Source: Mytilus californianus (Eukaryota). Taken from it: DNA of 64,000 bases. Of this stretch, positions 1 to 64,000 are shown piece after piece. The stretch lies in the NCBI RefSeq assembly GCF_021869535.1, contig NW_026262593.1, positions 23,498,001 to 23,562,000 of the forward strand, in the 5' to 3' direction. How positions within the stretch are numbered: position 1 is the first letter of the stretch; every line of letters starts with the position of its first letter. The notes beneath the pieces are model-generated. The model saw only the letters and a program-made list of their open reading frames with translations. It had not been told where the DNA came from and did no database searches. The position numbers were made by a program, and so were the translations under genes.

Positions 1-1
1 C

Positions 2-91
2 CGTAAATTTTATGGACACCATCACGAATTGGTTAATCTATACAATATGTCTGTGTCTAAACTAACTAAGGTCATTTTTACCACGTCTTAG
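2..91 (+). pseudogene. C-terminal end of Penelope-like element (PLE) reverse transcriptase ORF, cut by window edge
   Basis: Reads RKFYGHHHELVNLYNMSVSKLTKVIFTTS*, matching the KKFYGRHH.LV..Y..SVS.M terminus of PLE RTs whose ORF ends in RT (Naiad-like). Confidence 0.7.
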
Positions 92-539
92 ATTGTGGTT
101 TACCATTTACGTCGTCTGGTCTTTTAGGTACCGAACATGATCTATTCCCGAATATGACTGTTTTGCCGAGTGTGAATTCGCATTGCTATAAGACGTGTCA
201 CGGTATTTGTTTATCCAACATTCATGTATTTAGTTATGATGTTGTATTTGTTATTCTGATTGGATATTGTTAAATGGCTTATCGTTTGTAGTTGTAATTC
301 TTTTTTTTTTATTTTCTTTTCGCATGTAAAAGTAAAGATAATTAATCACCCAGTTCATTTATAAGATTTTAGTTTAAAGCAACTATATGTACACGATTTA
401 TTTGTTTTACAGTTTGATTTAGAAGAAATACCGACACAATTCTATATTACTATTCTTGTAATTGTTATAAAATTCATCAAATGACATAGTAACAAATTTG
501 ATCTTGAACTGTATCAAATTTTCAGAAATTTACCTGTGA

Positions 540-1060
540 CGTTACTTTTGTGGCGTTGATTCAGTCGTGTGAAAGACAGTTCGTGGTTCTGTTGTGCTGT
601 TTTTGTGTGCTGTCCTATGTTGTTTTACGTGTTCGTTTTTATTCTGTGGTTAACATGTCGAAATGTTCTAATGTATTGTTTATTTGTGTATTTCTCTGTC
701 CTGAATGTTCTTGCATTTATTTGTACTGTATTCCTGTCATGTAATGTTGTCATTTTAGTGTTATATTTAACATTGCCATAAAAGCACGAGGTTTGGCTAG
801 CCACAAAACCAGGTTCAACCCACCATTTTTTCTTAAAATGTCCTGTACCAAGTCAGGAAAATGGCAGTTGTTATCTTATAGTTCGTTTCTGTGTGTGTTG
901 CATTGTCATTTGTTTTTTGTTCACTTCAGTGTTTTTGTTGTTTCGTTGTTTTCCTCTTATAGTTGATGTGTTTCCCTCGGTTTTAGTTTGTCACCCGGAT
1001 TTGTTGTCTCTGAATCGATTTATGACTTTCGAACAGCGGTATACAACTGTTGCCTTTATT
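540..1060 (+). mobile_element. PLE-derived 3' UTR repeat, subfamily R4
   Basis: 680-1060 aligns with 54960-55352; contains the twister motif; ends CTGTTGCCTTTATTT. Confidence 0.75.
774..866 (+). ncRNA. Type-P5 twister ribozyme-like motif (R4; P2 disrupted)
   Basis: P5 UGCCAU/AUGGCA; GA-GGU pairs with L4 UACCAAGU; P3 CAUUUU/AAAAUG; P4 CCUG/CAGG; P2 3' strand mutated. Confidence 0.65.
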
Positions 1061-1119
1061 TGCTACAGTTCTATTTTGAATATAATTATTTAGATTTGAT
1101 ATATGATGTTCAGTTTGAC

Positions 1120-1530
1120 AAACAATGTGGGAGAAGGAATTGTTTATGTCGTAAAGCTGCCAATACTACAAATGTAGCAGTTCTTTCACCAGCTCCTTTA
1201 CAAAACAAAGTTATACTATCTACGTAAAACTGAGAACTCAGTTTATGTATTAACATTTATAAACACGTGTGGCATTCAGTACTTGGGAGAAACAATGGAC
1301 AAATTTTATATTCGGCTAAATAACCATCGATCATGGTACAAAACCAACAAAAATTGTCCCCTCATCAGACATCTTTGCTCAAAGAAACATCATTTTGATA
1401 ATGTTACTTTTCAAATCATAGAAGTGAACACTGTGGGACACCACGGCGAGAAGGAGAAGAGAAAACTTTTGGATCCACCAGCTCCATACTTTAGAACCTG
1501 ATGGTCTAAATGAAAAAGACGAGAAAAGAT
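1120..1530 (+). pseudogene. GIY-YIG endonuclease remnant of a Penelope-like element
   Basis: CGRRNCLC...SVYVLTFINTCGIQYLGETMDKFYIRLNNHRS...HL..H...IIE, then frameshifted WIHQLHTLEPDGLNE: typical PLE endonuclease motifs, broken by indels. Confidence 0.8.
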
Positions 1531-2070
1531 ACAGGAAAGATAAAAAATAATTTATTATGTAGCATCATCCTTAACATCTCTGTAATATTGGCCAATGGAC
1601 GTTGCAAACTTAACTTACTTTAACAATAAAAAATCTTGAACTTCATTCAAATTTTGAATTTATTTATAAGCAGCAAACATTTACTGTACAATCAGGTGTA
1701 AATGTTTCTTACATATAATTGATATTTTCCCTTACACATGTATATTTTGCTTTTTACGAGTGCGTATTTGTGTGTGCACACTATTTCACAAGCAAACGTT
1801 GAGATGTTACAAGTACAGCAATAATTAAGTGAAAGAAACCAATATTTTGATTAAAGTGTTGTGACATTGGTACTGATCTGAGACGTATAGCAAGACAGTT
1901 GACATGTTTTTCATTGATGTTATTCGGATTTGAAATAGACATTTGTAAAATAAATTATAAACTGTATTTTCTATTTGAAAAACACTTTGGAATGAAGGCA
2001 TTTGAGAAACTCTATGCAAATTTTGTCATGGAAGAAGACATTTGAAAACTCTATATAAACTACTACAGTG

Positions 2071-2275
2071 ACTGTAAATTCAGAAATTATTGCGTGCATT
2101 TATTATTGCGATTTTGTCATTTTAGACTAAAATGCGATTTTAATCTTTGCGATATTGAGAAAATTCCTGTTTAATTCATATAAAAAATTTCAAAATGCGA
2201 AATTAAATTATTGCAATTATAAGCCTGTCGTATTTTTCGCAATAATAAAAACATCGCAATAATTTCAGAATTTAC
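2071..2275. mobile_element. MITE (ACTGTAAA...TTTAC family)
   Basis: Inverted termini actgtaaattcagaaattattgcg / cgcaataatttcagaatttac. A second MITE half ending tttacagta follows at 2280-2442. Confidence 0.7.
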
Positions 2276-2699
2276 GCTTATTTTCGCGGATTCTTTATTT
2301 TTATTGAAATTTAATTTTACGATTTTCAAATTTACTTGATGTAGTTAATTAAGGAAAGATTCAAGTCTTACATATTCGCGACAATTTAAATCCGCGTTAT
2401 TTTTCTACTCGCGAAAGTCGTGAAAATTAGTTGGTTTACAGTATGTCCCGTCGATTTTAGACTGCAACTCCTCAGTATGAGGATATAAAGACTATGCATG
2501 TTTATTCTCAGTGGATTCCCGCGATGTTAAAATCGGTAAACAACTGTTGCTTCTTTATTGTTCAAAAGGAAAAATTTCTCTCATGTGCTAGAGGGAACCA
2601 TGTTCATTTATGAACCGGACAACTGAATCGTTACCGCTTGATACATTTTACATCTCATAGATAAACACAAAGATAACTAACTAAAAGTTAGATCATCAG

Positions 2700-2960
2700 C
2701 TCAGTATGCGGTGCTTTGGTTATGACATGTTTTATAATATACTTTTGCAATTAAATTATATTCCTCCGTTGATAAATTGAGCAATTATTGAAAACTAAAT
2801 AGGATTCCGAATTCTTCAGGCAAATTTGACCTTATTTGGTATTTGTAGGCCCTTTTGATCTTATAGCTCTTCACGTGTTAGTGTAGTTTAATTATATGGG
2901 TATAACGGTTCCCGATGAAGGTAAATTCAGATAAGCGCTTCGTTCAAAACATTATAAAGT
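2700..2960 (+). mobile_element. Degenerate retrozyme-like element with hammerhead-like motif at 2905-2945
   Basis: cccgatgaaggtaaattcagataagcgcttcg, homologous to 19821-19870 and 7668-7722(-). Confidence 0.5.
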
Positions 2961-3401
2961 GTTATTTTCATACAAATTTGTTTTGAACAATCACAAAGTT
3001 CGACCGTATAAGCATCAGGCAATTGTACATGGTCGTTCAGTATTGCTTAACAATTGTCCAAGAAAAAAAGCTGACTATGCGGTGACGGTTTTGTTCATTG
3101 TTGAATACCGTACAATGACCTATAGTTGTTAACTTTTATATATAGATATAAGAAGATGTGGTATGAGTGCCAATGAGACAACTCTCCATCCGAGTCACAA
3201 TTTGTAAAAGTAAACCATTATATGTCAAAGTACGGCCTTCAACACGGAGCCTTGGCTCACACCGAACAGCAAGCTATAAAGGGACCCCAAAATGACTAGT
3301 ATAAAACCATTCAAACAGGAAAGCCAACGGTCTAATCTATATAAAGAACGAGAAACGAGAAACACTTATGAACCACATCAACAAACGACAACCACTGAAC
3401 A

Positions 3402-3483
3402 TCAGATTCCTGACTTAGGACAGGTGCAAACAAATGCAGCGGTTTTAAACGTTTTAATAGGTGCCAACCTTCACCCTACCTGA
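3402..3483 (-). ncRNA. Type-P5 twister-like motif (R1; one P2 mismatch)
   Basis: RC: caggtagGGU-GA-AGG...UAA-AAC-CGC-ugca..ugca-CCUG-UCCUAAGU-CAGG-A-aucuga. Confidence 0.7.
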
Positions 3484-3838
3484 AACAATAGTGTAACATC
3501 ACAACATAGAAAGACACACTATAATATATCAATTGAAATGGCTTAACTCAATCAAAAGACATATGAACAAAAACAAGTGAACATGCACTGAACGAATAAA
3601 TTTGATCTATGGCACAATGTAAATACAAAATTAATAAAACAAGGGGGTTAGATATAAATCAGTATCAGAAAGACAACCATAACCTTGGACAAAATGCCGC
3701 CAAATAAAACAAAGTACACAGTTAAATAAAATAATTTTGTTGTAAGGTATACATGGAGTACAGAAATAATTTTGTTTTCCTTGAACAAGAACAAAAGTGA
3801 AAATGTATCGTCATACTAAACACTCATCAAAGGTGGTA

Positions 3839-4030
3839 CCGTATAGCGGGTTATTTTCGCGGGGTGTAAATTTTCGCGGATAGAACAAAATCGCCAAAAT
3901 AAATTCCGCCAATTTAAAAGTGCACATGCAATGGTATTGATAAAAGATTTGAATCCGCCAAAATATTTTGTATACCTTATTCAATGAAAATCGCGAAATT
4001 TTACACCCGCGAAAATAACCCGCTATACGG
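3839..4030. mobile_element. 192-bp Tc1/mariner-type MITE with TA target duplication
   Basis: About 39-bp TIRs ccgtatagcgggttattttcgcg.../...cgcgaaaataacccgctatacgg, flanked by TA on both sides; empty site (aggtggta-tatatt) at about 59300. Confidence 0.9.
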
Positions 4031-5602
4031 TATGTAATTATAAATAGTGAGACTAGATATAACACTGAATAAGTAAACATCAAATAATAAAAATACACTA
4101 CAAATTGTATCAACAGGTCAAATTAACACGAAAGTACGATTTGAGAGTACTTGCAGTTACTGAAAGCTAGTTAAAAGCCAAAAACAATTAATAATAAAAA
4201 AAGCATGCACCAGAGACTAAAATCAACTAAAACACATCCCAGGGATTTAGTGTTTTAACGCCATGGACTGTCAAAGAAGACATGACTTGCGCAATGCCAA
4301 AATAAAAGTATCGACAGGCAGTAGGATAGTTTGGAGTTAACCTGTTTATAAATATGTATAATGTAATATATAGATAGAGTAATCTCTATATAGAAAATGA
4401 ACGTGGATGTGTATTTATACATCCCAAAAAACCGTTTGAAAAGAATACAAATTTAGTTATGTTTTAATTTGCTGATGACAAAATCGATATTTGCGCCAAT
4501 GTAAACTATATTCAAAGATCTAATTACAACATTGGTAAGATAATTCTATGTCATTTGGTCTCTGGTGGAGAGTTGTCTCATTGGCAATTACACCACATCT
4601 CCTTATTTTTATATACAACAGTGATTTCGTGTATCCCGTCAGATAGTAAAGGCTGAGGCTTTGCTTGATGAATGTGTAACTTTAATAGTTTTGTTACAAA
4701 GATGATTTTGAGAACGCTTGTAAAATATTGAAGGGAAATTGTTTACTTGTATATTAGGCTATACAATAATCCTCGCTTGCTCATTTTGGAGCCATAATCA
4801 TTTCCACATGTATACAATTAGACAATTAACTGAAACAACAATGTTTTCTTTTTTAAACATTTCAAGAAAAATCAATAGTTTGTCAGTTCTAGAGTTGTGT
4901 GTTACTGCCTTTTACTATTAGCAAGAGGTACAATAGTATATAGAAAATAACAGTGCCGAGCATTGTCTGCGTTTCGTGCCGAATCCTTATATCGTGTATA
5001 TGTCAAGTCAATACACTATTGTTGTCTTTATACTGCAATCTTAAAGAATGTTATACCCATTGTGTGTTCTCATTTTGCTTTTAAAAATATGTTTAAAACT
5101 GCTGTCATAAGGATCACCCTAGAAATGTTTTGGCGGAGTAAAATTGTTATGTTTCAAAATGTGAAAGCATGCAGTTCATGCTGTCGGTTGAACGAGTGCG
5201 GCAGATGTCAGAATAGAACAATTAGAAATGAATATCAGAAATTATACTTATTAACCTTATCAAATAAAAAGATCAATTAAGAACAAAAGATTTTGTATAA
5301 TTTGTATGGGATAAATGAGTAGTAATGAGTTTATGTCGGTGACAGCCTCGCGTAAGTGTATTCATTTCATTACGAATTTAAAATTGATATGCGTGGTTAT
5401 CACATGAAAATATAGTTTACATTGGCACTAATATCGATTTTGTCATCAGCAAATTAAAACATAACTAAATTTGTATTTTTTTCAAGTGGGATGTATAAAG
5501 ACACACCCACGTTCGTTTAGATCTATAAAGAGGTTAAACTCCTAACTATCCTACTGTCTGTCGATACATTTATTTTGGCATTGCACTAGTCGTGTCTTCT
5601 TT

Positions 5603-5660
5603 GACTGTCCATGACGTTAAAATACTAAATCCCTGGGATGTGTTTTAGTTGATTTTAGTC
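5603..5660 (+). promoter_or_regulatory. SECIS-like element (form 2)
   Basis: AUGAC / 10-bp helix GUUAAAAUAC:GUGUUUUAGU / unpaired AAA / mini-stem AUCCC-GGAU / UGAU; helix I GACUG:UAGUC. Confidence 0.7.
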
Positions 5661-5877
5661 TCTGATGCATGATTTTTTATTATTAATTGTTTTGGCTTTT
5701 AACTAGCTGTCAGTAACTGCGAGTACTCTCAAATCGTACTTTCTTGTTTATTTGACCTGTTGATACTAATTGTATTGCTTTTTGTTATTTAATGTTATTC
5801 AGGGTTATATCTGGTCTATATACCAGCTTTTATAAGTGTTTGGTTTAACTATAAATTTTCACTTCGTACTATGAACA

Positions 5878-6310
5878 TCAAAATTATTTATTTTGTAATA
5901 ATATTTCCTTTCTCTATTGGTACTGTACACATATACCTGACAACAAAATTATTTTCATTTACCTGTGTTTAAAGTTATTGCAAATGGATGGTATTTTTGT
6001 TCCGAGCATATTGTTTTTCTGTAATTGTTTAACATTTCTTACCGATATAACATGTTACTTTTATTATTCTTCCCTTAGTTTATGTATTTTGTATTCAAAA
6101 TTATTTATTTTGTAAAAATATTTCCTTTCTCTATTGGTACTGTACAGGTATACCTAACAACAAAATTATTTTCATTTACCTGTGTTTAAAGTTATTGCAA
6201 ATGGATGGTATTTTTGTTCGAGCATATTGTTTTTCTTTAATTGTTTAACATTTCTTACCGATATAACATGTTACTTTTATTATTCTTCCCTTAGTTTATT
6301 TATTTTGTAT
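5878..6310. repeat. Tandem duplication, 2 x about 218 bp
   Basis: Units start at 5878 and 6096 (caaaattatttattttgt...) and are nearly identical. Confidence 0.9.
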
Positions 6311-6445
6311 TTACATTGTGTCATAGGTCAAATTTATTTGTTCAGTGTATGTTCAATGTTGTTAATATGTCCTTTGATTGAATTAAGCTATTTCAGTTGA
6401 TATTTTATAGTGTGTCTTTCTATGTTGTGATGTTACACTATTGTT

Positions 6446-6529
6446 TCAGAAAAAGGGTGAAGGTTTGGTACCATTAAAACGTTTAAACCCGCTGCATTTG
6501 TTTGCACCTGTCCTAAGTCAGGAATCTGA
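6446..6529 (+). ncRNA. Type-P5 twister ribozyme (R1; apparently intact, predicted cleavage U6484^A6485)
   Basis: UCAGA..GGU-GA-AGG-[P1]-UAA-ACC-CGC-UGCA(6)UGCA-CCUG-UCCUAAGU-CAGG-A-aUCUGA; all core pairings satisfied. Confidence 0.85.
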
Positions 6530-7049
6530 TGTTCAGTAGTTGTCGTTTGTTGATGTGGTTCATAAGTGTTTCTCGTTTCTCGTTTTTTATATAGATTAGA
6601 CCGTTGGTTTTCCCGTTTGAATGGTTTTACACTAGTAATTTTTTGGGGCCCTTTATAGCTTACTGTTCGGTGTGAGCCAAGGCTCCGTGTTGAAGACCGT
6701 ACTGTGACCTATAATGGTTTATTTTTATAAATTTTTACTTGGATGGAGAGTTGTCTCATTGGCACTCATACCACATCTTCTTATATCTATCAACACATTT
6801 TGACTACGCAAATAGAACGATTGCAGTATAAATTTAAATATATATCTGGAGTACATAATCAATTTAAAAGATTGACTGAATCTCGCTTTTCTAGTTATAA
6901 AGACGACACACTTGGGTACCTGAACGCCGCAATTCAGAGTATACGTAGCGAATAAACTATTCCATGAATTTATCCAACAATAGTTCATCTTATCAAAACA
7001 CTTCTTTTTACGTTATCTGTCTTGTTGCTCTCTATCCCCTGCTGTTAAT

Positions 7050-7365
7050 GATCTTATATTATTATACTTCATGTACATGTCAAAATGCCAGATTTTGATT
7101 AGTTAATACGATGTAGATAATTTACTCTATCCCATGGCAAATACTCTAAGACGTCATAGTTTATTACTTTAAATTTGAAATTTACCAGACAGTAATAACA
7201 GAACATTCAATATAATATATTAAATAACCCATAGCTGAGAGGGTGATAGAGCAGATTTTTACCCCTCGAAAAGACATTGTCAACCTTGGCTTCGCCTCGG
7301 TTGACAATGTTTCTCTGGGTAACAATCTGCTCTATCACCCTCTCAGCGATGTGTTATTTATATAG
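7050..7365. mobile_element. Non-autonomous element with a long hairpin (7221-7360)
   Basis: ctgagagggtgatagagcagatt...cattgtcaacc-ttggcttcgcctc-ggttgacaatg...aatctgctctatcaccctctcag; upstream GACGTCAT. Confidence 0.7.
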
Positions 7366-7667
7366 TATTTCACCTTATCAACTCACTTGCTTTTCACGTT
7401 ACGTGTATCTGTCTTACCTGTCTTGTTGCTCTCTATCCCCTGCTATTAATTTATCCAATAGTAGTTCATCTTTAAAAAATAAACAGTTGCTTTTTGAATG
7501 TCACCTGTATTTTTGCTCTCCATCGCCTGCTGTAAACACCGTATAAGACGTCAGGACCTTTTAACATCCCCGTTGTAGTGTTACATTTAGCACTGGGGTA
7601 ATATCTTCAGCGTTTGATTTTATATCTTTAGCAATAAATATCATAAATGAAAATATCACTTGATAAA

Positions 7668-7722
7668 TGTCGTGCGTCCGAAGCGCTTTTCTGGATTAGC
7701 CTTTACCAGGAACGCCCAAGTC
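7668..7722 (-). ncRNA. Degenerate hammerhead-like motif
   Basis: RC gggcgttcctggtaaaggctaatccagaaaagcgcttcggacgcac; core CUGAUGA mutated. Confidence 0.4.
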
Positions 7723-9199
7723 TAACCCTTTTAAAAGTCATGTATGTAGTATATAATGATATAATTACGTGGAAACTTTAAGAGCTATATTACCAAAGGG
7801 AGCTCAACAGAAAAGGCAAATTCATCTAAGGTCCACTTAGCCTGGGGCAAATGACAATAGTATAGTCAAAGTGTTCGTAAGTCTTATATTAGAAAAACAG
7901 AAAACTTACCTCACAAGACATGAAACAATACGCCACTTTGTGCTCACTGTTTTCTGTCTTTGTTTTATCTATGTTGTGCTTGTTGGAATATGAGAGAAAT
8001 AAGAAATTACTGGACATTAATCTAAAAGCTCCATTTAAATACACGAAGGAAAAAGTGGGATTTTAAAATGCAAAAAAGGATTTTTTAGCAGTTTTCACAG
8101 TTAAGAATTTTGACAGGAAAACGGATAAAAAACAGAAAAATATACAATCTTTTTTTTTCAATTTAAAAACTTCCAATATGTTTAAAGAAACAAATTAAAA
8201 ATAAATTTGAGATTAATGTTATAACGAGACAGAAGAAGTCTCGTCATTCTCCTTTTCTTTAAAATTTGTTATAAATTTATCAAAAATAATTACCAAGAAT
8301 TTAAAAAAAAAAACATCAAACTATTTGAATAACAAAAGAAAAAAACAGAATTAGGACAAAATAACACTGATAAGGTACTTGAATAAGATCAGTCACGTAC
8401 ATATATTATCACATGTTTTAATACTTGTTTTTTTTTAAATACACGACCCTCAATGTTTTCTCCCTATTTGAAATAATAAAAAGTACAAACATTTTCAAGA
8501 ACACACAATAAAGATAAGTTCAGAAAATATGGATTTTTCGGCAGTATTTTCTGGTGTCTAAATGTATCCATATGACAAACTACTTTAAACATGATTGATT
8601 ACGGCTGATTCTAAAATAACCGAAAATTCCAGCTTCAACGCAAGTAAGTAAATAAATGACAATAGCGTCTCCCACTTATATTTTGTAAAAGTCACTCATA
8701 CATTTTCAATGATTATTGACTAGTTTGATTCTGGTAATATTTGTTGATTAATTTTAATGATCGCTCACAAACCATTATAATAGCAGTTAAGAAACGGAGA
8801 TATTATTAATGTGGCCACTATGATAATATTTGTATCTCAATTGACATATTGCCAAATATATACAATAAAATTGTTAGAGAATACTACGATAAAACTATAT
8901 AAACTGACGTTTTATAGTAACGTATGGTCTATACTATTTTCAAATTCGGTTAGAAAATGATACAATGGAATAAAAATTGGGGTTTCTTTCAAATAGGTTT
9001 GATAAGTTAAGGCTGGGATATTATCACTAATGCTTTTTAAAAGAATCAATTTCTTATTTTGGGCGTATAAGCATACAGAATTTAGGATCATTCCATTGAA
9101 CAAACAGAAAGACAAAACAAATTTTATAATGATGAAAGGACAATTATCTACTAATGAAACAAGGAGAATATACCGAAGGGGGCAACCACGCACACAAGT

Positions 9200-9310
9200 A
9201 CAAAGGTTGGGCACCATGCAAACCTCACCAAAAACTAGGGTGAACTCAGGTGCTCTAGAAGGGTCGGTACGTACTGTTCCGCTAGTGACACCTGCCGTGT
9301 TTAAATATGT
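9200..9310 (-). mobile_element. Fragment of repeat R5 (PLE 3' UTR family)
   Basis: gggtgaactcaggtgctctagaaggg...ctagtgacacctgccgtgtt; related fragments at 43560-43700, 44040-44120, 50100-50370, 54840-54895 and 57230-57400. Confidence 0.65.
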
Positions 9311-9959
9311 TGATGAATCTTTTAGACGATTACGCGTACATTGATATCGGACGCTTCAGTTTGTAGCAAATTGATTAACACAATATGGTTTACTTTGTAT
9401 GCTGTTAGGTAAGGTAAGGTAAGGTACCGGATAACAACATTGAATATTACAACTTCTAATGTTACATATAAGAAAATGGAACCATACACTCAAATGTGTA
9501 TCTTCACTTACATGTATTTCCCATGATCACGTGTTTGGCAAAACAGCGTCACTAGTCCTTCACCTTTCATCTGATATCTTAATTACTAAAATATATGCTA
9601 CATAGTTTTAGATTTACATCTGTGTGTACGAGCTATTTTGTTTTAAATATGTATACTACTTTCCAGTATGTTCTTTTTTGACCGGGCCCGATCGGGTGGT
9701 GTTACACCTTACAAAGTCTATCCAATTTTTATTATTTTTGCAAAGAATTCCGGTCAAGCCGGTGCTAGGGGCCGTCTTAAACTTGCAGAGAGGTGAGAGT
9801 TTTTTTTTTGGCTCCGTGTTGAAGGCCTTACTGTGACTTTGAGATGAACAACAGCAATAAAAGCGCTGTTCCTTTGCTTTTTGTGTGTTTTTGCTGTGCA
9901 TGTACTGATTTTGTGTCATGGATGGATGCCCCATTTCCTTTGTTTCTCTATTGAATTAT

Positions 9960-10200
9960 ATTAACGGTACCAATTTTAATGCACAAGCTAGCAATTTTGA
10001 CAATTAAATTAAATGTCTCTTAAGTAATGCTGGAAGATTAAATATATGAAAATCCAAACCCTTAAAAATAGGCTGAAAAGCTGATAAAGTCAAAAAGTAT
10101 TGCCAAATTCTCGCAAAGACTAAGAGCTTTGCACGAGGGGGATAAATCCTTAATTTAAAATGAATTCCACAATTTAAATAAAATAAATTTCAATAAACCA
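9960..10200 (-). mobile_element. Degenerate hammerhead retrozyme copy
   Basis: RC cttaaga-gac...gtc-aaaa is a decayed CUGAAGA-GAC..GUC-GAAA; the remainder is homologous to 54190-54330. Confidence 0.55.
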
Positions 10201-12596
10201 ATTTCCATATTTTCATACCTGTGCCAAAGTACTAACAGTCTAATTCTAGACATATGTAAATATTATTTCTATGTATTGCAATAAAACGGATTATGAATCC
10301 TAGTTCAAATAATATTTTTGATCAGAATTCAAAATGAGTTGTTAACTTTATGTGTTTTCCAATATTCTGAATGACCCGGCCATTTAAATCTCATACAGGT
10401 CATCAATTAGGATATAATTTTAAATCATGACCAGTGATAACATTAAGTTTTAGTTCCACTCTCGTGAATACTTTCTTTGCAGTACGTGGTAGTGTGAATG
10501 ATTGTGTAACCCAAGGTCGTGAGAAGGTCAACGTTCTAAAATACTCTACAATTCAAAATGAATGGATGAATGTATCAACATATTCTACTTGGACCACCAT
10601 AAGGGTCAAATGTAGACGACAATACATAAAGATTTAAGTAAAACGCAATGATAGAATTATACGGTGAAGTTAATAATGACGTCTACTAACTAAAACAGTC
10701 TAACTAAAGCCCTAAACGACAGAAAAAAAAAACATCAAAACAAACGAAAATGATGTTACAGTAAGGATTCAGGAATGACTGAATACCAGCAATACAAGCT
10801 CACAACAAACAACATCAATAATTTAATTGACATTTAATGATGACTGCAAAAACAACTACAATATTTGTGTTAAAAAGGATGAAAAGGTTTGTTTTCTCTC
10901 TCAAATAACAGGTTAACATTTGCATAGGCAATCGTGTAACTTCCTTCCGATATTGTGTCTTTATATTGACATATGATTTTATAAATACCATTTTGAACCT
11001 GAAATAATGGTTTTTATCTTTAAAAGTATTCACCAAAGCACTGTTAAATGCTCAACCGATAAACTAAGGGAAATATGAAATCAGCATTCACACGGATTGA
11101 CTGAATGATTATGTGTTTGTCTAATGTCCAGTGGAAAATATTTCATACATTCAGGACAATCGAAAAAAAAATATTAAGATAGGCTCTGCAAAATCGGTCG
11201 CCGGAACAAAGATTTTTTTCTTTCTAACGGACATCATGTGGATCCCCTATAGTGTTGTTACAAGGTTTTACTTATCTAACATGAAAATAAATTGGCAACA
11301 CCTCTACAGAGCTAGGTATTTTATCTAACGTCTTGTAAGTGGCTGTGTATTTATACATCCCACACTCAGACGTAATGACTGGAATCAATGTCTATATCCT
11401 AGTGAACCATCTGTAGTGTATACATACATGACAAACTCGAAAAAATTTGTGTTTAAACTGAAAAATGTAGAATTTTGAGTTAAAGATATGGAATAAATTT
11501 CCCCCAAATTTTTTCCAATGAGGTCTAATTTCAGATGTCTTTTAATCCTTACTTAAATTCAAATTATCACAGATTCATGTGTTCTTTAAGATTTTATCTC
11601 ATTTCTTAAACAAACAAACAAACAATTAATGCCTGAAGATATCTCAAAACTGCACTATGTATAGATTTTGGCAAATTTAGAGTACATGGATTTATTTTAA
11701 AATGTATAAAAGGGATACTGTTAACCAAATCTAAAGTTCTTATAGCTTAAGATAAATAATATCTTTCAGATACAAATTAATTCATTCTAAATAAAGATGT
11801 TCTTCGGTGCATAATACGAAAATATGCGAGATTTGCAAAATTGATTTAACAGCATGTAGCAATTGTTTATAACTGTCGTAATCATATTTAGACTCTTTAA
11901 TATTCAAATTGCAGTAGCTTTCTGAATCATTCCATGAGTGTAACAAACACATTGTAAATCGGCCCTTGAAATTACAAGTAAACAATCTTCATTTTGGAAG
12001 GATGCTCGAAACTGATGTTTCATTACTGACACAACTGTATTTTAATAATATTGTCCTCCCAAAATCATAAATGCATTTGTACCTTGCCACACAGTTTGCA
12101 TTTAAAATCATTACATGACATTTTAATATAATTATGCTTTATAGCCACACCTGATACGATTGCACTAACACTTATACTTTTTAGTTTGTTATGGTCAATC
12201 TTGTTTACACATTTGTATCATTGTTGCCGTTTCTATGTTGTAACATTACCACAGGCATATCCTTTGTGTTTGGAATAAATATTATCAATGTTAAGTGGTT
12301 TTATTGTACAATGTATTTAATTTTCATGACTTTATGAATATGGTTTCTGATTGCTTTCATTGTCAGATGTTGTTAATATTTAATCGACTATTAAATTATA
12401 ATTTTGTTATTTAAAGCAAACATTTAATGAAGAAAGTAATTAAGTAATGTATGATGATAGGTATGTCATTTTTCAGGACATTCGTCATTTATAAATTGAA
12501 AAGGTGATAATTACCTTAGCATTTTGAAGGCCATTGCTTGCAAAGCTGGTCATATATTCGTGATTTTAATTTATTGTTAGCTTTTATCTAAAAAGA

Positions 12597-13811
12597 ATGC
12601 ACATATTTACAGCTGTCAGATTTAAGTTTCCATTCATTTTTATTTTATCGTGTATACTGTTTTACGTCGTTTATGGACAGACCTCTACAAATATCAAGCA
12701 GTTATATACCGATATTTTTACAAGTCACCAAAAGTCAGTTATTCCCAATTCTAATTTTTCGCAGCCTTTAGAAATAACGGTGAAGCTATTTTTGCTAACA
12801 ATAACACGATTTGATGAAGTGGACGAAACATTAGACACTGGAGTTGCAATTCAGACTACCTGGAATGATGACGGAATTTCATGGAAACCGTCTTCATATG
12901 GTAATGCGGAATCTATCGTCGTGCCTCACACAGATATTTGGACACCGAAATTGGTACTATTAAATTCCGTTGAAACATATGAACCATTAGGAGGAGATAA
13001 CGATCTCCTTGGAACAGTTCGTCACAACGGTTCTTCAACTATAATCGTAGGCGATGTTTTGTCTTCAAAATGTACACCAAATGTATACAAGTTTCCATTT
13101 GATTCTCAAACTTGTGAGCTGGTATTCGTTGTATGGGGATCAACAATAAACGACATACATTTGAAAGCGGATCTTGACCCCGTTGATATTAATTTCTTTA
13201 AACCAAACTCTGACTGGACATTGCAATCATATCAAGGTAATACATATCGTTTGCGTGTATACGATGTGTTTGAAATTTCACTTACCATCAAACGTGCACC
13301 TTTATATTACAACATAGTTGTAAGTTGTCCTACAATTTTGTTCGGATTATTAAATCCACTGGTTTTTCTTCTTCCGGTAGAATCTGGAGAACGGGTAGGA
13401 CTATCCATTACTGTGTTACTATCGTATGCAATATTTCTGACCATAGTCCAGATGGCTGTTCCAGCATCTTCCAATCCAATGAGTCTTTTATTAGTCTTTA
13501 TGGTAGTGACTATTGCTTTAAGCGGAATCATTGTTGCTGTAACTATTTATATATCATCACTTTATTATAGAGATCCACAGTTAAAAATGAACAATATTTT
13601 AAAATATATTGGATCAAGGCGGCACGGGAAAAAAAGATTGACTGCAGTTGATCCAGAGTGGGAGATTGAAAAGGAAAATGTGAAATACTCAACAGAGATG
13701 AACATAACGTGGAAGGATGTCTGCGATGGACTAGATACATACATGATGGTTATATCATATTGTAACATAATCTGTATCATCTGTTTATATTTCATTATTG
13801 TGTCGGTTTAA
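12597..13811 (+). CDS. Intronless nAChR-like Cys-loop ligand-gated ion channel subunit, non-alpha (404 aa)
   Basis: Signal peptide, Cys-loop CTPNVYKFPFDSQTC, 4 TM, PVESGERVGLSITVLLS M2 motif; no vicinal CC in loop C. Confidence 0.95.
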   Translation: MHIFTAVRFKFPFIFILSCILFYVVYGQTSTNIKQLYTDIFTSHQKSVIPNSNFSQPLEITVKLFLLTITRFDEVDETLDTGVAIQTTWNDDGISWKPSSYGNAESIVVPHTDIWTPKLVLLNSVETYEPLGGDNDLLGTVRHNGSSTIIVGDVLSSKCTPNVYKFPFDSQTCELVFVVWGSTINDIHLKADLDPVDINFFKPNSDWTLQSYQGNTYRLRVYDVFEISLTIKRAPLYYNIVVSCPTILFGLLNPLVFLLPVESGERVGLSITVLLSYAIFLTIVQMAVPASSNPMSLLLVFMVVTIALSGIIVAVTIYISSLYYRDPQLKMNNILKYIGSRRHGKKRLTAVDPEWEIEKENVKYSTEMNITWKDVCDGLDTYMMVISYCNIICIICLYFIIVSV

Positions 13812-14014
13812 TTATTTGTACAATTTTTTAATTAATGTTGAAACTCGGAATGATTAGTTGAATATTAAATGGTGGAACACATTTGTTTAGTTGGTTTTGC
13901 TCATTATTGAAGCCCGTAACCTGACATATACTAGTAATTATAAGTTGTTTACATAATAGATCATCAATTCAAGCAATGTGATATGATTCACTACCCTCCA
14001 TATTTGCCTACGAT

Positions 14015-14155
14015 AAACTTTATGTTCGCCATTGGTTTGATTCAAATGTTGTGTCCTACTTTAAACTTTATGTTCGCCATTGGTTTGATTCAAATGTTGT
14101 GTCCTACGATCAACTTTATGTTCGCCATTGGTTGATTCAAGTATTGTGTCCTACT
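14015..14155. repeat. Tandem repeat, about 50 bp x 3
   Basis: aactttatgttcgccattggtttgattcaaatgttgtgtcctac repeated three times. Confidence 0.9.
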
Positions 14156-14444
14156 CATTAACTTGCCTAAACCCTGAGTGAGATAATGCACCTCAAGCCT
14201 ACATCCATTATGGGTATATGTAATATTGTTGGTAATATCTTGTGTAGTGGTGGAGGAAAATAAAAGCTATATTGTATAGGTTTAAATGCCTTTGCTCTGC
14301 ACACTTTCTCTACGGGAAGGTTTGCCAAATAGAAGTTGGATACAAAGTGTGTTTCCTGATTCCTGTATTTGTGCAATTGCCTTAGTGGGATGATACCCTC
14401 AAAGTAGACAACAGAAAATCAAATTGCATGCTTGTCATTACATA

Positions 14445-14795
14445 TAAAAATAAGAAGATGTGGTGTAATTGCCAATGAGACAACTCTTTACTCTAGACCA
14501 AATGACATAGAAGTAAACAGCTATAGGTCACCGCACGGCCTTCAATAATGAGTGAAACCCATACCGCATAGTAAACTAAAAAATGCCTCGAAATGACAAA
14601 TGTAAAACAATTCAAACGAGAAAACCAACGGCCTGGTTTATGTACAAAACAATAAAAGAAAAACAAATATGATATACAGCAACAAACGACAACCACTGAA
14701 TAACAGGCTCCTGACTTGGGACAGGCCTCTTCAGATGGTGGCGGGGTAAACATGTTTATTGGCGCCAAACCCTCCCCCTAACCTGGGACAGTGGT
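14445..14795 (-). mobile_element. 5'-truncated PLE 3' end, subfamily R1b
   Basis: RC of 16810-17165; shared terminus ...cattggcaattacaccacatcttcttatttt. Confidence 0.8.
14704..14785 (-). ncRNA. Type-P5 twister-like motif (one A missing at the cleavage loop)
   Basis: RC CAGGU..GGG-GA-GGG-uuuGGCGCCaauAAACAUGUUU-A-CCC-CGC...CCUG-UCCCAAGU-CAGG-A-GCCUG. Confidence 0.65.
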
Positions 14796-15578
14796 AACCA
14801 AGTTTACACGATTTCACCACATTTCCCTGCGACTAATTCTTTGGCAACCAGTTTAAGATTAAAAATATTGTCAAAATATTTTAGTAGTCAACTAAACTCC
14901 TCTATGGAATAATGCACTTCATTCCTCGTTTCATATCAGGTTCAGGTTTTTTGTTAAAAAGTTTTTCATGAAATTGTTGTCATCAATTTGAAGCTTAGTA
15001 CACATGTCCATTATGAAGTAAATTCTTACAATTGTTATATCAAATTACGATTTTGACCTAGAATTCATAGTTCACTAAGTAGAAGTTAGCAGATAAATTA
15101 CTAGATTCTGAGGTTAAATTTGTTGGTTCAGGTAGTTTACCTCGAAGTACATATGCTCATTATTGTGTTAACTTTTAAAACTATATACTAGAAATTGGTC
15201 GCTAGCTTGCGTTTAGTGGTTTCTTGATTGATACTATAAAAAAAATTCAACACGTGTATTTAAACAAAGATAGGGCAAAACTTATGTGGATAAAGAATCT
15301 TTATTGTAAAGTTATACAAAATTCCTCTTTCTTCGTCTTCCAACTGGAAAATAAGAACATTTTGAAAGCCATATAAAATTGTTTCATTTTTTATTCTATA
15401 TAAGATATTGACAATGTTTTCAAAGAATTTTGCATCTTCGAGCACCACACACGATAAATAAATTATCAAAAAAAATTCAATCTACTAAAAGATGTGATTT
15501 TTAGGTTTTCCTTTCACTGTTTTGATGTTCTTTAACATGTTTTCTCAAATTTCCAACAATTGGTTCCGAGCATCATTG

Positions 15579-15638
15579 ACTTGGGACAGGCGTAAAATTC
15601 CAGCAGGGTTCAATATGTTTTGTGAGATCTCAACCCTC
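15579..15638 (-). ncRNA. Partial twister-like motif (R2 type)
   Basis: RC gagggttgagatctcacaaaacatattgaaccctgc...cctgtcccaagtc; P4 3' strand and P5 missing. Confidence 0.5.
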
Positions 15639-16134
15639 ATGCATTGTCATGTCTAGAACGACCAACACATGTTACTTCTGACGGCCAAAGCTATTTTTAA
15701 AATTTTTCTACTAAACACTTATAATCAACTAAAGATCCACTACATCTGTTTATGTTAACTTGTTTGCTGTCTTACCGACGTTTACTCCATTCCTTTTATT
15801 TTCAAAGAGTAATCTAGTCCGCAAAGATCTCTTTAAATATCATATCGTCAATTTAACTTCCGACCAGATACGTGGCTGTGTATTTATACATCCTGCACAG
15901 CCAAACGGACACCCCTATTTAGCAAAGATTTTTCTACGACTATATTTGTTATACAAAAGTCAAACCTTGAGGTTTTTAATATACACATTAATCTTTCATA
16001 TTAAATCATATATTTAATTGGACTAGGTATTCATAAATGCTATTCTGACTACAAAAGATCAAAAAGAAAACAACTCAACAAATCATTGAGATCAAAATAG
16101 GCACCTAACAAAAACAATGAAGATGAACGGACAT

Positions 16135-16214
16135 TCAGTATAAACATGACCAGACAAAAAATACCAAAGTACAAGATGATAATAGATATCTGATATCTGA
16201 GGAAAACGTACTGA
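16135..16214 (-). CDS. IgGFc-binding-like gene, exon 5 (last; GPI-signal-like hydrophobic tail)
   Basis: Acceptor cacaacag (alternative in-frame ttcctcag, exon start 16196); phase 1 matches exon 4; (I)STFSSDIRYLLSSCTLVFFVWSCLY*. Confidence 0.65.
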
Positions 16215-16549
16215 CTGTTGTGACAAAAGAAAGTAAATTTTGGATCTTTGGTTTAAATACGTGGATTCGGGGGATATATGAGACAAACATCATGTATAGT
16301 TTGAATCATCGGTTAAGCACCATGTATATTATGTGTATCTTTGGAAAAAGCACCCGGTGCCTTACTAGTTATGACAAAGGAGGGAAGTACGGCTTGTATC
16401 TTTTATTGAAAATGTCTTGTGACTAATGATGAACGCATACCTAATATCTGATAAATTGGTAACCGGCACCTGATGAACCAATATATTTTTCAATATTTAT
16501 TTATGAAAAATGTACCTCGCATTCAGTAAATATGTATAGAAAACAAACC

Positions 16550-17165
16550 TGGATGTTGGATGTGTATTGATTGATAATTTAGTCTTAGATGCATGATTTT
16601 TTATATTAGTTGTTATTGGCTTTGCACTAGCTGTCAGTAACTGCGAGTACTCTCAGATCTGTACTTAGTGTCTTTTTGTTGTAGGGATGTACAAGTACCC
16701 GGTCACGTCCACGTGTTTTTGTTATATGTATTTCTATTTGTATCCATCTGATGAGTTAAGCCTTTTTCAACTGGTTTTTATAGTTCGTTCTTATGTTGTA
16801 CTGTTACACCACTGTACCAGGTTAGCGGGAGGGTTGGAATCCCGCTAACATGTTTAACCCAGCCACATTCTGTATGTATGTGCCTGTCCCAAGTCAGGAG
16901 CCTGTAATTCAGTGGTTGTCGTTTGTTGCTGTGTTACATATTTGTTTTTCGTTCATTTTTTTGTACATTGATTAGGCTGTTAGTTTTCTCGTTTGAATTG
17001 AATTTACATTTGTGATTTCGGCGCCTTTTATAGCTGACTATGCGGTATGGGCTTTGCTCATTGTTGAAGGCCGCACGGTGACTAATAACTGTTAATTTCT
17101 GTGTCATTTGGTCTCTTGTGGAGAGTTGTCGCATTGGCAATCATACCACATCTTCTTTTTTATAT
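16550..17165 (+). mobile_element. PLE 3' UTR repeat, subfamily R1b (intron 4, antisense to host gene)
   Basis: Shares ctagctgtcagtaactgcgagtactctca with R1; contains twister; ends cataccacatcttctttttatatata. Confidence 0.8.
16818..16904 (+). ncRNA. Type-P5 twister-like motif (R1b; near intact)
   Basis: CAGGU..CGG-GA-GGG-[P1]-UAA-CCC-AGC-CACAU..AUGUG-CCUG-UCCCAAGU-CAGG-A-GCCUG. Confidence 0.75.
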
Positions 17166-17191
17166 ATACTGACATACTAAAGTATACATAC

Positions 17192-17251
17192 TTGCTACAT
17201 CAGGAGCACAGCACCTACAGTCTTCATCAACTCGGCCATCACCGTCGTTAT
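17192..17251 (-). CDS. IgGFc-binding-like gene, exon 4
   Basis: ttttgtag|ATAAC...GCAA|gtatgt; encodes DNDGDGRVDEDCRCCAPDVA; phase 1/1. Confidence 0.85.
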
Positions 17252-17844
17252 CTACAAAATTGCATGAGACTATCAGCGTCTATTGTTTAAAAATCTTAGA
17301 AATAAATAATGGATTTTAATAGTATTACGGTAACTCGATTCTTATCAAACAAAATCTAGCAACACCCTCACTGAGCGACTAACTAGATAATAGAAAAAAT
17401 GAATACACGTTTTTTTGTCTTACGGTTTGTGACCTCATAAATCAATACTTTTTACAATTTCGAAGCCAAGGATTATAAAGATGTTTAAAACTTCTCTTAT
17501 AAATGAATGACTCAATTTATATCGTTCCTGTTATTGTATAATGAATCATTTATTTGCTATGCAGAACAAAGGCATTTCTGTACTTTTGTTTATGTCTTTT
17601 GATAAAAACCTTTACATATGTTATATTAAAATTTTGTCCTATAGATACATGCAAAGGTGTTCCCGTGTGGATAGACAACTTTTGTTTTTAAATGTTGGCA
17701 CAGGTTTATGAAACCCTTTTTGCTATCAAATTATATTTAATGGTATATATTATGAGATCACGTCAAACATTGTTATTTATATTTACCATACATTATACTT
17801 AGTGTGTAACAAGCGGAAGTAAAATAGCCATAAATCTACTCCAA

Positions 17845-18025
17845 GACTGATAACCCACTTCAGCCCTATGTGACGTCACATGGCCGGGCTGATATTGGGT
17901 TATCTGCATGGGTGCGTTCGTACATCGGTAGTGTATGATAAAAGGTTAAAACATGTCCTTTTCCGGGTATCATCCTTCGACCAATATCACCTCTTGACTA
18001 ACGTCTCGAGATGATACCCGGGACG
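17845..18025. mobile_element. Hairpin-bearing non-autonomous element (architecture like 7050-7365)
   Basis: gataaccc..tcagccc-tgtgacgtcaca-gggctga..gggttatc and ccgggtatcatc...gatgatacccgg inverted repeats. Confidence 0.6.
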
Positions 18026-18500
18026 ATATGGAACATTAATCTGTTTGTAATTATGGACAAATCTTAAAAGCTTACCTACACCAGTTGTGAACAGTTTGCA
18101 AAGAAGTCCGCTCAAACCGGTTCTAGGGTCCGCCTTAAACTTGCCGTGAGGTGAGTGTTTTTTTTATTCCTTGTTGAATACCTCACTGTGACTTTGAGAT
18201 GAATAACAGCAATAAAAGCGTTCTTTTTTTAAATTTTTTTTGGTTGTGCATATACTGATTGTGTGTCATGGATGGATACAATATATCCTTAGTTTTCTAT
18301 CATAGAAAGAATTACGACTTACAATTGTCGGTTGTTGAATAGCAAATATTGATATATGAAGGCGACCTTTTAAATCAAACAAAAAGAACTTTCAATGGTA
18401 TATTCAAGCGCTGTATATGATTCTGAAAATTGATATTCAAATGGCTTTTCCTTTATATTATTGTTCCTCCCTAGCAATAAGAATTATACTTAATTCCAAC

Positions 18501-18588
18501 CTTTGCCATCACATTCCTCTTCGTCTACTTCACCGTCACAGTCGTTGTCAATTTCATCGCCATACTGCATCGCTTTAGCTTGACAACC
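18501..18588 (-). CDS. IgGFc-binding-like gene, exon 3
   Basis: attgtag|GGT...AAAG|gttgga; encodes GCQAKAMQYGDEIDNDCDGEVDEEECDGK; phase 0/1 fits neighbours. Confidence 0.9.
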
Positions 18589-19019
18589 CTACAATACGTT
18601 TCATAATAAGTTGATATTGTATATCATTAAGCTTCTTTGGAAAATACTAGTTTCACCAGTTAATAAACCTAGCTTTTGTATTAATTGTTAATATTTTGCA
18701 GTCCTGAATTTGCATGAAATTACTGTCACTTGACGTTAAGCACGCAACAATCAATTTGTTTGATTTGTTTGATACCTGTACTTCTCAGATTGGGTCATTA
18801 GTGATTTCATTGTTGGGAACTATCAGACTATCAATTTGTTTAATGTCTGAGGGGTTTACTTGTTACTCTTATGGATCGGTTGTAGCTTGCCTTTTCGAAA
18901 TAGTTAATCGTAAGATTTTCGACTTACAAACACTGAAATACAGCTTGGCATTTTTAATATAGCAGTATCGGTTCGGATTAAAAATTTGGCCGTACCGGTT
19001 TCCAGTTCATCGTCATTGC

Positions 19020-19880
19020 ATTTGCACTGGGTCGATACCACTGCCGATGAACTGTTAGACGCCAGGGGTATCATCACTTCAGTAGTCAGTGCCACGATTT
19101 ATAAAACGCTTTTCATAAATTCGCTATTGATGGATTAAGAAATTATCAAGAAACTAAGGTTACTACTCCACTTGTCCTACTCCCTCATGCAAAGTTGACC
19201 TAAGATGCATTTGTCTATTTTGAGGTGCCTTTTGGTCATATAGATGTTTGTCTATTTAGAGGTGCCTTTTGGTCATATAGCTGTTTGTCTATTTAGAGGT
19301 GCCTTTTGGTCATAAAGCTCTTTGTCTATTTGGAAGTGCCTTTTGGTCATATAGCTCTTTGTCTATTTAGAGGTGCCTTTTGGTCATATAGCTGTTTGTC
19401 TATTTAGAGGTGCCTTTTGGTCATATAGCTGTTTGTCTATTTGGAGGTGCCTTTTGGTCATAAAGCTCTTTGTCTATTTGGAAGTGCCTTTTGGTCATAT
19501 AGCTCTTTGTCTATTTAGAGGTGCCTTTTGGTCATATAGCTCTTTGTCTATTTAGAGGTGCCTTTTAGTCATATAACTCTTTGTCTATTTAGAGGGGCCT
19601 TTTGGTCATATAGCTCTTTGTCTATTTAGAGGTGCCTTTTGGTCATATAGCTTTTTGTCTATTTAGAGGTGCCTTTAGGTCATACAGCTCTTTGTCTATA
19701 TATTTAAAGGTGCCTTTTGGTCATATAGCTCTTTGTCTATTTAGAGGTACCTTTTGGTCATATAGCTGTTTGCTTGGTCAGTCATATATACATGCTTGCA
19801 TGGCTTTCAGGTGTTTTGGTTTGGGCGTTACTGATGAAGGTAAATCCTCAAAAGCGCTCGCACGAAATTAAAAATTTGTA
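19020..19880 (+). mobile_element. Retrozyme-like element containing an amplified 35-bp satellite
   Basis: 5' module ctgggtcgatacc... (as at 54085), internal array, 3' hammerhead-like ctgatgaaggtaaatcc at 19831. Confidence 0.55.
19205..19770. repeat. 35-bp minisatellite, about 16 copies
   Basis: Unit ttgtctatttagaggtgccttttggtcatatagct(c/g)t. Confidence 0.95.
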
Positions 19881-20386
19881 TTTTCAATTATTAAACCAAA
19901 GTAGAATATTTATATATATATTGCATGAGCACGTACTTTTGAAAAATTTCATGCGGGATACTTTACTTAAAGGCAAAACTAAAATTTTTACAATGAAGTT
20001 ATATCGAAAGGTTGGCAACTCTTTTATCAAGATAAAGTTAATCTTGTAATAGTCAGTGGTCACCTGCTATTGCAATACATAATAGAGACCCCCGTACGTG
20101 TCCGTTGTTTTCTCTTAAATGTGAGTTTTCATTCAAATTAACAATCGATAGTAAGAATATGTTTAATCTCTAATCGAAGACAACACACGAGCATTTTATG
20201 TTAAAAATCATTTTCCACTATTTTTTTTTTAACCATTATATAAATTGATGTCGCTCGTTAACTCATTAATTTTAAAATTTCGACTTTTGACGCTTGTGTG
20301 TTTATCTAATTTTTCTTAGTGAAATGAATTTTGAATAAATGTCATTTCTGACACTTATAATTTGATGATCGTTTGTTATCCTTATA

Positions 20387-20635
20387 GGGGCTTCGGTGGC
20401 CAGTGGTCTAAGTAGTTCATCAACTGTATCACTAGCCTGTCAACACCGAGGTTGTGAGTTCGAATCCCGCACGTGGTAGGTGCGTTCGACTCCAATATTC
20501 TTTGACAAGGATTTTAAATTTTCCTGTCGAATGTCGGCGGTTTTCTCCGTGGCTTCATCCACAAATAAAAAAAATGACCGCTACGAAATAGCTAAGAGTG
20601 CCAAAAGTGGCGTTAAACACCAGCAATTAATCAAT
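20387..20635 (+). mobile_element. tRNA-derived SINE
   Basis: Box A TGGCCAGTGGTC (20397), box B GTTCGAATCC (20458), central cggcggttttctccg domain, tail aaagtggcgttaaacacc..aatcaat. Tail-only copy at 56480-56515. Confidence 0.85.
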
Positions 20636-20929
20636 GTTATCCTTCTAGTGCCTTGTTTGTTGAATGTTTTAAAACTTTTTCTACATTATTACCTTAAAAG
20701 ATCAGTATGGTCTTGAACACAATTACAATTTATAAAAAGAACATACTAAACATTAGAGTTTTGAACTCATTTAATAAATTTATGATTTATATTTTTATTG
20801 CAGATTATGCTTATTTATGTTATTCACCCTTTGGAAAATTTAAAAAAAAATTGACTTAACACCAGATATCAGCAGCGGTTTTGCTATATGAATAAATTAG
20901 AATTTGATTATTAAAATTAGATGTAAATA

Positions 20930-21260
20930 GAGAATATTATACGATTTTTTCAATATCACATCCGGATCAATCTTAGACACCAATATAATCCCAAGAGCTC
21001 TGCTCGAGGGATTATATTGGTTGAGGGTTGATACGGTGTGTGATATTGAAAAAGCCATATCATATACACTTTATTATATATCTCAAGTAGATGTTTTTCG
21101 TGTACGTGACGTGCTTCATACAAATAAGGGGTTTGATAAAGCCTTTGCAACGGTGACTGATGTCGATGACGTGACGTCATAGAGATTAAGGGTACATCCG
21201 TGACTGATATCGATATCATCACGGATGGCTGATACAGCACGATTGCCATTGATCGTATTA
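20930..21260. mobile_element. Hairpin-bearing non-autonomous element
   Basis: ttcaatatcaca...ccaatataatccc-aagagctctgctcga-gggattatattgg...tgtgatattgaa hairpin, TGACGTCA, and catccgtga..tcacggatg hairpin. Confidence 0.6.
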
Positions 21261-22830
21261 CGCATACAATTTACATGTATTGACTACTAAGTATATAATA
21301 AAGCTATTTACAATTATGCAGCAACACGGGGCTATATTAAACAACGAAACCAACAATTAACAGCAAAAGGCAAAGATTCCTTAACAAAACCCTAACCCAA
21401 AAATGAAACAATGCAGCTCTATAATGTACCAAGTCATCCACCCACAATTCACACAAATAAGATTTCCAGGAAACAATGTGCTTTTTTAGTATGTTCAATA
21501 TTAAGCTGATTTTGGAAAATAGATTTCAATTTAGGTATATTTGTAGGACTCGGAAGTGCAATGGGGACGCTGAAGTGCGATGGTCACGCTGATGTGCGAA
21601 GTCTGCCGTTTTTGTCTTATAACATGGACGCACAGTGTTGTGTTTGGGATGGTGATCCGAGTTGGGACCATGATAGAGCGACTTTACAAGGATAGATATA
21701 GTGTCCCGACAAAGAATTTCCGCCAGTTGCAGTAAAAAATAAAATACGACGATCTTATTCTGTTCTCTCATTTACAGTAGTCGAATATACTTGTTGCTAC
21801 TTTGTGTTGTTGTGACCAAGCAAGTAGTACTTGAATTTCTAATATATTCCTCGTTTTTCAGTATTTAAAATTAGTACTGGTTTGAATGGACTATAACCTT
21901 TGCATTTGAATTTTAATAACGCTTGTATGAACGTTTTATTATTTTTGTCGAAGCCTATTTATAAAGTAAACAATAACGTTCCAGTTATGATACGAAATGT
22001 AATGGCTAATTATCATGATATTCACGGTCTTTTACTTGAAAACCTGAAATTCTGCTTCTACCAATTATATCGACTTTTACATCGACATGATAACATGCAA
22101 AATATTGAAAATATAGTTATGTAATTCATCGCACTTCAACGTTGCCACCAACTCACTTCGTCGTACCTATCAACAACAAAGCGTCACAATGCTAATCATC
22201 GCACTTCAGCGTGATCAAAAACACACATCAGCGTCCAACAATCGCACTTCAGTGTGACCATTGCGGTCCAGAGTCCAACATATTTATCACCGTATTATAA
22301 TTAGATGATCTAACATCGCCATAATTAATTTGTATTTTTGTCGTCATACTGAAAAAAATGGCGATCAACTGTATTTACACCAAGAAATGAAATTGGATAC
22401 TCCGCATTTATCATGCTTTTTAATAACATATGATCAAATCGCTGAAAGAACCCCATCCTAACTTACTATCATTCTGCATTGACAATAATATCTTGGTGTA
22501 AATTAGATACACATATTCGGGCTGACGTCCACAAGGTATATCTAATACTTACAGATGTTCTTATCTCTCTTTGGATAATTTCATTCTGTCAGTCATTCAC
22601 AAACAATTGTAATTCGTTTAATCTTATCGCGGGAACCCGTGTAAACTTTTAAGGACAATAACACTCACTGACTTATAATGAGATCAAAATATAAAAATAA
22701 GAATATTTGGTATGAGAGCATATCACATAGAAGTTAAAAACTATGCGGCACTATACGGCCTTCAATAATGAGCAAAACCCATACCGTAGCATTTAATGTT
22801 ATTTTTCTATAAGGTATAATATATACTTAC

Positions 22831-24131
22831 AGAATTAACTGGTGTAAGCAACAGTCCAACAGGAAATCCGTACGACTCTAATTTTGCCTTGCCAAACAGT
22901 ATTCCGCCAATGACCGCTGTGTCATTAATATGATTCACAGTATGTGTACCGACAGATATCCTGACATACCCAGCGACTAGGTTACTTCCGGGTATCTGAT
23001 GGTATGTTGTGTTGCTAGGTAACGGATGATTATCTAGTCTGAGGCCATTTTTCTGATTACCATTTACAATAAACATGAAATAATTTGTATAGTTTCCTAA
23101 TGAATATTCAGGAGTAGTAAATGTATAATGGGCAGCATATTGTTCAATTGGTGGAATAGTGATCAATGAAGGATCGGCATGATCAAGGCTACCCTTCTTC
23201 TGCGTCAGAGAAAACTGATACAAGGAAATAGGTTTGTCCGAGACAACATGAGAGTACAAGCCTGAGCTATAATGTTTTTGAACAGATTGTCCGGCTTTAA
23301 CAATAGTAAATTTTTCGTTGAATGGAACGCCTTGGTCCATGCCAGTTACAGTAATTACAGTATTGTCTTCACTTGCCACAAACTTAAATATATCGCCTAC
23401 GTTAAATCTCTCAGGAATAGGAACTGTGGCAAAATTTTTCCCCCATGAATCTACCGGAAGTAACATTTCAACAAGATGGTCACGTGATGCACCAGTATTA
23501 CCTACTACTGCTTTTTTGTTACCACTTAAAACTCCCACTGGCTTATCGGATATAATATGACTTCCGGTTAAATCTGCCACGGAACTGATCTCCAAGGTAC
23601 TATATATATTTATAGTAAGATTTATCCATTGATTTTGATGATAGGTGATTCCTTTTAAAGTAACATTCAGACCAGGCGTATTCGGTAATTGTATAGCAAC
23701 ATTTGTATGATGAGCGGTCCCGATGACTGTAAAAAGGGTATAGTAGTAAGAAGGAGAATATGAAATGGTGTAATATTCTTTGCCTAACGCATCAACAGGT
23801 AAGGCAAGATAACCATCAGCGGAATGTAGTTCTCGGTTAACACCATACACAACGATTTCATGGTCTGATTGGATCACTATTGCTTTCTTTACTAATTGAG
23901 TATGGTTCAATCGATAACTCGTATTCAGTTGAGTTAGGTGAACCTGGCCCTGCGTCACGGTAAATGATTCATAGAGTCGTAAAGAGTGGTGAGCTACTTT
24001 TGTAGAAATATTGACATGAACAAGTTGTTTACTATCCGTTGTTATAAACAATTCTGGCGGTATATCTTGGTTTGTTATTTTGTTATCCATAAAAGCTACC
24101 AAAAATTTCGTTCCTCTGTTATCTAAGGCAC
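22831..24131 (-). CDS. IgGFc-binding-like gene, exon 2 (IgGFc-binding protein N-terminal domain)
   Basis: ttgcaacag|GT GCC TTA GAT AAC AGA GGA (ALDNRGTKFLVAFMDN)...SYGFPVGLLLTPVNS|gtaagt; FCGBP motifs DGYLALPVDALGKEY, DKPVGVLSG, DHLVEMLLPVDSWGKNF. Confidence 0.93.
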
Positions 24132-26334
24132 CTGTTGCAATTGAAACAATGAAATAAAATCAAGCATACAACATACTTTTGTAAAATTTGTGCAAGAATG
24201 TCAGGGAACATGAAATACCCTCAAATGTTGTGTATAAAAGAAAAGAAAGAATATGGGTTTTCCATCCATGACACAAAATCCGTACATACACAGCAAAAAT
24301 TCCAAAAAAGCAAAGCACATCCTATATTGTTGTTCTTCAACTCAAACTCACAGTTTTACCACCGACAAACACTATGTACATGTAATGTGTTTTAACATGG
24401 TCAAAGTGGCAAGTGTCATGAGTGGAGTAGGAACTGATAACCCAGTCTGAAGCAAATGTGTTTATCCCTATTTTAGCGAGATTTGATCTGTTCATTCATT
24501 AGGTTTCTGTGTTGTGTTTTGCAGATTGCTGTACATTGTTTACATTAAAAAACAAATTCTCAAAAAACAAAAGTCCTCTTAACATTTCATATACAACCGT
24601 AATTTGTTTTGTTATCTATGTTGATATAAAATAAAATTGTCAGGACTTTATTTCACTGTTTGACCAATGTTATTTTTGATAAATCGTATTCAAATGTTAA
24701 ATACAGAGTTTCATATTCAATATTCCTCCCAAAGCAATCTGGGAATTGCAAAAACTAGACTATTTCGTTTGTTATAAAAAGAAAATATCACACAATTTGC
24801 GTATATGCCGAAATAAATTTAAATACTTTACTTTTGTGTTTTTGTTTTAGTAAAAGTTAATGCTGAGTTCACATTAAAACTTCCAGGAAAATATGCGCAT
24901 CGAGGAAAATTGATTATTCAATTTTATAAAGGGACAACCATTTGAATTTCTGGGTGGAGGGGCAGGAGGATTTTGACAATGGAATAGCTTGGCCTGGTGA
25001 GAACTGAAAATAATATCTTTGCACAATACAGGATGAAAATGAATAATCTGCTTCATGAAATGCGGGATACTTGAGGATATAAATGTGAACAAAAGTGAAA
25101 TTAAATTTTCGCACGGCAAATATAATTTTAATAATCCTGTTCTTGGAATACATTTATATAACAGTAACGAGGACACCAGATAAGACGATAAGTGTATTAA
25201 TAATTAGCTCGTTCTTTATGTTACTTTTATGAATAACCCCGATGTCCGCTACGAGTAATAGCTTTTCTAAAAAAACTCGTCGTCTTCTGCCTATTTTAGT
25301 TATACAATTGTTGGTTAAGTAAACACTGTAAAGTATAACCTTTAGTCAAGTAAAGAATTTTTCACAAACTGTTTAAAGAATCCTTGCATATTGTAGTACT
25401 TGACACATTCTAGAGGTTATTGATGTGTAAACTGCGACAGATTAACTCACACAACCTGAATAAAAGTCCGACATGGCAACTTAGTACATACAATGTAAGG
25501 AAACGATCAAAACATAATTCATTTCTTGTTTTAGTTTTATGTTTACAAGATGGCTGCATGCATTATATTGGAGAGTAATTTTTCTAGGCATTCAACGATC
25601 TCCTTTTTTTTTGTTCTCGTCCTTAGTATGTATTTAACGTTTAGACATTAAGAAATCAACAAGGAATTATGATAACATACATACAAGTGTATTGCCGTTC
25701 CAAGACCATTTTCACAGATGTTTTTGGTCAGAATATGATTTATTTTAGTGGAAAGTAACCCTCATGAATAAGAGTTTTAAGTTAACATGGTTAATTACTT
25801 ATGAATAATAATTATTCTTCAGTATCAATCACCGTGTTTATTGGTTTTGGTTTGTGAACATTATTACAGAAAGCAAGTTTTCAGGAGTACGTTCAATTAT
25901 TTAATCATAATTATATTAAAAAAACAGTACATTTATACATAATTTGTGTCACCATTTTTGACTGCTCCATCGAGCAAGTAGCCGGCAATTAGTTCATAGT
26001 TGACATTGCGTGTAATAGACATGGCAATCAAGCACTGACTATGAAGCAAAAGATGAAAACAGACTCAACATGCAGATATCTTATACGTTCGGGTATTTCA
26101 CATCCAATCTTTTATGGTAATATTCTTTACAAAGCACAAAAATGTCAGTATTCACCTCAAAAGCTAACAAAACCTTTAAACAGACTTATTAAGAAGGGAT
26201 ATAGTTACGATACTGTCATTAAAGATTGCATATTTGGCTTTAATATTAATTCACTTATAGGGTCTTTGCATCGGAATTAAACACATTTATTCTAAAACCA
26301 GTTGTTGGCATGACACGGGTTATGTTCTTCTCAT

Positions 26335-26395
26335 ATATTTTATGACGGTATAATACTAAACCCCTAACAGGAGGGATTGTGCCTAATATTCATAA
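26335..26395 (+). promoter_or_regulatory. SECIS-like element (3' GA mutated to AA)
   Basis: AUGAC-GGUAUAAU...AAA-CCCCU..GAGGG-AUUGUGCC-UAAU. Confidence 0.55.
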
Positions 26396-26593
26396 GATGA
26401 AGACATAATCTTTTAATCAGTTTAATTGAGGTTTGGAGCTGGCATGTCAGTAACTGCTAGTAGTCCGTTGTTATTTATGTATTATTGTCTTTTTTGTTTA
26501 TTTTCTTTTGTTTCTTATTCTGACATCGGACTCGAACTTCTCTTATACTGAGTTTTACTGTACGTACTGTTGTGCGTTTGTTTTTTCTACATT

Positions 26594-26684
26594 GGCTAGA
26601 GGTATAGGGGGAGGGTTGAGATCTAAAAAACATGTTTAACCCCGCCGCATTTTTGCGCCTGTCCCAAGTCAGGAGCCTCTGGCC
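26594..26684 (+). ncRNA. Type-P5 twister ribozyme (R2; intact core, predicted cleavage U26637^A26638)
   Basis: P5 GGCUAGAGGU:GCCUCUGGCC; P2 GGG:CCC; GA; T1 GGG:CCC; UAA; CGC; P3 CGCA:UGCG; P4 CCUG:CAGG, loop UCCCAAGU. Confidence 0.88.
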
Positions 26685-28399
26685 TTTGTTAGTCTTGTAT
26701 CATTTTTTAATTTTAGTTTCCTGTGTATAATTTGGAGTTTAGTATGACGTCCATTATCATTGAACTAGTATACATATTTGTTTAGGGGCCAGCTGAAGGA
26801 CGCCTTCGGGTGCGGGAGTTTCTCGCTGCATTGAAGACCCATTGGTGGCCTTCTGCTGTTGTCTGCTCTATGGTCGGGTTGTTGTCTCTTTGACACATTC
26901 CCCATTTCCATTCTCAATTTTATTTGTTTCATATTTTGTTTTTGTTTACACGATATATGATATTGAATGAAGAGTTCTACCACATAGGTTATTGATGAGA
27001 TTTTTTTCTATAGCAAACATAAGTACGGTATGGGGTTTTCTCATTGTTGAAGGTCGTACTGTGGCCTACAATTGCTTACTACCACTTCATTTGGTCTCTG
27101 GTGGATATTTGTGTCATTGGAAATCAAACCACATTTCCTCCTATTTATATTAGTACATACAGCTCTTTTTCAAAACATGTCTTTATAGCTTGTACATGTA
27201 ATCAAACAAACGAATTTTTCAGAAATGTTTGTATTAAGTTTTTAGCATCAGTGGAATAAAATCAGTGATTCTTTTAAAAAATTTAAAAAACGAAGACAAA
27301 TAAGAAAATATTAATTAAACTGATGAATATTTACAATATAGAAAGAAAGAAGGAAAGAAAGAAAGAAAAGTGCTTTCTGTGGTTTTTTTTTCGTATTTTA
27401 AAACCAAAAGAATTATTGTGAATATTATTACGTTTGATTTTTTGGATTTTTTTTTAATGGAGACTTCTTGTGTTGCAATGACATGAAATATATCAAGGTT
27501 TTCTGCGCCAGTTTAGTAACTTTTAGGAATTAATTCTTTTTTCACTTTTCAAACAAAAGTGATAGAAACTATGAAAAAGATAGCAATGAGTGCAAAGATG
27601 GTGCCTTTCTTGTGTTGTATAAAGTATATCTTATATATTAGATTTGCAATTCATTCTTTCATTTTGTTGTATTTTACTACGATGCCGGTAAATTAGCCAT
27701 CTAAGGATTTGTATTAATGATTCGCGGTGCTGTTGTCAATGAATTTCGTAAATAATTGTACCGTGTGCTTGATTGATATCTCAATTCTAAGAAAATCGAA
27801 TTATTTTAAGAAAAAAACAACTGAAAAGAGGCTTTGACGAATCTTACTCCGTTTAGAAAAAGAAGTATACACGCATGTTTACTGAATGCCGATTCTTGAA
27901 CAGCCAGCTATCCCTTTTTTTCGGTATATCACTTTAAATGGGAAATTTAGTACATAACAACCATCGTATGAAATTGAATTATTTTTTCTTTATATTATTG
28001 AAATAATGTAACGTATACGTACAGAATACATATTTTGCCAGTTATTGACCTAAGCTGTCTGGGACGCCATTTTATGACGTTACATTTTAAACGGAAGTAT
28101 TTCGAGGGTGGGTGTACCGGATTGAAGGATTTCATGTCACCAGCATTATTTGAATGCAGTATTACCCGAAATCATAATAACTAATCTCGCAACTTTTATT
28201 AAATTTTGCAACAACCCCAAAAATAACAAATTTCTGAAGTAACAGTATTTCATAAGTTTGGGCATGATACCGCCTTGGTATAAAATTAGGGGGAATCGAG
28301 CTAAATTCATAACATATTTACACTAAATCCATTGGATTTGTACTGATTAATATGTATTCTTGTCTAAAAGAGCATGGTTATTTTATTAATTGATTCTTG

Positions 28400-28760
28400 C
28401 CAATCTGATTTTTGCAGTTTGTTATTACGTTGTGATGTTACACCACTGTCCCAAGTAAGGGGACGATGCGCACTCATAAACAATTTTAACCCTGTTACAT
28501 TCTATAGGTGCTTATCCCAAGTCAGGAGCATGTAATTCCGTGGTTGCCGTAGGTTGCTGTCTGTCATACATGTATATGTTTTTTTTGTTTATTATACTGT
28601 CACGAAAAAGCCGTTGTCTTTTTTTTTCAATGAATTGTTTCACATTTTGTCATGTCATGGAATAATCGATTATAGCTTAATATACGACATTGGCCAGGGT
28701 TTTGCTCATTATTGAAGGCCGTTCAATGAGCTATTACTTCTCTACATCCATTCATAATTT
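28400..28760 (+). mobile_element. Degenerate R1b-type copy with decayed twister (about 28448-28535)
   Basis: ...ggggacgatgcgcactcataaacaattttaaccctgttacattctataggtgcttatcccaagtcaggagc. Confidence 0.55.
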
Positions 28761-28874
28761 CTCGTCCTTTTCTTTATTCTTGGCTGAAACTGAATCATGC
28801 AAGATTTACATTTGGTAGTGTTGGTTTTTAGTCCAGTTTTATACATGCGTAAATTATACATTAAACAACTTTAC

Positions 28875-28932
28875 CTCGCGCAATCTGCACTATACATATC
28901 CATGTACATATATTTAGGTAGGAGAAAATCAT
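28875..28932 (-). CDS. IgGFc-binding-like gene, exon 1 (signal peptide)
   Basis: ATG...MIFSYLNICTWICIVQIAR-G|gtaaag; phase 1 joins exon 2; TATA-like TTTAAATA about 60 nt upstream of the ATG. Confidence 0.75.
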
Positions 28933-30809
28933 TTTGACAATGCTACTCCTAAAACCCACTCTGACAATGACTTCCTATCAATTCCTTAGCCTATTTAAAT
29001 GTAAGCCATTCAGTTTAAAGTAAGTTCAAGACATACATTGTTGTGTATAATAAATACGGTAAGAGTTCGTTCTGGCACTCGCACCCTAGGAAATAAACAC
29101 ACATGTCATACAAATATTGTCAAACATGCAGTAAAACGGTTATGTAATGAATCATTCCCTAAATATAGAATTAGGAGAAAGGCGTGCAAAAGAAAGATCT
29201 AAATATAAGAAATAAAAATAATGGAATAAATGTATAAATTATCAAATATCAAAAAGAACTCGTTATCGGTTGTCCTTTTAAAATAAAGTTCACGTCTCCT
29301 TGATGTATACCCAACATTCCCTTTGTTATGACTGTACACTAAGTACTTGCCATGGCAATGTCAGTTGGTTTTCGACTTATGGGTTTGAATATCCTTTTGG
29401 TATCTTTTGCCTCTCTTTTACTTCCTGCTACAACAAAGGGGTTCTTTATGTTTCTTTAACATCGTTTAATCATATCACTCAATTTTTTTATTATTTTTGG
29501 TTTTGCCGTGACAATTTTAAAGGATTGCTTTAATGCTAGTTGGTGCACAAATGGTTTAAATAGATGTGCTTTTCAGCAACAAAGTAAAACATTCTGAATC
29601 TGTCTATTCTGAGTCTTATCAATTTAAGTGCACTTAATAAGAAGGTATAAACGCCCACGGACTAACAATTCAAGGTAATGGTGACACCACTGTTTTCTGA
29701 TAAAAATGTTAAGTAAGTACATGCAACTCTGTAATACTTTTGATTTTGGTAAGACTACGAGATTCTTATCAATGACGAAACATTGCTTGACATAAGACTT
29801 AATGTAGTCATTTTATGTAATCATTATATAATTTGGCCGCCTCTGTGGTCACATGATAGCGTGTATTGATCTTCTGTATAGTCAAACCAACGACACGACG
29901 CGAACAAAGACGTTACCAATTAACGAATCAGTATATTATATATTTCATGCACTATATTCGTTATTTTATGACCTCAGTTCAAAATCCAAAATTATGATTT
30001 GGTTGTCAATTATGCGATGAAGTGAATAAAAGAATTTTAAAGAAGAAGGAGGCCATAATCGAGTTCTATATAAAAATAAGGAGATGTGGACAAATTTCCA
30101 AAAGTACCAAAGACAAAATAGGTGACCAATTACATTTCACGGTATGTCCATCAATATTTTTAATGAGCTAAACCCTTACCGAATAAGCGGTAAACGGTCT
30201 GTATAACAAAACATGAAATAATTCTAAAGAAAAAACCAACAATCTATTATGAAAATAAGGAGGTGTGATTTAATTGTTTACGGGACAGCTATAAATATAT
30301 ATATATATATATAAGGATACAAATGGCGTAGATGTAAGCAACTATAGGTCACCGTACGGCCTTCAATAATTAGCAAAACCTTACCGTATAGTCAGCTATA
30401 AAAGGCCCAGACATTTGTCAAGCTGTTTAAAATATATTAAGTTTTCGAATTGTTATTTCAAATTCATTTTTATAAGGAAAATTACAGAAAAAGACAAAGA
30501 CAAACATCGACACCCGAATCATAAAAAAAGACATACAGACAGAGGAAGACAAAAAAAATATAGCGAATAGCATGATCAACACTTACTTATGGCACACAAG
30601 GTGGTCGGGTTAAACGCACTATACCCTTTCCCGTTTGTAGATCTACACCAGATGACGTGAAGGTTAAAATCACAATAAAAAAACCTACATAATAGTCAAA
30701 TTACCAACATACTGAAAACTAACATAAACAGTAAATAAAAGGATTCACAGAACATGGAAAGTTGGTATTCTAAAACCAGTTGTTGGCATGATACGAGTTA
30801 TGTTCTTCT

Positions 30810-30874
30810 CATATATTTTATGATGTTATGATACTTAACCCCTAACGGGAGGGATTGTGCTTGATTTTCATATG
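30810..30874 (+). promoter_or_regulatory. SECIS-like element (core intact)
   Basis: AUGAU-GUUAUGAU..AA-CCCCUAACGGGAGGG-AUUGUGCU-UGAU; helix I CAUAU:AUAUG. Confidence 0.65.
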
Positions 30875-31071
30875 ATGAAGACACAATCTTTCAATCTGTT
30901 TAATTGAGGTCTGGAGCTGGCATGTCAGTAACTGCTAGCAGTCCTTTGTTAATCTATGTATCATTGTCATTTTGCTTAGTTTCTTTTGTGACCTATTCTG
31001 ACATCGGACTCTGACTTCTTTTAAACTAAGTTTTACTGTGCGTATTACTGTGTGATTGTTTATTCTACATT

Positions 31072-31163
31072 GGCTAGAGGTATAGAGGGAGGATTGAGAT
31101 CTCACAAAACATGTTTAACTCCGCCGCATTTTTGCGCCTGTCCCAAGTCAGGAGCCTCTGGTC
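31072..31163 (+). ncRNA. Twister-like motif (R2; mismatches in P2 and T1)
   Basis: Same layout as 26594 with AGG-GA-GGA and CUC substitutions. Confidence 0.65.
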
Positions 31164-31499
31164 TTTGTTGGTCTTGTATGTATTTTAATTTTAGTTCATT
31201 TATATGTTTTGGGGTTTAGTTTGACGTCCATTTTCATTGAACTAGTACACATTTTTGTTTAGGGGCCAGATGAAGCCCGCCTCCGAGTGCGGAATTTTCT
31301 CGCTGTGTTGAAGACCCATTGGTAACCATCGGCTGTTTCTGGTCGGGTTGTTGTCTCTTTGACACATTCCCCATTTCCAATCTCAATTTTATCAAAATGT
31401 ATGGAACGCCATAGCTGTCTTAGGTGGCAAAAAGAAATTCTATGTTGTGGATTTATTTTAATTTTATTTTGTTCTCCTACTAATATATGCTGTGAGTAT

Positions 31500-32060
31500 T
31501 TAATTATATGCTGTGGGTTTTTAATTACCAGTATATGCTTCAGGTATATGATTTTATGATGTGGTTCTGTTATTATAAGTATGATGTAGCTCTATTATAT
31601 TATATGCCATTGTTCTTTTTATTATATGGTATGGTTCTTTTATTATATGCCATGAATCTTTTAGTATATACCATGGTTCTTTTATTATATGATATGGTTC
31701 TATTATTATATGCTGTGGTCCTGTTATCATATCCTGTGGTCCTGTTATCATATCCTGTGGTTCTAATCTGTTATTTTATGCTTTGGTTCTATTATTGTAT
31801 GCTGTGGTTCTATTATTACATGCTGTGGTTCTGATACTGTACGTTGTGGTCCTGTCATTATATGTCGTGGTTCTATAATCATGTGATGCAGTCCTGTTAT
31901 TGTTTGTTGTGGATCTGTTATTATATTCTACGGTTCTATATTTGTATGTTGTGGTTATGTTATTATATGCTGTGGTTCTATTATTGTATGCTGTGGTTCT
32001 GCTATTACATGCCGTGATTCTGTTATTATATGCTATGATTCTGTTATGATATATCATGTT
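31500..32060. repeat. Degenerate minisatellite, about 21 bp
   Basis: Unit approximately ttattatatgctgtggttct(a/g); resumes at 32985. Confidence 0.9.
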
Positions 32061-32067
32061 TCTTTTA

Positions 32068-32978
32068 GGAGTAATACCACTATTGTTTTCCCCTTATAAG
32101 TCTTTGTTAAAATGTAATTTTTCAAGAAATTGTGAACTTATCTTTGTTTCAAATAAAGAAATAATTGGCATGAGTACCACAGTCAAAATTTCACATAACA
32201 TTTCATTGCATATAACATAATAACCATCTCTGGAAGTTAACCAATCAAATTTTAACCCCTTTTTACGTGTTTACAAGCTTAAGTAACCATGTCACCTCAA
32301 GTTTCCAAAATATTTTATAAAAACACCAAATAGAAACAGATTGGGGCTTTAAAATACCAAAGCCTTATGTTTATGACGCAGAAATATTTTATTGCAATGA
32401 ATTGTGGGGTTAAAATCTTACAACTGTCAAATTCAAGGGGATATTTTTTTTTATCCTTTTTCGTAAGAAACCGAATGTGATGTACTAAGTGTTGGTGGTA
32501 TTACACCTTTATTTAGATGTTAGACCACCAATTCACCCACTCAAAACACATGTAAAAGTAGCCCTTCCCTGAAAAAAATAGTGCTTTTGATGTCATTGTT
32601 CACTTTAACTATCTAACAAATGTGCATAAATGAAACGTGTGGCGAAAGATAAATATATTAAGACTATTTTGGGCCAAAGGTTACTTGTCCATGAGTTTGC
32701 ATTAAAAAATGAAGATTAATGCGCTCCATAGTATACTTAGTTAAGATTTCCAAAAACCAGGGGATTATTTTTAGTTGTAGTTGACATCCAAACGGTTGGG
32801 TTTCACTACAAGAATTTAAACATTGGTTGAAAATTGGCGTATAGAAAGGTGATACAAGTACAATTCACGATATACATGGTTTCTGTGAAGTTAAACTTAA
32901 GGTACAATATTGAGAAAGTTGTGATCATTGAAAATCTTTGTTAATTATATAGGGGTTTTGAACTCGGGGTCTGACACC
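32068..32978. mobile_element. Probable non-autonomous DNA transposon (TTAA-type, Kolobok/piggyBac-like) inserted in the satellite
   Basis: Interrupts the array; degenerate TIR GGAGTAATACCAC vs RC GGTGTCAGACCCC; flanks TTTA / TTAA. Confidence 0.45.
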
Positions 32979-33070
32979 TTAATGGCTTTGGTTCTTTTAT
33001 TATACGCCGTGAATCTGTTGATTTGTATGATGTGGCTCTGTCATTATATTCTGCGGTTTCATTATTATAT

Positions 33071-33610
33071 GCTGTAGTTCTGTTATTGTATGCTGTGATT
33101 CTATTATAAGCTAATGTGAGTATTAAAAAGTATATGCTGTACGTATTTAATTATATGCTGTGGTTCTGTTATTGTATGCTGTGATTCTATTATTAGCTAA
33201 TGTGAGTATTAAGAAGTATATGTTGTACGTATTTAATTATATGCTGTGGTTCTGTTATTGTATGCTGTGATTCTATTATTAGCTAATGTGAGTATTAAGA
33301 AGTATATGTTGTACGTATTTAATTATATGCTGTGGTTCTGTTATTGTATGCTGTGATTCTATTATTAGCTAATGTGAGTATTAAAAAGTATATGTTGTAC
33401 GTATTTAATTATATGCTGTGGTTCTGTTATTGTATGCTGTGATTCTATTATTAGCTAATGTGAGTATTAAGAAGTATATGTTGTACGTATTTAATTATAT
33501 GCTGTGGTTCTGTTATTGTATGCTGTGATTCTATTATTAGCTAATGTGAGTATTAAGAAGTATATGTTGTACGTATTTAATTATATGCTGTGGTTCTGTT
33601 ATTATACGTT
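33071..33610. repeat. 86-bp higher-order repeat, about 6 copies
   Basis: gctgtggttctg recurs at 33157, 33243, 33329, 33415, 33501 and 33587 (period 86). Confidence 0.92.
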
Positions 33611-35689
33611 GTGGTTTTGCTTTCAGTAAATGCGAGTTCTCTTATTTCGGTGATTTGTTTCTATTGTTTTTATGTTAGTCATTTTATCCCTCTTACCGAT
33701 ATTTTGAGTTAAGCCATTTGCTACTGATTTTTACAGTTCGTTCTTATGTTGTGCCGTACAGTTGCCTGTAATTGCTTACATCTACTTCATTTGAACTCTG
33801 GTGGATAGTTGTCTCATTGGAAATCATACCACATCTTCTTTATTTTATACTATTTGATATAAAGCTAACTTACCTTCGTCCAGAATACGCGGGAAATGTT
33901 TATCACTTGACCTTAAGCAAATAACGACCAATTAAAAAACCCAATACAAATATTAATAATATGACAAATATGCACCGAATAAAGTTATGAAACCTCCACA
34001 TATAACGAAATAGTAACAGCCTTCACATTGTATAATAGTTGTTATTTGTTTAACGCCTAGTGATATACATTTTCTGTGCACTCTAGACGAAAATAAGTTG
34101 ATTATATGCATCTATAAAGGATATGCGTTGCAAAAAGGATCGACCAGGATGAAAGCCTGGAAATTTCACTTCTACTGGAAAAATAAGGTTATCATGGATT
34201 GGTGCCAATATTTTGCCTTGAAACAGGACCCCTTAAAATATTTTGCAGATGTTATGCTAAGGGGCAGAAAACACGATACTTTCCTTATTTGAGGAATCAG
34301 ATTAAACCTTCCCATTTCAACAAGTTGTGGGTGCAAATTTATTCATCCTACACAGCCAAACGGACACCGTGTGAACAAGACTGGTGACCCTCATACGGAG
34401 AAACTGGGACCAATTTCTATACCCATGGGTACCATCAATTTCAAAATATATTTTAATATCCGCTTTCTGGGTGATTAAACGCATAGATGAGTAATTAAAA
34501 AAACATTGCAATTAAAACTTGTCTACTATTTCGTAAACAAAATCTGTTTTAATTGAGGTCAATTTGACCTAAAATGGTTGTGGATATTTTAGATTTTTAT
34601 TTTCATTGCTCCATCTAAAATTATTGCGGAAGAAACATCAATAAACAGCAACCGACCGACAAAAAACATCTACCAGTCACCATACAATCTTCAATAATGG
34701 AACAATGTCTAGCTACTAGTATGTAATATGCACATGTCGCCCAGGGACGACACAAGTTGAGTATAAATCAATCAAAAACTACATTTATATAAAAGATATA
34801 AAGCTGCAATTCTCTCGGGCAATGCTGGCCTTGGTCACATTTTAACTTTTCTACTTTTGCTTTTTCGCGAGTATACCTGACGATTGTTTTCCAGAAACTC
34901 GCGAAATGCACATACGCTTTTTTCTAGGTCCTAGGTCCGAAAATTGAGAAAAGCACTCCGAACACAGATAGGTCTACATGTTTTACGTTAAAAAAAATAA
35001 CCAGTAAATATGTAAATAAACATACATGAAAATATGATTTATAAAATGGACTGTTAAAAGCAATGAAACAATCTTAATTCAATTTTATCTGAGGCAGTTT
35101 CAATCTCAGCTTAGTACAATTATTTTGTACGCATCAGAGTACACACCTGTCGGAACTTAAGTCAAGGATAAAACTGGAAATAAAAGAAGATAAGAAGTGA
35201 ACATGAATAATTCTGATATGATTTGCATATCTACAAACATTTGAATGTGATTGGTCCGTTATATCCCCCTCTTTGATTAACACTCAGATCGACCGTGTTG
35301 CCGAAACTAATTACGTAGCATAATGAAAACACTTGTACGTTGTAGCTACTTATATGTTCTCGTTATATTTCGGACCCACGTAATAAGCGATTATGGGTCG
35401 GTAAACATAACAAATAATTTGGGTTTAGAATTATAAGGATTAAAAATATTTTTCTAAAAGTAATTAATGTCTAAACTTCGACCGAAAGTTTGTGAGTCGG
35501 CAGTCCAGTTCCTCTATAAAAAATATCTCAGCGACTCAACATAAAAAAGGCAGTTCAAAGTATGAAATGGTTTTAGTTTTGGAATAGGGACACAAGGAAT
35601 TAAAAGTGAAAAAAAAATAAGCAACATAATGCATCCTAATATAATCAGGTTGATAATTGAAAGATGAAAACAACACCAAAATATATCAT

Positions 35690-35893
35690 TTTTGAGGGAT
35701 AATGAACAGAAATAATGTATTTGACACCGGTGCTTTATTTAAATGACAAGAACACTGGTGATAGTCCTTGTTGGCCACAACACGAAGTGTCAACACAGGT
35801 CCTGCGCACGCATCTACAGTAACATCTCGTTTTACAATAGGCGCACATGTTGAACCGTCCTCCTGTAGGTCTTGATTGCATGTTAATCCTCTT
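35690..35893 (-). other. Possible coding exon or gene remnant, Cys-containing
   Basis: Acceptor aaatccag; two frames stay open for 55-70 codons; composition is less AT-rich than the flanks. Confidence 0.3.
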
Positions 35894-36569
35894 GACTCCT
35901 GGATTTAAAAATTAGAAGGAAAATACGTTATAAATTTATATACATGAAGTTTTAACGTACTTTTCATATAACCGATAACCTTGGCATTGCCGGGAAGATA
36001 TTTTTTATTAATTATGTTCATTTCGGAATATTTTTTTTTCCAAAGTTGGGGAACTAACTCGGAAGTAAGAAATGTTAAAATTACACCATACATGTAATGT
36101 TTTTCAGTTAATTTTATTTCAAATCAAAATCTTGCCTGTCAGACATAAGATTGAAAGAAAATAATATTTATTCAAAACCTATGTTATGGTTGTTTTTACG
36201 ACTGGTGCAATGGTTGGATCACGGGGTATTATAAATCGGACGAACCTGTTACCTGATGTCAGATTATAAGATAGACAGAAATATTCCATCCTACAAAATT
36301 TCCAATTACAGATAATTTGTGCAAAATAAGTAGTACAGTATGAAGTTTCAGATTTAGAACTAAAATCACCTTTCCAACCAGATGATTTAACTGTTTCTCG
36401 GATTAAAATACACTTTTGATGAGTGCAAATCGGAACCACAATTTTTTAACGGTAGAATAATCAAACTTGGCTATAATGTACCTCTGGGGATAGGTAAAGC
36501 AATACAATTTTTTAAAATAGCTCTCCTGGTTCGTTAATACGAGCAAAAAATTGGCAAAATCGTGTAGGA

Positions 36570-37015
36570 TATTATTTTTAAAAACCCTACAGGATTTCCT
36601 ACAATCATACAGGATATTAAAATCCTACGGGATTTATAATCCCTTAGGACAATAAAAATATCTTACAGGATATATTTTCTTCCTTAGGATTAACAAAATC
36701 CCTTTGGAGAAAAAAAACATTTCCTACAGGATATATTTTGTAATAAAATAGTCCTGTTGGATAAAATATTTCCGATAGGATTAATTAAAGTCCTAAGGGA
36801 TGTCATTACAGAACAAAATCCTGTGGGATAAAATAAAAAAAATCCTAAAGGAGAACAAAAAACCTATGGGAAATTATAACAAATCATAAGGGAGAAAATA
36901 TCCTATGGGAGAACAAAAATCCTATGGGAGAAAGTAATATCCTATGGGAGAAAAAAAATCTTATGGAAGAAAGAAATATCCTATGGGAGAAAAAAATCCT
37001 ATTCGAGAACGAAAC
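36570..37015. repeat. Degenerate minisatellite, about 20 bp
   Basis: Unit approximately aaaatcctatgggaga(a)n. Confidence 0.85.
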
Positions 37016-37159
37016 CTTAGAAAAGAGAATACTTTTTAAATGTTATGATGTTTAGTTAAAGTATTATCTTATTTGACCAAATATCCCCAAAATTTTATGG
37101 TTCAAGAAATGCAAACTTTACTACCAATAACACAAAATTCCCAATAATAGTACTCCAAG

Positions 37160-37670
37160 TATGGAGCTGGGATGTCAGTAACTGCTAATAGTCCTTTGTT
37201 CATTTATGTTTATCTTTGTCATTTGCTTAGTTTCTTCTGTTACCTTTTCTAACATCTTACTCGACTTCTTTTAAATTGAGTTTCACTGTGTGTTTTGATG
37301 TGTGTTTGTTTATTCCACATTGGCTAGAGGTATTATAGGAGGAGGTTTGAGGTCTGAAAAAACTTGTTTAACCCAGCCGCAATTTTGCGCATGTCCCAAG
37401 TCAGGAACGATAATTAAACCTCTAGCCTTTGTTAGTCTTGTGTGTTTCTTTTTTTTAAATTAAGGTTCATTTGTATGTTTCGGAATTTAGTGTGGCGTCC
37501 ATCTCGCTTAACTAGTATACATCATTGTTTAGGGGCCAGCTGAAACCCGCCTCCGGGTGCGGGATTTTCTCGCTGCGATGAAGACCCTTTGGTGGCCCAT
37601 GGCCGTTTTCTGCTTTTTGGTCGGGTTGTTGTCTCTTTGACACATTCCCTGTTTCCATTCTCTATTCTAT
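37160..37670 (+). mobile_element. R2 3' UTR copy with degenerate twister (37322-37427)
   Basis: Colinear with 26430-26925; P5 variant GGCUAGAGGU:ACCUCUAGCC displaced by a short insertion. Confidence 0.8.
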
Positions 37671-38364
37671 ATAATATGAAATTGTTTTTGAGTCTTTGGG
37701 CACGTATTTTTTAAAACAACGTGTAGCAAGTACAGCAGTAATTTTCAACTCTTCAGTGCACCTGTACTCAGCCCTGTTTCTTTACTGAGACGAGACAATA
37801 ACACCATCTAAACAAAAACTTAAACTATGAAAAAATTTAGAAGCAAATTCAAACAAGAACAGTAATGCACATGTTGTTGAGGCTAAGCATACCACCAACT
37901 CATAATTGAAAGTAAGGGCGAGCTGGAAATAGGTCTCGAACAGATCTTTAAGAAATGACATGATGAGTAGGGTTAAGAATGCTTGTTTCTTGGTACGTGG
38001 TACGACTCATAATTTGAATATTTTAAAGTCAAAGTATAACATCCTACAGCTGCTTCAGTAAATTCATGAGAAAAGAGAAAGAGGACATATCAAAAGGGGC
38101 AACGAAAGCTATAAGGCGTAGAAAAAACATAGGACCGAATTATAACGATATAAATCGTTTAATGTCAAGTCATAGTAACAGGGCTATGTCACAGATTTTG
38201 GTAACAGTTTGCATACAACCTTGACTCGTTGAACTTGAACTGAAAATTAAAAAAAAATAACGATTTTATATCTTTTATTTGCTGAAGTATTACTGTTTGA
38301 ATTCTTTCAAAATAGGTGAACATTTGTATAGAAAGTACATAAAATCGATGAAAAATGTTCTTAA

Positions 38365-38830
38365 TAGATATAGAAAGATGTGGTATGAGTGCCAATGAGA
38401 CAACTCTCCATCCAAGTTACAATTTATAAAAGTAAACCATTATAGGTCAAGGTACGGCCTTCAACACGGAGCATTGGCTCACACCGAACAGCAAGCTATA
38501 AAGGGCCCCAAAAAATTACTAGTGTAAAACCATTCAAACGGAAAAACCAACGGTCTAATCTATATAAAAACGAGAAACGAGAAACACGTATGAATTACAT
38601 AAACAGACGACAACTACTGTAATCAGATTCCTGACTTAGGACAAGTGCAAACATTTGCAGCGGGATTAAACGTTTTAATGGAATCAAACCTTCTCCCTTT
38701 TCTGAAACAATAGTATAACATCACAACATAGAAAAACACACTATAAAATATCAATTGGAAGGCTTAACTCAATCAAAAAACTTACATTAACACACACAAT
38801 GAACGAATAAATTTGACCTGTGACACCTGA
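38365..38830 (-). mobile_element. R1 3' end copy
   Basis: Aligns with 3144-3610. Confidence 0.85.
38623..38705 (-). ncRNA. Type-P5 twister ribozyme (R1; apparently intact)
   Basis: RC UCAGA..GGA-GA-AGG..UAA-UCC-CGC-UGCA..UGCA-CUUG-UCCUAAGU-CAGG-A; P2 GGA:UCC covaries with GGU:ACC at 6446. Confidence 0.8.
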
Positions 38831-41037
38831 AAATAATCAACTCTCCAATTTCCAATACATAGATTTTTCTTAAAAAAATAAATGTTGTTTTGATACATTA
38901 ATTTATGGTATTTGGTATTTTGAGAATCTGGTGTTGATGGCATATGTATATTTCTATTAAATTCATTCACATTTTTTTGTCGTTTTTGGATGATTTATAG
39001 CTATACATATTGTATAGACAATTGTCTATATACTATAGAAGAATTTATGTCGAGCACAAAGCAAAATTCGACACGTCATATGCATGTAGGAATTATAAAA
39101 AACCAAAGTTTAAGTTACATCTTGAAAAACATAAACATTTATAAGTTATGTCCTGTGAGAAGCTGATCTTTTGTTTTAAGTGTTTGAGTATGCTAAAATG
39201 AAAGGCTAGCATACAAAATAAAGCTATACACGTACAGAAATATGTTAATGAAAAGAGAATGGAAACGGGGAACGTTTCTAAAAGACAACAACCCGACCAA
39301 AGAGCAGAAAAACAGCCCAATGCTACCAATCATTATGGGTCTTCAACACAACGAGAAAATCCCGCACCCGCAAGCGGGCTTCAGCTGGACGCTAAACAAT
39401 AATGTATATTGCTTTAAGAAAAATGATTAAAAAACATATTACCTCTGTACTGGTAGGTACCTGCAACAATAGTCAACAGAAGAAAAGACACCATGAAACA
39501 TATCATGTGGTTCATTCTAACACAAATGAGAAAAACAATATCTTAATGTTAATATAATGTTTGACAAGCAAACATCAAAATAAAGTGACAAGACATTTCG
39601 AAATTAACTTTTCACATAAGGGTAAATTATACTTGTTTTTGTTTTTGTTCGTGTTAATTGTTATAAATTATTTGCCGAATAGCAATAAATCTACATATAA
39701 AAAAAATTTAATAATCACGCAATATGTTAATGTGCCTGTCCAATGTAATTTTTATTCTCCGATTGCAACGGCAAAAACGGTCAAATTACCGTTTAACTCC
39801 GTCTGTCCGCCATGCTTTTGTGTTTTTTTTTCGCCTTACAACCTGCATACGCCTGGAGTAAACCTATGTTGTTGACTTGCTGTCTGAGTGACGTTTTTAA
39901 ACGCCTCTCTTATTCTATTAATGACATGAAGATTTCTCAATAGATGGTTAACATACTTGTGTATTTATGTTATCATATCTCACCAAGTCAAATAAGCGCT
40001 CCCTCAGCAAGAGTTGTTGTAAATATGAAGGAAAGGAAATGCGTAAGTGCACGGTTCGAAAGTGCCATGATCAACATCAGGCAAATAATTTATCATTAAA
40101 ATCGGTGCTAATGAATATACTGAACTTTTAGATAAGTGTGAGCTATAAATTCCATGTGAAGTCCTCTCTATTTATCTTTGAGATTAGGGGCATCAATCAA
40201 AGGGCGATTCCTTTGCTTTTCCTTTGCTTTGAGTTTAGGCAAGTGCGAGTCGACATTTGTGTAAGGAATATCCTTCTTTCCGAGAAATACTTGCGACTTA
40301 AAATAATATATGAAAGCACGTTCGATAATTCCACAGTAGATAGTGTACATCTTTCAATACTATATAAGAAGCTGGGACTAATAGGCCATGCATAAGTCAC
40401 ATATAAGAAGTGATGAATCGAATTGTCAGTAAATGCACTTTCTGATGGTTGAATTGCTTATATTATTCAGAATTTAATATAGTAACTATGCATACAGATT
40501 TTTAATTTAATTTCAATCTAAGGTTACGTATGCAGAGAAATTATTTGCGTATTTATACAGAAATGTAAGCAAGCTAACATTTTCTCACTATCCTTAGTTT
40601 TACAACCATAATAGAGGACGAAGTCCTAATTACAGAAAATAAATAAGTAAAAATTCATAAAAAAGCAACATACTATTTAAAATCAAAAAGTAACTTTCTA
40701 TGTATTGTCCACTTTTTTTGTTTGTTTCGCATATGCGCAATAATTTCCTTCAGTTTTCGACTTTCTCGGGATTTTTCGTAAAACGTAAAAAGGAGCGTAC
40801 GATTTCCTAATTTTATATTTGATTTCAAAAAAGAATAATGACAATAGTAGTTATATGGACTTTATCCTGTTTCACAGCAAACACCTGCCTCATATTACAA
40901 TAGTATCATATAGATGATGAACCAAATGGTTTAACAAATTATACTTAGATTGGAAATTTTACATTTTTCGTTTTGTTATCAGCTGACAGTTTCTTCTTAC
41001 AGAATAATATTGACTATTTGTTTTGTATATTTCTATT

Positions 41038-41862
41038 TCATGCTTGGTCTCTATATAAATAAATCATTGAGTTATCGCAGATAATAAGTGTTTTTGTTTT
41101 TGTATCATACGATAGCTGTATTTGCTTATCCGTTTCAAACGACATAATAAAACACTGTTTTGCGAAGTCCGAACTAATTTGTTGTACCATTGAGTTGCGA
41201 GACAAATAAATGAACCCTTTTACATCCACAGATACGCTATTATTCGGCAATGGAAACGTATGGTTTTTATCTGAACTCGACATGGTTCTTTGTGAATTTT
41301 CATTTTTTACAAGGTTAAGTTCCATATACGTTTTACTGATAGTGTCCAAACGAAACAACGTATCGCCATGGATACAAACACAATATAATTGCTTCATAAA
41401 TCCTGATTCTAGGATCATTTCTCCTCGTATTTCTGTAACCACATCTAGAATGTCCAGCCTGATATTCAACACAAGAATCCCCTTTTCTTTGCAACTTATA
41501 TAAAGTTTACTCTCGGCGTAAGTTAGTCCACACAAAACATCATCAATACTGGCCTCTTTTATTACACGGTCATGTTTTGCATTAACTGTAATGACTTTAT
41601 TCTTTGACGGCAATGTAGCTGCAACGATATTGTTAGGGATCACTGTCAAAAATCGTGCTATTCCCGGAAGCTGTACACTTTTCCATTGCCGTTCTTTGAT
41701 TTTAAATAATAAAAGTCGTGAAATCTTTGAATCTGCAAGTATATCGTCTTCTGTCAAAAATTTCAAGTCATTTATAGATGAACTGTCAATAATCGGAAGG
41801 GATTTTATAAGCTTGAATGACGATCCGCTGTTAGTCATTTTATGTAATGAGTTTAATGTCAA
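41038..41862 (-). CDS. Uncharacterised beta-propeller-like ORF (NHL/TRIM C-terminal-like; possibly a terminal exon or pseudogene)
   Basis: 274-codon open frame with blade-like repeats (INDLKFL..DILADS, LCGLTYAESKLYISC, VSVDVKGFIYLS); first ATG at MTNSG; upstream acceptor at 41910 is out of frame. Confidence 0.55.
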   Translation of the reverse strand: MTLNSLHKMTNSGSSFKLIKSLPIIDSSSINDLKFLTEDDILADSKISRLLLFKIKERQWKSVQLPGIARFLTVIPNNIVAATLPSKNKVITVNAKHDRVIKEASIDDVLCGLTYAESKLYISCKEKGILVLNIRLDILDVVTEIRGEMILESGFMKQLYCVCIHGDTLFRLDTISKTYMELNLVKNENSQRTMSSSDKNHTFPLPNNSVSVDVKGFIYLSRNSMVQQISSDFAKQCFIMSFETDKQIQLSYDTKTKTLIICDNSMIYLYRDQA

Positions 41863-42734
41863 TCTTCACTTCATAATTAGAACTACATGTAGCTAGTACC
41901 TGAATCTGTCCTGAAAATGCACACTGTTAACTTTTATCTCTGCTCGTCTCCTCAATGTTCCCCCCTGGTTCTATTTTAGTAATTAAGTAACGTTATTGTC
42001 TCATTTCGGTTAAAATTACTTCTTTTTACATACATACATTTAGCGACATTTAAGACCGGTACATTTATTCCAAACTATATTTGCCAAATGATTGAATTTG
42101 ATAAGTAGATGGTTGAAGTGTAGATAAAAGCTCTTTAAAACTGTGATGTAATAATTTTACTTCAGACCATAACCAAAAATGACCAAGTTTAAAGGTTAAA
42201 AGGTAAATCTCAATTTTAAATAGTTACGTATACACAAAACAGTCGGGGCTGTAAATAAAGTCAAGTATAAAGGTTAAAGTTTAAGGTGTTTTGTCATTTA
42301 AGATAAGGTTAGTAGCATAGGCAAAACTTGCTTCAATTATTCTTTTAAAAATACTATAATTGTCAATCTGATGAATACTTACAATTAAGTACTAGAACAT
42401 TAATTGTTCATTCTTATGTCGATATATTTCACATAACATCACAATGCTAACCCAATATAGACTAACTCTTAACGTAATTTTCTTTCGTCTAAATTTGGCT
42501 CTAAAATAATCATTACTATGAACTTTTCTCAGAGCATAGAATAATATATTACCGATATGTGGCATCATCATAAGTCTTTATTTACTTCATAGTTTTGTGT
42601 AGTTTAAAACAAAAAAAAAACATTAGTTTAAACAGAAAGAATTCTGAAACAGCCTAAGGCATCAATCATTAAGATGCTTTATTATTAGATTGACGACATA
42701 TTTGATACTTTTGGAGGAGTTTTTTTTTCTTACA

Positions 42735-43250
42735 AAACAATCGGCTTTCCCATGGGAACCTATAGTGCTCATCTTCTTGTCAACTTGTTCCTTTATACAT
42801 ACGAGGCAGATTTCATAAAAGAGCTTCTCAAAACGAATAAAAAGCTAATATTATCCTTTAACTTCACGTTCCGCTATATAGATAATTACCTCTCTGAATA
42901 ATTCGTTTGGTTCCTAGATTGTACGTATCTATTATTTCCAATTGAACTCGAAATAAAGGATATTAGAGATACAGTTAAGTCTGCCTGATATATTGACTAA
43001 CATCGCCAAATTGACAAGAACCAAGGACGGCGTTGAGAAAAACTTTACAACAAAAAGATGATTTTAGCTTTCCAGTTGTAAGCTTTCAATTTGTATGCAG
43101 CAACATTCGAGCATCGCCTGCATATGGAGTATATATCTCTCAGTTGATAAGATATTCGAGATTTTGCGTTTCCCATCACGATTTTCTTGAAGATTGTTGC
43201 TGCTCATAAAGTAATCTAAGGTTTCTACGTGGCAAAGTTTAAATCATCCC
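42735..43250 (+). pseudogene. Penelope-like RT remnant
   Basis: IGFPMGTYSAHLLVNLFLYTYEADF...FRYIDN...PIELEIKD...DDFSFPVV...PAYGVYISQLIRYSR, with stops and frameshifts. Confidence 0.88.
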
Positions 43251-45664
43251 TCTTCTGTTAAAACGTTGATAATGGAGTGACTGATTCAGGAGTGAGCACA
43301 GGGGATGTACACCCTTTTCCGTAAGATTTTGTTGTAATAAGATTTAAAAAAGTAAACAACAATTGAACTTGCAACGGACATAAATATTATAAACCAAAAT
43401 AGAATTGTATAACATTTTCCCATAATTATTTATATCGAAAATAGGAGAAGATATCTCAAGAGGATGATTAAAAACAAATAAATCGAAGAAGAATATACGA
43501 CGTTATGACCAAAAGAGGGGAAAAGACAAACAACCAAACTATCCGCAAAACACTTCATGGAACAACACAAACACTTAAATAACCCGAGAAAAAACTCAGG
43601 TGCACCGGATGATTCAGCAGTTTTTGATCAAGTAGCAAAGCTTATTGTGTTACTCCGGTTAACATCCGTTGATAAGTCACTACCGGTGATAAGGCATTAT
43701 GCAAAAGCACATTAGTAAATATCTCTTGGTTAAGACATTAAGAAATAATTGAATTACTATAAAAAGAAACAAGATTCAAATATTTAAAAAAAAATATAAT
43801 CCGATTTTTTCTTTAATCAGCTTTAACAATTGTTCTTTTTTGCATCATAATTTGCATGGTGTGTCTATTCAAATCTCCAGAGTTAAACAAAAGTAGTAAA
43901 CACGTTTAGTTATTTTAATATTTGTTTACTTTATAAGCAGCATTAAAATATAGATTTAGGTAACAGTAGTGTACCGATGTTCTAGTCTCATAAATCGATT
44001 AATAAGGCATATCAAGGTAAAAAAACAAAAACTGAGATAATTGCATGAACCCCAAAAGGAGCGATAGCGGGAGCGTCGAAAGGGTTAGCGTTTCCTGTTA
44101 TGAAAGCATTACCCGTCATGCAAATCCAATATCCTGGTATCTAAAGATAAAAAATGAGATTTTTTTTGCTAGTGAGTTCAGAATCGGAGATATCTAATCG
44201 GTCAAACAATTTATTTGTGAAGGTGACCGCCAAACTTATGTATCGTCGATTCTAGTCATTTTACCTCGTCACTCTGATGGAGATTTTTTTTTGTATTGAA
44301 AACACTCCTTTCTTTTCCTCGACATTTTCTGGCACTCTACAAATACAAAAAGTAATATAAAGAGCTATTATTTTAGTAATTAATTAATATATTTGGCTCA
44401 TCGTCTTTGGGTTTTGATATTATCTAACATTTTATGTTGTTTGTTTTCCAGACTATTCGTTCCAGATGTTTCAGATGAGGGATATTTCACAGACACGTTT
44501 TGTGATGTGCAAGGAATTGGTATCATATCAAACATAATTATATATTATAAGTTATATATTGTATTTTAATTGCTTTGATATTCACTGAATTTTGAAATCC
44601 GCTAAATACAGTTCTGGAGAAAATTGATAAAAATACTCTGCATTCCGGAAAAAAAGTACATTGAGATTTATAGTACAGGAACACACTCGTAGTAGTTTGA
44701 ATAATTGTCTCGCTATTTAAAACAATTGTACATTATAATTGATCCAGGAAAAAAAATAAAAACTAGTTCCAATTTAAATCCAATTATTTAACTTTCTTAT
44801 TGTCTTCTATAAACACTGACACGAGAAAGGATGATTTGTCATTCATCAATGGCACGGTATTTGACTAATTATGGGGATTGGTAAGAGTTACTGGAACGAT
44901 TCCGATGTTTACATTTTCGAAATAGTATTTAATTAATTGATTTTAGTTTATTTGTCTATAAATTGAAAAAATAAGATTTACCTCTATATTTTGTATTTGG
45001 AAGGATACAAGCGACATAGAGAAATTAGTAAGTTGTTTTTACATGTTTTTAAAAACTAATTGTTGGAGATATTTAACTGTGTACATATAAATATATGGAA
45101 CCTTTGCATTTCTAAACCAAACAAATTCGTAACACGTGCAGTAACTGTCACAGAGACAGTAGGAAACCCTTTTGAAGTCAATATTTTGCTGTGTGAAAAC
45201 CCCTAAATGATGACAATCATAAAATGAAATAAAAGTAAGAAATTGCCGTTGGATACTACAAGAATGTCTGTGACCTTCTGGTTGAAATAAGTTCATTGTG
45301 CAAGGAAGGATATAAAATAGAAAGTGCGAATGGATAAAAATAACCATGAGACAAACGCACAAAACGCTTACTATACTGTTCTGTTTTAAGAATGTGTAAG
45401 TGGTTGATAAATTTATATACATATTTGTTTTATTTCATTTATTTTTTTTTGGGGGGGGGAGGGGAGAGGGGGTGTATACATGTATATAGAACAAGAGGGT
45501 TATTCTGTTTAATATAATGTGTGTGAATATTTAAAGCGAATCTTACCAAATTTGCCATGACTTATGATCTTTTCTGCATCTAATTTTCGTCTGGATCAAA
45601 AACATTAAAAAACAAATATCAAACCAATATGAGTTTAATTTTTCCGATAATGTTGCAATATATC

Positions 45665-45972
45665 TTTTTATGCCCCACCTACAATAGTAGAGGGACATTA
45701 TGTTTTCTGTTCTATGCGTCCGTTCTTTCGTTCGTCCGTTCGTTCGTTCGTTCGTCCGTCTGTTCCGCTTCAGGTAAAAGTTTTTGGTCAAGGTAGTTTT
45801 TGATGAAGTTGAAGTCCAATCAATTTGAAACTAAGTACACATGTTTCCTATGATATGATCTTTCTAATTTTAATGCCAAATTAGAGTTTTGACCCCAATT
45901 TCACGGTCCACTAAACATAGAAAATGATAGTGTGAGTGGGGCATCCGTGTACTATGGACACATTCTTGTTTT
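45665..45972 (+). mobile_element. Helentron-associated non-autonomous element (HINE/DINE-like)
   Basis: 5' TTTTTATGCCCC, (TTCG)n microsatellite, 3' GGGGCATC plus gtgt..gacac stem, T-rich flanks. Confidence 0.8.
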
Positions 45973-46719
45973 AAAAGAAAAAAGTTTTCGAATGGAAGTT
46001 GTACATCATACCAATGCCAAAAACCTTTCCGAAAACATATATCTTAAAAAGATTTCCAGCTACACGAAACCATCTAAACTATTAAAAATTCCAATAGACC
46101 GTACACGAAAGTGAAGAATAATAACATAAACAGGTATATTGAATTTTAATTCTTTACAGAGATCAATAAAAGATCATTAAATAAACCTTAGTTTACTCAG
46201 CATAATTGCGTCCCTTCATCAAAGTGAATTTAATGAAACATCGGAAATGATTTTATTTCATATCAAGATTGATTGAATCTTAATTGTCGATGGACTATCC
46301 TATTTACACAAAGCAAACGCAAACATATACAAAGCATTTCATCGACGCAGTTATTATCGTAAATACATTCTAAATTACATTCATTTCATATAAAAAATAC
46401 CTTTTGTTAATTCTGAAACATCCATGATTGACTTATTGCAACCTTTATAATATTTATTTTGTTTTCGGTCATTTATTTTTTTTAATTTAAAGCTGTTTAC
46501 TGAATATTGGATTCAATCTATTTGTTTTGTTTCATTCTTTAGCATGATTGCTTGATCAGTTGTCAAACTGTACCGATTGACTTTCAATCTAGTAACGGGA
46601 ACGCTGCATATAAGTAATGCTCGTCACAGAATTTAAACTTATTTCAAATATTGTTATTACAGCAACACTGTGAGTCAACATATTCAACTGAAACTGAAAA
46701 ATTGTAAAATAAAAAGAAG

Positions 46720-47895
46720 ATGCGTTTTAAAAACTTCAGAGTGTTGCTTATGATCAGTATTGCTACATATATGGAACTTGTATACGCTCAAAGTCATGCT
46801 GATGTTAAAAAGCTCTATACTGATTTGTTCACTGACTATAAGAAAGAAATCTTACCTACGGCGGACCAGTCCAAACCATTAGTGGTAGGAGTTACATTTT
46901 ACATGGCTTCATTCAATTCGTTTAATGAGGTAGAAGAGACAATTTCACTAACTGCAGCAGTAGGAATGAATTGGACAGATCCTGCTCTTATGTGGAATCC
47001 CATCTTGTATGGTAATTTGTACGTTACCACAATTAATCCGAAAGATTTGTGGCTTCCGCAAATATTTCTCACAAACAGAGTAGACTCGATGAATCCGGTA
47101 GGAGATGACACAATGTTTTTCCCTACAATTGTATTTACTGGAGAGGTGATATACAGTCCTGGTGGAATTCTTAAGGCTAAATGTCCGACGGATATATCGA
47201 AATTTCCCTTTGATAGTCAGACATGTACTCTACAATTGATGCCATGGGGATTTGTTAAATCGAATCTTTTACTATCTGCCAATTTTGATAAAGCTCAGCT
47301 TGACTTCTTTTCTGCACATTCAGACTGGAATCTGTTAGAATACTCTACGAACGTTGTAAATGAGTCTTTGGGTTACAGTGTGTTAAACGTGAAACTTACC
47401 TTTAAACGCGAGCCGTTGTATTTCGCGGTGATGATTATTCTTCCGACACTTCTATTTTCACTTTTGAATCCATTAGTTTTCATCTTACCAGTAGAGTCTG
47501 GAGAACGAGTGTCATTATCGATGACAATTTTACTTTCATACGCCATATTTTTAACACTTGTATCAGCTTCGATTCCCGCCTCTTCGAATCCAATGTGCGT
47601 TTTGTTAATTGCTATGATCGCTATTATCTCGATCAGCGGAGTAATCGTAATTGGTTCCATTATCAATGCAAAATATTTCTACCTGGAAAATGGCGAAAAC
47701 ATTGGAATAGTGATGAAATCTTTCACCATAGTATGGACGAGGAAAACGAACAAAGTGGTTCCAATAGATGAATACAAAGAACCGGCTATTAGGGGAAAGG
47801 ATATAACGGAGATGTTAGATTTTCTTTTTTTCTATGGAACATATATTTCAATCATTGTAATCATTTCTGGTTATTTTTTGTACGTTTTGTTATAA
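46720..47895 (+). CDS. Intronless nAChR-like Cys-loop receptor subunit, non-alpha (391 aa), duplicate A
   Basis: Signal peptide, CPTDISKFPFDSQTC, PVESGERVSLSMTILLS, 4 TM, short M3-M4 loop. Confidence 0.95.
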   Translation: MRFKNFRVLLMISIATYMELVYAQSHADVKKLYTDLFTDYKKEILPTADQSKPLVVGVTFYMASFNSFNEVEETISLTAAVGMNWTDPALMWNPILYGNLYVTTINPKDLWLPQIFLTNRVDSMNPVGDDTMFFPTIVFTGEVIYSPGGILKAKCPTDISKFPFDSQTCTLQLMPWGFVKSNLLLSANFDKAQLDFFSAHSDWNLLEYSTNVVNESLGYSVLNVKLTFKREPLYFAVMIILPTLLFSLLNPLVFILPVESGERVSLSMTILLSYAIFLTLVSASIPASSNPMCVLLIAMIAIISISGVIVIGSIINAKYFYLENGENIGIVMKSFTIVWTRKTNKVVPIDEYKEPAIRGKDITEMLDFLFFYGTYISIIVIISGYFLYVLL

Positions 47896-49699
47896 TGGTT
47901 TGAAAATTATCCAATCAGTTAACAGTCAAGGTAGTTTATGCTTCCTACATGCTATCATATGTGAAACATTTCAACAAAATGCATAAGTATTGCAAACCAT
48001 GGAAATAAATTGACCATTCTAAACTGTTGTTTTCGTTGTATTTCATTATTCAGATGATACAAAAATAATTTAGCACTCTTAGTCCAGAAATCATTTTGTT
48101 TTATATCGCACAAAAAAAAATATATAAAAAAACTTTATTATTGAAAAAATCTTTGAAGAAGTGCTTAAGTATGACAAGATAATCCCACCAATAAATTAAA
48201 AACACGACTTTGAAAGAAAAAAAAACAGCACACGATCATGATTCACAGAACAGAGCTTAATAACGAACTGCTGTATTGTTTATTTGCTATTAATCACAAG
48301 CAAAACAAAGTGTGGTTTCCGACATTAACGGACAGAATCTGAAGTTTTCCCAAATCATGTTATAAGTTTTTAAGCATATCTTGGTATTTTTCATGATCAC
48401 GTAGTTTTTTTATTGGAAAATAGGTGGTATGTTTTCCTCCATAGGCGACTATATTAGCATTTTCTTAATATATTATTTTTGTAATAAATACCTTAACAGC
48501 TATGTGTGTAATTAGTATCTTATTATTCTGTTTTAGAAATTGAAGTCAAATTCCGGCATTATCATCTTCAAACGGAGCTTGTTTATTATATCCAATACCA
48601 CCGTTATTTTACATAGAATTTATGAAAAAATTGGAAGCCTATTCGAATAATTCGTAAGAATTTATTTCCCTGTGTTTCAAAATTTATATTGTAAATATAC
48701 ACGCTGCAGATATTCATAAATAAAAAAATTATATATTATACCCTTACATCCCATCTCAGTTGGCTTCCTTCACCTGCCTTGGGTACACAAAAGGCCAACC
48801 TAAAGCCGGTAAAATGTAATACTAGTACTACTTTTCCCATATGTTACAAATTCTAAAAGTAATTCATATTTTCCAATCAGCTTATAAAAAAAATGAGATT
48901 GGTAACAATTACCATGAGGATATTCATAATTATTAATTAGTTAAAGGTAACGTTACCTTGCCTATGTTCAAATATCATAAATACATGAAGAAAATAAAAA
49001 TCAAGGTAAAAGACAGAAAACTGAAGAAATCGCAGGTTGAGCGTCTCCTATTGTGATCCATCAGCCATTCGCAAAAGGATAGTTATCGATGAGGTCACTG
49101 AACTTAGAAATACATTTTGAAGAAAACATCATATTAAAAAACTGAAATTCCATGAATGGACTACTAGTATTTCGTAAGGATGACAATGCTTATTCATGTA
49201 ATATTGGTCTAAAGAAACCAGTTGCAAAATGTTAATTCGTTTTCGATATGTCTTACAGTGCTTTGTTACTCAGTAAACAATGTTGAATAAATTATTCAAA
49301 ATAATAGTAGACATGAAGAAGTAATTACAAATGAAGCTACTTAATAGTACACTGTAACTATTCCTGCCGGAAACGCTAAATACACAATCATTCTGAAGAG
49401 CTATCAAAGAATTTTGCTATAAAAGAGCAAGAACAAGTCCAAGCATAGGTCAACAACATATACGTTCATAAGGTCAGATTTTTATCTTCAAATTTTAGAT
49501 AATACGTTTCATACTTTGTTTTCAAGGTTCCAAAATGCAATTCTATAAATATGAAAATAAATAAATTTGGCATGATTGCTTTTTAGACAACTATCCATCT
49601 AAATCAATACCCTACAGTATTCTGATCGCCGAGTATATGTTTGTTAATTTTTGATGGTATTCTACGTTTTATACCCACAAGGCATATATTTTCTTAACC

Positions 49700-49860
49700 G
49701 TGTTTGGCATAGCTTTTCGAAACTTTCGTGTTTTAATGCTCTTTAACTTTAACGTAATTGAATTGACCTTTCCATTGTTTTGATTCGAGCACATCAGATA
49801 AGTCTTATGCAAATGAAACTCCAGTGTGGCGTACCAAAGTAAAAACCTGAGGTTCCTTTC
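49700..49860 (+). mobile_element. Degenerate hammerhead retrozyme copy
   Basis: gattcgagcacatcagataagtcttatgcaaatgaaactccagtgtggcgtac is a decayed version of 58296-58365. Confidence 0.6.
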
Positions 49861-50569
49861 ACAAAAAATCTTATGACAAAAAACTCGTAAGTTATACAGA
49901 AATATTTATGACTTACGAGTATTTGTTCTCGTAAGATTTGTTTTGAAATAGGTCGCTGGTATCTTTGATAAGTTTTAATTTTCCCTTCGTTTTGATTCGT
50001 AGATTGTCACATAAGAAATAAAGATTAGTAAAAACAACAAGGAATTTTTCTGCCATGATTGAAGTAGCTTACTCCAGATTATTTCCCTATGACCTTCTTA
50101 ACAAGAGATGCAAAAGATACTCAAGGGACATTCAAACTCACATGTCGACTATAAACTGACAACACCATGGCAATAACAAAAAAGACCAAAAGACAACTAA
50201 CAGCTTACAAAACACAACATGAAAAAACTAAAGACTGAGTAATACGAACCCCACAAAAACCGGGGATGATCTCAGGTGCTCCAGGAGGGTAAGCCGATTC
50301 TGGTCCACTTATGAAAGTACAAACCCGGTAATAAGTCTAATTCGGTAGGTCAAATTCGGGGAAAAGGAGTATATGTAACAACGACTCTATCAAACAATTG
50401 ATCGACAATCTAAACAACATAATTACACAATGCAATCAGTACTGCTTCCTATCATATCAAAACTGAGTCAACAATATTTTTTCTTAGCAAACAATGCAAT
50501 ATATTTCTAGTAACCGAATCAAAATTTCACAGACGTCGGTCTTGCTTTGTTCAAATTATACATTAAGTG

Positions 50570-50965
50570 TTACCCTTTTCCGTCTGTACGTCCGTCCGTT
50601 CGTACGACCAAAAATTAATTTCTGTTCTTTTAGTTTGCCTTAATCAAATGTTATGAAACTTATTCACAATGCATATTACCACAAAAAATAGATCAAGTTT
50701 ACATTTGGATGGCGTTACTTTTACCGTTCTTGAGTTATGTCCCTTTACAAATGGAAACATTGCTGAATTTTGTCGTTTCTGTTCTCATACTTAAGTTTGT
50801 CTAAACCAAATGTTATGAAACTCATACACAATGCCTATTACCACAAAACTCAGATCAAGTTCGAATTTGGGTGATATCACTTTCGCCGTTTTTGAGTTAT
50901 GTCCCTTTATAACTTTATATTCAAGCGGGGGCATCATCTGTGTCCAATGGACACATTCTCCATTT
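50570..50965 (+). mobile_element. HINE-like element with two internal repeats of about 165 bp
   Basis: (GTCC)n, duplicated aaatgttatgaaact...gagttatgtcccttta, 3' GGGGGCATC-atct-gtgtcc-aat-ggacac-attct. Confidence 0.8.
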
Positions 50966-51911
50966 ATTTATTTTATGTTTGGTGACTGTTGTTCGTCCTT
51001 TCGTTGTTTTTCGTTTGTTTTGCAATGGCATTGTCTGTTTCTCTCAACTTGTGTGTTTTGAATTTCCCCTTGGTATCTTCTGTCTTTCTTACTACTTCCA
51101 ATATGGTTTACTTTTTCTTAAAATCATTATATTTTATTTATTTTTATTTACACTTCAGTACTTTCAATTACAATTATAAATTTTGAAATATAAAATGCCC
51201 AAAAAGCAACGAAGGTATATTCCTGAAAATGCAATTAAAACATATAACTTAAAAAAAAACACACAGATTCCCAGCTACACAAAACCCTCTAAACTACTAA
51301 AAATCCCACTAGACCGTATACAAAAGTGAAACATGAACTGTTATAAAAACAGGTAGATTGAATTTTAATTCTCTACAAAAATTGATAAAAAACTAATTAA
51401 TCTTTACTTTACTCAGTGTAATTGCTTTCGTTCATTATTGTAAATTCAAAAATCATCAGTATTTATTTTATTTCATAACAAGATTGATTGCATCTTAATT
51501 GTCTATGGATTATCGTTTTTACACCAAGTAAATGCAAACACATATAAAGGATTTCAATGACGATGTTATAAGTATAAACAGATTCTAAATTACACCAGTT
51601 TATCTTAAAATTACCTTTCGTGAACTTTGAAACTTATATCAATGACTTAATGGAGACCTGAATTATATTTGCTTCGGTCATTTCCTATTTTCTGAATTAA
51701 AGAACTGAATGTTCGATTCAATTTATTTGTTTTGTTTCATTCTTTAGTATTGTATGATCAGTTGTCATATTGTTCTTATTGACTTTCATACTAATAACTG
51801 GAACGCTGCATATAAATAAAGTTTGTCACGAAATTTAAACTTACTTAAACCATTGTCATTAAACCATCACTATAGTTCGTCCAATACATCTGAAAAATTG
51901 TAAATAAAAAG

Positions 51912-53087
51912 ATGCATTTACGAAACTTTGGAGTGCTTCTTATGTTCAGTATTATAACATTTATCGAACTTGTCTATGCTCAAAGTCATGCTGATGTTAA
52001 AAAGCTCTACACTGATTTGTTCGCTGACTATACAAAAGAAATCCTACCTACGGCGGACCAATCTAAACCATTAGTGGTAGGAGTTACATTTTACATGGCT
52101 TCATTCAATTCGTTTAGTGAGGTAGAAGAAACCATTTCACTTACTGCAGTAGTGAACATGAATTGGACTGACCCCGCTCTTATGTGGAATCCAACCTTGT
52201 ATGGTAATGTAAACTCTATCACAATTAATCCGACAAATTTGTGGCTTGCCCAACTATTTCTTACAAACACGGTAGACTCGATGAATCCGATAGGAGATGA
52301 CACAAAATTTTATCCTACAATTGTGTACACTGGAGAGGTGATTTATAATCATGGCGGAATTCTTAAGGCTAAATGCCCAACGAATATATCAAAATTTCCC
52401 TTTGATACTCAGACATGTACACTACAATTGATAACTTGGGGATTTTTTCAATCGAATCTTTTACTATCTTCCAATTTCGACAAAGCCCGTCTTGACTTCT
52501 TTGCTGCACATTCAGACTGGAATCTGTTAGAATACTCTACAAGTGTTAAGAAGGAGTCTTCCGGATACAGTATGTTAAACGTGAAACTAACTTTTAAACG
52601 CGAGCCGTTGTATTTCACAGTAATGATAATTCTTCCGACACTTCTATTTTCCCTTTTGAATCCATTAGTTTTCGTCTTACCAGTAGAATCTGGAGAACGA
52701 GTGTCATTATCGATGACTATTTTACTGTCATATGCCATATTTTTAACACTTGTGTCAGCTTCGATTCCTGCCTCTTCAAATCCAATGTGCGTTTTATTGA
52801 TTGCTATGATCGCTATTATCTCGATCAGCGGAGTAATTGTAATTGGTTCTATTATCAATGCAAAATATTTCTTTCTAGAAAATGGCGAAAACATTGGAAT
52901 GGTAATGAAATATTTCACCAAACTATGGTTGAGGAAAAAGAACAACGTGATTCCGATAGATGAATACAAAGAACCTGCCATTAGGGGAAAGGATATAACG
53001 GAGATGTTAGATTTTCTTTTTTTCTATGGAACATATATTTCAATCATTGTAATCATTTCTGGTTATTTTTTGTATGTCTTGTTATAA
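51912..53087 (+). CDS. Intronless nAChR-like Cys-loop receptor subunit, non-alpha (391 aa), duplicate B
   Basis: About 86% aa identity to 46720-47895 (54 differences, hand count); intact ORF. Confidence 0.95.
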   Translation: MHLRNFGVLLMFSIITFIELVYAQSHADVKKLYTDLFADYTKEILPTADQSKPLVVGVTFYMASFNSFSEVEETISLTAVVNMNWTDPALMWNPTLYGNVNSITINPTNLWLAQLFLTNTVDSMNPIGDDTKFYPTIVYTGEVIYNHGGILKAKCPTNISKFPFDTQTCTLQLITWGFFQSNLLLSSNFDKARLDFFAAHSDWNLLEYSTSVKKESSGYSMLNVKLTFKREPLYFTVMIILPTLLFSLLNPLVFVLPVESGERVSLSMTILLSYAIFLTLVSASIPASSNPMCVLLIAMIAIISISGVIVIGSIINAKYFFLENGENIGMVMKYFTKLWLRKKNNVIPIDEYKEPAIRGKDITEMLDFLFFYGTYISIIVIISGYFLYVLL

Positions 53088-53369
53088 TGTTGTAAATGGT
53101 ATATAATCAGTTAACAGCAAAGATTAGTTGATGCTTACTAGATTTACGTATATGTGGAACATTTCAACAACATGGTATTATTAACAATGGCCATACTTGA
53201 ACATTTATCAGATGGCGTTATTGTTGTTTTCTTTGTATTTCAATTTTCTGGGTGTACGCGACGGCACTGATAGTCCAGGAATCACTATGTTTTTTTAATC
53301 ATGGAAAATCCAAAAAAATACACAAAAAGTCTTTATTATTGAAAAGATCTTTAAATGAGTGTTTTAAAT

Positions 53370-53790
53370 TTTTTTTTTATTACATTGGTTGCAAGGATTA
53401 CCGTGATTTCCCAATGAAATAAAAACCGATATTTTCACATGTGAAATAAACTCGGTTATTTCACTCCTCTGACGACGTCATACAACAATAGGTGTTGTCA
53501 AGACGTTGTTAATGACGCCGTATTAAAGCAAATTGTGAATGCGTAGAAAAAGATATAGTTTCATACATGTTTTACTTTAATTCCATTAACAAGCCCATTG
53601 TCAATGTAATAAAAAGAATAATTAATCAAAGAATTCAAATATCGAAAAGTATTCAACTCGTGACCGAACAACACTGATAATATCTTATGCGCTACGCATT
53701 AATCCATTAATTAATGTGTTGTTCGGTCAATCGTTGAAAATTTTTCTATATTTGAATTCATCGATTAGTTGTTCTATAAATAATGATAGA
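53370..53790. mobile_element. Hairpin-bearing element inserted downstream of duplicate B only
   Basis: Absent at the homologous position after duplicate A; GACGTCAT and tgaccgaacaacac...gtgttgttcggtca hairpin. Confidence 0.7.
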
Positions 53791-54084
53791 TAATGACACA
53801 ACAGTCCAATTTTCTGAAACAGCACATGATACTGGTTTCCGAGCGGTTGCAGTTTTTCTGTAATAACTTCACACAGTATTTTCTGAACAGAACTTGATAA
53901 CTATATAATGTATCGGTTTTTTTTAAATTAATCACGAGCAAAATAAAGTGCCGTTTCCTACGTTTACCTGCATAATTCGAACTTTTCCCAATTCAAGTTA
54001 TCAGTTTTTTTCTCTACATCCTGGTCTTTCTTAAACTCACGTAGTAATGATTGTAAAAGTATTCATTACAGTGATAAACACTGG

Positions 54085-54330
54085 GTCGATACCTCTGCTG
54101 GTTAACTATTAGTCCCGGGGGTATTACCAGCCTATTAGCCAGTACGTCGGTACTGGCATGAAAATACGGATATTGTGTTATAACAATTCCTATTACAACA
54201 TTTTGGAAATTATTTTGAATTGGGGAATACATCATCCTCACGCAAAGCTCTGATTCCTTTCCTGTCTTTGACTATACGTTTTGTCCTTTGTGGTTCATAA
54301 GTTCTTCATCTTTTTTTGGCCTCGAGCATT
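54085..54330 (+). mobile_element. Retrozyme-family copy truncated before its hammerhead
   Basis: cactgggtcgatacctctgctgg...ggcctcgagcatt; homologous to 19020-19100 and 9960-10200(-). Confidence 0.55.
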
Positions 54331-54939
54331 ATTAACGTAATGCTAAATAAATTATTTAACTGTAAAACAGATAAATGTATGTACCGATAAAGACAATAAT
54401 GTCCATAGTATAAATGGAAAATTCTTGATTATTTAAATCAAAAATATCATAAAAGTCGGCATTATGAACTGTTCTCACTATAATTTAATCCTGCTTGTGT
54501 CTTACTAAATTTTTCTATGTACATATTAATTTTTCTTGTATGTTTTCATTACATTTTACAAACATTATTCAGAAACCAATACAGATAATTCATCATTTTG
54601 GAATTAAAACACTTTTTGAAGAAATATTAGTAAAAATTATTAAAAGAAATTTGATAATAGGTAATTCATATATTCATAATTTCATATGCATTTAAAATAT
54701 TTAATCTCTTGAAAACGAGAGACATATTTAAGTTAATACAAAAAGCAAATAATAAACAAAGAAGCAGTCAAAACAAATCATTTAAAGAAATTACGACCAC
54801 CATTGTCAAAAGAACACATATAAAGTAATTAAATCAGTTGCTTCGGGATGGTCAGCAATTCCTGGTTCACTAGTGGTATCCGTGTTGTTAAAACGAATTT
54901 CCTATTCAATGATAAGTTGCATTAAGTAATGTAATATTC

Positions 54940-55352
54940 TGAGGTTTACTTGTTGTAATGTACAATTATATTATTTATTTATGTATTTCTCAGTGCTGAG
55001 TGTTCTTGCGTTTGTTTGTATTGTATTCCTGTCACGTAGTGTTGTTATCTTAGCGGTATTTTTTACATTGCCATATAAGCGGGAGGTTTGGCTAGCCATA
55101 AAACCAGGTTCAACCCACCTATTTTTTTCTTAAAATGTCCTGTACCAAGTCAGGAATGTGGCAGTTGTTATCAGACAGTCCGTTTCTATGTATGTTGGCG
55201 TTTGCTTTTCTTGTAGTTCAGTGTTTATGTTGTCCGTTGTTTTCCGCTTATAGTTAATGTGTTTCCCTCGGTTAAAGTTTGTTACCCGGATTTGCTTTTA
55301 CTTAATCGAATTATGACTATTGAGCAGCGGTATACTACTGTTGCCTTTATTT
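54940..55352 (+). mobile_element. R4 3' UTR copy
   Basis: Aligns with 680-1060. Confidence 0.8.
55069..55163 (+). ncRNA. Type-P5 twister ribozyme (R4; apparently intact)
   Basis: P5 UGCCAUAU:AUGUGGCA; GG-GA-GGU; CAA-CC-CAC; T1 GGU:ACC; T2 AC:GU; P4 CCUG:CAGG. Confidence 0.78.
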
Positions 55353-55479
55353 TATACCAATAAAAGAGAGCAGTTCGGTACCTTCCACAAGTTCAACAGA
55401 TTTGTAGTCACCAGTGACACTGATATCAAACAATGGTCAACCAAATCATAATAGTTTTACAGTTATATGATATTGAATT

Positions 55480-56320
55480 GATATAAAAAGTAAATTAACA
55501 AAAATACCGAACTCCAAGGACGGAAAGTTCCTTATCTAATTGCAAAATCAATAGCTCAAACACATGAAACGAATGGAAAATAACTGTCATATTCCTGACT
55601 AGGTACAGGCATATCCTTATGTAGAAAATGGTGGTTGAAACCTGTTTTTATAGCTAGCTAAACCTCTCTCTTGTATGACACTACCATATAATTCCATTAC
55701 ATTGACAACAATGTGTGAGCAAAACAAACAGACATAATAGGTGAAAATGTCAAAAATTAGGGTACAGCAGTCACCATTGTGTTATAATCTTAATTATTAT
55801 AATAACAAATAACTATGTCAACAAAGAAAAACAAAATGACATAAATACACTCTATAGACAAAGCACGTTAGCAAAAATGAAATACAAGAATACAAAAAAA
55901 AAATACCATAGCACAATAACACAATAACGGGATGTATGAATACAGAGTCACGTCAAAAGGATATTACTAAAAATGAACTAATCAGTAAAGGTTAAAAATA
56001 TACAAAGACAAATAAAAGGACAATATATACGTAATTAAGATGATAAACAACGTCAGTACCCTGAATATATACTTCAAGACCATCATGTATTATTTGTGAA
56101 GATGATACTGAATATTTATCAACAATGTCTTGGTATCTTCCGATGAACTTTTTTTTAGAAAAAGGACGAGACGTTCTTTAACAAAACTCTTGTTCATTAA
56201 CATTCTGTTCAGAAACTGGTGACGTTTTATAAAGTCTGAGTAACAGTTGCAAGCTCTTTAATACAAAATAAGTTGGGAAATGTATATGCAGGTGAAGTTG
56301 GTATATTGCTCCTTAGGAGG
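55480..56320 (-). mobile_element. 5'-truncated Penelope-like copy: RT tail (56320-56060) plus 3' UTR, subfamily R3
   Basis: RC SNIPTSPAY..YISQLI..RACNCYSDFIKRHQFL...FIGRYQDIVDKYSVSSSQIIHDGL with frameshifts, followed by a twister-like motif. Confidence 0.82.
55585..55680 (-). ncRNA. Twister-like motif (R3; degenerate P2)
   Basis: P5 UGUCAUA:UAUGACA (compensatory vs R4); GA-GGU with L4 UACCUAGU; CCUG:CAGG. Confidence 0.6.
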
Positions 56321-58189
56321 GGAAAATGTACAATCAAATAAATTGTTCCTGTAAAAATGCTGAAAATGGAAATAAAAATAAATTAAGTAGCGATTTATGA
56401 AGAATTCATTTCCATATATCATTCCATTCTTAATAGTGTCACCAATAACATCTGGTCGCCAATATATTACCCATGAGTGTTGAAAGTGGCGTTTAACACG
56501 TACAATCAATCAATAATATCAATAACGTTTCTGCATTGTTACAGTCATGACCAAAATAAAAGACAGTAAGTGTTTGTGAGAAAACAAATTGTCTTGAGTT
56601 ACGTCGCTTTGTACTAACTTGTTATTTTACATTTTATAAAAACAATTTTCTATGACGAGGCTCATATCTCAACCTGCTCATCTAGAATGTTAAAAACATT
56701 AAGCTGCAACATTGATAAAAAGATAGGAAAAGTAATCACACAACCACACACATTTTCTAACACTGGACGAGATATTTTTTAAATTAAAAATGTAAAAAAG
56801 AGCTCTTCTCACAATGTTGCAGTTTTATTTTTCCTGAACTGTAGTGATATTGTTGCAAAAGCATACTTAAAGGACATCGGTTAATACAAGAATTTAAGAT
56901 ACATGTAGGATGAGTTCTGACTTATCTGAAAAATGTCTCAATGGACCTGAACTCACTGCACTAATTCATCAACTCTGTTGAAGTAACATAAAGTAATGAA
57001 TCAAATATAATTTCTCATTAGCCTCAACGATTAATATTCAGACAATTTAAACATCTGTGCAATACTAGAAAAAGGGATATGCAACACCAACTAGGATAAC
57101 CTAAAACCTTGTTGTGCCATACCCTATGATGCCTCGACAATCAGGTGTCGTTATGTTTATAATAATGTTTCATTTATTACTGATATAAGTGTTGATGACA
57201 TATATTTTGATTTATCTGTTTATCGCGTTTCACGTGTGAAGCAGAATATTACCTTTCCGGAGTATCATAGATCACCTCATGTTTTTGATTCGGTTCGTAT
57301 TGCTCTCAGTACTTTTTATGTATTGTTTTGAAGACTTTTTTGTATCTTGCTTTTTTATCAGTCTTTCGTCAAATAATTTGTGAGTTTGACTCTCCATTAT
57401 ATATCTTCTTCCTCTTTTTGGTAGATGTTCTGGATGATAAAAAGCTGACATATAGTAAGAATACTTGCCCTGCAATGACAAACTATGTGCTTATATTTAG
57501 ATATATATATATTAGTATTTATATTTTGTCCTGAGGATGCATGAAATATTTGCAACTGGACATTAAATATATAATAGCCAATCAATCAATCTTAAATTAT
57601 AGATTTACTTTCTAACTGACGTCTATCTCACATCCCTTTCTTAGTATGATGATATTGTAGTTCATATTTTATACTTTTTTCTGTAATGACATTCTTTCTC
57701 GGTTAATATTGTATCTGAAAACATCTTCACGCAGTTAGTTGTTTTTGAACATCCAATAAAACAGATTTTCATATCGTGATTCCCTTATATCAGATTTCCA
57801 GAAATAATTTGCTTTGTCTTTACTGGTATCTATGATTTTCGTCTGCATAACTAACTCATTTGTTCTTTTTCTCAATATCAAATTTATTGTTTATAAAACT
57901 ATACTATTCCGTATGAAATAAGGAGATGTGGTATGACATTATAAGGTGTACCTTATTCCAATTCAGAAAAGAGACATTTAGGTTGGATGACAGGTTATTA
58001 TTATATCCGTGTCGTGTCGTTTAAGAAATCAAAGAAACCACAAAACATAGTTTAATTGTATTGGCATTAAAAGCTAAACGCATATGTTGACTTTTTCTCT
58101 TTTATTCTTTGAGATGTCATGAAGCGAAAACATCAAAACGAGAAACAGTTAACGCGACAAGGCTAAAACGACGCAATTCATACTGTTAA

Positions 58190-58385
58190 TCTATCTTGCG
58201 TTTTCACATTTTCCTGATTTGTTGCCTGGAACTCTTTGCTTTTACGAGTGTTTGCCTTTTCAAGGTTTGTACTTTATTTAGCCTATATACCTGTTTTGTT
58301 TCGAGCATCACTGATGAGTCTGTAGTAGACGAAACGCGCGTCTGGCTTTCAAAATTTGAATCCTGGCATCTATGTTGTGTTTGAG
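58190..58385 (+). mobile_element. Hammerhead retrozyme copy
   Basis: Homologous to 63630-63830(-) and 49700-49860. Confidence 0.75.
58296..58365 (+). ncRNA. Type I hammerhead ribozyme (core intact, cleavage triplet mutated)
   Basis: CUGAUGA(58311)-GUCU guagu AGAC-GAAA-CGC..GC-UUU; sister copies have GUA at the triplet. Confidence 0.85.
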
Positions 58386-59616
58386 GGTATTTGCTTTTAC
58401 GCACGTTTGCCTTCTAATTTTCAAATCATTAAATATAAATATCGAAAAGGTGGAATATATCAAAAATATTACTTTATACATGTACATTTGAGCGTCGGAA
58501 AGAAAGCAAAAACTTGAACATTTGAAAGCCATGGGTGGATTAAAAATAAGACACGTTATGAGTTCTATATGACCAATGGAACCTGCAACGAATGACCTAA
58601 TTGATATAAGATGTGGTATGAGTGCAAATGAGACAACTCTCCATCCAAGTCACAATTTGTAAAAGTAAACCATTATAGGTCAAAGTACGGTCTTCCATAC
58701 GAAGCCTTGGCTCACACCGAACGGCAAGCTATAAAGGGCCCCAAAAATGACTAGTGTAAAACCAGCAAAATAGGAAAACCAACGGTCTAATCTATATAAA
58801 AACGAGAAACGAGCAACACTTATGAACCACATCAACAAACGACAACCAATGAACAACAGGTTCTTGAATTAAGACAAGTGCAAACAAATGCAGCGGGTTT
58901 AAACGTTTTAACAGGCGCCAAACCTTCACCCTAACCTGAAATAATAGTGTAACATCACAACATAGAAAGACACACTATAAAATATCAATTGAAATGGCTT
59001 TACTCAATCAAAGGACATATTAACAAAAACAATAAAATATACACTGAACGAATGTATTTGATCTATGACACAATGTAAATAAAAAATTAATAAAAAAAAA
59101 TAGGGGGTGAGATGTAAAACAATATCTGAAAGACAACTTCAACCTTGGACAAAATGCCGTTAAATAAAATAACGTACACATTAAATAAAAATAATTTTGT
59201 TGTAAGGAGGACATGGAGTACGGAAATATTTTTTACAAAATAAATTTGTTGTTCATAGTACGAGAACAGAAGTGAAAATTTATCGTCATACTAACTTATC
59301 AAAGGTGGTATATATTAAAAATAGTGAGACGAGATATAACACAAAATAAGTTAACATTAAATAACAAAAATGCATTACAATTGTATCAACAGGTCAAATT
59401 AACACGAAAGTACGATTTGAGAGTACTCGCAGATACTGAAAGCTAGTTAAAAGCCAAAAACAATTAATAATAAAAAGCATGCATTACCTGTGTATTATAT
59501 GACGCAGGTTTCTTCAAAAGCGATGATTTTCTAAAAATGTTTGAAATTTCACAGTGATATCATACTTTAACTTTGTTTAATATAAGTTATCTACGGATAT
59601 GAACGTAGATAACGAA

Positions 59617-60223
59617 TTTATCCCCGGTCTTAGTCTAAATCTGGCGATTTTTAGAGAAATTCGACCACAAAGTTTAACGTGAAAGCAACGTTTTTTTCAT
59701 TTTTTAGATATCTTTTATTGAAATTTGGGAATTTGACATATTTTTAACGGGGTGTAGGGTACTACCTTTGGTAGAACCCTACATTTAGACAAATATAAGA
59801 CGTTTTTAAACTAGAGACAGAGAAACTGAAATGGGTCGAATTTGGAGCGCAATGTTGTGAGAGTTACATCATAAACGGTGTGACGTCAACGTGGGTCATT
59901 TGCATAGCTAGGTCAGTTTACCATTCATTGACAATGTGGCTGCATAGTGATGCATTTACTAAAATGGGTGAAAATAATCGATATAACAAGATAAAATCGT
60001 AAGGGAATTAAGTATTTAATTATACAGACATCATGGAAAATCTACAGAATTCGATATTTCATAAGGAATAACCATGGAACTAAGGAAAACGCGCGTGAAA
60101 TTCCCCTATGTAATGGGTAGCAACGTCCGGGGAAATGGGTTAGCAACACCCAGGGGCTATGGGTTTTGTAACGACGTGCATTAACCAATCAAACTCCTAG
60201 AAATATACTAAGCCGGGGATAAA
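59617..60223. mobile_element. MITE-like element with about 18-bp TIRs
   Basis: tttatccccggtcttagt ... actaagccggggataaa. Confidence 0.7.
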
Positions 60224-60289
60224 CCTGTTTATTAACTTTTGACTTTAATTATTTATCCCTTGTAATTTTTTATTAACTGTGTATTTGCA

Positions 60290-60750
60290 TTCAGGTGTCA
60301 CAGGTCAAATTTATTCGTTCATTGTGTGTTAATTTACGTTTTTTTATTGAGTTAAGCCTTCCAATTGATATTTTACAGTGTGTTTTTCTATGTTGTGATG
60401 TTATGCTATTGATTCAGAAAAGGGAGAAGGTTTGGTACCATTAAAACGTTTAATCCCGCTGCAAATGTTTGCACCTGTCCTAAGTCAAGAATCTGATTAC
60501 AGTAGTTGTCGTCTGTTTATGTAGTTCATACGTGTTTCTCGTTTTTATATAGATTAGACCGTTAGTTTTTCCGTTTAAATGATTTTACACTAGTAATTTT
60601 TTGGGGCCCTTTATAGCTTGCTGTTCGGTGTGAGCCATTGCTCCGTGTTGAAGGCCGTACCTTCACCTATAATGGTTTACTTTTATAAATTGTAACTTGG
60701 ATGGAGAGTTGTCTCATTGGCACTCATACCACATCTTCCTATATCTATTA
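60290..60750 (+). mobile_element. R1 3' end copy with twister-like motif at 60414-60496 (one P4 mismatch)
   Basis: GGA-GA-AGG..UAA-UCC-CGC..CCUG-UCCUAAGU-CAAG-A. Confidence 0.8.
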
Positions 60751-61329
60751 TCAGAGACTAAAATCAACTAAGACACATCACAGGGATTTAGTGTTTTACA
60801 TGGACAGTCAAAGAAGAAATAACTTGTGCAATGCCAAAATAAAAGTATCGACAGGCAGTAGGATAGTTAGGATTTAACCTTTTAATTAATATGTATAATG
60901 ATATACCGGTATATAGATAAAGTAATCTCTATATAGAAAATGAACGTGGATGTGTATTAATACACCCCAAAAAAACATTTTAAAAGAATACAAATTTAGT
61001 CATGTTTTAATTTGTTGATGACAAAATCGATATTTGTGCCAATGTAAACAATATTCTAAGAACTAATTTCAACATTGATAAGATAACCTTTACTAATAAG
61101 TTTGTTTAAAAGTTCGACGAGTTTACACGGATCACATTGTGATTTCCGCGCTTTTAATACAATATTACCGTACAATTTGGGATGTGAAATACCGTTTTTA
61201 ATAATTTAATAAGGTACAGACACATTAACTAATCAAATCTTTGTATCAATGAAAGAATTTAGTAAAAGTTTTAGGTAATTTATGGTAACGAAATCCCTGA
61301 CTTAATAATTTACCAGTAAAGCCAAAGGA

Positions 61330-61640
61330 ACATCGCCGTCTATAAAAGGTAAATTAACAATAGGGAATGAAAAATCGTCTCTTTTGTCGTAAATTTTAGT
61401 ATAGAGTTTCCCTTTAGAAATTGAAATGTCTAAATCTAGAAAAGGACAACTACTGCTGTTTATGTTAGATTTATTTAAAGGAAGTTCCTTTTGGTAAATT
61501 TCGGTAGTATATTTAAAGAACTCTTGATTATTTAACGAAAAAATATTATCAAGATAACGGTAGGTATTGTTGAATGTATCAACCAAATGTAACAATGACG
61601 TGTCTTTACTGAGTTTGATCATAAACTGAAATCCAATTAA
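61330..61640 (-). pseudogene. Penelope-like RT remnant
   Basis: FNNTYRYLDNIFSLNN..IYQKELPLNK..CPFLDLDISISKGKLYTKIYDKRDDFSFPIVNLPFIDGDVP. Confidence 0.88.
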
Positions 61641-62102
61641 AAGATAAACAGTTGTTATAAATCATGTCAGTACCAACGTCCTAAATACTGAGTTGATAAT
61701 ATCCTCATAAATTAACAGTCCATTAGCAGTAAATGACCGCATCCGTCCACATAAAAACCATGATAAGTACATGAAGTAATTAATAAGTACAGAAAACCAA
61801 GAGTAGTGATGCAAGCTAGCATTTAACTACAGGTATTATATATTGTGTTTCAACTTTTAAACTGAATTTTGAGGGATAAACATTTGTTTGTAACGAATAA
61901 CTAATTCGTGAAATACTGAAACATGAACTTTATTTGTAATTAAGTCTTAACATGGGTAAATCAGTTTTAAGTCTAAATCTAAAAATCATATAATCACAAG
62001 ATTACTATGTACAAATCACTTTTAAAATCGCTATACATTCATCGAATGACAGGATATTTATTATTTTTATGTATCTGTGGAACTATTTGTTGAAATATAC
62101 AT

Positions 62103-62370
62103 AGTCCTGATGTTCAGTGGTTGTTGTTTGTTGATGTGGTTCATAAGTGTTTCTCGTTTCTCGTTTTTTATATAGATTAGACCACTGGTTTTCCTATTTG
62201 AATGGTTTTACACTCGTCATTTTTGGAGCCCTTTATAGCTTGTTGTTTGGTGTGAACCAAGGCTCCGTGTTGAAGGCCGTACTTTGACCTACAATGGTTT
62301 CCTTTTACAAATCATGACTTGGATGGAGAGTTGTCTAATTGGCACTCATAACACATCTTCTTATATCTAT
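62103..62370 (+). mobile_element. Truncated R1 3' end (no twister core)
   Basis: Aligns with 6525-6790. Confidence 0.8.
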
Positions 62371-62439
62371 ATATTCCTAAGTAACTATATACAAACTTAT
62401 TAATAAAGGTTATTTTATTAATGTTGTAATAAGGTCTTT

Positions 62440-63625
62440 TAATATTGTTTACAATGGCACTAACATCGATTTTGTCTTCAACAAATTAAAACATAACTAA
62501 ATTTGTATTATTTTCGAATGGTTTTTGGAGATGATTAATACACGTCCACGTTTATTTTCTACTTAGAGATTGCTTTATCTATATATAACATGATACATAT
62601 TTATTTTAAGGTTAAATCCTAACTATCCTACTGCCTGTCGATACTTTTATTTTGGCATTGCACAAGTTATGTCTTCCTTGACTGTCCATGGAGTTAAAAC
62701 ACTTAATCCCTTGGATGTGTTTAAATTGATTTAAGCCTCTGATGCATGATTTTTTATTATCAATTGGTTTTGGTTTTAACTAGCTTTCTATAAACTGTGA
62801 GTACTCTCAAATCGTACTTTCGTGTTAATTTGACCTGTTGACACAATTTGTAATGCATTTTTGTTATTCAATGTTTACTTATTTTGTGTTAAATCTCGTC
62901 TTGCTATTTTTAATATGTACCACCCTTGTATTTAGTATGACGAAAAATTTTCACTTCTGTACTTGTACTGTGAACAACAAATTTATTTATTTTGTAAAAA
63001 CTATTTCCGTACTCCTAACAATAAAATTATGATACTTAAATTTACCTGTGTACGTTTTTTTATTTAACGTCATTTTGTCCCAGTTAATAGTTGTCTTTCT
63101 GACATTATTTTACATATTTTTTATTAATATTGTATCTATATTGTGTCATAGATCAAATTTATTCGTTCAGTGTATGTTTACTTGTTTTTGTTTATATGTC
63201 TTTTTGATCGAGTTAAGCCATTTCAATTGATATTTTATAGTGTGTCTTTTTATGTTGTAATGTTACACTACTGTTTCAGGTTAGGGTGAAGGTTTGGCGC
63301 CTGTTAAAACGTTAAAACCCGCTGCATTTGTAAGCACCTGTTCTAAGTCAGGAGCCTGTTGTTCGGTGGTTGTCATTTGTTAATGTGGTGCATAAGTGTT
63401 TGTCTTTTCTCTTTTCTCGTTTATTATATAGATTAGACCGTTGGTTTTCCTGTTTAAATTGTTTTACACTAGTCATTTTGGGGCCCTTTATAGCTTGCTG
63501 TTCGGTGTGAGCCAAGGCTCCGTGTTGAAAGCCGTACTTTGACCTATAATTGTTTACTTTTTACACATTGTGACTTGGATGGAGAGTTGTCTCATTGGCA
63601 CTCATACCACATCATCTAATTTCTA
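62440..63625 (+). mobile_element. R1 3' UTR (right arm of inverted pair 2)
   Basis: Inverted copy of the left arm; colinear with 5410-6790. Confidence 0.8.
63277..63358 (+). ncRNA. Type-P5 twister-like motif (R1; near intact)
   Basis: CAGGU..GGU-GA-AGG..AAA-ACC-CGC..CCUG-UUCUAAGU-CAGG-A-GCCUG. Confidence 0.72.
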
Positions 63626-63629
63626 TATA

Positions 63630-63830
63630 TACTCATCTTAGATACCAAGATTAAAATGTTGTACACCTGACGCGCGTTTCATCTTCACAAGACCCATCAG
63701 TGACGCTCGAATCAAAAGTTGAAATGGCCGAAATAAAGTACGAAGCTGAAGAGCATTGAATACTCCGAAAGGTTTAGCCAAATTAAGCTAAGGTAATTTA
63801 TTCCTGCGACATATAAATTATGACACAGGG
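63630..63830 (-). mobile_element. Hammerhead retrozyme copy (hammerhead about 63645-63715, A9G core change)
   Basis: RC ttcgagcgtca-CUGAUGG-gucu ugug aagau-GAAA-cgcgcgucaggu-GUA-c. Confidence 0.78.
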
Positions 63831-64000
63831 AAACTATCTCTCGTGATAGCTTACAGTTTTAATTGTCAAAAAAGGTCCCTTTTTAAAATTAAATTAGTTC
63901 CATGAGATCCAGGTTTTAAATTTCATTCATCTATCATATACTTTATAATAAGAGTTTGATATTCTTTTAGACTTGTAAGGTGCGGCCTGATATTCAATTT

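Follow-up and report, generated by a model that had tools for sequence, protein, structure and literature searches.

Candidate type-P5 twister motifs in the 3′ untranslated regions of Naiad Penelope-like elements of Mytilus californianus

Repeated modules and their host elements

The window analysed here is a stretch of 64,000 nt from Mytilus californianus (contig NW_026262593.1, positions 23,498,001 to 23,562,000, forward strand), and it contains 16 copies of a short RNA module belonging to subfamilies A, B, C and D (Table 1). A covariance model (R1) was built in this analysis with T1 left out; run with filters off over the 64-kb window, it returned exactly 16 copies (53-122 bits), the next match being noise of at most 13.6 bits. 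This is matched with the preliminary description, which had counted about 16 copies and whose individual positions were all recovered. The pattern CCTGTNCCAAGTCAGG with up to three mismatches gave 17 matches in the window against 0.59 expected. Two of the 17 were P5-arm look-alikes inside B copies, and the decayed copy at 58857-58938, which is absent from the pattern matches, was recovered by self-BLAST. All 16 copies parsed by hand are exact substrings of the window. Fully intact cores are found only in the copies at 26594, 6446, 38623 and arguably 63277, and most copies in the window carry decay mutations. The earlier extrapolation to about 1e5 copies in the genome received rough support only: in DNA-like contigs the depth over the twister exceeded that of unique flanks about 6e4-fold, which is a depth ratio and not a copy number.

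Table 1. Positions of twister copies and of associated Naiad features in the window
Feature	Positions	Strand	Details
Subfamily D twister	774..866	+	T1 GGU:ACC; P5 UGCCAU:AUGGCA; P2b mutated (GCAC)
Subfamily A twister	3402..3483	-	P2 with one mismatch; preceded by inverted tail fragment
SECIS-like hairpin, A-family 3′ UTR	5601..5662	+	Upstream of 6446 twister; SECIS_1 32.9 bits (gathering score 35)
Subfamily A twister, intact	6446..6529	+	P5 UCAGA:UCUGA; P2 GGGU:ACCC; T1 AGG:CCU; predicted cut between 6484 and 6485; MFE fold gives back P5, P2, P3, P4
A/B conserved 3′-terminal block	6700..6790	+	Ends ...CATCTTCTTATATCTAT; about 283 nt after P4
Subfamily B twister	14704..14785	-	P5 CAGGU:GCCUG; P2 GGGG:CCCC; T1 GGG:CCC; UAA with one A deleted; P3 weak
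Subfamily C twister relic	15566..15656	-	Heavily decayed, 53 bits; P2/P4/P5 broken; cut site GAA
Subfamily B twister	16818..16904	+	P3 CACAU:AUGUG; P2 GCGG/CCCA, two mismatches in canonical register
Naiad RT ORF, C-terminal end and TAA stop	26056..26283	+	Upstream of C twister; tblastn 82% identity to L016 ORF end
Subfamily C twister, intact	26594..26684	+	P5 GGCUAGAGGU:GCCUCUGGCC; P2 GGGG:CCCC; T1 GGG:CCC; predicted cut between 26637 (U) and 26638 (A); equals family consensus in reads save 26625 A>C
C-element fixed 3′ terminus	26922..26924	+	Loose ends in all four runs; BLAST end points
Subfamily B twister, decayed	28452..28532	+	T1b CGA; P4 CUUA
Subfamily C twister, decaying	31072..31163	+	P2 C.A mismatch; T1 C.A mismatch
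Subfamily C twister, decayed	37322..37427	+	P2/T1/P4 mismatches; 12-nt insertion ahead of P5 3′ arm
Subfamily A twister, intact	38623..38705	-	P2 GGGA:UCCC, compensated swap relative to 6446
Subfamily D twister	55069..55163	+	T1 GGU:ACC; P5 UGCCAUA:UGUGGCA; cut site CAA; ambiguous P2 register
Subfamily D variant	55585..55680	-	P5 UGUCAUA:UAUGACA; P2 decayed; L4 UACCUAGU
Subfamily A variant, 16th copy	58857..58938	-	P5 CAGGU:ACCUG; L4 decayed (UCUUAAUU); split by nested insertion
Subfamily A twister	60414..60496	+	P2 GGGA:UCCC; P4 with one C.A mismatch
Naiad RT fragment, motif C to ORF end	60999..61628	-	RT homology; upstream of A copy 58857-58938
Subfamily A variant	63277..63358	+	P5 CAGGU:GCCUG; N-1 is A; T1 UCU:AGG, one wobble; preceded by direct tail fragment

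By their sequence, the host elements are confirmed as Naiad Penelope-like elements, as the preliminary description had named them, with no parent element found for subfamily D. The full Naiad locus L016 reads an N-terminal GIY-YIG endonuclease, a CxC linker motif, a DKA motif and a C-terminal reverse transcriptase (RT), and shows 89.7% identity over 852 nt with window positions 26063-26900. The window's own Naiad coding sequence has RT homology and consists of RT C-terminal parts only. L016 has four in-frame stops, all of them TGA, and a terminal TAA, followed 58 nt downstream by a SECIS_1 match of 30.9 bits (gathering score 35); the SECIS-like element of the window is also present in L021 and L005. 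No hammerhead was detected in L016, L005, L021 or L020, where Rfam at E<=1 gave SECIS only, and Naiads have been published as being without canonical hammerheads (PMC8557442). Both L016 and L005 start with their own 3′ tail (direct terminal repeats of 93 nt and 62 nt), and this tandem signature fits the Naiad tandem or pseudo-LTR arrangement. Elsewhere in the window, Rfam reports a hammerhead of the Penelope-like-element type at 58308-58345.

The elements follow the order ORF stop, SECIS-like hairpin, twister and, some 240-285 nt further on, a fixed 3′ end, so the motif lies in the 3′ UTR and hence in the pseudo-LTR. BLAST among the window elements shows variable 5′ ends and a fixed 3′ end, with AT-rich flanks past the terminus, in agreement with the variable 5′ truncation and the AT/(TA)n-biased insertion of Naiads. 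Reads and contigs of the C element diverge into such flanks at the terminus, and the A/B 3′-terminal block occurs at 12 places in the window. The flanks of the subfamilies had been described as largely unrelated, which holds only for C and D, unalignable by BLAST to A/B outside the twister; about 420 nt of flank is common to A, its CAGGU-type variant and B at 70-92% identity, and all three end at the same 3′ terminus.

Fold and covariation of the motif

All 16 copies could be parsed as a circularly permuted (type-P5) twister, in the order P5, P2, GA, T1, N^AA cleavage site, T2, P3 and P4 with loop U-NNN-AAGU, and both pseudoknots T1 and T2 are present. The conserved twister nucleotides (L1 G-A, N^A-A cut site, T2 C, L4 U...AAG) are all found. 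Among 39 distinct sequences from the window and outside, GA, on the L1 strand opposite the cut site, is kept in 39, A1 in 38 and A2, the partner in the sheared A-G pair, in 37; L4 keeps U in 39, AA in 38-39 and G in 37; N-1 is U in 30, C in five, A in two and G in one. The Rfam Twister-P5 model aligned full length to 26607-26673 with GAGGG, UAA, GC and UCCCAAG in register, which bears out the twister identity proposed earlier, though below threshold (best copy 23.1 bits in a small search, gathering score 37.6). At the gathering score no Rfam twister match was obtained in the window.

Pairing states named in the preliminary description for T1, the outer P2 pair, P3 and P5 were all verified. T1 consists of three pairs between L4 and the L1 3′ strand, with 90.5% of cells paired in the 39 sequences and five complementary states: the CCC:GGG, CCU:AGG and ACC:GGU given before, and also CCA:UGG and GCC:GGC. 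Four Watson-Crick pairs form P2 at 26594, 6446, 38623, 60414, 63277, 58857, 14704 and in most outside loci, and its outer pair was verified as C:G, A:U (6446) or U:A (38623, 60414); read in the canonical register, the D copies and 16818 reach only two or three Watson-Crick pairs. The P3 states CGCA:UGCG, UGCA:UGCA, CACAU:AUGUG and CAUUUU:AAAAUG and all five P5 types were likewise read. P4 is paired in 94.9% of cells, and T2, two pairs joining the L2 dinucleotide to L4, in 85.9%, with GC:GU (one wobble), AC:GU, UC:GG and, once, the canonical GC:GC. The T2 states listed before are thus present, but AC:GU in D hinges on the canonical register of P2.

The closest known system is the type-P5 twister of Roth et al. 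2014 (Rfam RF02684, clan CL00120; reviewed in PMC5408937). As in that family, the P2 3′ strand, G-A, the T1 3′ strand, the P1 region and N^A-A make up the first half, and the P2 5′ strand, the T2 dinucleotide, an optional P3, the P4 loop U-CCC-AAG-Y and the closing P5 the second; P2 has 4 bp, T1 3 bp and T2 2 bp, N-1 is variable and the cut-site A is conserved. Unlike RF02684, the Naiad twister has no P1 stem, T1 is not restricted to CCC:GGG, P4 reads CCUG:CAGG, and the copies score below gathering, the A and D variants giving no twister-P5 match at all. Its L4 also ends in U instead of C, and therefore T2 is G.U/C:G or A:U/C:G.

In the window copies 85.2% of cells pair, compared with 31-43% with slid partners, and both sides have changed in 13 of 22 pairs (3-6 with slid partners). 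Their covariation score was 0.370, compared with 0.162 ± 0.020 in shuffles, and none of 500 shuffles reached 0.370. The signal described earlier grew when outside sequences were added: across the 39 distinct sequences pairing reached 88% of cells (27-46% with slid partners), and both sides had changed in 18 of 22 pairs (5-10 with slid partners). Over the sequence sets analysed with T1 and T2 included, pairing was 85-88% versus 27-48%, 13 to 18 of 22 pairs showed double changes, and the score was 0.37-0.42 versus 0.04-0.10. By G-test with APC correction, proposed pairs ranked 1, 2, 3, 9 and 10 of 6216 column pairs. At outside loci guided only by protein (upstream-ORF homology), the twister lay about 310-1000 nt past the ORF stop and brought new compensated states: T1 CCA:UGG and GCC:GGC, P4 GCCG:CGGC (L028), P2 ACUC:GAGU and T2 UC:GG. 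Between Naiad lineages with RT identities of 62-73% and UTRs that cannot be aligned outside the twister, compensatory changes have maintained all helices and both pseudoknots. The covariation lies between source lineages, and single genomic copies mostly decay after insertion.

The matched changes on both helix sides support that the fold is kept by selection, as had been proposed, and the new compensated states from outside the window strengthen this. It would be very improbable that no structure was selected and that subfamily structure among related repeats, with a chance resemblance to twisters, produced the signal. Such a view could point to subfamily-diagnostic non-pair columns, which also score high in the G-test, to the few independent events behind T1 and P2 covariation, and to the sub-threshold Rfam scores. 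It is largely refuted: the slid-partner controls retain the relatedness of the repeats, yet they fall far below the observed pairing and double changes, the loci found by protein homology alone hold the motif where it was expected, every helix showing new compensated states, and the BLAST similarity of C to A/B is restricted to the twister.

Palindromes at the P1 position

A P1 stem was not found, as the strand after T1 has no complementarity to the strand before N-1. Its position is taken by two covarying palindromes with a spacer of 3-5 nt, and both palindromes occur in 16 of 30 distinct regions compared with a shuffle mean of 2.0. The second, with states CAUG, CG, CUAG and CCGG, occupies the expected site of the P1 5′ strand, directly before the cut. 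Structure prediction favoured a homodimer over two monomers by 6-13 kcal/mol. Palindromic, dimeric hammerheads are known from Penelope-like elements (PMC6765202). Two copies probably pair through the palindromes, either as two RNAs or as both pseudo-LTR copies of one tandem transcript, and therefore cutting may require this pairing, in line with what has been proposed for those hammerheads and their palindromic stem III.

Possible self-cleavage and related systems

RNA-seq reads covered the twister at a depth of about 270, showing that it is transcribed, and no pile-up of read ends was seen in 26000-31400. Therefore constitutive efficient cutting was not seen, in a test which is weak because most reads came from diverged dead copies in a standard cDNA library. 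By BLAST in the window, no truncated copy begins at the cut site and most inserted copies hold the uncut twister; the retrotransposed template is therefore usually uncleaved at this site.

We favour, with moderate confidence, the reading that the 16 modules are type-P5 twister motifs in the 3′ UTR and pseudo-LTR of selenoprotein-type Naiads, that they cut themselves, and that cutting may be linked to dimers. The palindromes may instead serve as DNA-level target or protein sites, or in RNA dimerisation unrelated to catalysis, beside a monomeric twister that cuts without a partner. This is possible but doubtful. Twisters without P1 cleave near the wild-type rate in vitro (PMC5408937), single-molecule MFE folds already form P5, P2, P3 and P4, and a short G-UU(U)...(A)AA-C hairpin, read in the sequences, can close the first palindrome as a loop; against it stand, not decisively, the covariation of the second palindrome exactly at the P1 5′ strand site and the parallel of the dimeric hammerheads. 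Rather unlikely is a twister-derived structural element that has lost catalysis or for which catalysis is irrelevant, its fold being kept for Naiad RT binding, template marking, or palindrome-mediated dimerisation or packaging. The predicted site without read ends, the whole motif in almost all inserted copies and the palindromes resembling a dimerisation site in place of P1 agree with it, as does the anole Penelope-like element, in which hammerhead mutants left insertion in vitro unaffected (PMC11167929). However, twisters are known to cleave without P1 (PMC5408937), and nucleotides needed only for catalysis or in the active site (L1 G-A, A1, A2, L4 U/AAG) are invariant in 37-39 of 39 sequences while every helix changes; a mere scaffold has no need for them.

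Self-cleaving motifs of retrotransposons offer two comparisons for the favoured, self-cutting twister, and we found no paper in the literature joining twister and Naiad. In Perere-3 T-variants and RTE-clade twisters (PMC8501958, PMC7761336), a twister-class motif is also co-transcribed with a high-copy retrotransposon and the element itself encodes no hairpin for canonical P1. Those motifs of non-LTR elements lie at the 5′ end, cut off the co-transcript that precedes them and use the target-site duplication to form P1. The Naiad motif belongs to a Penelope-like element, lies in the 3′ UTR at 240-285 nt from the 3′ end and has a complete type-P5 fold including P3 and P5, and its copies keep the sequence to either side of the cut site. 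The pseudo-LTR hammerheads of Penelope-like elements and retrozymes (PMC4209133, PMC6765202, PMC7229834) belong to another ribozyme class. They share with the Naiad twister a small motif of a self-cleaving type in a terminal repeat, tandem insertion, and a short palindrome in place of a helix, which is taken as dimer action.

Transcripts of Naiad elements would cut themselves between N-1 and A, for example at 26637/26638, leaving a 2′,3′-cyclic phosphate and a 5′-OH, possibly when two copies are paired through their palindromes. The Naiad twister would then take the place that the hammerhead has in other Penelope-like elements, and it might process transcripts of tandem or read-through copies.

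Twister modules and their covariation

A sequence pattern for the loop of P4 (L4) matched the window 17 times, against 0.59 matches expected. Two of the 17 were look-alikes within the P5 arm of subfamily B copies and were rejected as separate modules, and self-BLAST of the neighbourhoods added one copy near 58875, which is decayed and lies on the minus strand. Sixteen modules were parsed by hand in the order P5b, J, P2b, GA, T1b, P1 region, NAA, P2a, T2a, P3, P4a, L4, P4b, J and P5a, and all of them match the window letter for letter. R1, a covariance model built here on 17 nested pairs of a MAFFT alignment and run with filters off, returned precisely these 16 copies at 53-122 bits, while everything else scored at most 13.6 bits. 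All copies located in the preliminary description are among them.

The core is intact only in copies 26594, 6446 and 38623 (named by start position), and arguably in 63277. The remaining copies carry mismatches; one A of the cut site is deleted in 14704 and L4 is broken in 58857. These mutations fit neutral decay of inserted retroelement copies, and the covariation therefore lies between source lineages. According to reads of the same organism, 26594-26684 equals the family consensus save at 26625.

Rfam gave no match at gathering score in the whole window, and no twister was obtained by E-value search either; sub-threshold twister matches came only from searches of small regions. In a 141-nt stretch, Twister-P5 (RF02684) aligned full-length to 26607-26673 with 23.1 bits (gathering score 37.6), placing GAGGG, UAA, GC and UCCCAAG in register. 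A subfamily D copy gave only a partial twister-P1 match in Rfam, and an A copy gave no twister match. The modules share with the features of the twister review (PMC5408937) the N^A-A cut site and G-A of L1, a 4-bp P2, a 3-bp T1, a 2-bp T2, and P4 with its closing G-C and L4 U...AAG, but they lack P1 and their L4 ends in U, not C. Among 39 distinct sequences, GA and the L4 U were present in 39 of 39 and A1 in 38 of 39, with N-1, the nucleotide before the cut, being variable. This invariant core with a variable N-1 is the pattern expected of twister. Minimum free energy folding of single copies recovered P5, P2, P3 and P4 for 6446 and most of them for other copies.

In the window copies, 85.2% of cells were paired, compared with 31-43% when the partners were slid by 1-3 columns. 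Double-sided changes occurred in 13 of 22 pairs (3-6 in slid controls), and the covariation score was 0.370 against 0.162 ± 0.020 for shuffled data, with none of 500 shuffles reaching 0.370. T1 and T2 were added as pseudoknots for this test. T1 was 92% paired with two covarying pairs, and because it is absent from the model, its pairing and covariation owe nothing to the alignment fitting. Within subfamily A, copies have either U:A or A:U as the outer P2 pair, a compensated swap among close relatives.

A gapped pattern with both T1 strands left free matched 20 metagenome contigs, after whose addition the covariation measures hold, and no viral contig. Homologues of the ORF end of the host element were collected by profile-free protein search and looked up on their contigs. 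Three more loci proved to have a twister downstream of their ORF: L026, with the new compensated state T1 CCA:UGG; L024, with a new 9-bp P5; and L028, with the new compensated states T1 GCC:GGC, P4 GCCG:CGGC, P2 ACUC:GAGU and T2 UC:GG. The same look-ups gave no twister motif in L002, L023 and L029, and in L001, L025, L027 and L030 the downstream DNA was too short to show one. Over the 39 distinct sequences, 88.3% of cells were paired, 18 of 22 pairs changed on both sides (11.2 ± 1.4 shuffled, 5-10 slid), and the covariation score was 0.416 against 0.036-0.068. With pairing well above the slid controls in both sets, the compensatory covariation first read from the window sequence is upheld. In a G-test with APC correction on all 6216 column pairs, proposed pairs ranked 1, 2, 3, 9 and 10. 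Subfamily-diagnostic non-pairs rank high too, so the argument for T1 rests on preserved complementarity and not on co-variation alone.

The host element and other features of the window

The flanks of the subfamilies had been described as largely unrelated. By BLAST this is right for C, whose similarity to A and B is confined to the twister, and for D, which has nothing alignable with A or B, but not for A and B themselves, which have ~420 nt of flank in common at 70-92% identity. The A and B copies have one fixed 3' terminus ~283 nt after P4, and their 5' ends vary.

Upstream of a C copy stand the final 77 codons of an ORF, and upstream of A copy 58857 an RT fragment. Locus L016, from outside the window, is 89.7% identical to the window C copy over 852 nt and holds the whole ORF, with N-terminal GIY-YIG, CxC motif, DKA motif and C-terminal RT. 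This ORF has four in-frame TGA (L016 660-2063), no other internal stop, and ends in TAA. A SECIS-like hairpin is located 58 nt after the stop (3562-3626, 30.9 bits, just under the Rfam threshold), and the twister ~320 nt after the stop. Such ORF features together with the SECIS-like hairpin are diagnostics of selenoprotein-type Naiads, a clade of Penelope-like retrotransposons (PMC8557442), and the lineage resembles the selenoprotein-coding Naiads reported in clams. Some of the in-frame TGA fall where the GIY-YIG domain expects Cys.

L005, a locus of A type, is organised like L016, and the two RTs are 71% identical; RT identity to L016 is 73% for L024 and 62% for L028. A copy of the element's own 3' tail stands at the start of both L016 and L005, a sign that the elements are arranged in tandem or as pseudo-LTRs. 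Pfam gave no match on the RT fragments, the pieces of the full Naiad ORF or the five scanned ORF-end homologues, so host identity was set by motifs and pairwise comparison instead. No RT was found near subfamily D, nor was its parent element. Position 62388, considered as the 5' end of the A family, was rejected as an element boundary, since it lies inside the last codons of the ORF.

Word depth in the twister bin, summed over DNA-like contigs of the same organism, was 2.8 million, against 33-47 for nearby unique contigs. It suggests 1e4-1e5 copies for the C family alone, as word depth and not a true copy number.

Features of the window beside the twister modules and within them
Feature	Position	Strand	Remarks
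Odd P2, GCGG opposite CCCA	16818-16904, 55069-55163, 774-866		Common to different subfamilies, also in outside locus L022; two mismatches in canonical register, three pairs with bulged C or shifted register
P5 5' arm and flank (ACUGUCCCAGGUUAGG) of B copies	14777-14792	-	Resembles second P4/L4; may be vestige of tandem twister duplication
P5 5' arm and flank of B copies	28445-28460	+	As preceding
SECIS-like hairpin	5601-5662		Just under Rfam threshold
Tandem duplication, 217 bp	5878-6311		96.8% identical; A-copy 3' UTR, between SECIS-like hairpin and twister
Diverged tandem repeat array	31435-33620		Units 65-75% identical; directly after C copy ending 31392
Penelope-like RT fragment, more distant	42689-43203	+	36-47% identical to L016 Naiad RT; no twister downstream by covariance model
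Type I hammerhead-like motif	58308-58345	+	Palindromic CGCG stem III; 25.8 bits, gathering 34; of the hammerhead kind usual in Penelope-like elements and retrozymes
Hammerhead-like relative	~63655-63700	-	Inverted, directly after 3' terminus of Naiad copy ending 63631
Long near-perfect hairpin	7234-7347		Plant microRNA models, 51 bits against 83, far below threshold; probably an inverted-repeat element
Nicotinic-receptor-subunit-like ORF, intronless	12597-13811	+	Pfam ligand-binding and membrane domains
Nicotinic-receptor-subunit-like ORF, intronless	46720-47895	+	Pfam ligand-binding and membrane domains
Nicotinic-receptor-subunit-like ORF, intronless	51912-53087	+	Third; same length as 46720-47895
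IgGFc-binding protein-like ORF	22807-24102	-

Palindromes, transcription and cutting

Between T1 and the cut site there are two palindromes, whose sequence varies while the palindromy is kept. The first occurs as UGGUACCA, GGCGCC, UGAGAUCUCA, UGGGAUCCCA, UGGCUAGCCA or UGGGCCCA, and the second as AAACGUUU, AAACAUGUUU, AAACUAGUUU or AACCGGUU. Both were present in 16 of 30 distinct regions, whereas shuffles averaged 2.0 and never exceeded 6, and cofolding predicted that the homodimer is favoured by 6-13 kcal/mol over two monomers. This parallels the hammerheads of Penelope-like elements, whose stem III is palindromic and which are considered dimeric, helped by the tandem layout (PMC6765202). We tentatively raise the possibility, though we hold it rather doubtful, that Naiad twisters are obligate dimers, in which the palindromes would replace P1 with intermolecular helices and cutting would occur only when two copies meet. 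Such an encounter could involve two element RNAs or the pair of pseudo-LTR copies within a single tandem transcript. This would tie processing, and perhaps also circularisation or packaging, to a complete element being present.

In one RNA-seq run (raw reads, organism of the window), the C element had a depth of ~270 in the twister bin and ~1030 just downstream. No excess of molecule ends was detected in 26000-31400 by what is a weak test, the library being ordinary cDNA and 64% of aligned reads only 90-95% identical and so derived from diverged copies. This result gives no support for in vivo cutting and argue weakly against efficient constitutive cleavage of bulk transcripts. The same absence of ends has been reported for an active hammerhead of a Penelope-like element (PMC11167929). 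Among the 15 RNA-seq joints listed, with 753 further joints outside this listing, there was no back-joined read. Truncated copies starting at the cut site, sought as the footprint of cleaved templates, were not found in the window; the tail-only fragment 62106 starts ~40 nt past the cut site, and other tail fragments are 73-135 nt long. At 26922, 482 RNA reads (run X21) pass the 3' terminus of the element into one common sequence (agreement 0.73), not into varied flanks. A common junction may account for this, for instance an extended tail or the start of a tandem copy.

Meaning for Penelope-like elements

Twister is among the most widespread self-cleaving ribozymes, and to our knowledge its role has been demonstrated in one setting only, the 5' processing of Perere-3. 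In many invertebrates no other Penelope-like elements are as abundant as Naiads, and bivalves carry tens of thousands of copies. Their description as the clade without a ribozyme fed the view that hammerheads simply ride along as passengers in Penelope-like elements. Our literature search found no paper naming both twister and Naiad. In the Naiad paper there is no mention of twister, and canonical hammerheads are stated to be lacking (PMC8557442), and the known links between twister and retrotransposons concern the 5' ends of RTE elements (PMC8501958, PMC7761336).

If the tails of Naiads carry a conserved, covarying twister, ribozyme carriage would be general among endonuclease-bearing Penelope-like elements and would have been met twice, by different catalysts. 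The modules also supply a large set of natural twister variants, which show five states of T1, have an altered T2 and lack P1, and they give a concrete, testable dimer hypothesis. If that hypothesis is true, no natural twister that depends on dimers would have been known before, and hammerhead and twister, two unrelated classes, would have converged on the same palindrome-dimer design in Penelope-like elements.

Follow-up and report, generated by a model that had tools for sequence, protein, structure and literature searches.

Two covarying palindromes in the place of P1 in a twister-like motif of a putative Penelope-like retroelement tail in Mytilus californianus

The twister-like motif and the repeat that carries it

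The stretch of DNA analysed here, called the window below, covers 64,000 nucleotides of the Mytilus californianus genome. On its forward strand, a type-P5 twister-like motif extends from 6437 to 6540, i.e., from the outer 5′ strand to the outer 3′ strand of P5, whose predicted pairing joins 6437-6443 with 6534-6540 and 6446-6450 with 6525-6529. The elements of this copy, which we call the index copy, follow each other in the P5-open order. The 5′ strand of P5 is followed by the 3′ strand of P2 (GGGU, 6455-6458), read in the sequence as the complement of ACCC at 6487-6490, and by the 3′ strand of L1 (GAAGG, 6459-6463), which contains the T1 triplet (A6461 G6462 G6463; partner C6512 C6513 U6514 in loop L4). 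Read directly, 6460-6484 is AAGG UU UGGUACCA UUA AAACGUUU: palindrome 1 (Pal1, 6466-6473) begins 2 nt 3′ of T1, after UU, and is separated by UUA from palindrome 2 (Pal2, 6477-6484). Both are perfect 8-nt palindromes, and together they occupy the gap that separates pseudoknot T1 from the predicted scissile bond U6484|A6485. The last base of Pal2 is N-1, and its inner AACGUU ends at N-2, the position where a P1 strand would end. After the scissile bond come A6485 and a further A, the 5′ strand of P2 with the T2 strand (ACCC and GC, 6487-6492, from sequence and alignment), a predicted P3 hairpin (GCA-loop-UGC, 6494-6505), the P4 hairpin (CCUG/CAGG, 6507-6522), whose 8-nt loop L4, UCCUAAGU, matches the twister consensus loop UCcCAAGC, and finally the 3′ strand of P5. 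The register of the scissile bond is that of the Rfam Twister-P5 consensus (U|AA, a 4-nt P2, then GC), taken from alignments of sister copies.

Rfam scans of the window found no twister at gathering thresholds, nor in the whole window at E ≤ 10, and a short-range scan of the index copy gave no Twister-P5 match. Short-range scans elsewhere in the window identified Twister-P5 (RF02684, clan CL00120) at 26607-26673 with 23.1 bits and at 31088-31152 with 23.7 bits, both below the gathering score of 37.6. All conserved core blocks (GGGG, GAGGG, UAA, CCCC, GC, and CCUG-UCCCAAGU-CAGG) align in the copy at 26607-26673; in the one at 31088, the GAGGG block is mutated. In both alignments, 20-21 nt are inserted at the P1 region, where no more than two pairs, of non-standard type, are drawn, and P3 is a further insertion. 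Intact copies score below the threshold because these two inserts go unmatched.

The helices of the motif vary between lineages on both of their sides. P2 is GGGU/ACCC in the index copy, GGGA/UCCC in its sisters, and GGGG/CCCC in others, so that the first pair changes on both strands. For T1, GAGGG is found with UCCC, GAAGG with UCCU (the index sub-family), and GAGGU with UACC, the register of this last variant being anchored on Pal1 and less certain. P5 also shows two-sided changes (CCACUG..CCAGG with CCUG..CAGUGG; GGCUAGAGG with CCUCUGGCC; GGCCAAUU with AAUUGGCC), and the P3 stem varies from GCA/UGC to ACAU/AUGU. P4 with its loop, CCUG-UCC(C/U)AAGU-CAGG, occurs 16 times in the window and carries a twister-type loop of the UCCCAAGC kind. 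T2 has GC after P2 in all lineages, and the end of L4 is GU instead of GC, which gives one G-C and one G.U pair and no covariation. At the scissile site, most lineages have U|AA before the 4-nt P2, and one has C|AA. Hence, the P2 helix, the P4 hairpin with its conserved loop, the T1 pseudoknot, and the scissile U|A of type-P5 twisters are all present, while a P1 helix in cis and an Rfam score at gathering level are absent. Judged from these primary-sequence features, the motif is a twister variant by fold, with the predicted core present and P1 missing in cis.

Several other copies in the window carry palindromes at the same place. A sister copy on the forward strand has the same two palindromes (60433-60440 and 60444-60451). 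Also on the forward strand lie UGAGAUCUCA and AAACAUGUUU (31095-31104 and 31107-31116, in the copy that reaches 23.7 bits), AGAUCU, a decayed GAGAUCUC, with AAACAUGUUU (26619-26637, in the copy with the perfect twister core), and UGGCUAGCCA (55089-55098) followed by the odd palindrome AACC-A-GGUU (whole segment, 55089-55110). The reverse strand carries UUGGCGCCAA and UAAACAUGUUUA (14759-14768 and 14747-14758) and UAGCUAGCUA (55651-55660). An earlier note on this DNA had named a series of copies with palindromes between T1 and the cleavage loop and had proposed that two such words replace a conventional P1; sequence reading confirmed every one of these copies, and the replacement of P1 agrees with the unpaired insert of the Rfam alignments. 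We add the odd palindrome AACC-A-GGUU, missing from that list, which takes the second place in the sub-family with the UACCAAGU loop (copies at 794 and 55089).

The motif belongs to an abundant repeat. Its 17-mer core CCTGTCCYAAGTCAGGA has 16 copies in the window for 0.02 expected, and an exact 19-mer core occurs 22,012 times in the 1.65-Gb genome. The repeat unit that holds the index copy ends at 6772-6790 (forward strand) with the 3′ terminus CACATCTTCTTATATCTAT, about 265 nt downstream of the motif, and beyond this terminus the sequences of the copies part, with flanks that are often TA-rich. A SECIS-like element precedes the motif on the same strand (5601-5662; SECIS_1, 32.9 bits for a gathering score of 35). 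The same order, SECIS then twister, is found in three metagenome contigs (L062, L071, and L102), and the SECIS_1 scores of the window and of these contigs range from 28 to 33 bits (gathering score, 35). In L102, the SECIS closely follows a 590-aa ORF, whose features lie nearest to clusters with HTH_animal, DUF8422, RVT_1, and GIY-YIG (scores, 0.96-0.98), and the upstream ORFs of L071 and L102 gave no match in Pfam. Most copies are 5′-truncated dead tails with no ORF nearby, and none of those in the window bears an ORF. For the selenoprotein-coding Naiad PLEs described in clams, very high copy numbers have been reported from bivalves (Craig et al. 2021, PMC8557442). From the order of these features, the motif fits an interspersed repeat in the tail of a SECIS-bearing, Naiad-type Penelope-like retroelement (PLE). 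Naiads were reported to lack hammerhead ribozymes, and twister goes unmentioned there (PMC8557442). Our searches of the literature on twister in Mytilus, molluscs, Penelope-like or Naiad elements found no description of the motif.

Two further observations concern related arrangements. A differently permuted twister (AACCAAGCC ... CCUGUCCCAAGUCAGGAUAAAUUGGGAGGGUUGC...), which has the same L4 loop and not the two palindromes, is present in many metagenome contigs associated with worms or invertebrates (e.g., loci L044, L045, L061, L073, and L085). In one sub-family, seen at 16840-16870 of the window and at many other loci (e.g., L016 and L024), the P5 5′ strand (CCACUGUCCCAGGUUAGG) and the P4/L4 hairpin (CCUGUCCCAAGUCAGG) are similar in sequence, possibly as the result of an internal duplication.

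Palindrome enrichment, variants, and covariation

We parsed 49 copies of the motif, from the window, from 34 genomic loci, and from metagenome contigs. In the first 16 nt after T1, a palindrome of at least 6 nt is present in 78% of these copies and one of at least 8 nt in 59%, vs 21% and 5.5% in the controls (shuffles and random genomic 16-mers). At the second site, a palindrome of at least 8 nt is present in 51% of the copies vs 4.5-5% in the controls.

The letters of these palindromes differ widely between lineages, as pattern tallies over the genome show, the first 100 matches listed having been inspected by eye. At least ten variants of Pal1 are multi-copy in this genome, i.e., GGGAUCCC, GGGCGCCC, GAGCGCUC, GAGAUCUC (extended up to UUGAGAUCUCAA), UGGCGCCA, GGCGCC, GGCGCGCC, UGGUACCA, GGCUAGCC, GGCAUGCC, and UAGCUAGCUA. 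In metagenome contigs, the index sub-family occurs in a UGGUACCA version and, in otherwise near-identical copies, in a UGGGCCCA and a UGGAUCCA version, each observed once. With GGCGCC, all four self-complementary centre dinucleotides therefore occur at Pal1, the GC and AU centres being single observations.

The covariation of Pal1 was measured on the 12 nt after the T1 triplet in 39 distinct copies aligned with MAFFT, in a register that was not fitted to the palindromes, and the nested pairs 4-11, 5-10, 6-9, and 7-8 were tested. The cells of these pairs are complementary in 82.7% of cases, vs 58.8 ± 3.0% in shuffles (none of 500 reaches the observed value) and 37-52% in slid registers. The covariation score is 0.716 vs 0.289 in shuffles (again 0 of 500) and 0.10-0.22 in slid registers. 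All four pairs show changes on both sides, including the adjacent columns 7-8 (AU 19, GC 8, UA 6, and CG 1) and columns 6-9 (GC 16 and CG 11). These cells count sequences and not events, so that the list of lineage variants is the better measure of independent changes. The claim of the earlier note that the words vary and stay palindromic is thus upheld by the lineage variants, by the enrichment over controls, and by the covariation of Pal1.

A neutral baseline comes from the index sub-family itself, which has 5,457 genomic copies with exact flanks; among the matches listed, the centre is UA in 99 of 100. The first centre base is changed in 60 copies, which are AA, CA, and GA single mutants with one GU, and none of these 60 centre mutants has a double change that restores the palindrome.

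Pal2 behaves in a similar manner. In other lineages, it is AAACAUGUUU, AAACUAGUUU, or AACC-A-GGUU; the centres CAUG, CUAG, and CG keep the symmetry, and close lineages differ only by AU to UA. The UACC-loop family has the odd form AACC-A-GGUU, for which related contigs show the covarying AAUC-U-GAUU. Non-palindromic centres (CAAG, CGAG, and CUUG) occur in a few small lineages. The spacing of the palindromes to the core is fixed, with UU after T1 and the end of Pal2 at N-2 or N-1. To judge from all these comparisons, evolution has kept both stretches self-complementary down to their central bases.

Pairing between two copies

Three levels of symmetry can be considered: that of the DNA, that of a hairpin within one RNA, and that of a duplex between two RNAs. 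A palindrome is symmetric on both strands, and the sequence by itself does not separate RNA from DNA; the symmetry could thus serve a dimeric protein or a cruciform, or be a mutational by-product or a chance product. We consider these DNA-level explanations very improbable. At least 12 different sequences share the symmetry and nothing else, which favours pairing of nucleic acids over a sequence-specific protein site on DNA. Chance is excluded by the enrichment and covariation tests, and neutral decay yields single mutants, as in the baseline above, and not symmetric double changes.

Within one RNA, each palindrome might be a small cis hairpin, two mini stem-loops replacing P1 in a motif that works as a monomer. 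The fold can be drawn: a palindrome can form a stem of 2-3 bp with a 4-nt loop, and the odd forms of Pal2 (AACC-A-GGUU and AAUC-U-GAUU) suit a 3-bp stem with a triloop. However, the would-be loop bases are precisely those that covary, with AU, GC, UA, and CG in adjacent positions and GC and CG in the next layer. These two innermost pairs are impossible within a single strand, and their covariation therefore favours a duplex of two copies over mini-hairpins. The predicted folding energies point the same way. The P1 segment alone has a median MFE of -0.3 kcal/mol and is essentially unstructured, while homodimer formation adds stability, with a median change of -13 kcal/mol (-13 to -20 in intact lineages) vs -6.2 ± 3 for shuffles. 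RNAcofold gives these values for a single duplex in each fold, since the two duplexes combined would be a pseudoknot. The monomer near 0 and the homodimer with a gain of about 13 kcal/mol also bear out the expectation of the earlier note that loop-less palindromes are poor hairpins and good intermolecular pairers. Hence, we find the mini-hairpin reading hard to credit.

A conventional P1 in cis was also looked for. No conserved closing helix was found, the Rfam insert being unpaired and the monomer energy near zero. In the UACCAAGU-loop sub-family, a weak 5-pair helix, UUUGG/CCAGG, can be drawn in cis, which speaks for a monomer; it is not conserved in related sequences (L060, L077, and L079). 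Folds of the whole motif also contain a rival helix within the monomer, GGGUU.../...AACCC, in which the scissile dinucleotide would be buried; a pseudoknot-free fold cannot weigh it against T1.

Selected pairing between two copies is, by contrast with the cis hairpins, well supported by the covariation that reaches the innermost pairs, by the absence of neutral double mutants, and by the fold energies, and two RNA copies probably pair at the palindromes. The explanation that we favour, and to which we give about an even chance in its full form, is that the palindromes are selected RNA-RNA self-pairing elements within the type-P5 twister motif of a Naiad-type PLE 3′ tail. Each palindrome could pair into a helix only with its counterpart in a second copy, located either on another RNA molecule or further along the same tandem (pseudo-LTR) transcript. 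If the dimer is symmetric, the duplex of Pal2 would stand in the place of P1 and abut each predicted scissile bond at N-2, and the Pal1 duplex, following the UU after T1, would lie beside it, both helices together bridging the two cores. This two-helix geometry is a model that we infer. Against the explanation as a whole stand the Rfam scores below threshold, the sub-family with the odd Pal2, whose duplex would hold a central mismatch, and the small lineages with non-palindromic Pal2 centres. The many variants of Pal1 may moreover make the pairing specific to each sub-family.

The motif had been read in the earlier note as a possible dimer-dependent twister. The structural part of that reading is supported by the three lines of evidence just named; its functional part, that cleavage would be tuned by or depend on pairing of two copies, is a reasonable hypothesis.

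Cleavage, retroelement dimerisation, and known systems

Copies of the motif are transcribed on both strands, as seen in two raw-read RNA runs and two RNA contig sets. In the same four datasets, molecule ends do not accumulate at the predicted bonds 55111|55112 and 60451|60452. This lends no support to cleavage and does not refute it, because most of the copies sit as dead tails within other transcripts, the reads come from both strands, and ends of this kind are poorly recovered in standard libraries. The result is compatible with inactive copies, with cleavage gated by dimerisation, or with insensitive libraries.

The genome offers another trace. The 3′ terminus TATATCTAT is followed by CCCGCC within 12 nt at 106 genomic places, and about 80 of these 106 junctions read TATATCTAT-U-AACCCCGCC, starting 1 nt before the predicted A+1, with 0 at neighbouring registers. 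In DNA letters, the TATATCTAT-T-AACCCCGCC junctions include tandem arrays with periods of about 312, 1,050, and 1,340 nt; in this species' own genome assembly (G000), outside the window, they are found for instance at C99:75836642-75853463, C121:51001740-51004440, and C120:809033-809363. They are seen in AACCCCGCC-type copies only, and the index sub-family (CCCGCUGCA type) has no such junction between 3′ terminus and cleavage site. The junctions hint at template jumping from an RNA with its 5′ end at the cleavage site, which would leave such a join; the extra U is not accounted for in this way. They share much sequence and may therefore stem from few events. The arrays could have been left by RNA templates that were cleaved or circular, or they could be a single composite that was amplified. 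Points of 5′ truncation were also tried as a test of cleavage (patterns with two mismatches; counts of 23, 11, 50, and 20) and were dropped, because 1-nt deletions and the TA-rich target both confound the counts. Separately, at one locus (L016, minus strand; about 884 when oriented), a copy begins exactly at AACCCC, directly after a CGAGTT-type satellite, and its 5′ truncation therefore falls at the predicted A+1.

It could be argued that the motif is a decayed or inactive relic of a twister that the retroelement carries along, the palindromes having an unrelated function in RNA or cDNA, or none. The Rfam scores below threshold, the RNA reads devoid of an end signature, and the predominance of dead tails far from any ORF would agree with such a relic. 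Yet the core nucleotides of intact copies match the twister consensus exactly, P2, T1, and P5 change on two sides between lineages, and the roughly 80 junctions fall 1 nt from the predicted scissile bond and at no neighbouring register. We judge it unlikely that the motif is such a relic.

The pairing itself may also serve another end. Retroviral dimer-initiation sites are palindromic kissing loops that vary between lineages and remain self-complementary. The mussel palindromes resemble them as short, variable palindromes for homotypic RNA pairing in a retroelement, and differ in that they lie outside a hairpin loop, embedded in a ribozyme core. By this comparison, the palindromes could be dimerisation signals of the retroelement RNA for reverse transcription, cleavage being independent of them; they would promote template switching, formation of tandems or pseudo-LTRs, or co-packaging, and would sit at the dispensable position of P1 because the ribozyme tolerates any sequence there. 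What we observe is indeed selection for intermolecular self-pairing, with no link to catalysis, and the RNA reads bear no sign of efficient cleavage. Moreover, the junctions and tandem arrays show template jumps or unit-length joining, and PLE insertions are typically partial tandems (PMC8557442). Nevertheless, in every lineage the palindromes lie at fixed, short distances from T1 and from the scissile bond, as is expected of a structural part of the ribozyme, whereas a pure dimer-linkage site could sit anywhere in the tail. We give this alternative a rather low probability, and a role in dimerisation and a role in the ribozyme are not mutually exclusive.

Under the preferred reading, in which the palindromes are self-pairing elements of the ribozyme motif, the pairing may promote or gate self-cleavage, by analogy with the dimeric hammerheads of canonical PLEs. 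In these hammerheads, helix III is minimal and its loop is a palindrome, and they are weakly active as dimers (Cervera and de la Peña 2014, PMC4209133); their action as dimers is also attributed to Lünse et al. 2016 (PMC5785218) in the paper that cites it (PMC6765202). On these sources, the second one through its citation, the analogy drawn in the earlier note is a real one. By mechanism, this minimal hammerhead is the closest known system, as far as the analogy carries. As in the dimer-active hammerheads of PLEs and metazoan retrozymes, one helix of the predicted mussel ribozyme is replaced by a self-complementary sequence, conserved as a palindrome and variable in its letters, that two copies would complete. 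Extreme sequence variability within one genome, with compensatory changes, is likewise common to both. The differences are the ribozyme class, twister here; the number of palindromes, two and not one short palindromic loop; the nature of the evidence, the mussel motif being known from sequence alone; and the PLE clade, Naiads being reported as hammerhead-free (PMC8557442).

Compared with twister type P5 (RF02684), the motif shares P2, the optional P3, P4 with UCCCAAGU, the GAGGG of L1, U|AA, the GC of T2, and the P5-open order. It lacks the P1 hairpin in cis, has two covarying palindromes of 6-12 nt instead, scores below the gathering threshold, and lies in a eukaryotic retroelement tail with about 10^4-10^5 copies per genome. 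Compared with the published Naiads (PMC8557442), it shares the extreme abundance in a bivalve-type genome, the SECIS-like element upstream of the motif, a candidate PLE-like RT ORF further upstream in L102, and the TA-rich 3′ flanks; unlike them, it carries a putative ribozyme, and its copies in the window are truncated tails without an ORF.

A bolder version can be proposed, which we regard as possible but doubtful: an obligately dimeric natural twister, in which P1 would exist only in trans through the palindromes, the variants of Pal1 would act as addresses of the sub-families, and the whole would be convergent with the hammerheads. P1 is dispensable for some twisters, and therefore a P1 in trans need not control catalysis. 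Twisters are known as compact monomeric ribozymes, and a natural one with its closing helix formed only between molecules would, if true, be a new regulatory architecture for the class. Naiads, the most abundant PLEs of bivalves and published without a ribozyme, would then gain one, and the logic of the dimer would have arisen twice in one order of retroelements, through two ribozyme folds. The dozen or more natural covarying palindromes form a ready panel of matched and mismatched partners that is accessible with short transcripts.

Elsewhere in the window, three further features were observed. The forward strand carries, at 58308-58345, a hammerhead-like motif of type I whose core (CUGAUGAGUC...GACGAAACGCGCGUC) is perfect (Hammerhead_1, 25.8 bits for a gathering score of 34). 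The region 58553-58930 has a very high RNA depth, of hundreds to thousands; thousands of RNA reads end abruptly at 58608, and one contig joint leads 109 nt back, from 58716 to 58608. These data suggest a short unit, tandem or circular, that is highly expressed and lies about 260 nt away from the hammerhead-like motif. Finally, a long perfect inverted repeat at 7234-7347, which obtains 51 bits for plant MIR7504 (gathering score, 83), is probably a MITE-like hairpin and not a microRNA gene.

What the first reader, a model, noticed from the sequence alone, without database searches (positions are those of the whole stretch)
26594..26684. Circularly permuted (type-P5) twister ribozyme in the 3' UTR of Penelope-like retroelements
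Seen: the repeat folds as P5 GGCUAGAGGU:GCCUCUGGCC, P2 GGG:CCC, GA, GGG, [P1 region], UAA, CGC, P3 CGCA:UGCG, and P4 CCUG:CAGG with loop UCCCAAGU followed by A. Known: the O. sativa twister core reads UAA-CAC-UGC...CCGG-UCCCAAGC-CCGG-A...GUG-GA-GGG, so this has the same nucleotides opened at P5, with the catalytic G (GA) and the A 3' of the scissile bond retained. It lies about 310 nt downstream of a PLE RT stop codon. From memory, Naiad-clade PLEs (RT at the C-terminus) were reported to lack canonical hammerheads, and P5 twisters were known mainly from environmental sequences. Inference: a twister may process Naiad transcripts as hammerheads do in other PLEs. I am not aware of this being described but cannot check.
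Basis: partly seen in the sequence, partly recalled or inferred. Interest (0 to 1): 0.95.

Follow-up and report, generated by a model that had tools for sequence, protein, structure and literature searches.

The report
Twister ribozyme motif in Naiad retroelement tail
The flagged 91 bases have the full architecture of a rearranged "twister" self-cutting RNA, built into the 3' tail of Naiad-type Penelope-like jumping genes, a group published as lacking the ribozyme its relatives carry; actual cutting has not been shown.

Summary
Window 26594-26684 (+) folds as a type-P5 twister: P5, P2, GA, T1, UAA, T2, P3, and P4 with loop UCCCAAGU. It lies 314 nt after the stop codon of a 5'-truncated Penelope-like element (26063-26923).

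The element is Naiad-type. Its RT is C-terminal, preceded by pieces carrying a GIY-YIG-like tail, a CxC motif and a DKA motif.

The motif occurs 16 times in the window, in at least four diverged tail families. It also lies after the ORF in 8 of 8 loci, from five other assemblies, whose RTs are 48-53% identical.

On 33 copies, 87.8% of cells pair, against 41% or less in slid controls. Twenty of 24 pairs show compensatory changes, including both pseudoknots, which were not in my search model.

Caveats:
- Rfam Twister-P5 scores only 23.1 bits (threshold 37.6), and only for family A.
- There is no canonical P1 hairpin. Two covarying palindromes replace it and favour pairing between two RNAs.
- Four RNA-seq runs show no pile-up of ends at the predicted cut.
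- Four more distant Naiad-like ORFs show no twister.

No paper in the searchable library links twister and Naiad. This scan has noted the same thing on at least eight other windows of this genome.

Verdict: a real, selected twister-class motif and a new variant in a new host element. Catalysis is untested.

The parts
26063..26923 (+). 5'-truncated copy of a Naiad-type Penelope-like element (family A): end of the RT ORF plus the whole 3' UTR
   Evidence: 95.3% identical over 871 aligned columns to the longer copy L022:5197-8304. Family copies share this 3' end and differ in their 5' truncation point.
26063..26280 (+). C-terminal remnant of the RT ORF with its stop codon (26278-26280). The stop-free frame runs from 25993.
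   Evidence: The frame matches the C-terminus of the 480-aa RT frame L022:6220-7659.
26281..26923 (+). 3' UTR of the element. It ends at a fixed terminus (...CTCAATTTTAT) next to AT-rich flanks.
   Evidence: RNA loose ends at the element's 3' boundary in L024 read AT-rich (table 7).
26594..26603 (+). P5, 5' strand (GGCUAGAGGU)
   Evidence: Pairs with 26675-26684. P5 covaries between families.
26607..26610 (+). P2, 3' strand (GGGG)
   Evidence: Pairs with 26640-26643. The closing pair is seen as GC, UA, AU, UG and CG across copies.
26611..26612 (+). Conserved GA. The G is the candidate catalytic guanine, which I state from memory of twister structures.
   Evidence: Aligned to the conserved GAGGG of RF02684. 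Present in all intact copies.
26613..26615 (+). T1 pseudoknot, 5' strand (GGG)
   Evidence: Pairs with CCC 26663-26665. Other families have AGG:CCU, GGU:ACC and AGA:UCU.
26616..26637 (+). Stretch that takes the place of P1. It holds palindrome A (here a remnant, AGAUCU 26619-26624; the family majority has UUGAGAUCUCAA) and palindrome B (AAACAUGUUU 26628-26637, ending in U-1).
   Evidence: There is no stable monomer fold, the homodimer is -10 to -20 kcal/mol, and the palindromes covary between families.
26637..26638 (+). Predicted scissile bond U26637^A26638
   Evidence: By alignment to the UAA of RF02684. Not confirmed by RNA ends.
26638..26645 (+). AA (26638-26639), P2 5' strand CCCC (26640-26643), T2 5' strand GC (26644-26645)
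26646..26657 (+). P3 hairpin (CGCA, loop UUUU, UGCG)
   Evidence: All four pairs covary. RNAalifold and the single-sequence fold each predict three of the four pairs independently.
26658..26674 (+). P4 (CCUG:CAGG) with loop L4 UCCCAAGU (T1 partner CCC, T2 partner GU), followed by A26674
   Evidence: P4 changes to AUCG:CGAU and ACCG:CGGU in other assemblies.
26675..26684 (+). P5, 3' strand (GCCUCUGGCC)
6432..6544 (+). Family B twister copy (T1 AGG:CCU, P2 GGGU:ACCC); predicted cut U6484^A6485
   Evidence: R1 117.6 bits
31062..31172 (+). Family A copy (P2 GAGG:CUCC)
   Evidence: 99.7 bits
37312..37436 (+). Older family A copy with an insertion in P5
   Evidence: 77.2 bits
15555..15668 (-). Fragmentary, decayed family A-like copy
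   Evidence: 48.8 bits
3387..3497 (-). Family B copy
   Evidence: 108.5 bits
38609..38719 (-). Family B copy (P2 GGGA:UCCC)
   Evidence: 108.8 bits
58841..58953 (-). Family B copy with a mutated L4
   Evidence: 101.4 bits
60400..60510 (+). Family B copy
   Evidence: 107 bits
63262..63374 (+). Family B copy
   Evidence: 108.1 bits
14688..14800 (-). Family C copy
   Evidence: 96.6 bits
16803..16920 (+). Family C copy (P3 CACAU:AUGUG)
   Evidence: 109.4 bits
28437..28548 (+). Decayed family C copy
   Evidence: 81.8 bits
762..879 (+). Family D copy (T1 GGU:ACC, T2 AC:GU, C at -1)
   Evidence: 70.8 bits
55057..55176 (+). Family D copy
   Evidence: 74.5 bits
55572..55692 (-). Family D-like copy
   Evidence: 73.3 bits

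Best explanation
The 91 bases are a twister-class self-cleaving ribozyme motif in the circularly permuted type-P5 arrangement. It is a conserved, built-in part of the 3' UTR of Naiad-clade Penelope-like retroelements in this genome, which looks like a bivalve mollusc.

Shown here:
- It lies on the sense strand, about 210-820 nt after the RT stop and about 240-290 nt before the element's fixed 3' end. This holds in several families here and in related elements of other assemblies.

Inferred:
- When folded, the RNA cuts itself between U26637 and A26638 by the usual twister transesterification, leaving a 2',3'-cyclic phosphate and a 5'-OH.
- The canonical P1 hairpin is replaced by two self-complementary stretches that barely fold within one molecule. 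The active or regulated form is therefore probably a pair of RNAs, or two copies in one tandem transcript. Hammerheads of other Penelope-like elements are described in the same way.
- The role is probably to process multimeric or read-through element transcripts into unit-length RNA, possibly ligatable into circles. The twister would thus fill the place that hammerheads hold in the other clades.
For: Sequence and fold:
-. All positions written in upper case in the RF02684 consensus line are matched, except one C-to-U in the T2 partner and positions inside P2 and P4, whose pairing is kept.

Abundance:
- 16 copies in 64 kb against 0.01 expected.
- Roughly 650,000 first-look candidates genome-wide, a rough count.

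Covariation:
- 15 window copies: 83% of cells paired, against 30-43% in slid controls.
- 33 copies from six assemblies in all (this genome and five others): 87.8% against 41% or less, and 20 of 24 pairs with changes on both sides.
- T1 is seen as GC/AU and GC/UA/AU. T2 is seen as GU/AU/CG/UG. Neither pseudoknot was in the search model.
- RNAalifold recovers P5, P3 and P4 on its own.

Selective conservation:
- Between tail families A and C, only the twister stretch can be aligned.

Host element:
- Fixed 3' end and variable 5' truncation.
- The RT frame has LPKLHK, FDFSTLY, IPMGT and YLDD. Upstream pieces carry ELHWIKKLQTVYPLGLN, CNC and PADKAAN.
- Atlas neighbours are HTH_animal/RVT_1/GIY-YIG clusters.
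- Family B tails follow a related RT C-terminus.

Other assemblies:
- A motif lies 209-420 nt after the ORF in L055-L061, and weakly in L058 and L062.
- Selenocysteine insertion (SECIS) elements there match the selenoprotein Naiads of PMC8557442.

Palindromes:
-.

Literature:
- Naiads lack canonical hammerheads (PMC8557442).
- Hammerheads of Penelope-like elements act as dimers through a palindromic stem III loop (PMC6765202).
Against: - Rfam. There is no hit at gathering score in the window. Family A reaches only 23.1 bits against 37.6, with P1 skipped. A family B copy and a copy from another assembly get no twister hit even at E <= 10.
- No canonical P1.
- RNA-seq from four runs shows no begin/end pile-up at the predicted cut, at the tool's threshold of a fifth of the depth. 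Reads span the site at flank-like depth (751 at 4059 against 853 at 3982 in X21). Coverage tracks copy number on both strands.
- Integrated copies extend about 240-290 nt past the cut site. The RNA that was reverse-transcribed was therefore uncut at that twister.
- 5' truncation points do not pile up at the cut (the sample is small and partly biased).
- No twister was found after four more distant Naiad-like ORFs.
- Palindrome B can extend over U-1 and the AA, and the monomer fold pairs T1 and the following UU with AACCC. Either structure could hide the cleavage site.
Confidence: 0.7

Rival explanations
1. A twister-derived structured RNA that no longer cuts. The fold is kept because the element's RT, or RNA dimerisation and packaging, uses it as a 3' UTR recognition or pairing signal. 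P1 was lost and the palindromes serve only dimerisation.
For: - No canonical P1, and a sub-threshold or absent Rfam score.
- RNA-seq reads cross the site with no pile-up of ends.
- Integrated copies contain uncut twisters.
- Alternative pairings can bury U^AA.
Against: - The nucleotides that matter for catalysis rather than for folding (GA, U/C-AA, the L4 core) stay constant across families and assemblies, while the helices drift.
- P1 is reported to be dispensable for inefficient cleavage (PMC8501958).
- Hammerheads of other Penelope-like elements also cleave poorly as monomers (PMC6765202).
Confidence: 0.2
2. The twister is a selfish passenger that hitch-hikes in Naiad tails and does nothing for the element. 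PMC8557442 raises this possibility for hammerheads.
For: - Four more distant Naiad-like ORFs seem to lack it.
- PMC8557442 notes that hammerheads may simply parasitise Penelope-like elements.
Against: - The motif is retained at the same relative place in at least four diverged families here and in five other assemblies, while the rest of the UTR diverged beyond alignment.
- A passenger without benefit should be lost often.
Confidence: 0.06
3. The motif belongs to a separate short non-autonomous repeat (SINE- or Helitron-like) that merely lies near remnants of Penelope-like elements.
For: - Some copies start at a shared TATTCT about 8-11 nt after the stop, with no ORF upstream.
- The copy number is very high.
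Against: - In 19 of 20 family A loci the homology runs without a break from the tail into the ORF, with scattered 5' ends. L015 holds an insertion within the tail.
- TATTCT is simply a conserved start of the UTR in families A and B.
- ORF matches sit 11 nt upstream of tail matches at many genome places.
Confidence: 0.02
4. Chance resemblance to a twister in a common repeat.
For: The Rfam score is below threshold.
Against: Compensatory changes occur in six helices, including two pseudoknots, and shuffles and slid controls fall far below the observed values.
Confidence: 0.01

Closest known systems
Type-P5 twister ribozyme (Rfam RF02684, clan CL00120)
   Same: Same order of elements: P2 3' strand, GA, T1, closed P1 region, UAA, P2 5' strand, T2, P3, then P4 with the YCCAAG loop, and the molecule opens at P5. 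Both pseudoknots and the conserved core letters are present.
   Different: There is no P1 hairpin; two palindromes take its place. The T2 partner is GU instead of GC. T1 varies (AGG:CCU, GGU:ACC, AGA:UCU). The score is 23.1 bits against a 37.6 threshold for family A, and other families get no hit. The host is a eukaryotic retroelement UTR.
Hammerhead ribozymes in the pseudo-LTRs of canonical Penelope-like elements (Cervera & de la Pena 2014; Lunse et al. 2017, as reviewed in PMC6765202)
   Same: A small self-cleaving ribozyme motif lies near the 3' end or terminal repeat of a Penelope-like element. The closed helix is reduced to a palindrome, which implies action as a dimer. The biological role is equally unclear.
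   Different: It is a different ribozyme class (twister, not hammerhead). There are two palindromes rather than one. The host clade, Naiad, was reported to lack canonical hammerheads.
Twister variants at the 5' end of Perere-3 (RTE) non-LTR retrotransposons of Schistosoma mansoni (PMC8501958)
   Same: A twister is associated with a retrotransposon. P1 is weak or absent, and the segment GAGGG-UUGG after P2 is similar. [quoted passage not shown]
   Different: Those are type P1, sit at the 5' end and define the 5' terminus of the element's RNA, and half of P1 comes from the target site. Here the motif is type P5, lies inside the 3' UTR, and both halves are copied with the element.
HDV-like ribozymes of R2 and L1Tc elements
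   Same: A self-cleaving ribozyme processes a retroelement transcript (PMC6765202).
   Different: The fold is different, and it sits at the 5' end rather than in the 3' UTR.

Membership tests
Twister ribozyme class | Helices P2 and P4 (with optional P3 and P5) supported by base pairing across homologues | tested here: met
   P2 is 80.8% paired, P3 89.4%, P4 92.7% and P5 86-90%, with compensatory changes in each. Slid controls reach 41% or less.
Twister ribozyme class | Two pseudoknots: T1 (after GA, with L4) and T2 (L2 with L4) | tested here: met
   T1 pairs are GC18/AU11, GC27 and GC14/UA7/AU2. T2 pairs are GU19/AU4/CG2/UG1 and CG29. Neither pseudoknot was part of the search model.
Twister ribozyme class | Conserved core nucleotides (GA before T1, U-A-A at the cleavage site, L4 YCCAAG, L2 GC) | tested here: met
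   Alignment to RF02684 and columns of A4. Exceptions: the T2 partner is U instead of C, family D has C at -1, and the A after P4 is not kept in other assemblies.
Twister ribozyme class | P1 helix closing the cleavage-site loop | tested here: not met
   Infernal skipped P1 with a local end. The monomer fold of the stretch is 0 to -3.9 kcal/mol. Two palindromes stand in its place. P1 is reported to be non-essential for inefficient cleavage (PMC8501958).
Twister ribozyme class | Rfam curated gathering score for Twister-P5, P1 or P3 | tested here: not met
   No hits at gathering score. Family A reaches 23.1 of 37.6 bits. A family B copy and L061 have no twister hit at E <= 10.
Twister ribozyme class | Site-specific self-cleavage giving a 2',3'-cyclic phosphate and a 5'-OH | tested here: inconclusive
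   RNA-seq of four runs shows no pile-up of ends at the predicted site, and reads span it. Most coverage is passive and on both strands.
Naiad clade of Penelope-like elements (PMC8557442) | RT at the C-terminus of the ORF with the GIY-YIG endonuclease N-terminal to it | tested here: met
   The RT frame ends the ORF. An upstream piece with ...ELHWIKKLQTVYPLGLN is nearest to GIY-YIG clusters, with a score of 0.90, which is a lead only. Full-length homologues carry the RT at residues 500-970 of 915-996, one of them with a weak Pfam GIY-YIG hit. Pfam itself is blank on the local pieces.
Naiad clade of Penelope-like elements (PMC8557442) | CxC linker motif, and DKA in place of DKG | tested here: met
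   SCNCSNS and VPADKAANN in L022 and L024. SCSC and APADKAANN in P0108, and VPADKAANN in P0011. The criterion is taken from the paper's text.
Naiad clade of Penelope-like elements (PMC8557442) | No canonical hammerhead; insertion bias for (TA)n | tested here: met
   No hammerhead in the window at the Rfam gathering score. Flanks at 3' ends are AT/TA-rich (table 7). I made no phylogenetic placement.

The most novel reading that the evidence does not exclude
A large, very successful branch of Naiad Penelope-like elements, with perhaps 10^5 copies in this genome, depends on a dimer-activated twister ribozyme in place of the hammerhead used by other clades. Endonuclease-bearing Penelope-like elements in general would then need some self-cleaving RNA, whichever class. 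Cutting of tandem or paired transcripts, followed by host ligation, would yield unit-length, possibly circular, templates. Bivalve genomes would then hold by far the largest natural reservoir of twisters, in an architecture without P1.
Probability: 0.35. Interest if true: 0.85.

Novelty: new variant of a known kind. Interest (0 to 1): 0.75.

Why it matters
Hammerheads are a hallmark of Penelope-like elements. Their apparent absence from Naiads and Chlamys was used to argue that the ribozyme is dispensable, or a mere parasite of the element (PMC8557442).

A conserved twister at the equivalent place in Naiads points the other way. Two unrelated ribozyme classes would have been recruited for the same job, so self-cleavage itself would be the needed function.

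The finding also offers:
- A natural twister that lacks P1 and seems built for pairing between two RNAs, which makes dimer-dependent ribozyme control testable.
- A second documented link between twisters and retrotransposons, after Perere-3.
- An explanation for a very abundant repeat motif in this genome.
- A warning that Rfam models miss most of these copies.

Tried and rejected
- Rfam at gathering score over the whole window: nothing.
- Rfam in E-value mode on a family B copy and on L061: no twister hit.
- SINE/Helitron-like idea. It was prompted by the shared TATTCT start and the defined 3' ends. I dropped it after family copies showed scattered 5' truncation running into the ORF.
- P1 as an intramolecular helix between the nucleotides after T1 and those before U-1. 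This pairing is not conserved; only family D allows UUUGG:CCAGG.
- Domain-swapped P1 between palindromes A and B. The two are not complementary to each other in most families.
- RNA evidence. One read-laying run on L024:3600-9500 with four raw RNA runs showed no end pile-up and no consistent back-joint at the site. This is no support, and not a refutation.
- Genomic footprint of cleavage, meaning copies that start exactly at A+1. None was seen among the copies in hand.
- Supplementary Naiad consensus library of PMC8557442: not held.
- Roth et al. 2014: not held.
- Pfam on the local RT and EN pieces: no RVT_1 or GIY-YIG hit.
- Distant Naiad-like ORFs from marine metagenomes (L063-L067). No twister turned up with R1 (filters off), with Rfam, or with a descriptor of my own.

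Full report
**Observation**

Exact coordinates:

| Element | Coordinates |
|---|---|
| P5 | 26594-26603 with 26675-26684 |
| P2 | 26607-26610 with 26640-26643 |
| GA | 26611-26612 |
| T1 | 26613-26615 with 26663-26665 |
| U^AA | predicted cut between 26637 and 26638 |
| T2 | 26644-26645 with 26668-26669 |
| P3 | 26646-26649 with 26654-26657 |
| P4 (loop UCCCAAGU) | 26658-26661 with 26670-26673 |
| A | 26674 |

The P4/L4 16-mer occurs 16 times in the window against 0.01 expected. The isolated RNA folds to -37.1 kcal/mol, z = -3.3, with P5, P3 and P4 in the minimum-energy structure.

**Match to curated models**

At Rfam gathering scores the window has no hit at all. With permissive filters on 201 bases, Twister-P5 (RF02684) matches 26607-26673 end to end. 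The score is only 23.1 bits against a threshold of 37.6, with E = 0.005, and Infernal skipped P1 with a local end. A family B copy and a copy from another assembly get no twister hit even at E <= 10. By Rfam's own rule this is therefore not a member. The reasons are visible:
- There is no P1 hairpin.
- There is an inserted P3.
- The loop and the T1 letters change together, which a covariance model without pseudoknots reads as two mismatches.

**Covariation**

The 16 window copies fall into at least four tail families:

| Family | T1 | P2 | P3 | T2 |
|---|---|---|---|---|
| A | GGG:CCC | GGGG:CCCC or GAGG:CUCC | CGCA:UGCG | - |
| B | AGG:CCU | GGGU:ACCC or GGGA:UCCC | UGCA:UGCA | - |
| C | - | - | CACAU:AUGUG | - |
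| D | GGU:ACC | - | CAUUUU:AAAAUG | AC:GU |

(a dash means I did not list that element for the family.)

On a plain MAFFT alignment of 15 copies, 83% of cells pair, against 30-43% when the partners are slid. RNAalifold finds P5, P3 and P4 by itself.

I built a covariance model (R1) without the pseudoknots and collected 33 copies from this genome and five other assemblies. On these copies:
- 87.8% of cells pair, against 41% or less in slid controls.
- 20 of 24 pairs show changes on both sides.
- No shuffle reaches the covariation score.
- The T1 pairs are GC18/AU11 and GC14/UA7/AU2, and one T2 pair is GU19/AU4/CG2/UG1.

The pseudoknots were not in the model, so the alignment was not fitted to them. 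I take the twister fold as established, as far as computation can establish it.

**The host element**

The genome has 1.65 Gb. The 636-base tail has more than 4,000 first-look candidates, the best about 97% identical. The 95-aa frame just upstream has more than 21,000. At many places the two lie 11 nt apart.

Family A copies share one 3' end (window 26923) and start at scattered points inside the ORF. This is the footprint of target-primed reverse transcription. The window copy spans 26063-26923 and is 95.3% identical to a 3.1-kb copy.

That longer copy has a 480-codon stop-free RT frame with LPKLHK, FDFSTLY, IPMGT and YLDD. Upstream of it are pieces carrying ...ELHWIKKLQTVYPLGLN, SCNCSNS and VPADKAANN. 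Craig et al. (PMC8557442) give exactly these traits as diagnostic of Naiads: an N-terminal GIY-YIG, a CxC linker, DKA instead of DKG and a C-terminal RT. They also state that Naiads lack canonical hammerheads, and the word twister does not occur in the paper.

Pfam is blank on the local pieces. The ESM Atlas places the RT among HTH_animal/RVT_1/GIY-YIG clusters (0.97) and the upstream piece next to GIY-YIG clusters (0.90, a lead only).

Family B twisters lie about 750-820 nt after a related RT C-terminus. I considered that the tail might be a separate short repeat. The continuous homology into the ORF rules that out.

**Other assemblies**

The RT has thousands of relatives. For eight proteins 48-53% identical I fetched the DNA. 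They come from five ENA assemblies whose organisms are unknown to me.
- Six loci have a clear R1 hit 209-420 nt after the ORF end.
- Two have weak or expanded versions (L058 with a poly-C run, L062).

These copies add fresh compensation: P4 AUCG:CGAU and ACCG:CGGU, T1 AGA:UCU, T2 CC:GG and P2 GUGG:CCAC. SECIS elements lie right after the stop in several of them (L055 5174-5241, 39 bits against a threshold of 35). This fits the selenoprotein Naiads of clams described in PMC8557442.

In contrast, four more distant Naiad-like ORFs (34-44% identity, marine metagenome contigs, 650-930 nt of 3' flank) show no twister and no other Rfam ribozyme. I searched them with R1 (filters off), with Rfam, and with a descriptor of my own. 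The association is therefore shown for one large branch of Naiads, not for the whole clade.

**The missing P1**

Between T1 and U-1, every family has two self-complementary stretches.
- Palindrome A follows T1. Variants: UUGAGAUCUCAA, UGGUACCA, UUGGCGCCAA, UGAGCGCUCA, UGGCUAGCCA, AGGUACCU, AUGGCCAU, GGGAUCCC.
- Palindrome B ends at U-1. Variants: AAACAUGUUU, AAACGUUU, AAACCGGUUU, AAAUGCAUUU. It is interrupted in family D.

In 10 of 13 representatives, at most 14 of 5,000 shuffles do as well. As a single molecule the stretch folds to 0 to -3.9 kcal/mol. As a homodimer it folds to -10 to -20 kcal/mol.

The parallel with hammerheads of Penelope-like elements is close. Their stem III is cut down to a palindromic loop and they are thought to cleave as dimers (PMC6765202). 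Whether pairing switches cutting on or off is open. Palindrome B can extend over U-1 and the AA, and the monomer fold pairs T1 and UU with AACCC.

**Does it cut?**

I could lay four raw RNA-seq runs of one organism label on a locus holding a family A element and a family B tail.
- The element is transcribed. The ORF part is sense-biased in one run.
- The tails are covered on both strands at depths that follow genomic copy number. Most of that signal is therefore passive.
- No begin/end pile-up is listed at the predicted cut (L024 4052|4051), and reads cross it at flank-like depth. The tool lists only sites that reach a fifth of the depth.

Copies in the genome extend about 240-290 nt past the cut, so the templates that were copied were uncut at that twister. 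5' ends do not pile up at A+1 in the small sample I hold.

None of this refutes a slow, dimer-dependent or regulated ribozyme, and hammerheads of Penelope-like elements behave in the same way. It gives no positive support either.

**Literature and earlier notes**

Twisters are known at the 5' end of Perere-3/RTE elements in Schistosoma, as type P1 with a weak P1. [quoted passage not shown] A search for twister plus Naiad returns no paper, and none of the 12 papers with twister ribozyme plus Penelope links the two.

This scan has already noted the same motif, the same host and the same palindromes on at least eight other windows of this genome. I reached the reading independently before that look-up. 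Those notes are not independent evidence.

**Verdict**

This is a real, selected twister-class motif of type P5, without P1 and with two palindromes in its place, built into the 3' UTR of a large branch of Naiad retroelements. It is a new variant of a known ribozyme class in a host reported to have none. Catalysis and biological role remain to be shown at the bench.

Noticed in passing
L055:5174-5241 and 6019-6086; weaker in L056:4472-4542 and L057:4367-4429: SECIS elements (39 and 34.5 bits against a threshold of 35) lie directly after the stop codon of Naiad ORFs in other assemblies, upstream of the twister. In L055 the SECIS-plus-twister unit is duplicated in tandem with a period of about 845 nt, and palindrome A differs between the two copies.
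   Followed up: partly
window 26289-26294, 30766-30771, 640-645, 54935-54940; L043 (reverse strand) about 10 nt after the stop: A TATTCT motif lies 8-11 nt after the stop codon in tail families A and B, and at the start of homology in family D. It may be a conserved start of the UTR; its meaning is unknown.
   Followed up: partly
window 19210-19772: A tandem array with a 37-bp unit, 15 copies, 92% matches.
   Followed up: no
window 22810-24159 (-): A 450-codon stop-free frame, probably a host exon or gene. I did not characterise it.
   Followed up: no
L053/L054 (G000:C107:1854467-1862314): Two family B twisters lie 528 nt apart in a tandem duplication of part of the tail. The whole 3.1-kb locus is repeated 4.7 kb away at 99.8% identity. 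ORF matches on contig C92 are spaced about 5 kb apart, which suggests tandem Naiad arrays.
   Followed up: partly
L021:4395-4517(-) and L058:4629-4761: Homopolymer expansions inside twisters: a long G run across P2/GA/T1, and a poly-C run in the P2 5' strand. Both should inactivate those copies.
   Followed up: no
window 6540-6790, 16920-17170 and relatives: Tails of families B and C share a roughly 250-nt 3' module (GGGGCC ... GTTGAAGRCC ... GGAGAGTTGTCTCATTGGCA ...) at about 70% identity. From memory it resembles widespread bivalve repeats; I did not check this.
   Followed up: no
L060:2555-2679(-): An inverted twister-bearing tail fragment lies directly upstream of a Naiad ORF. This fits the inverted 5'-truncated copies described for Penelope-like elements in PMC8557442.
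   Followed up: no
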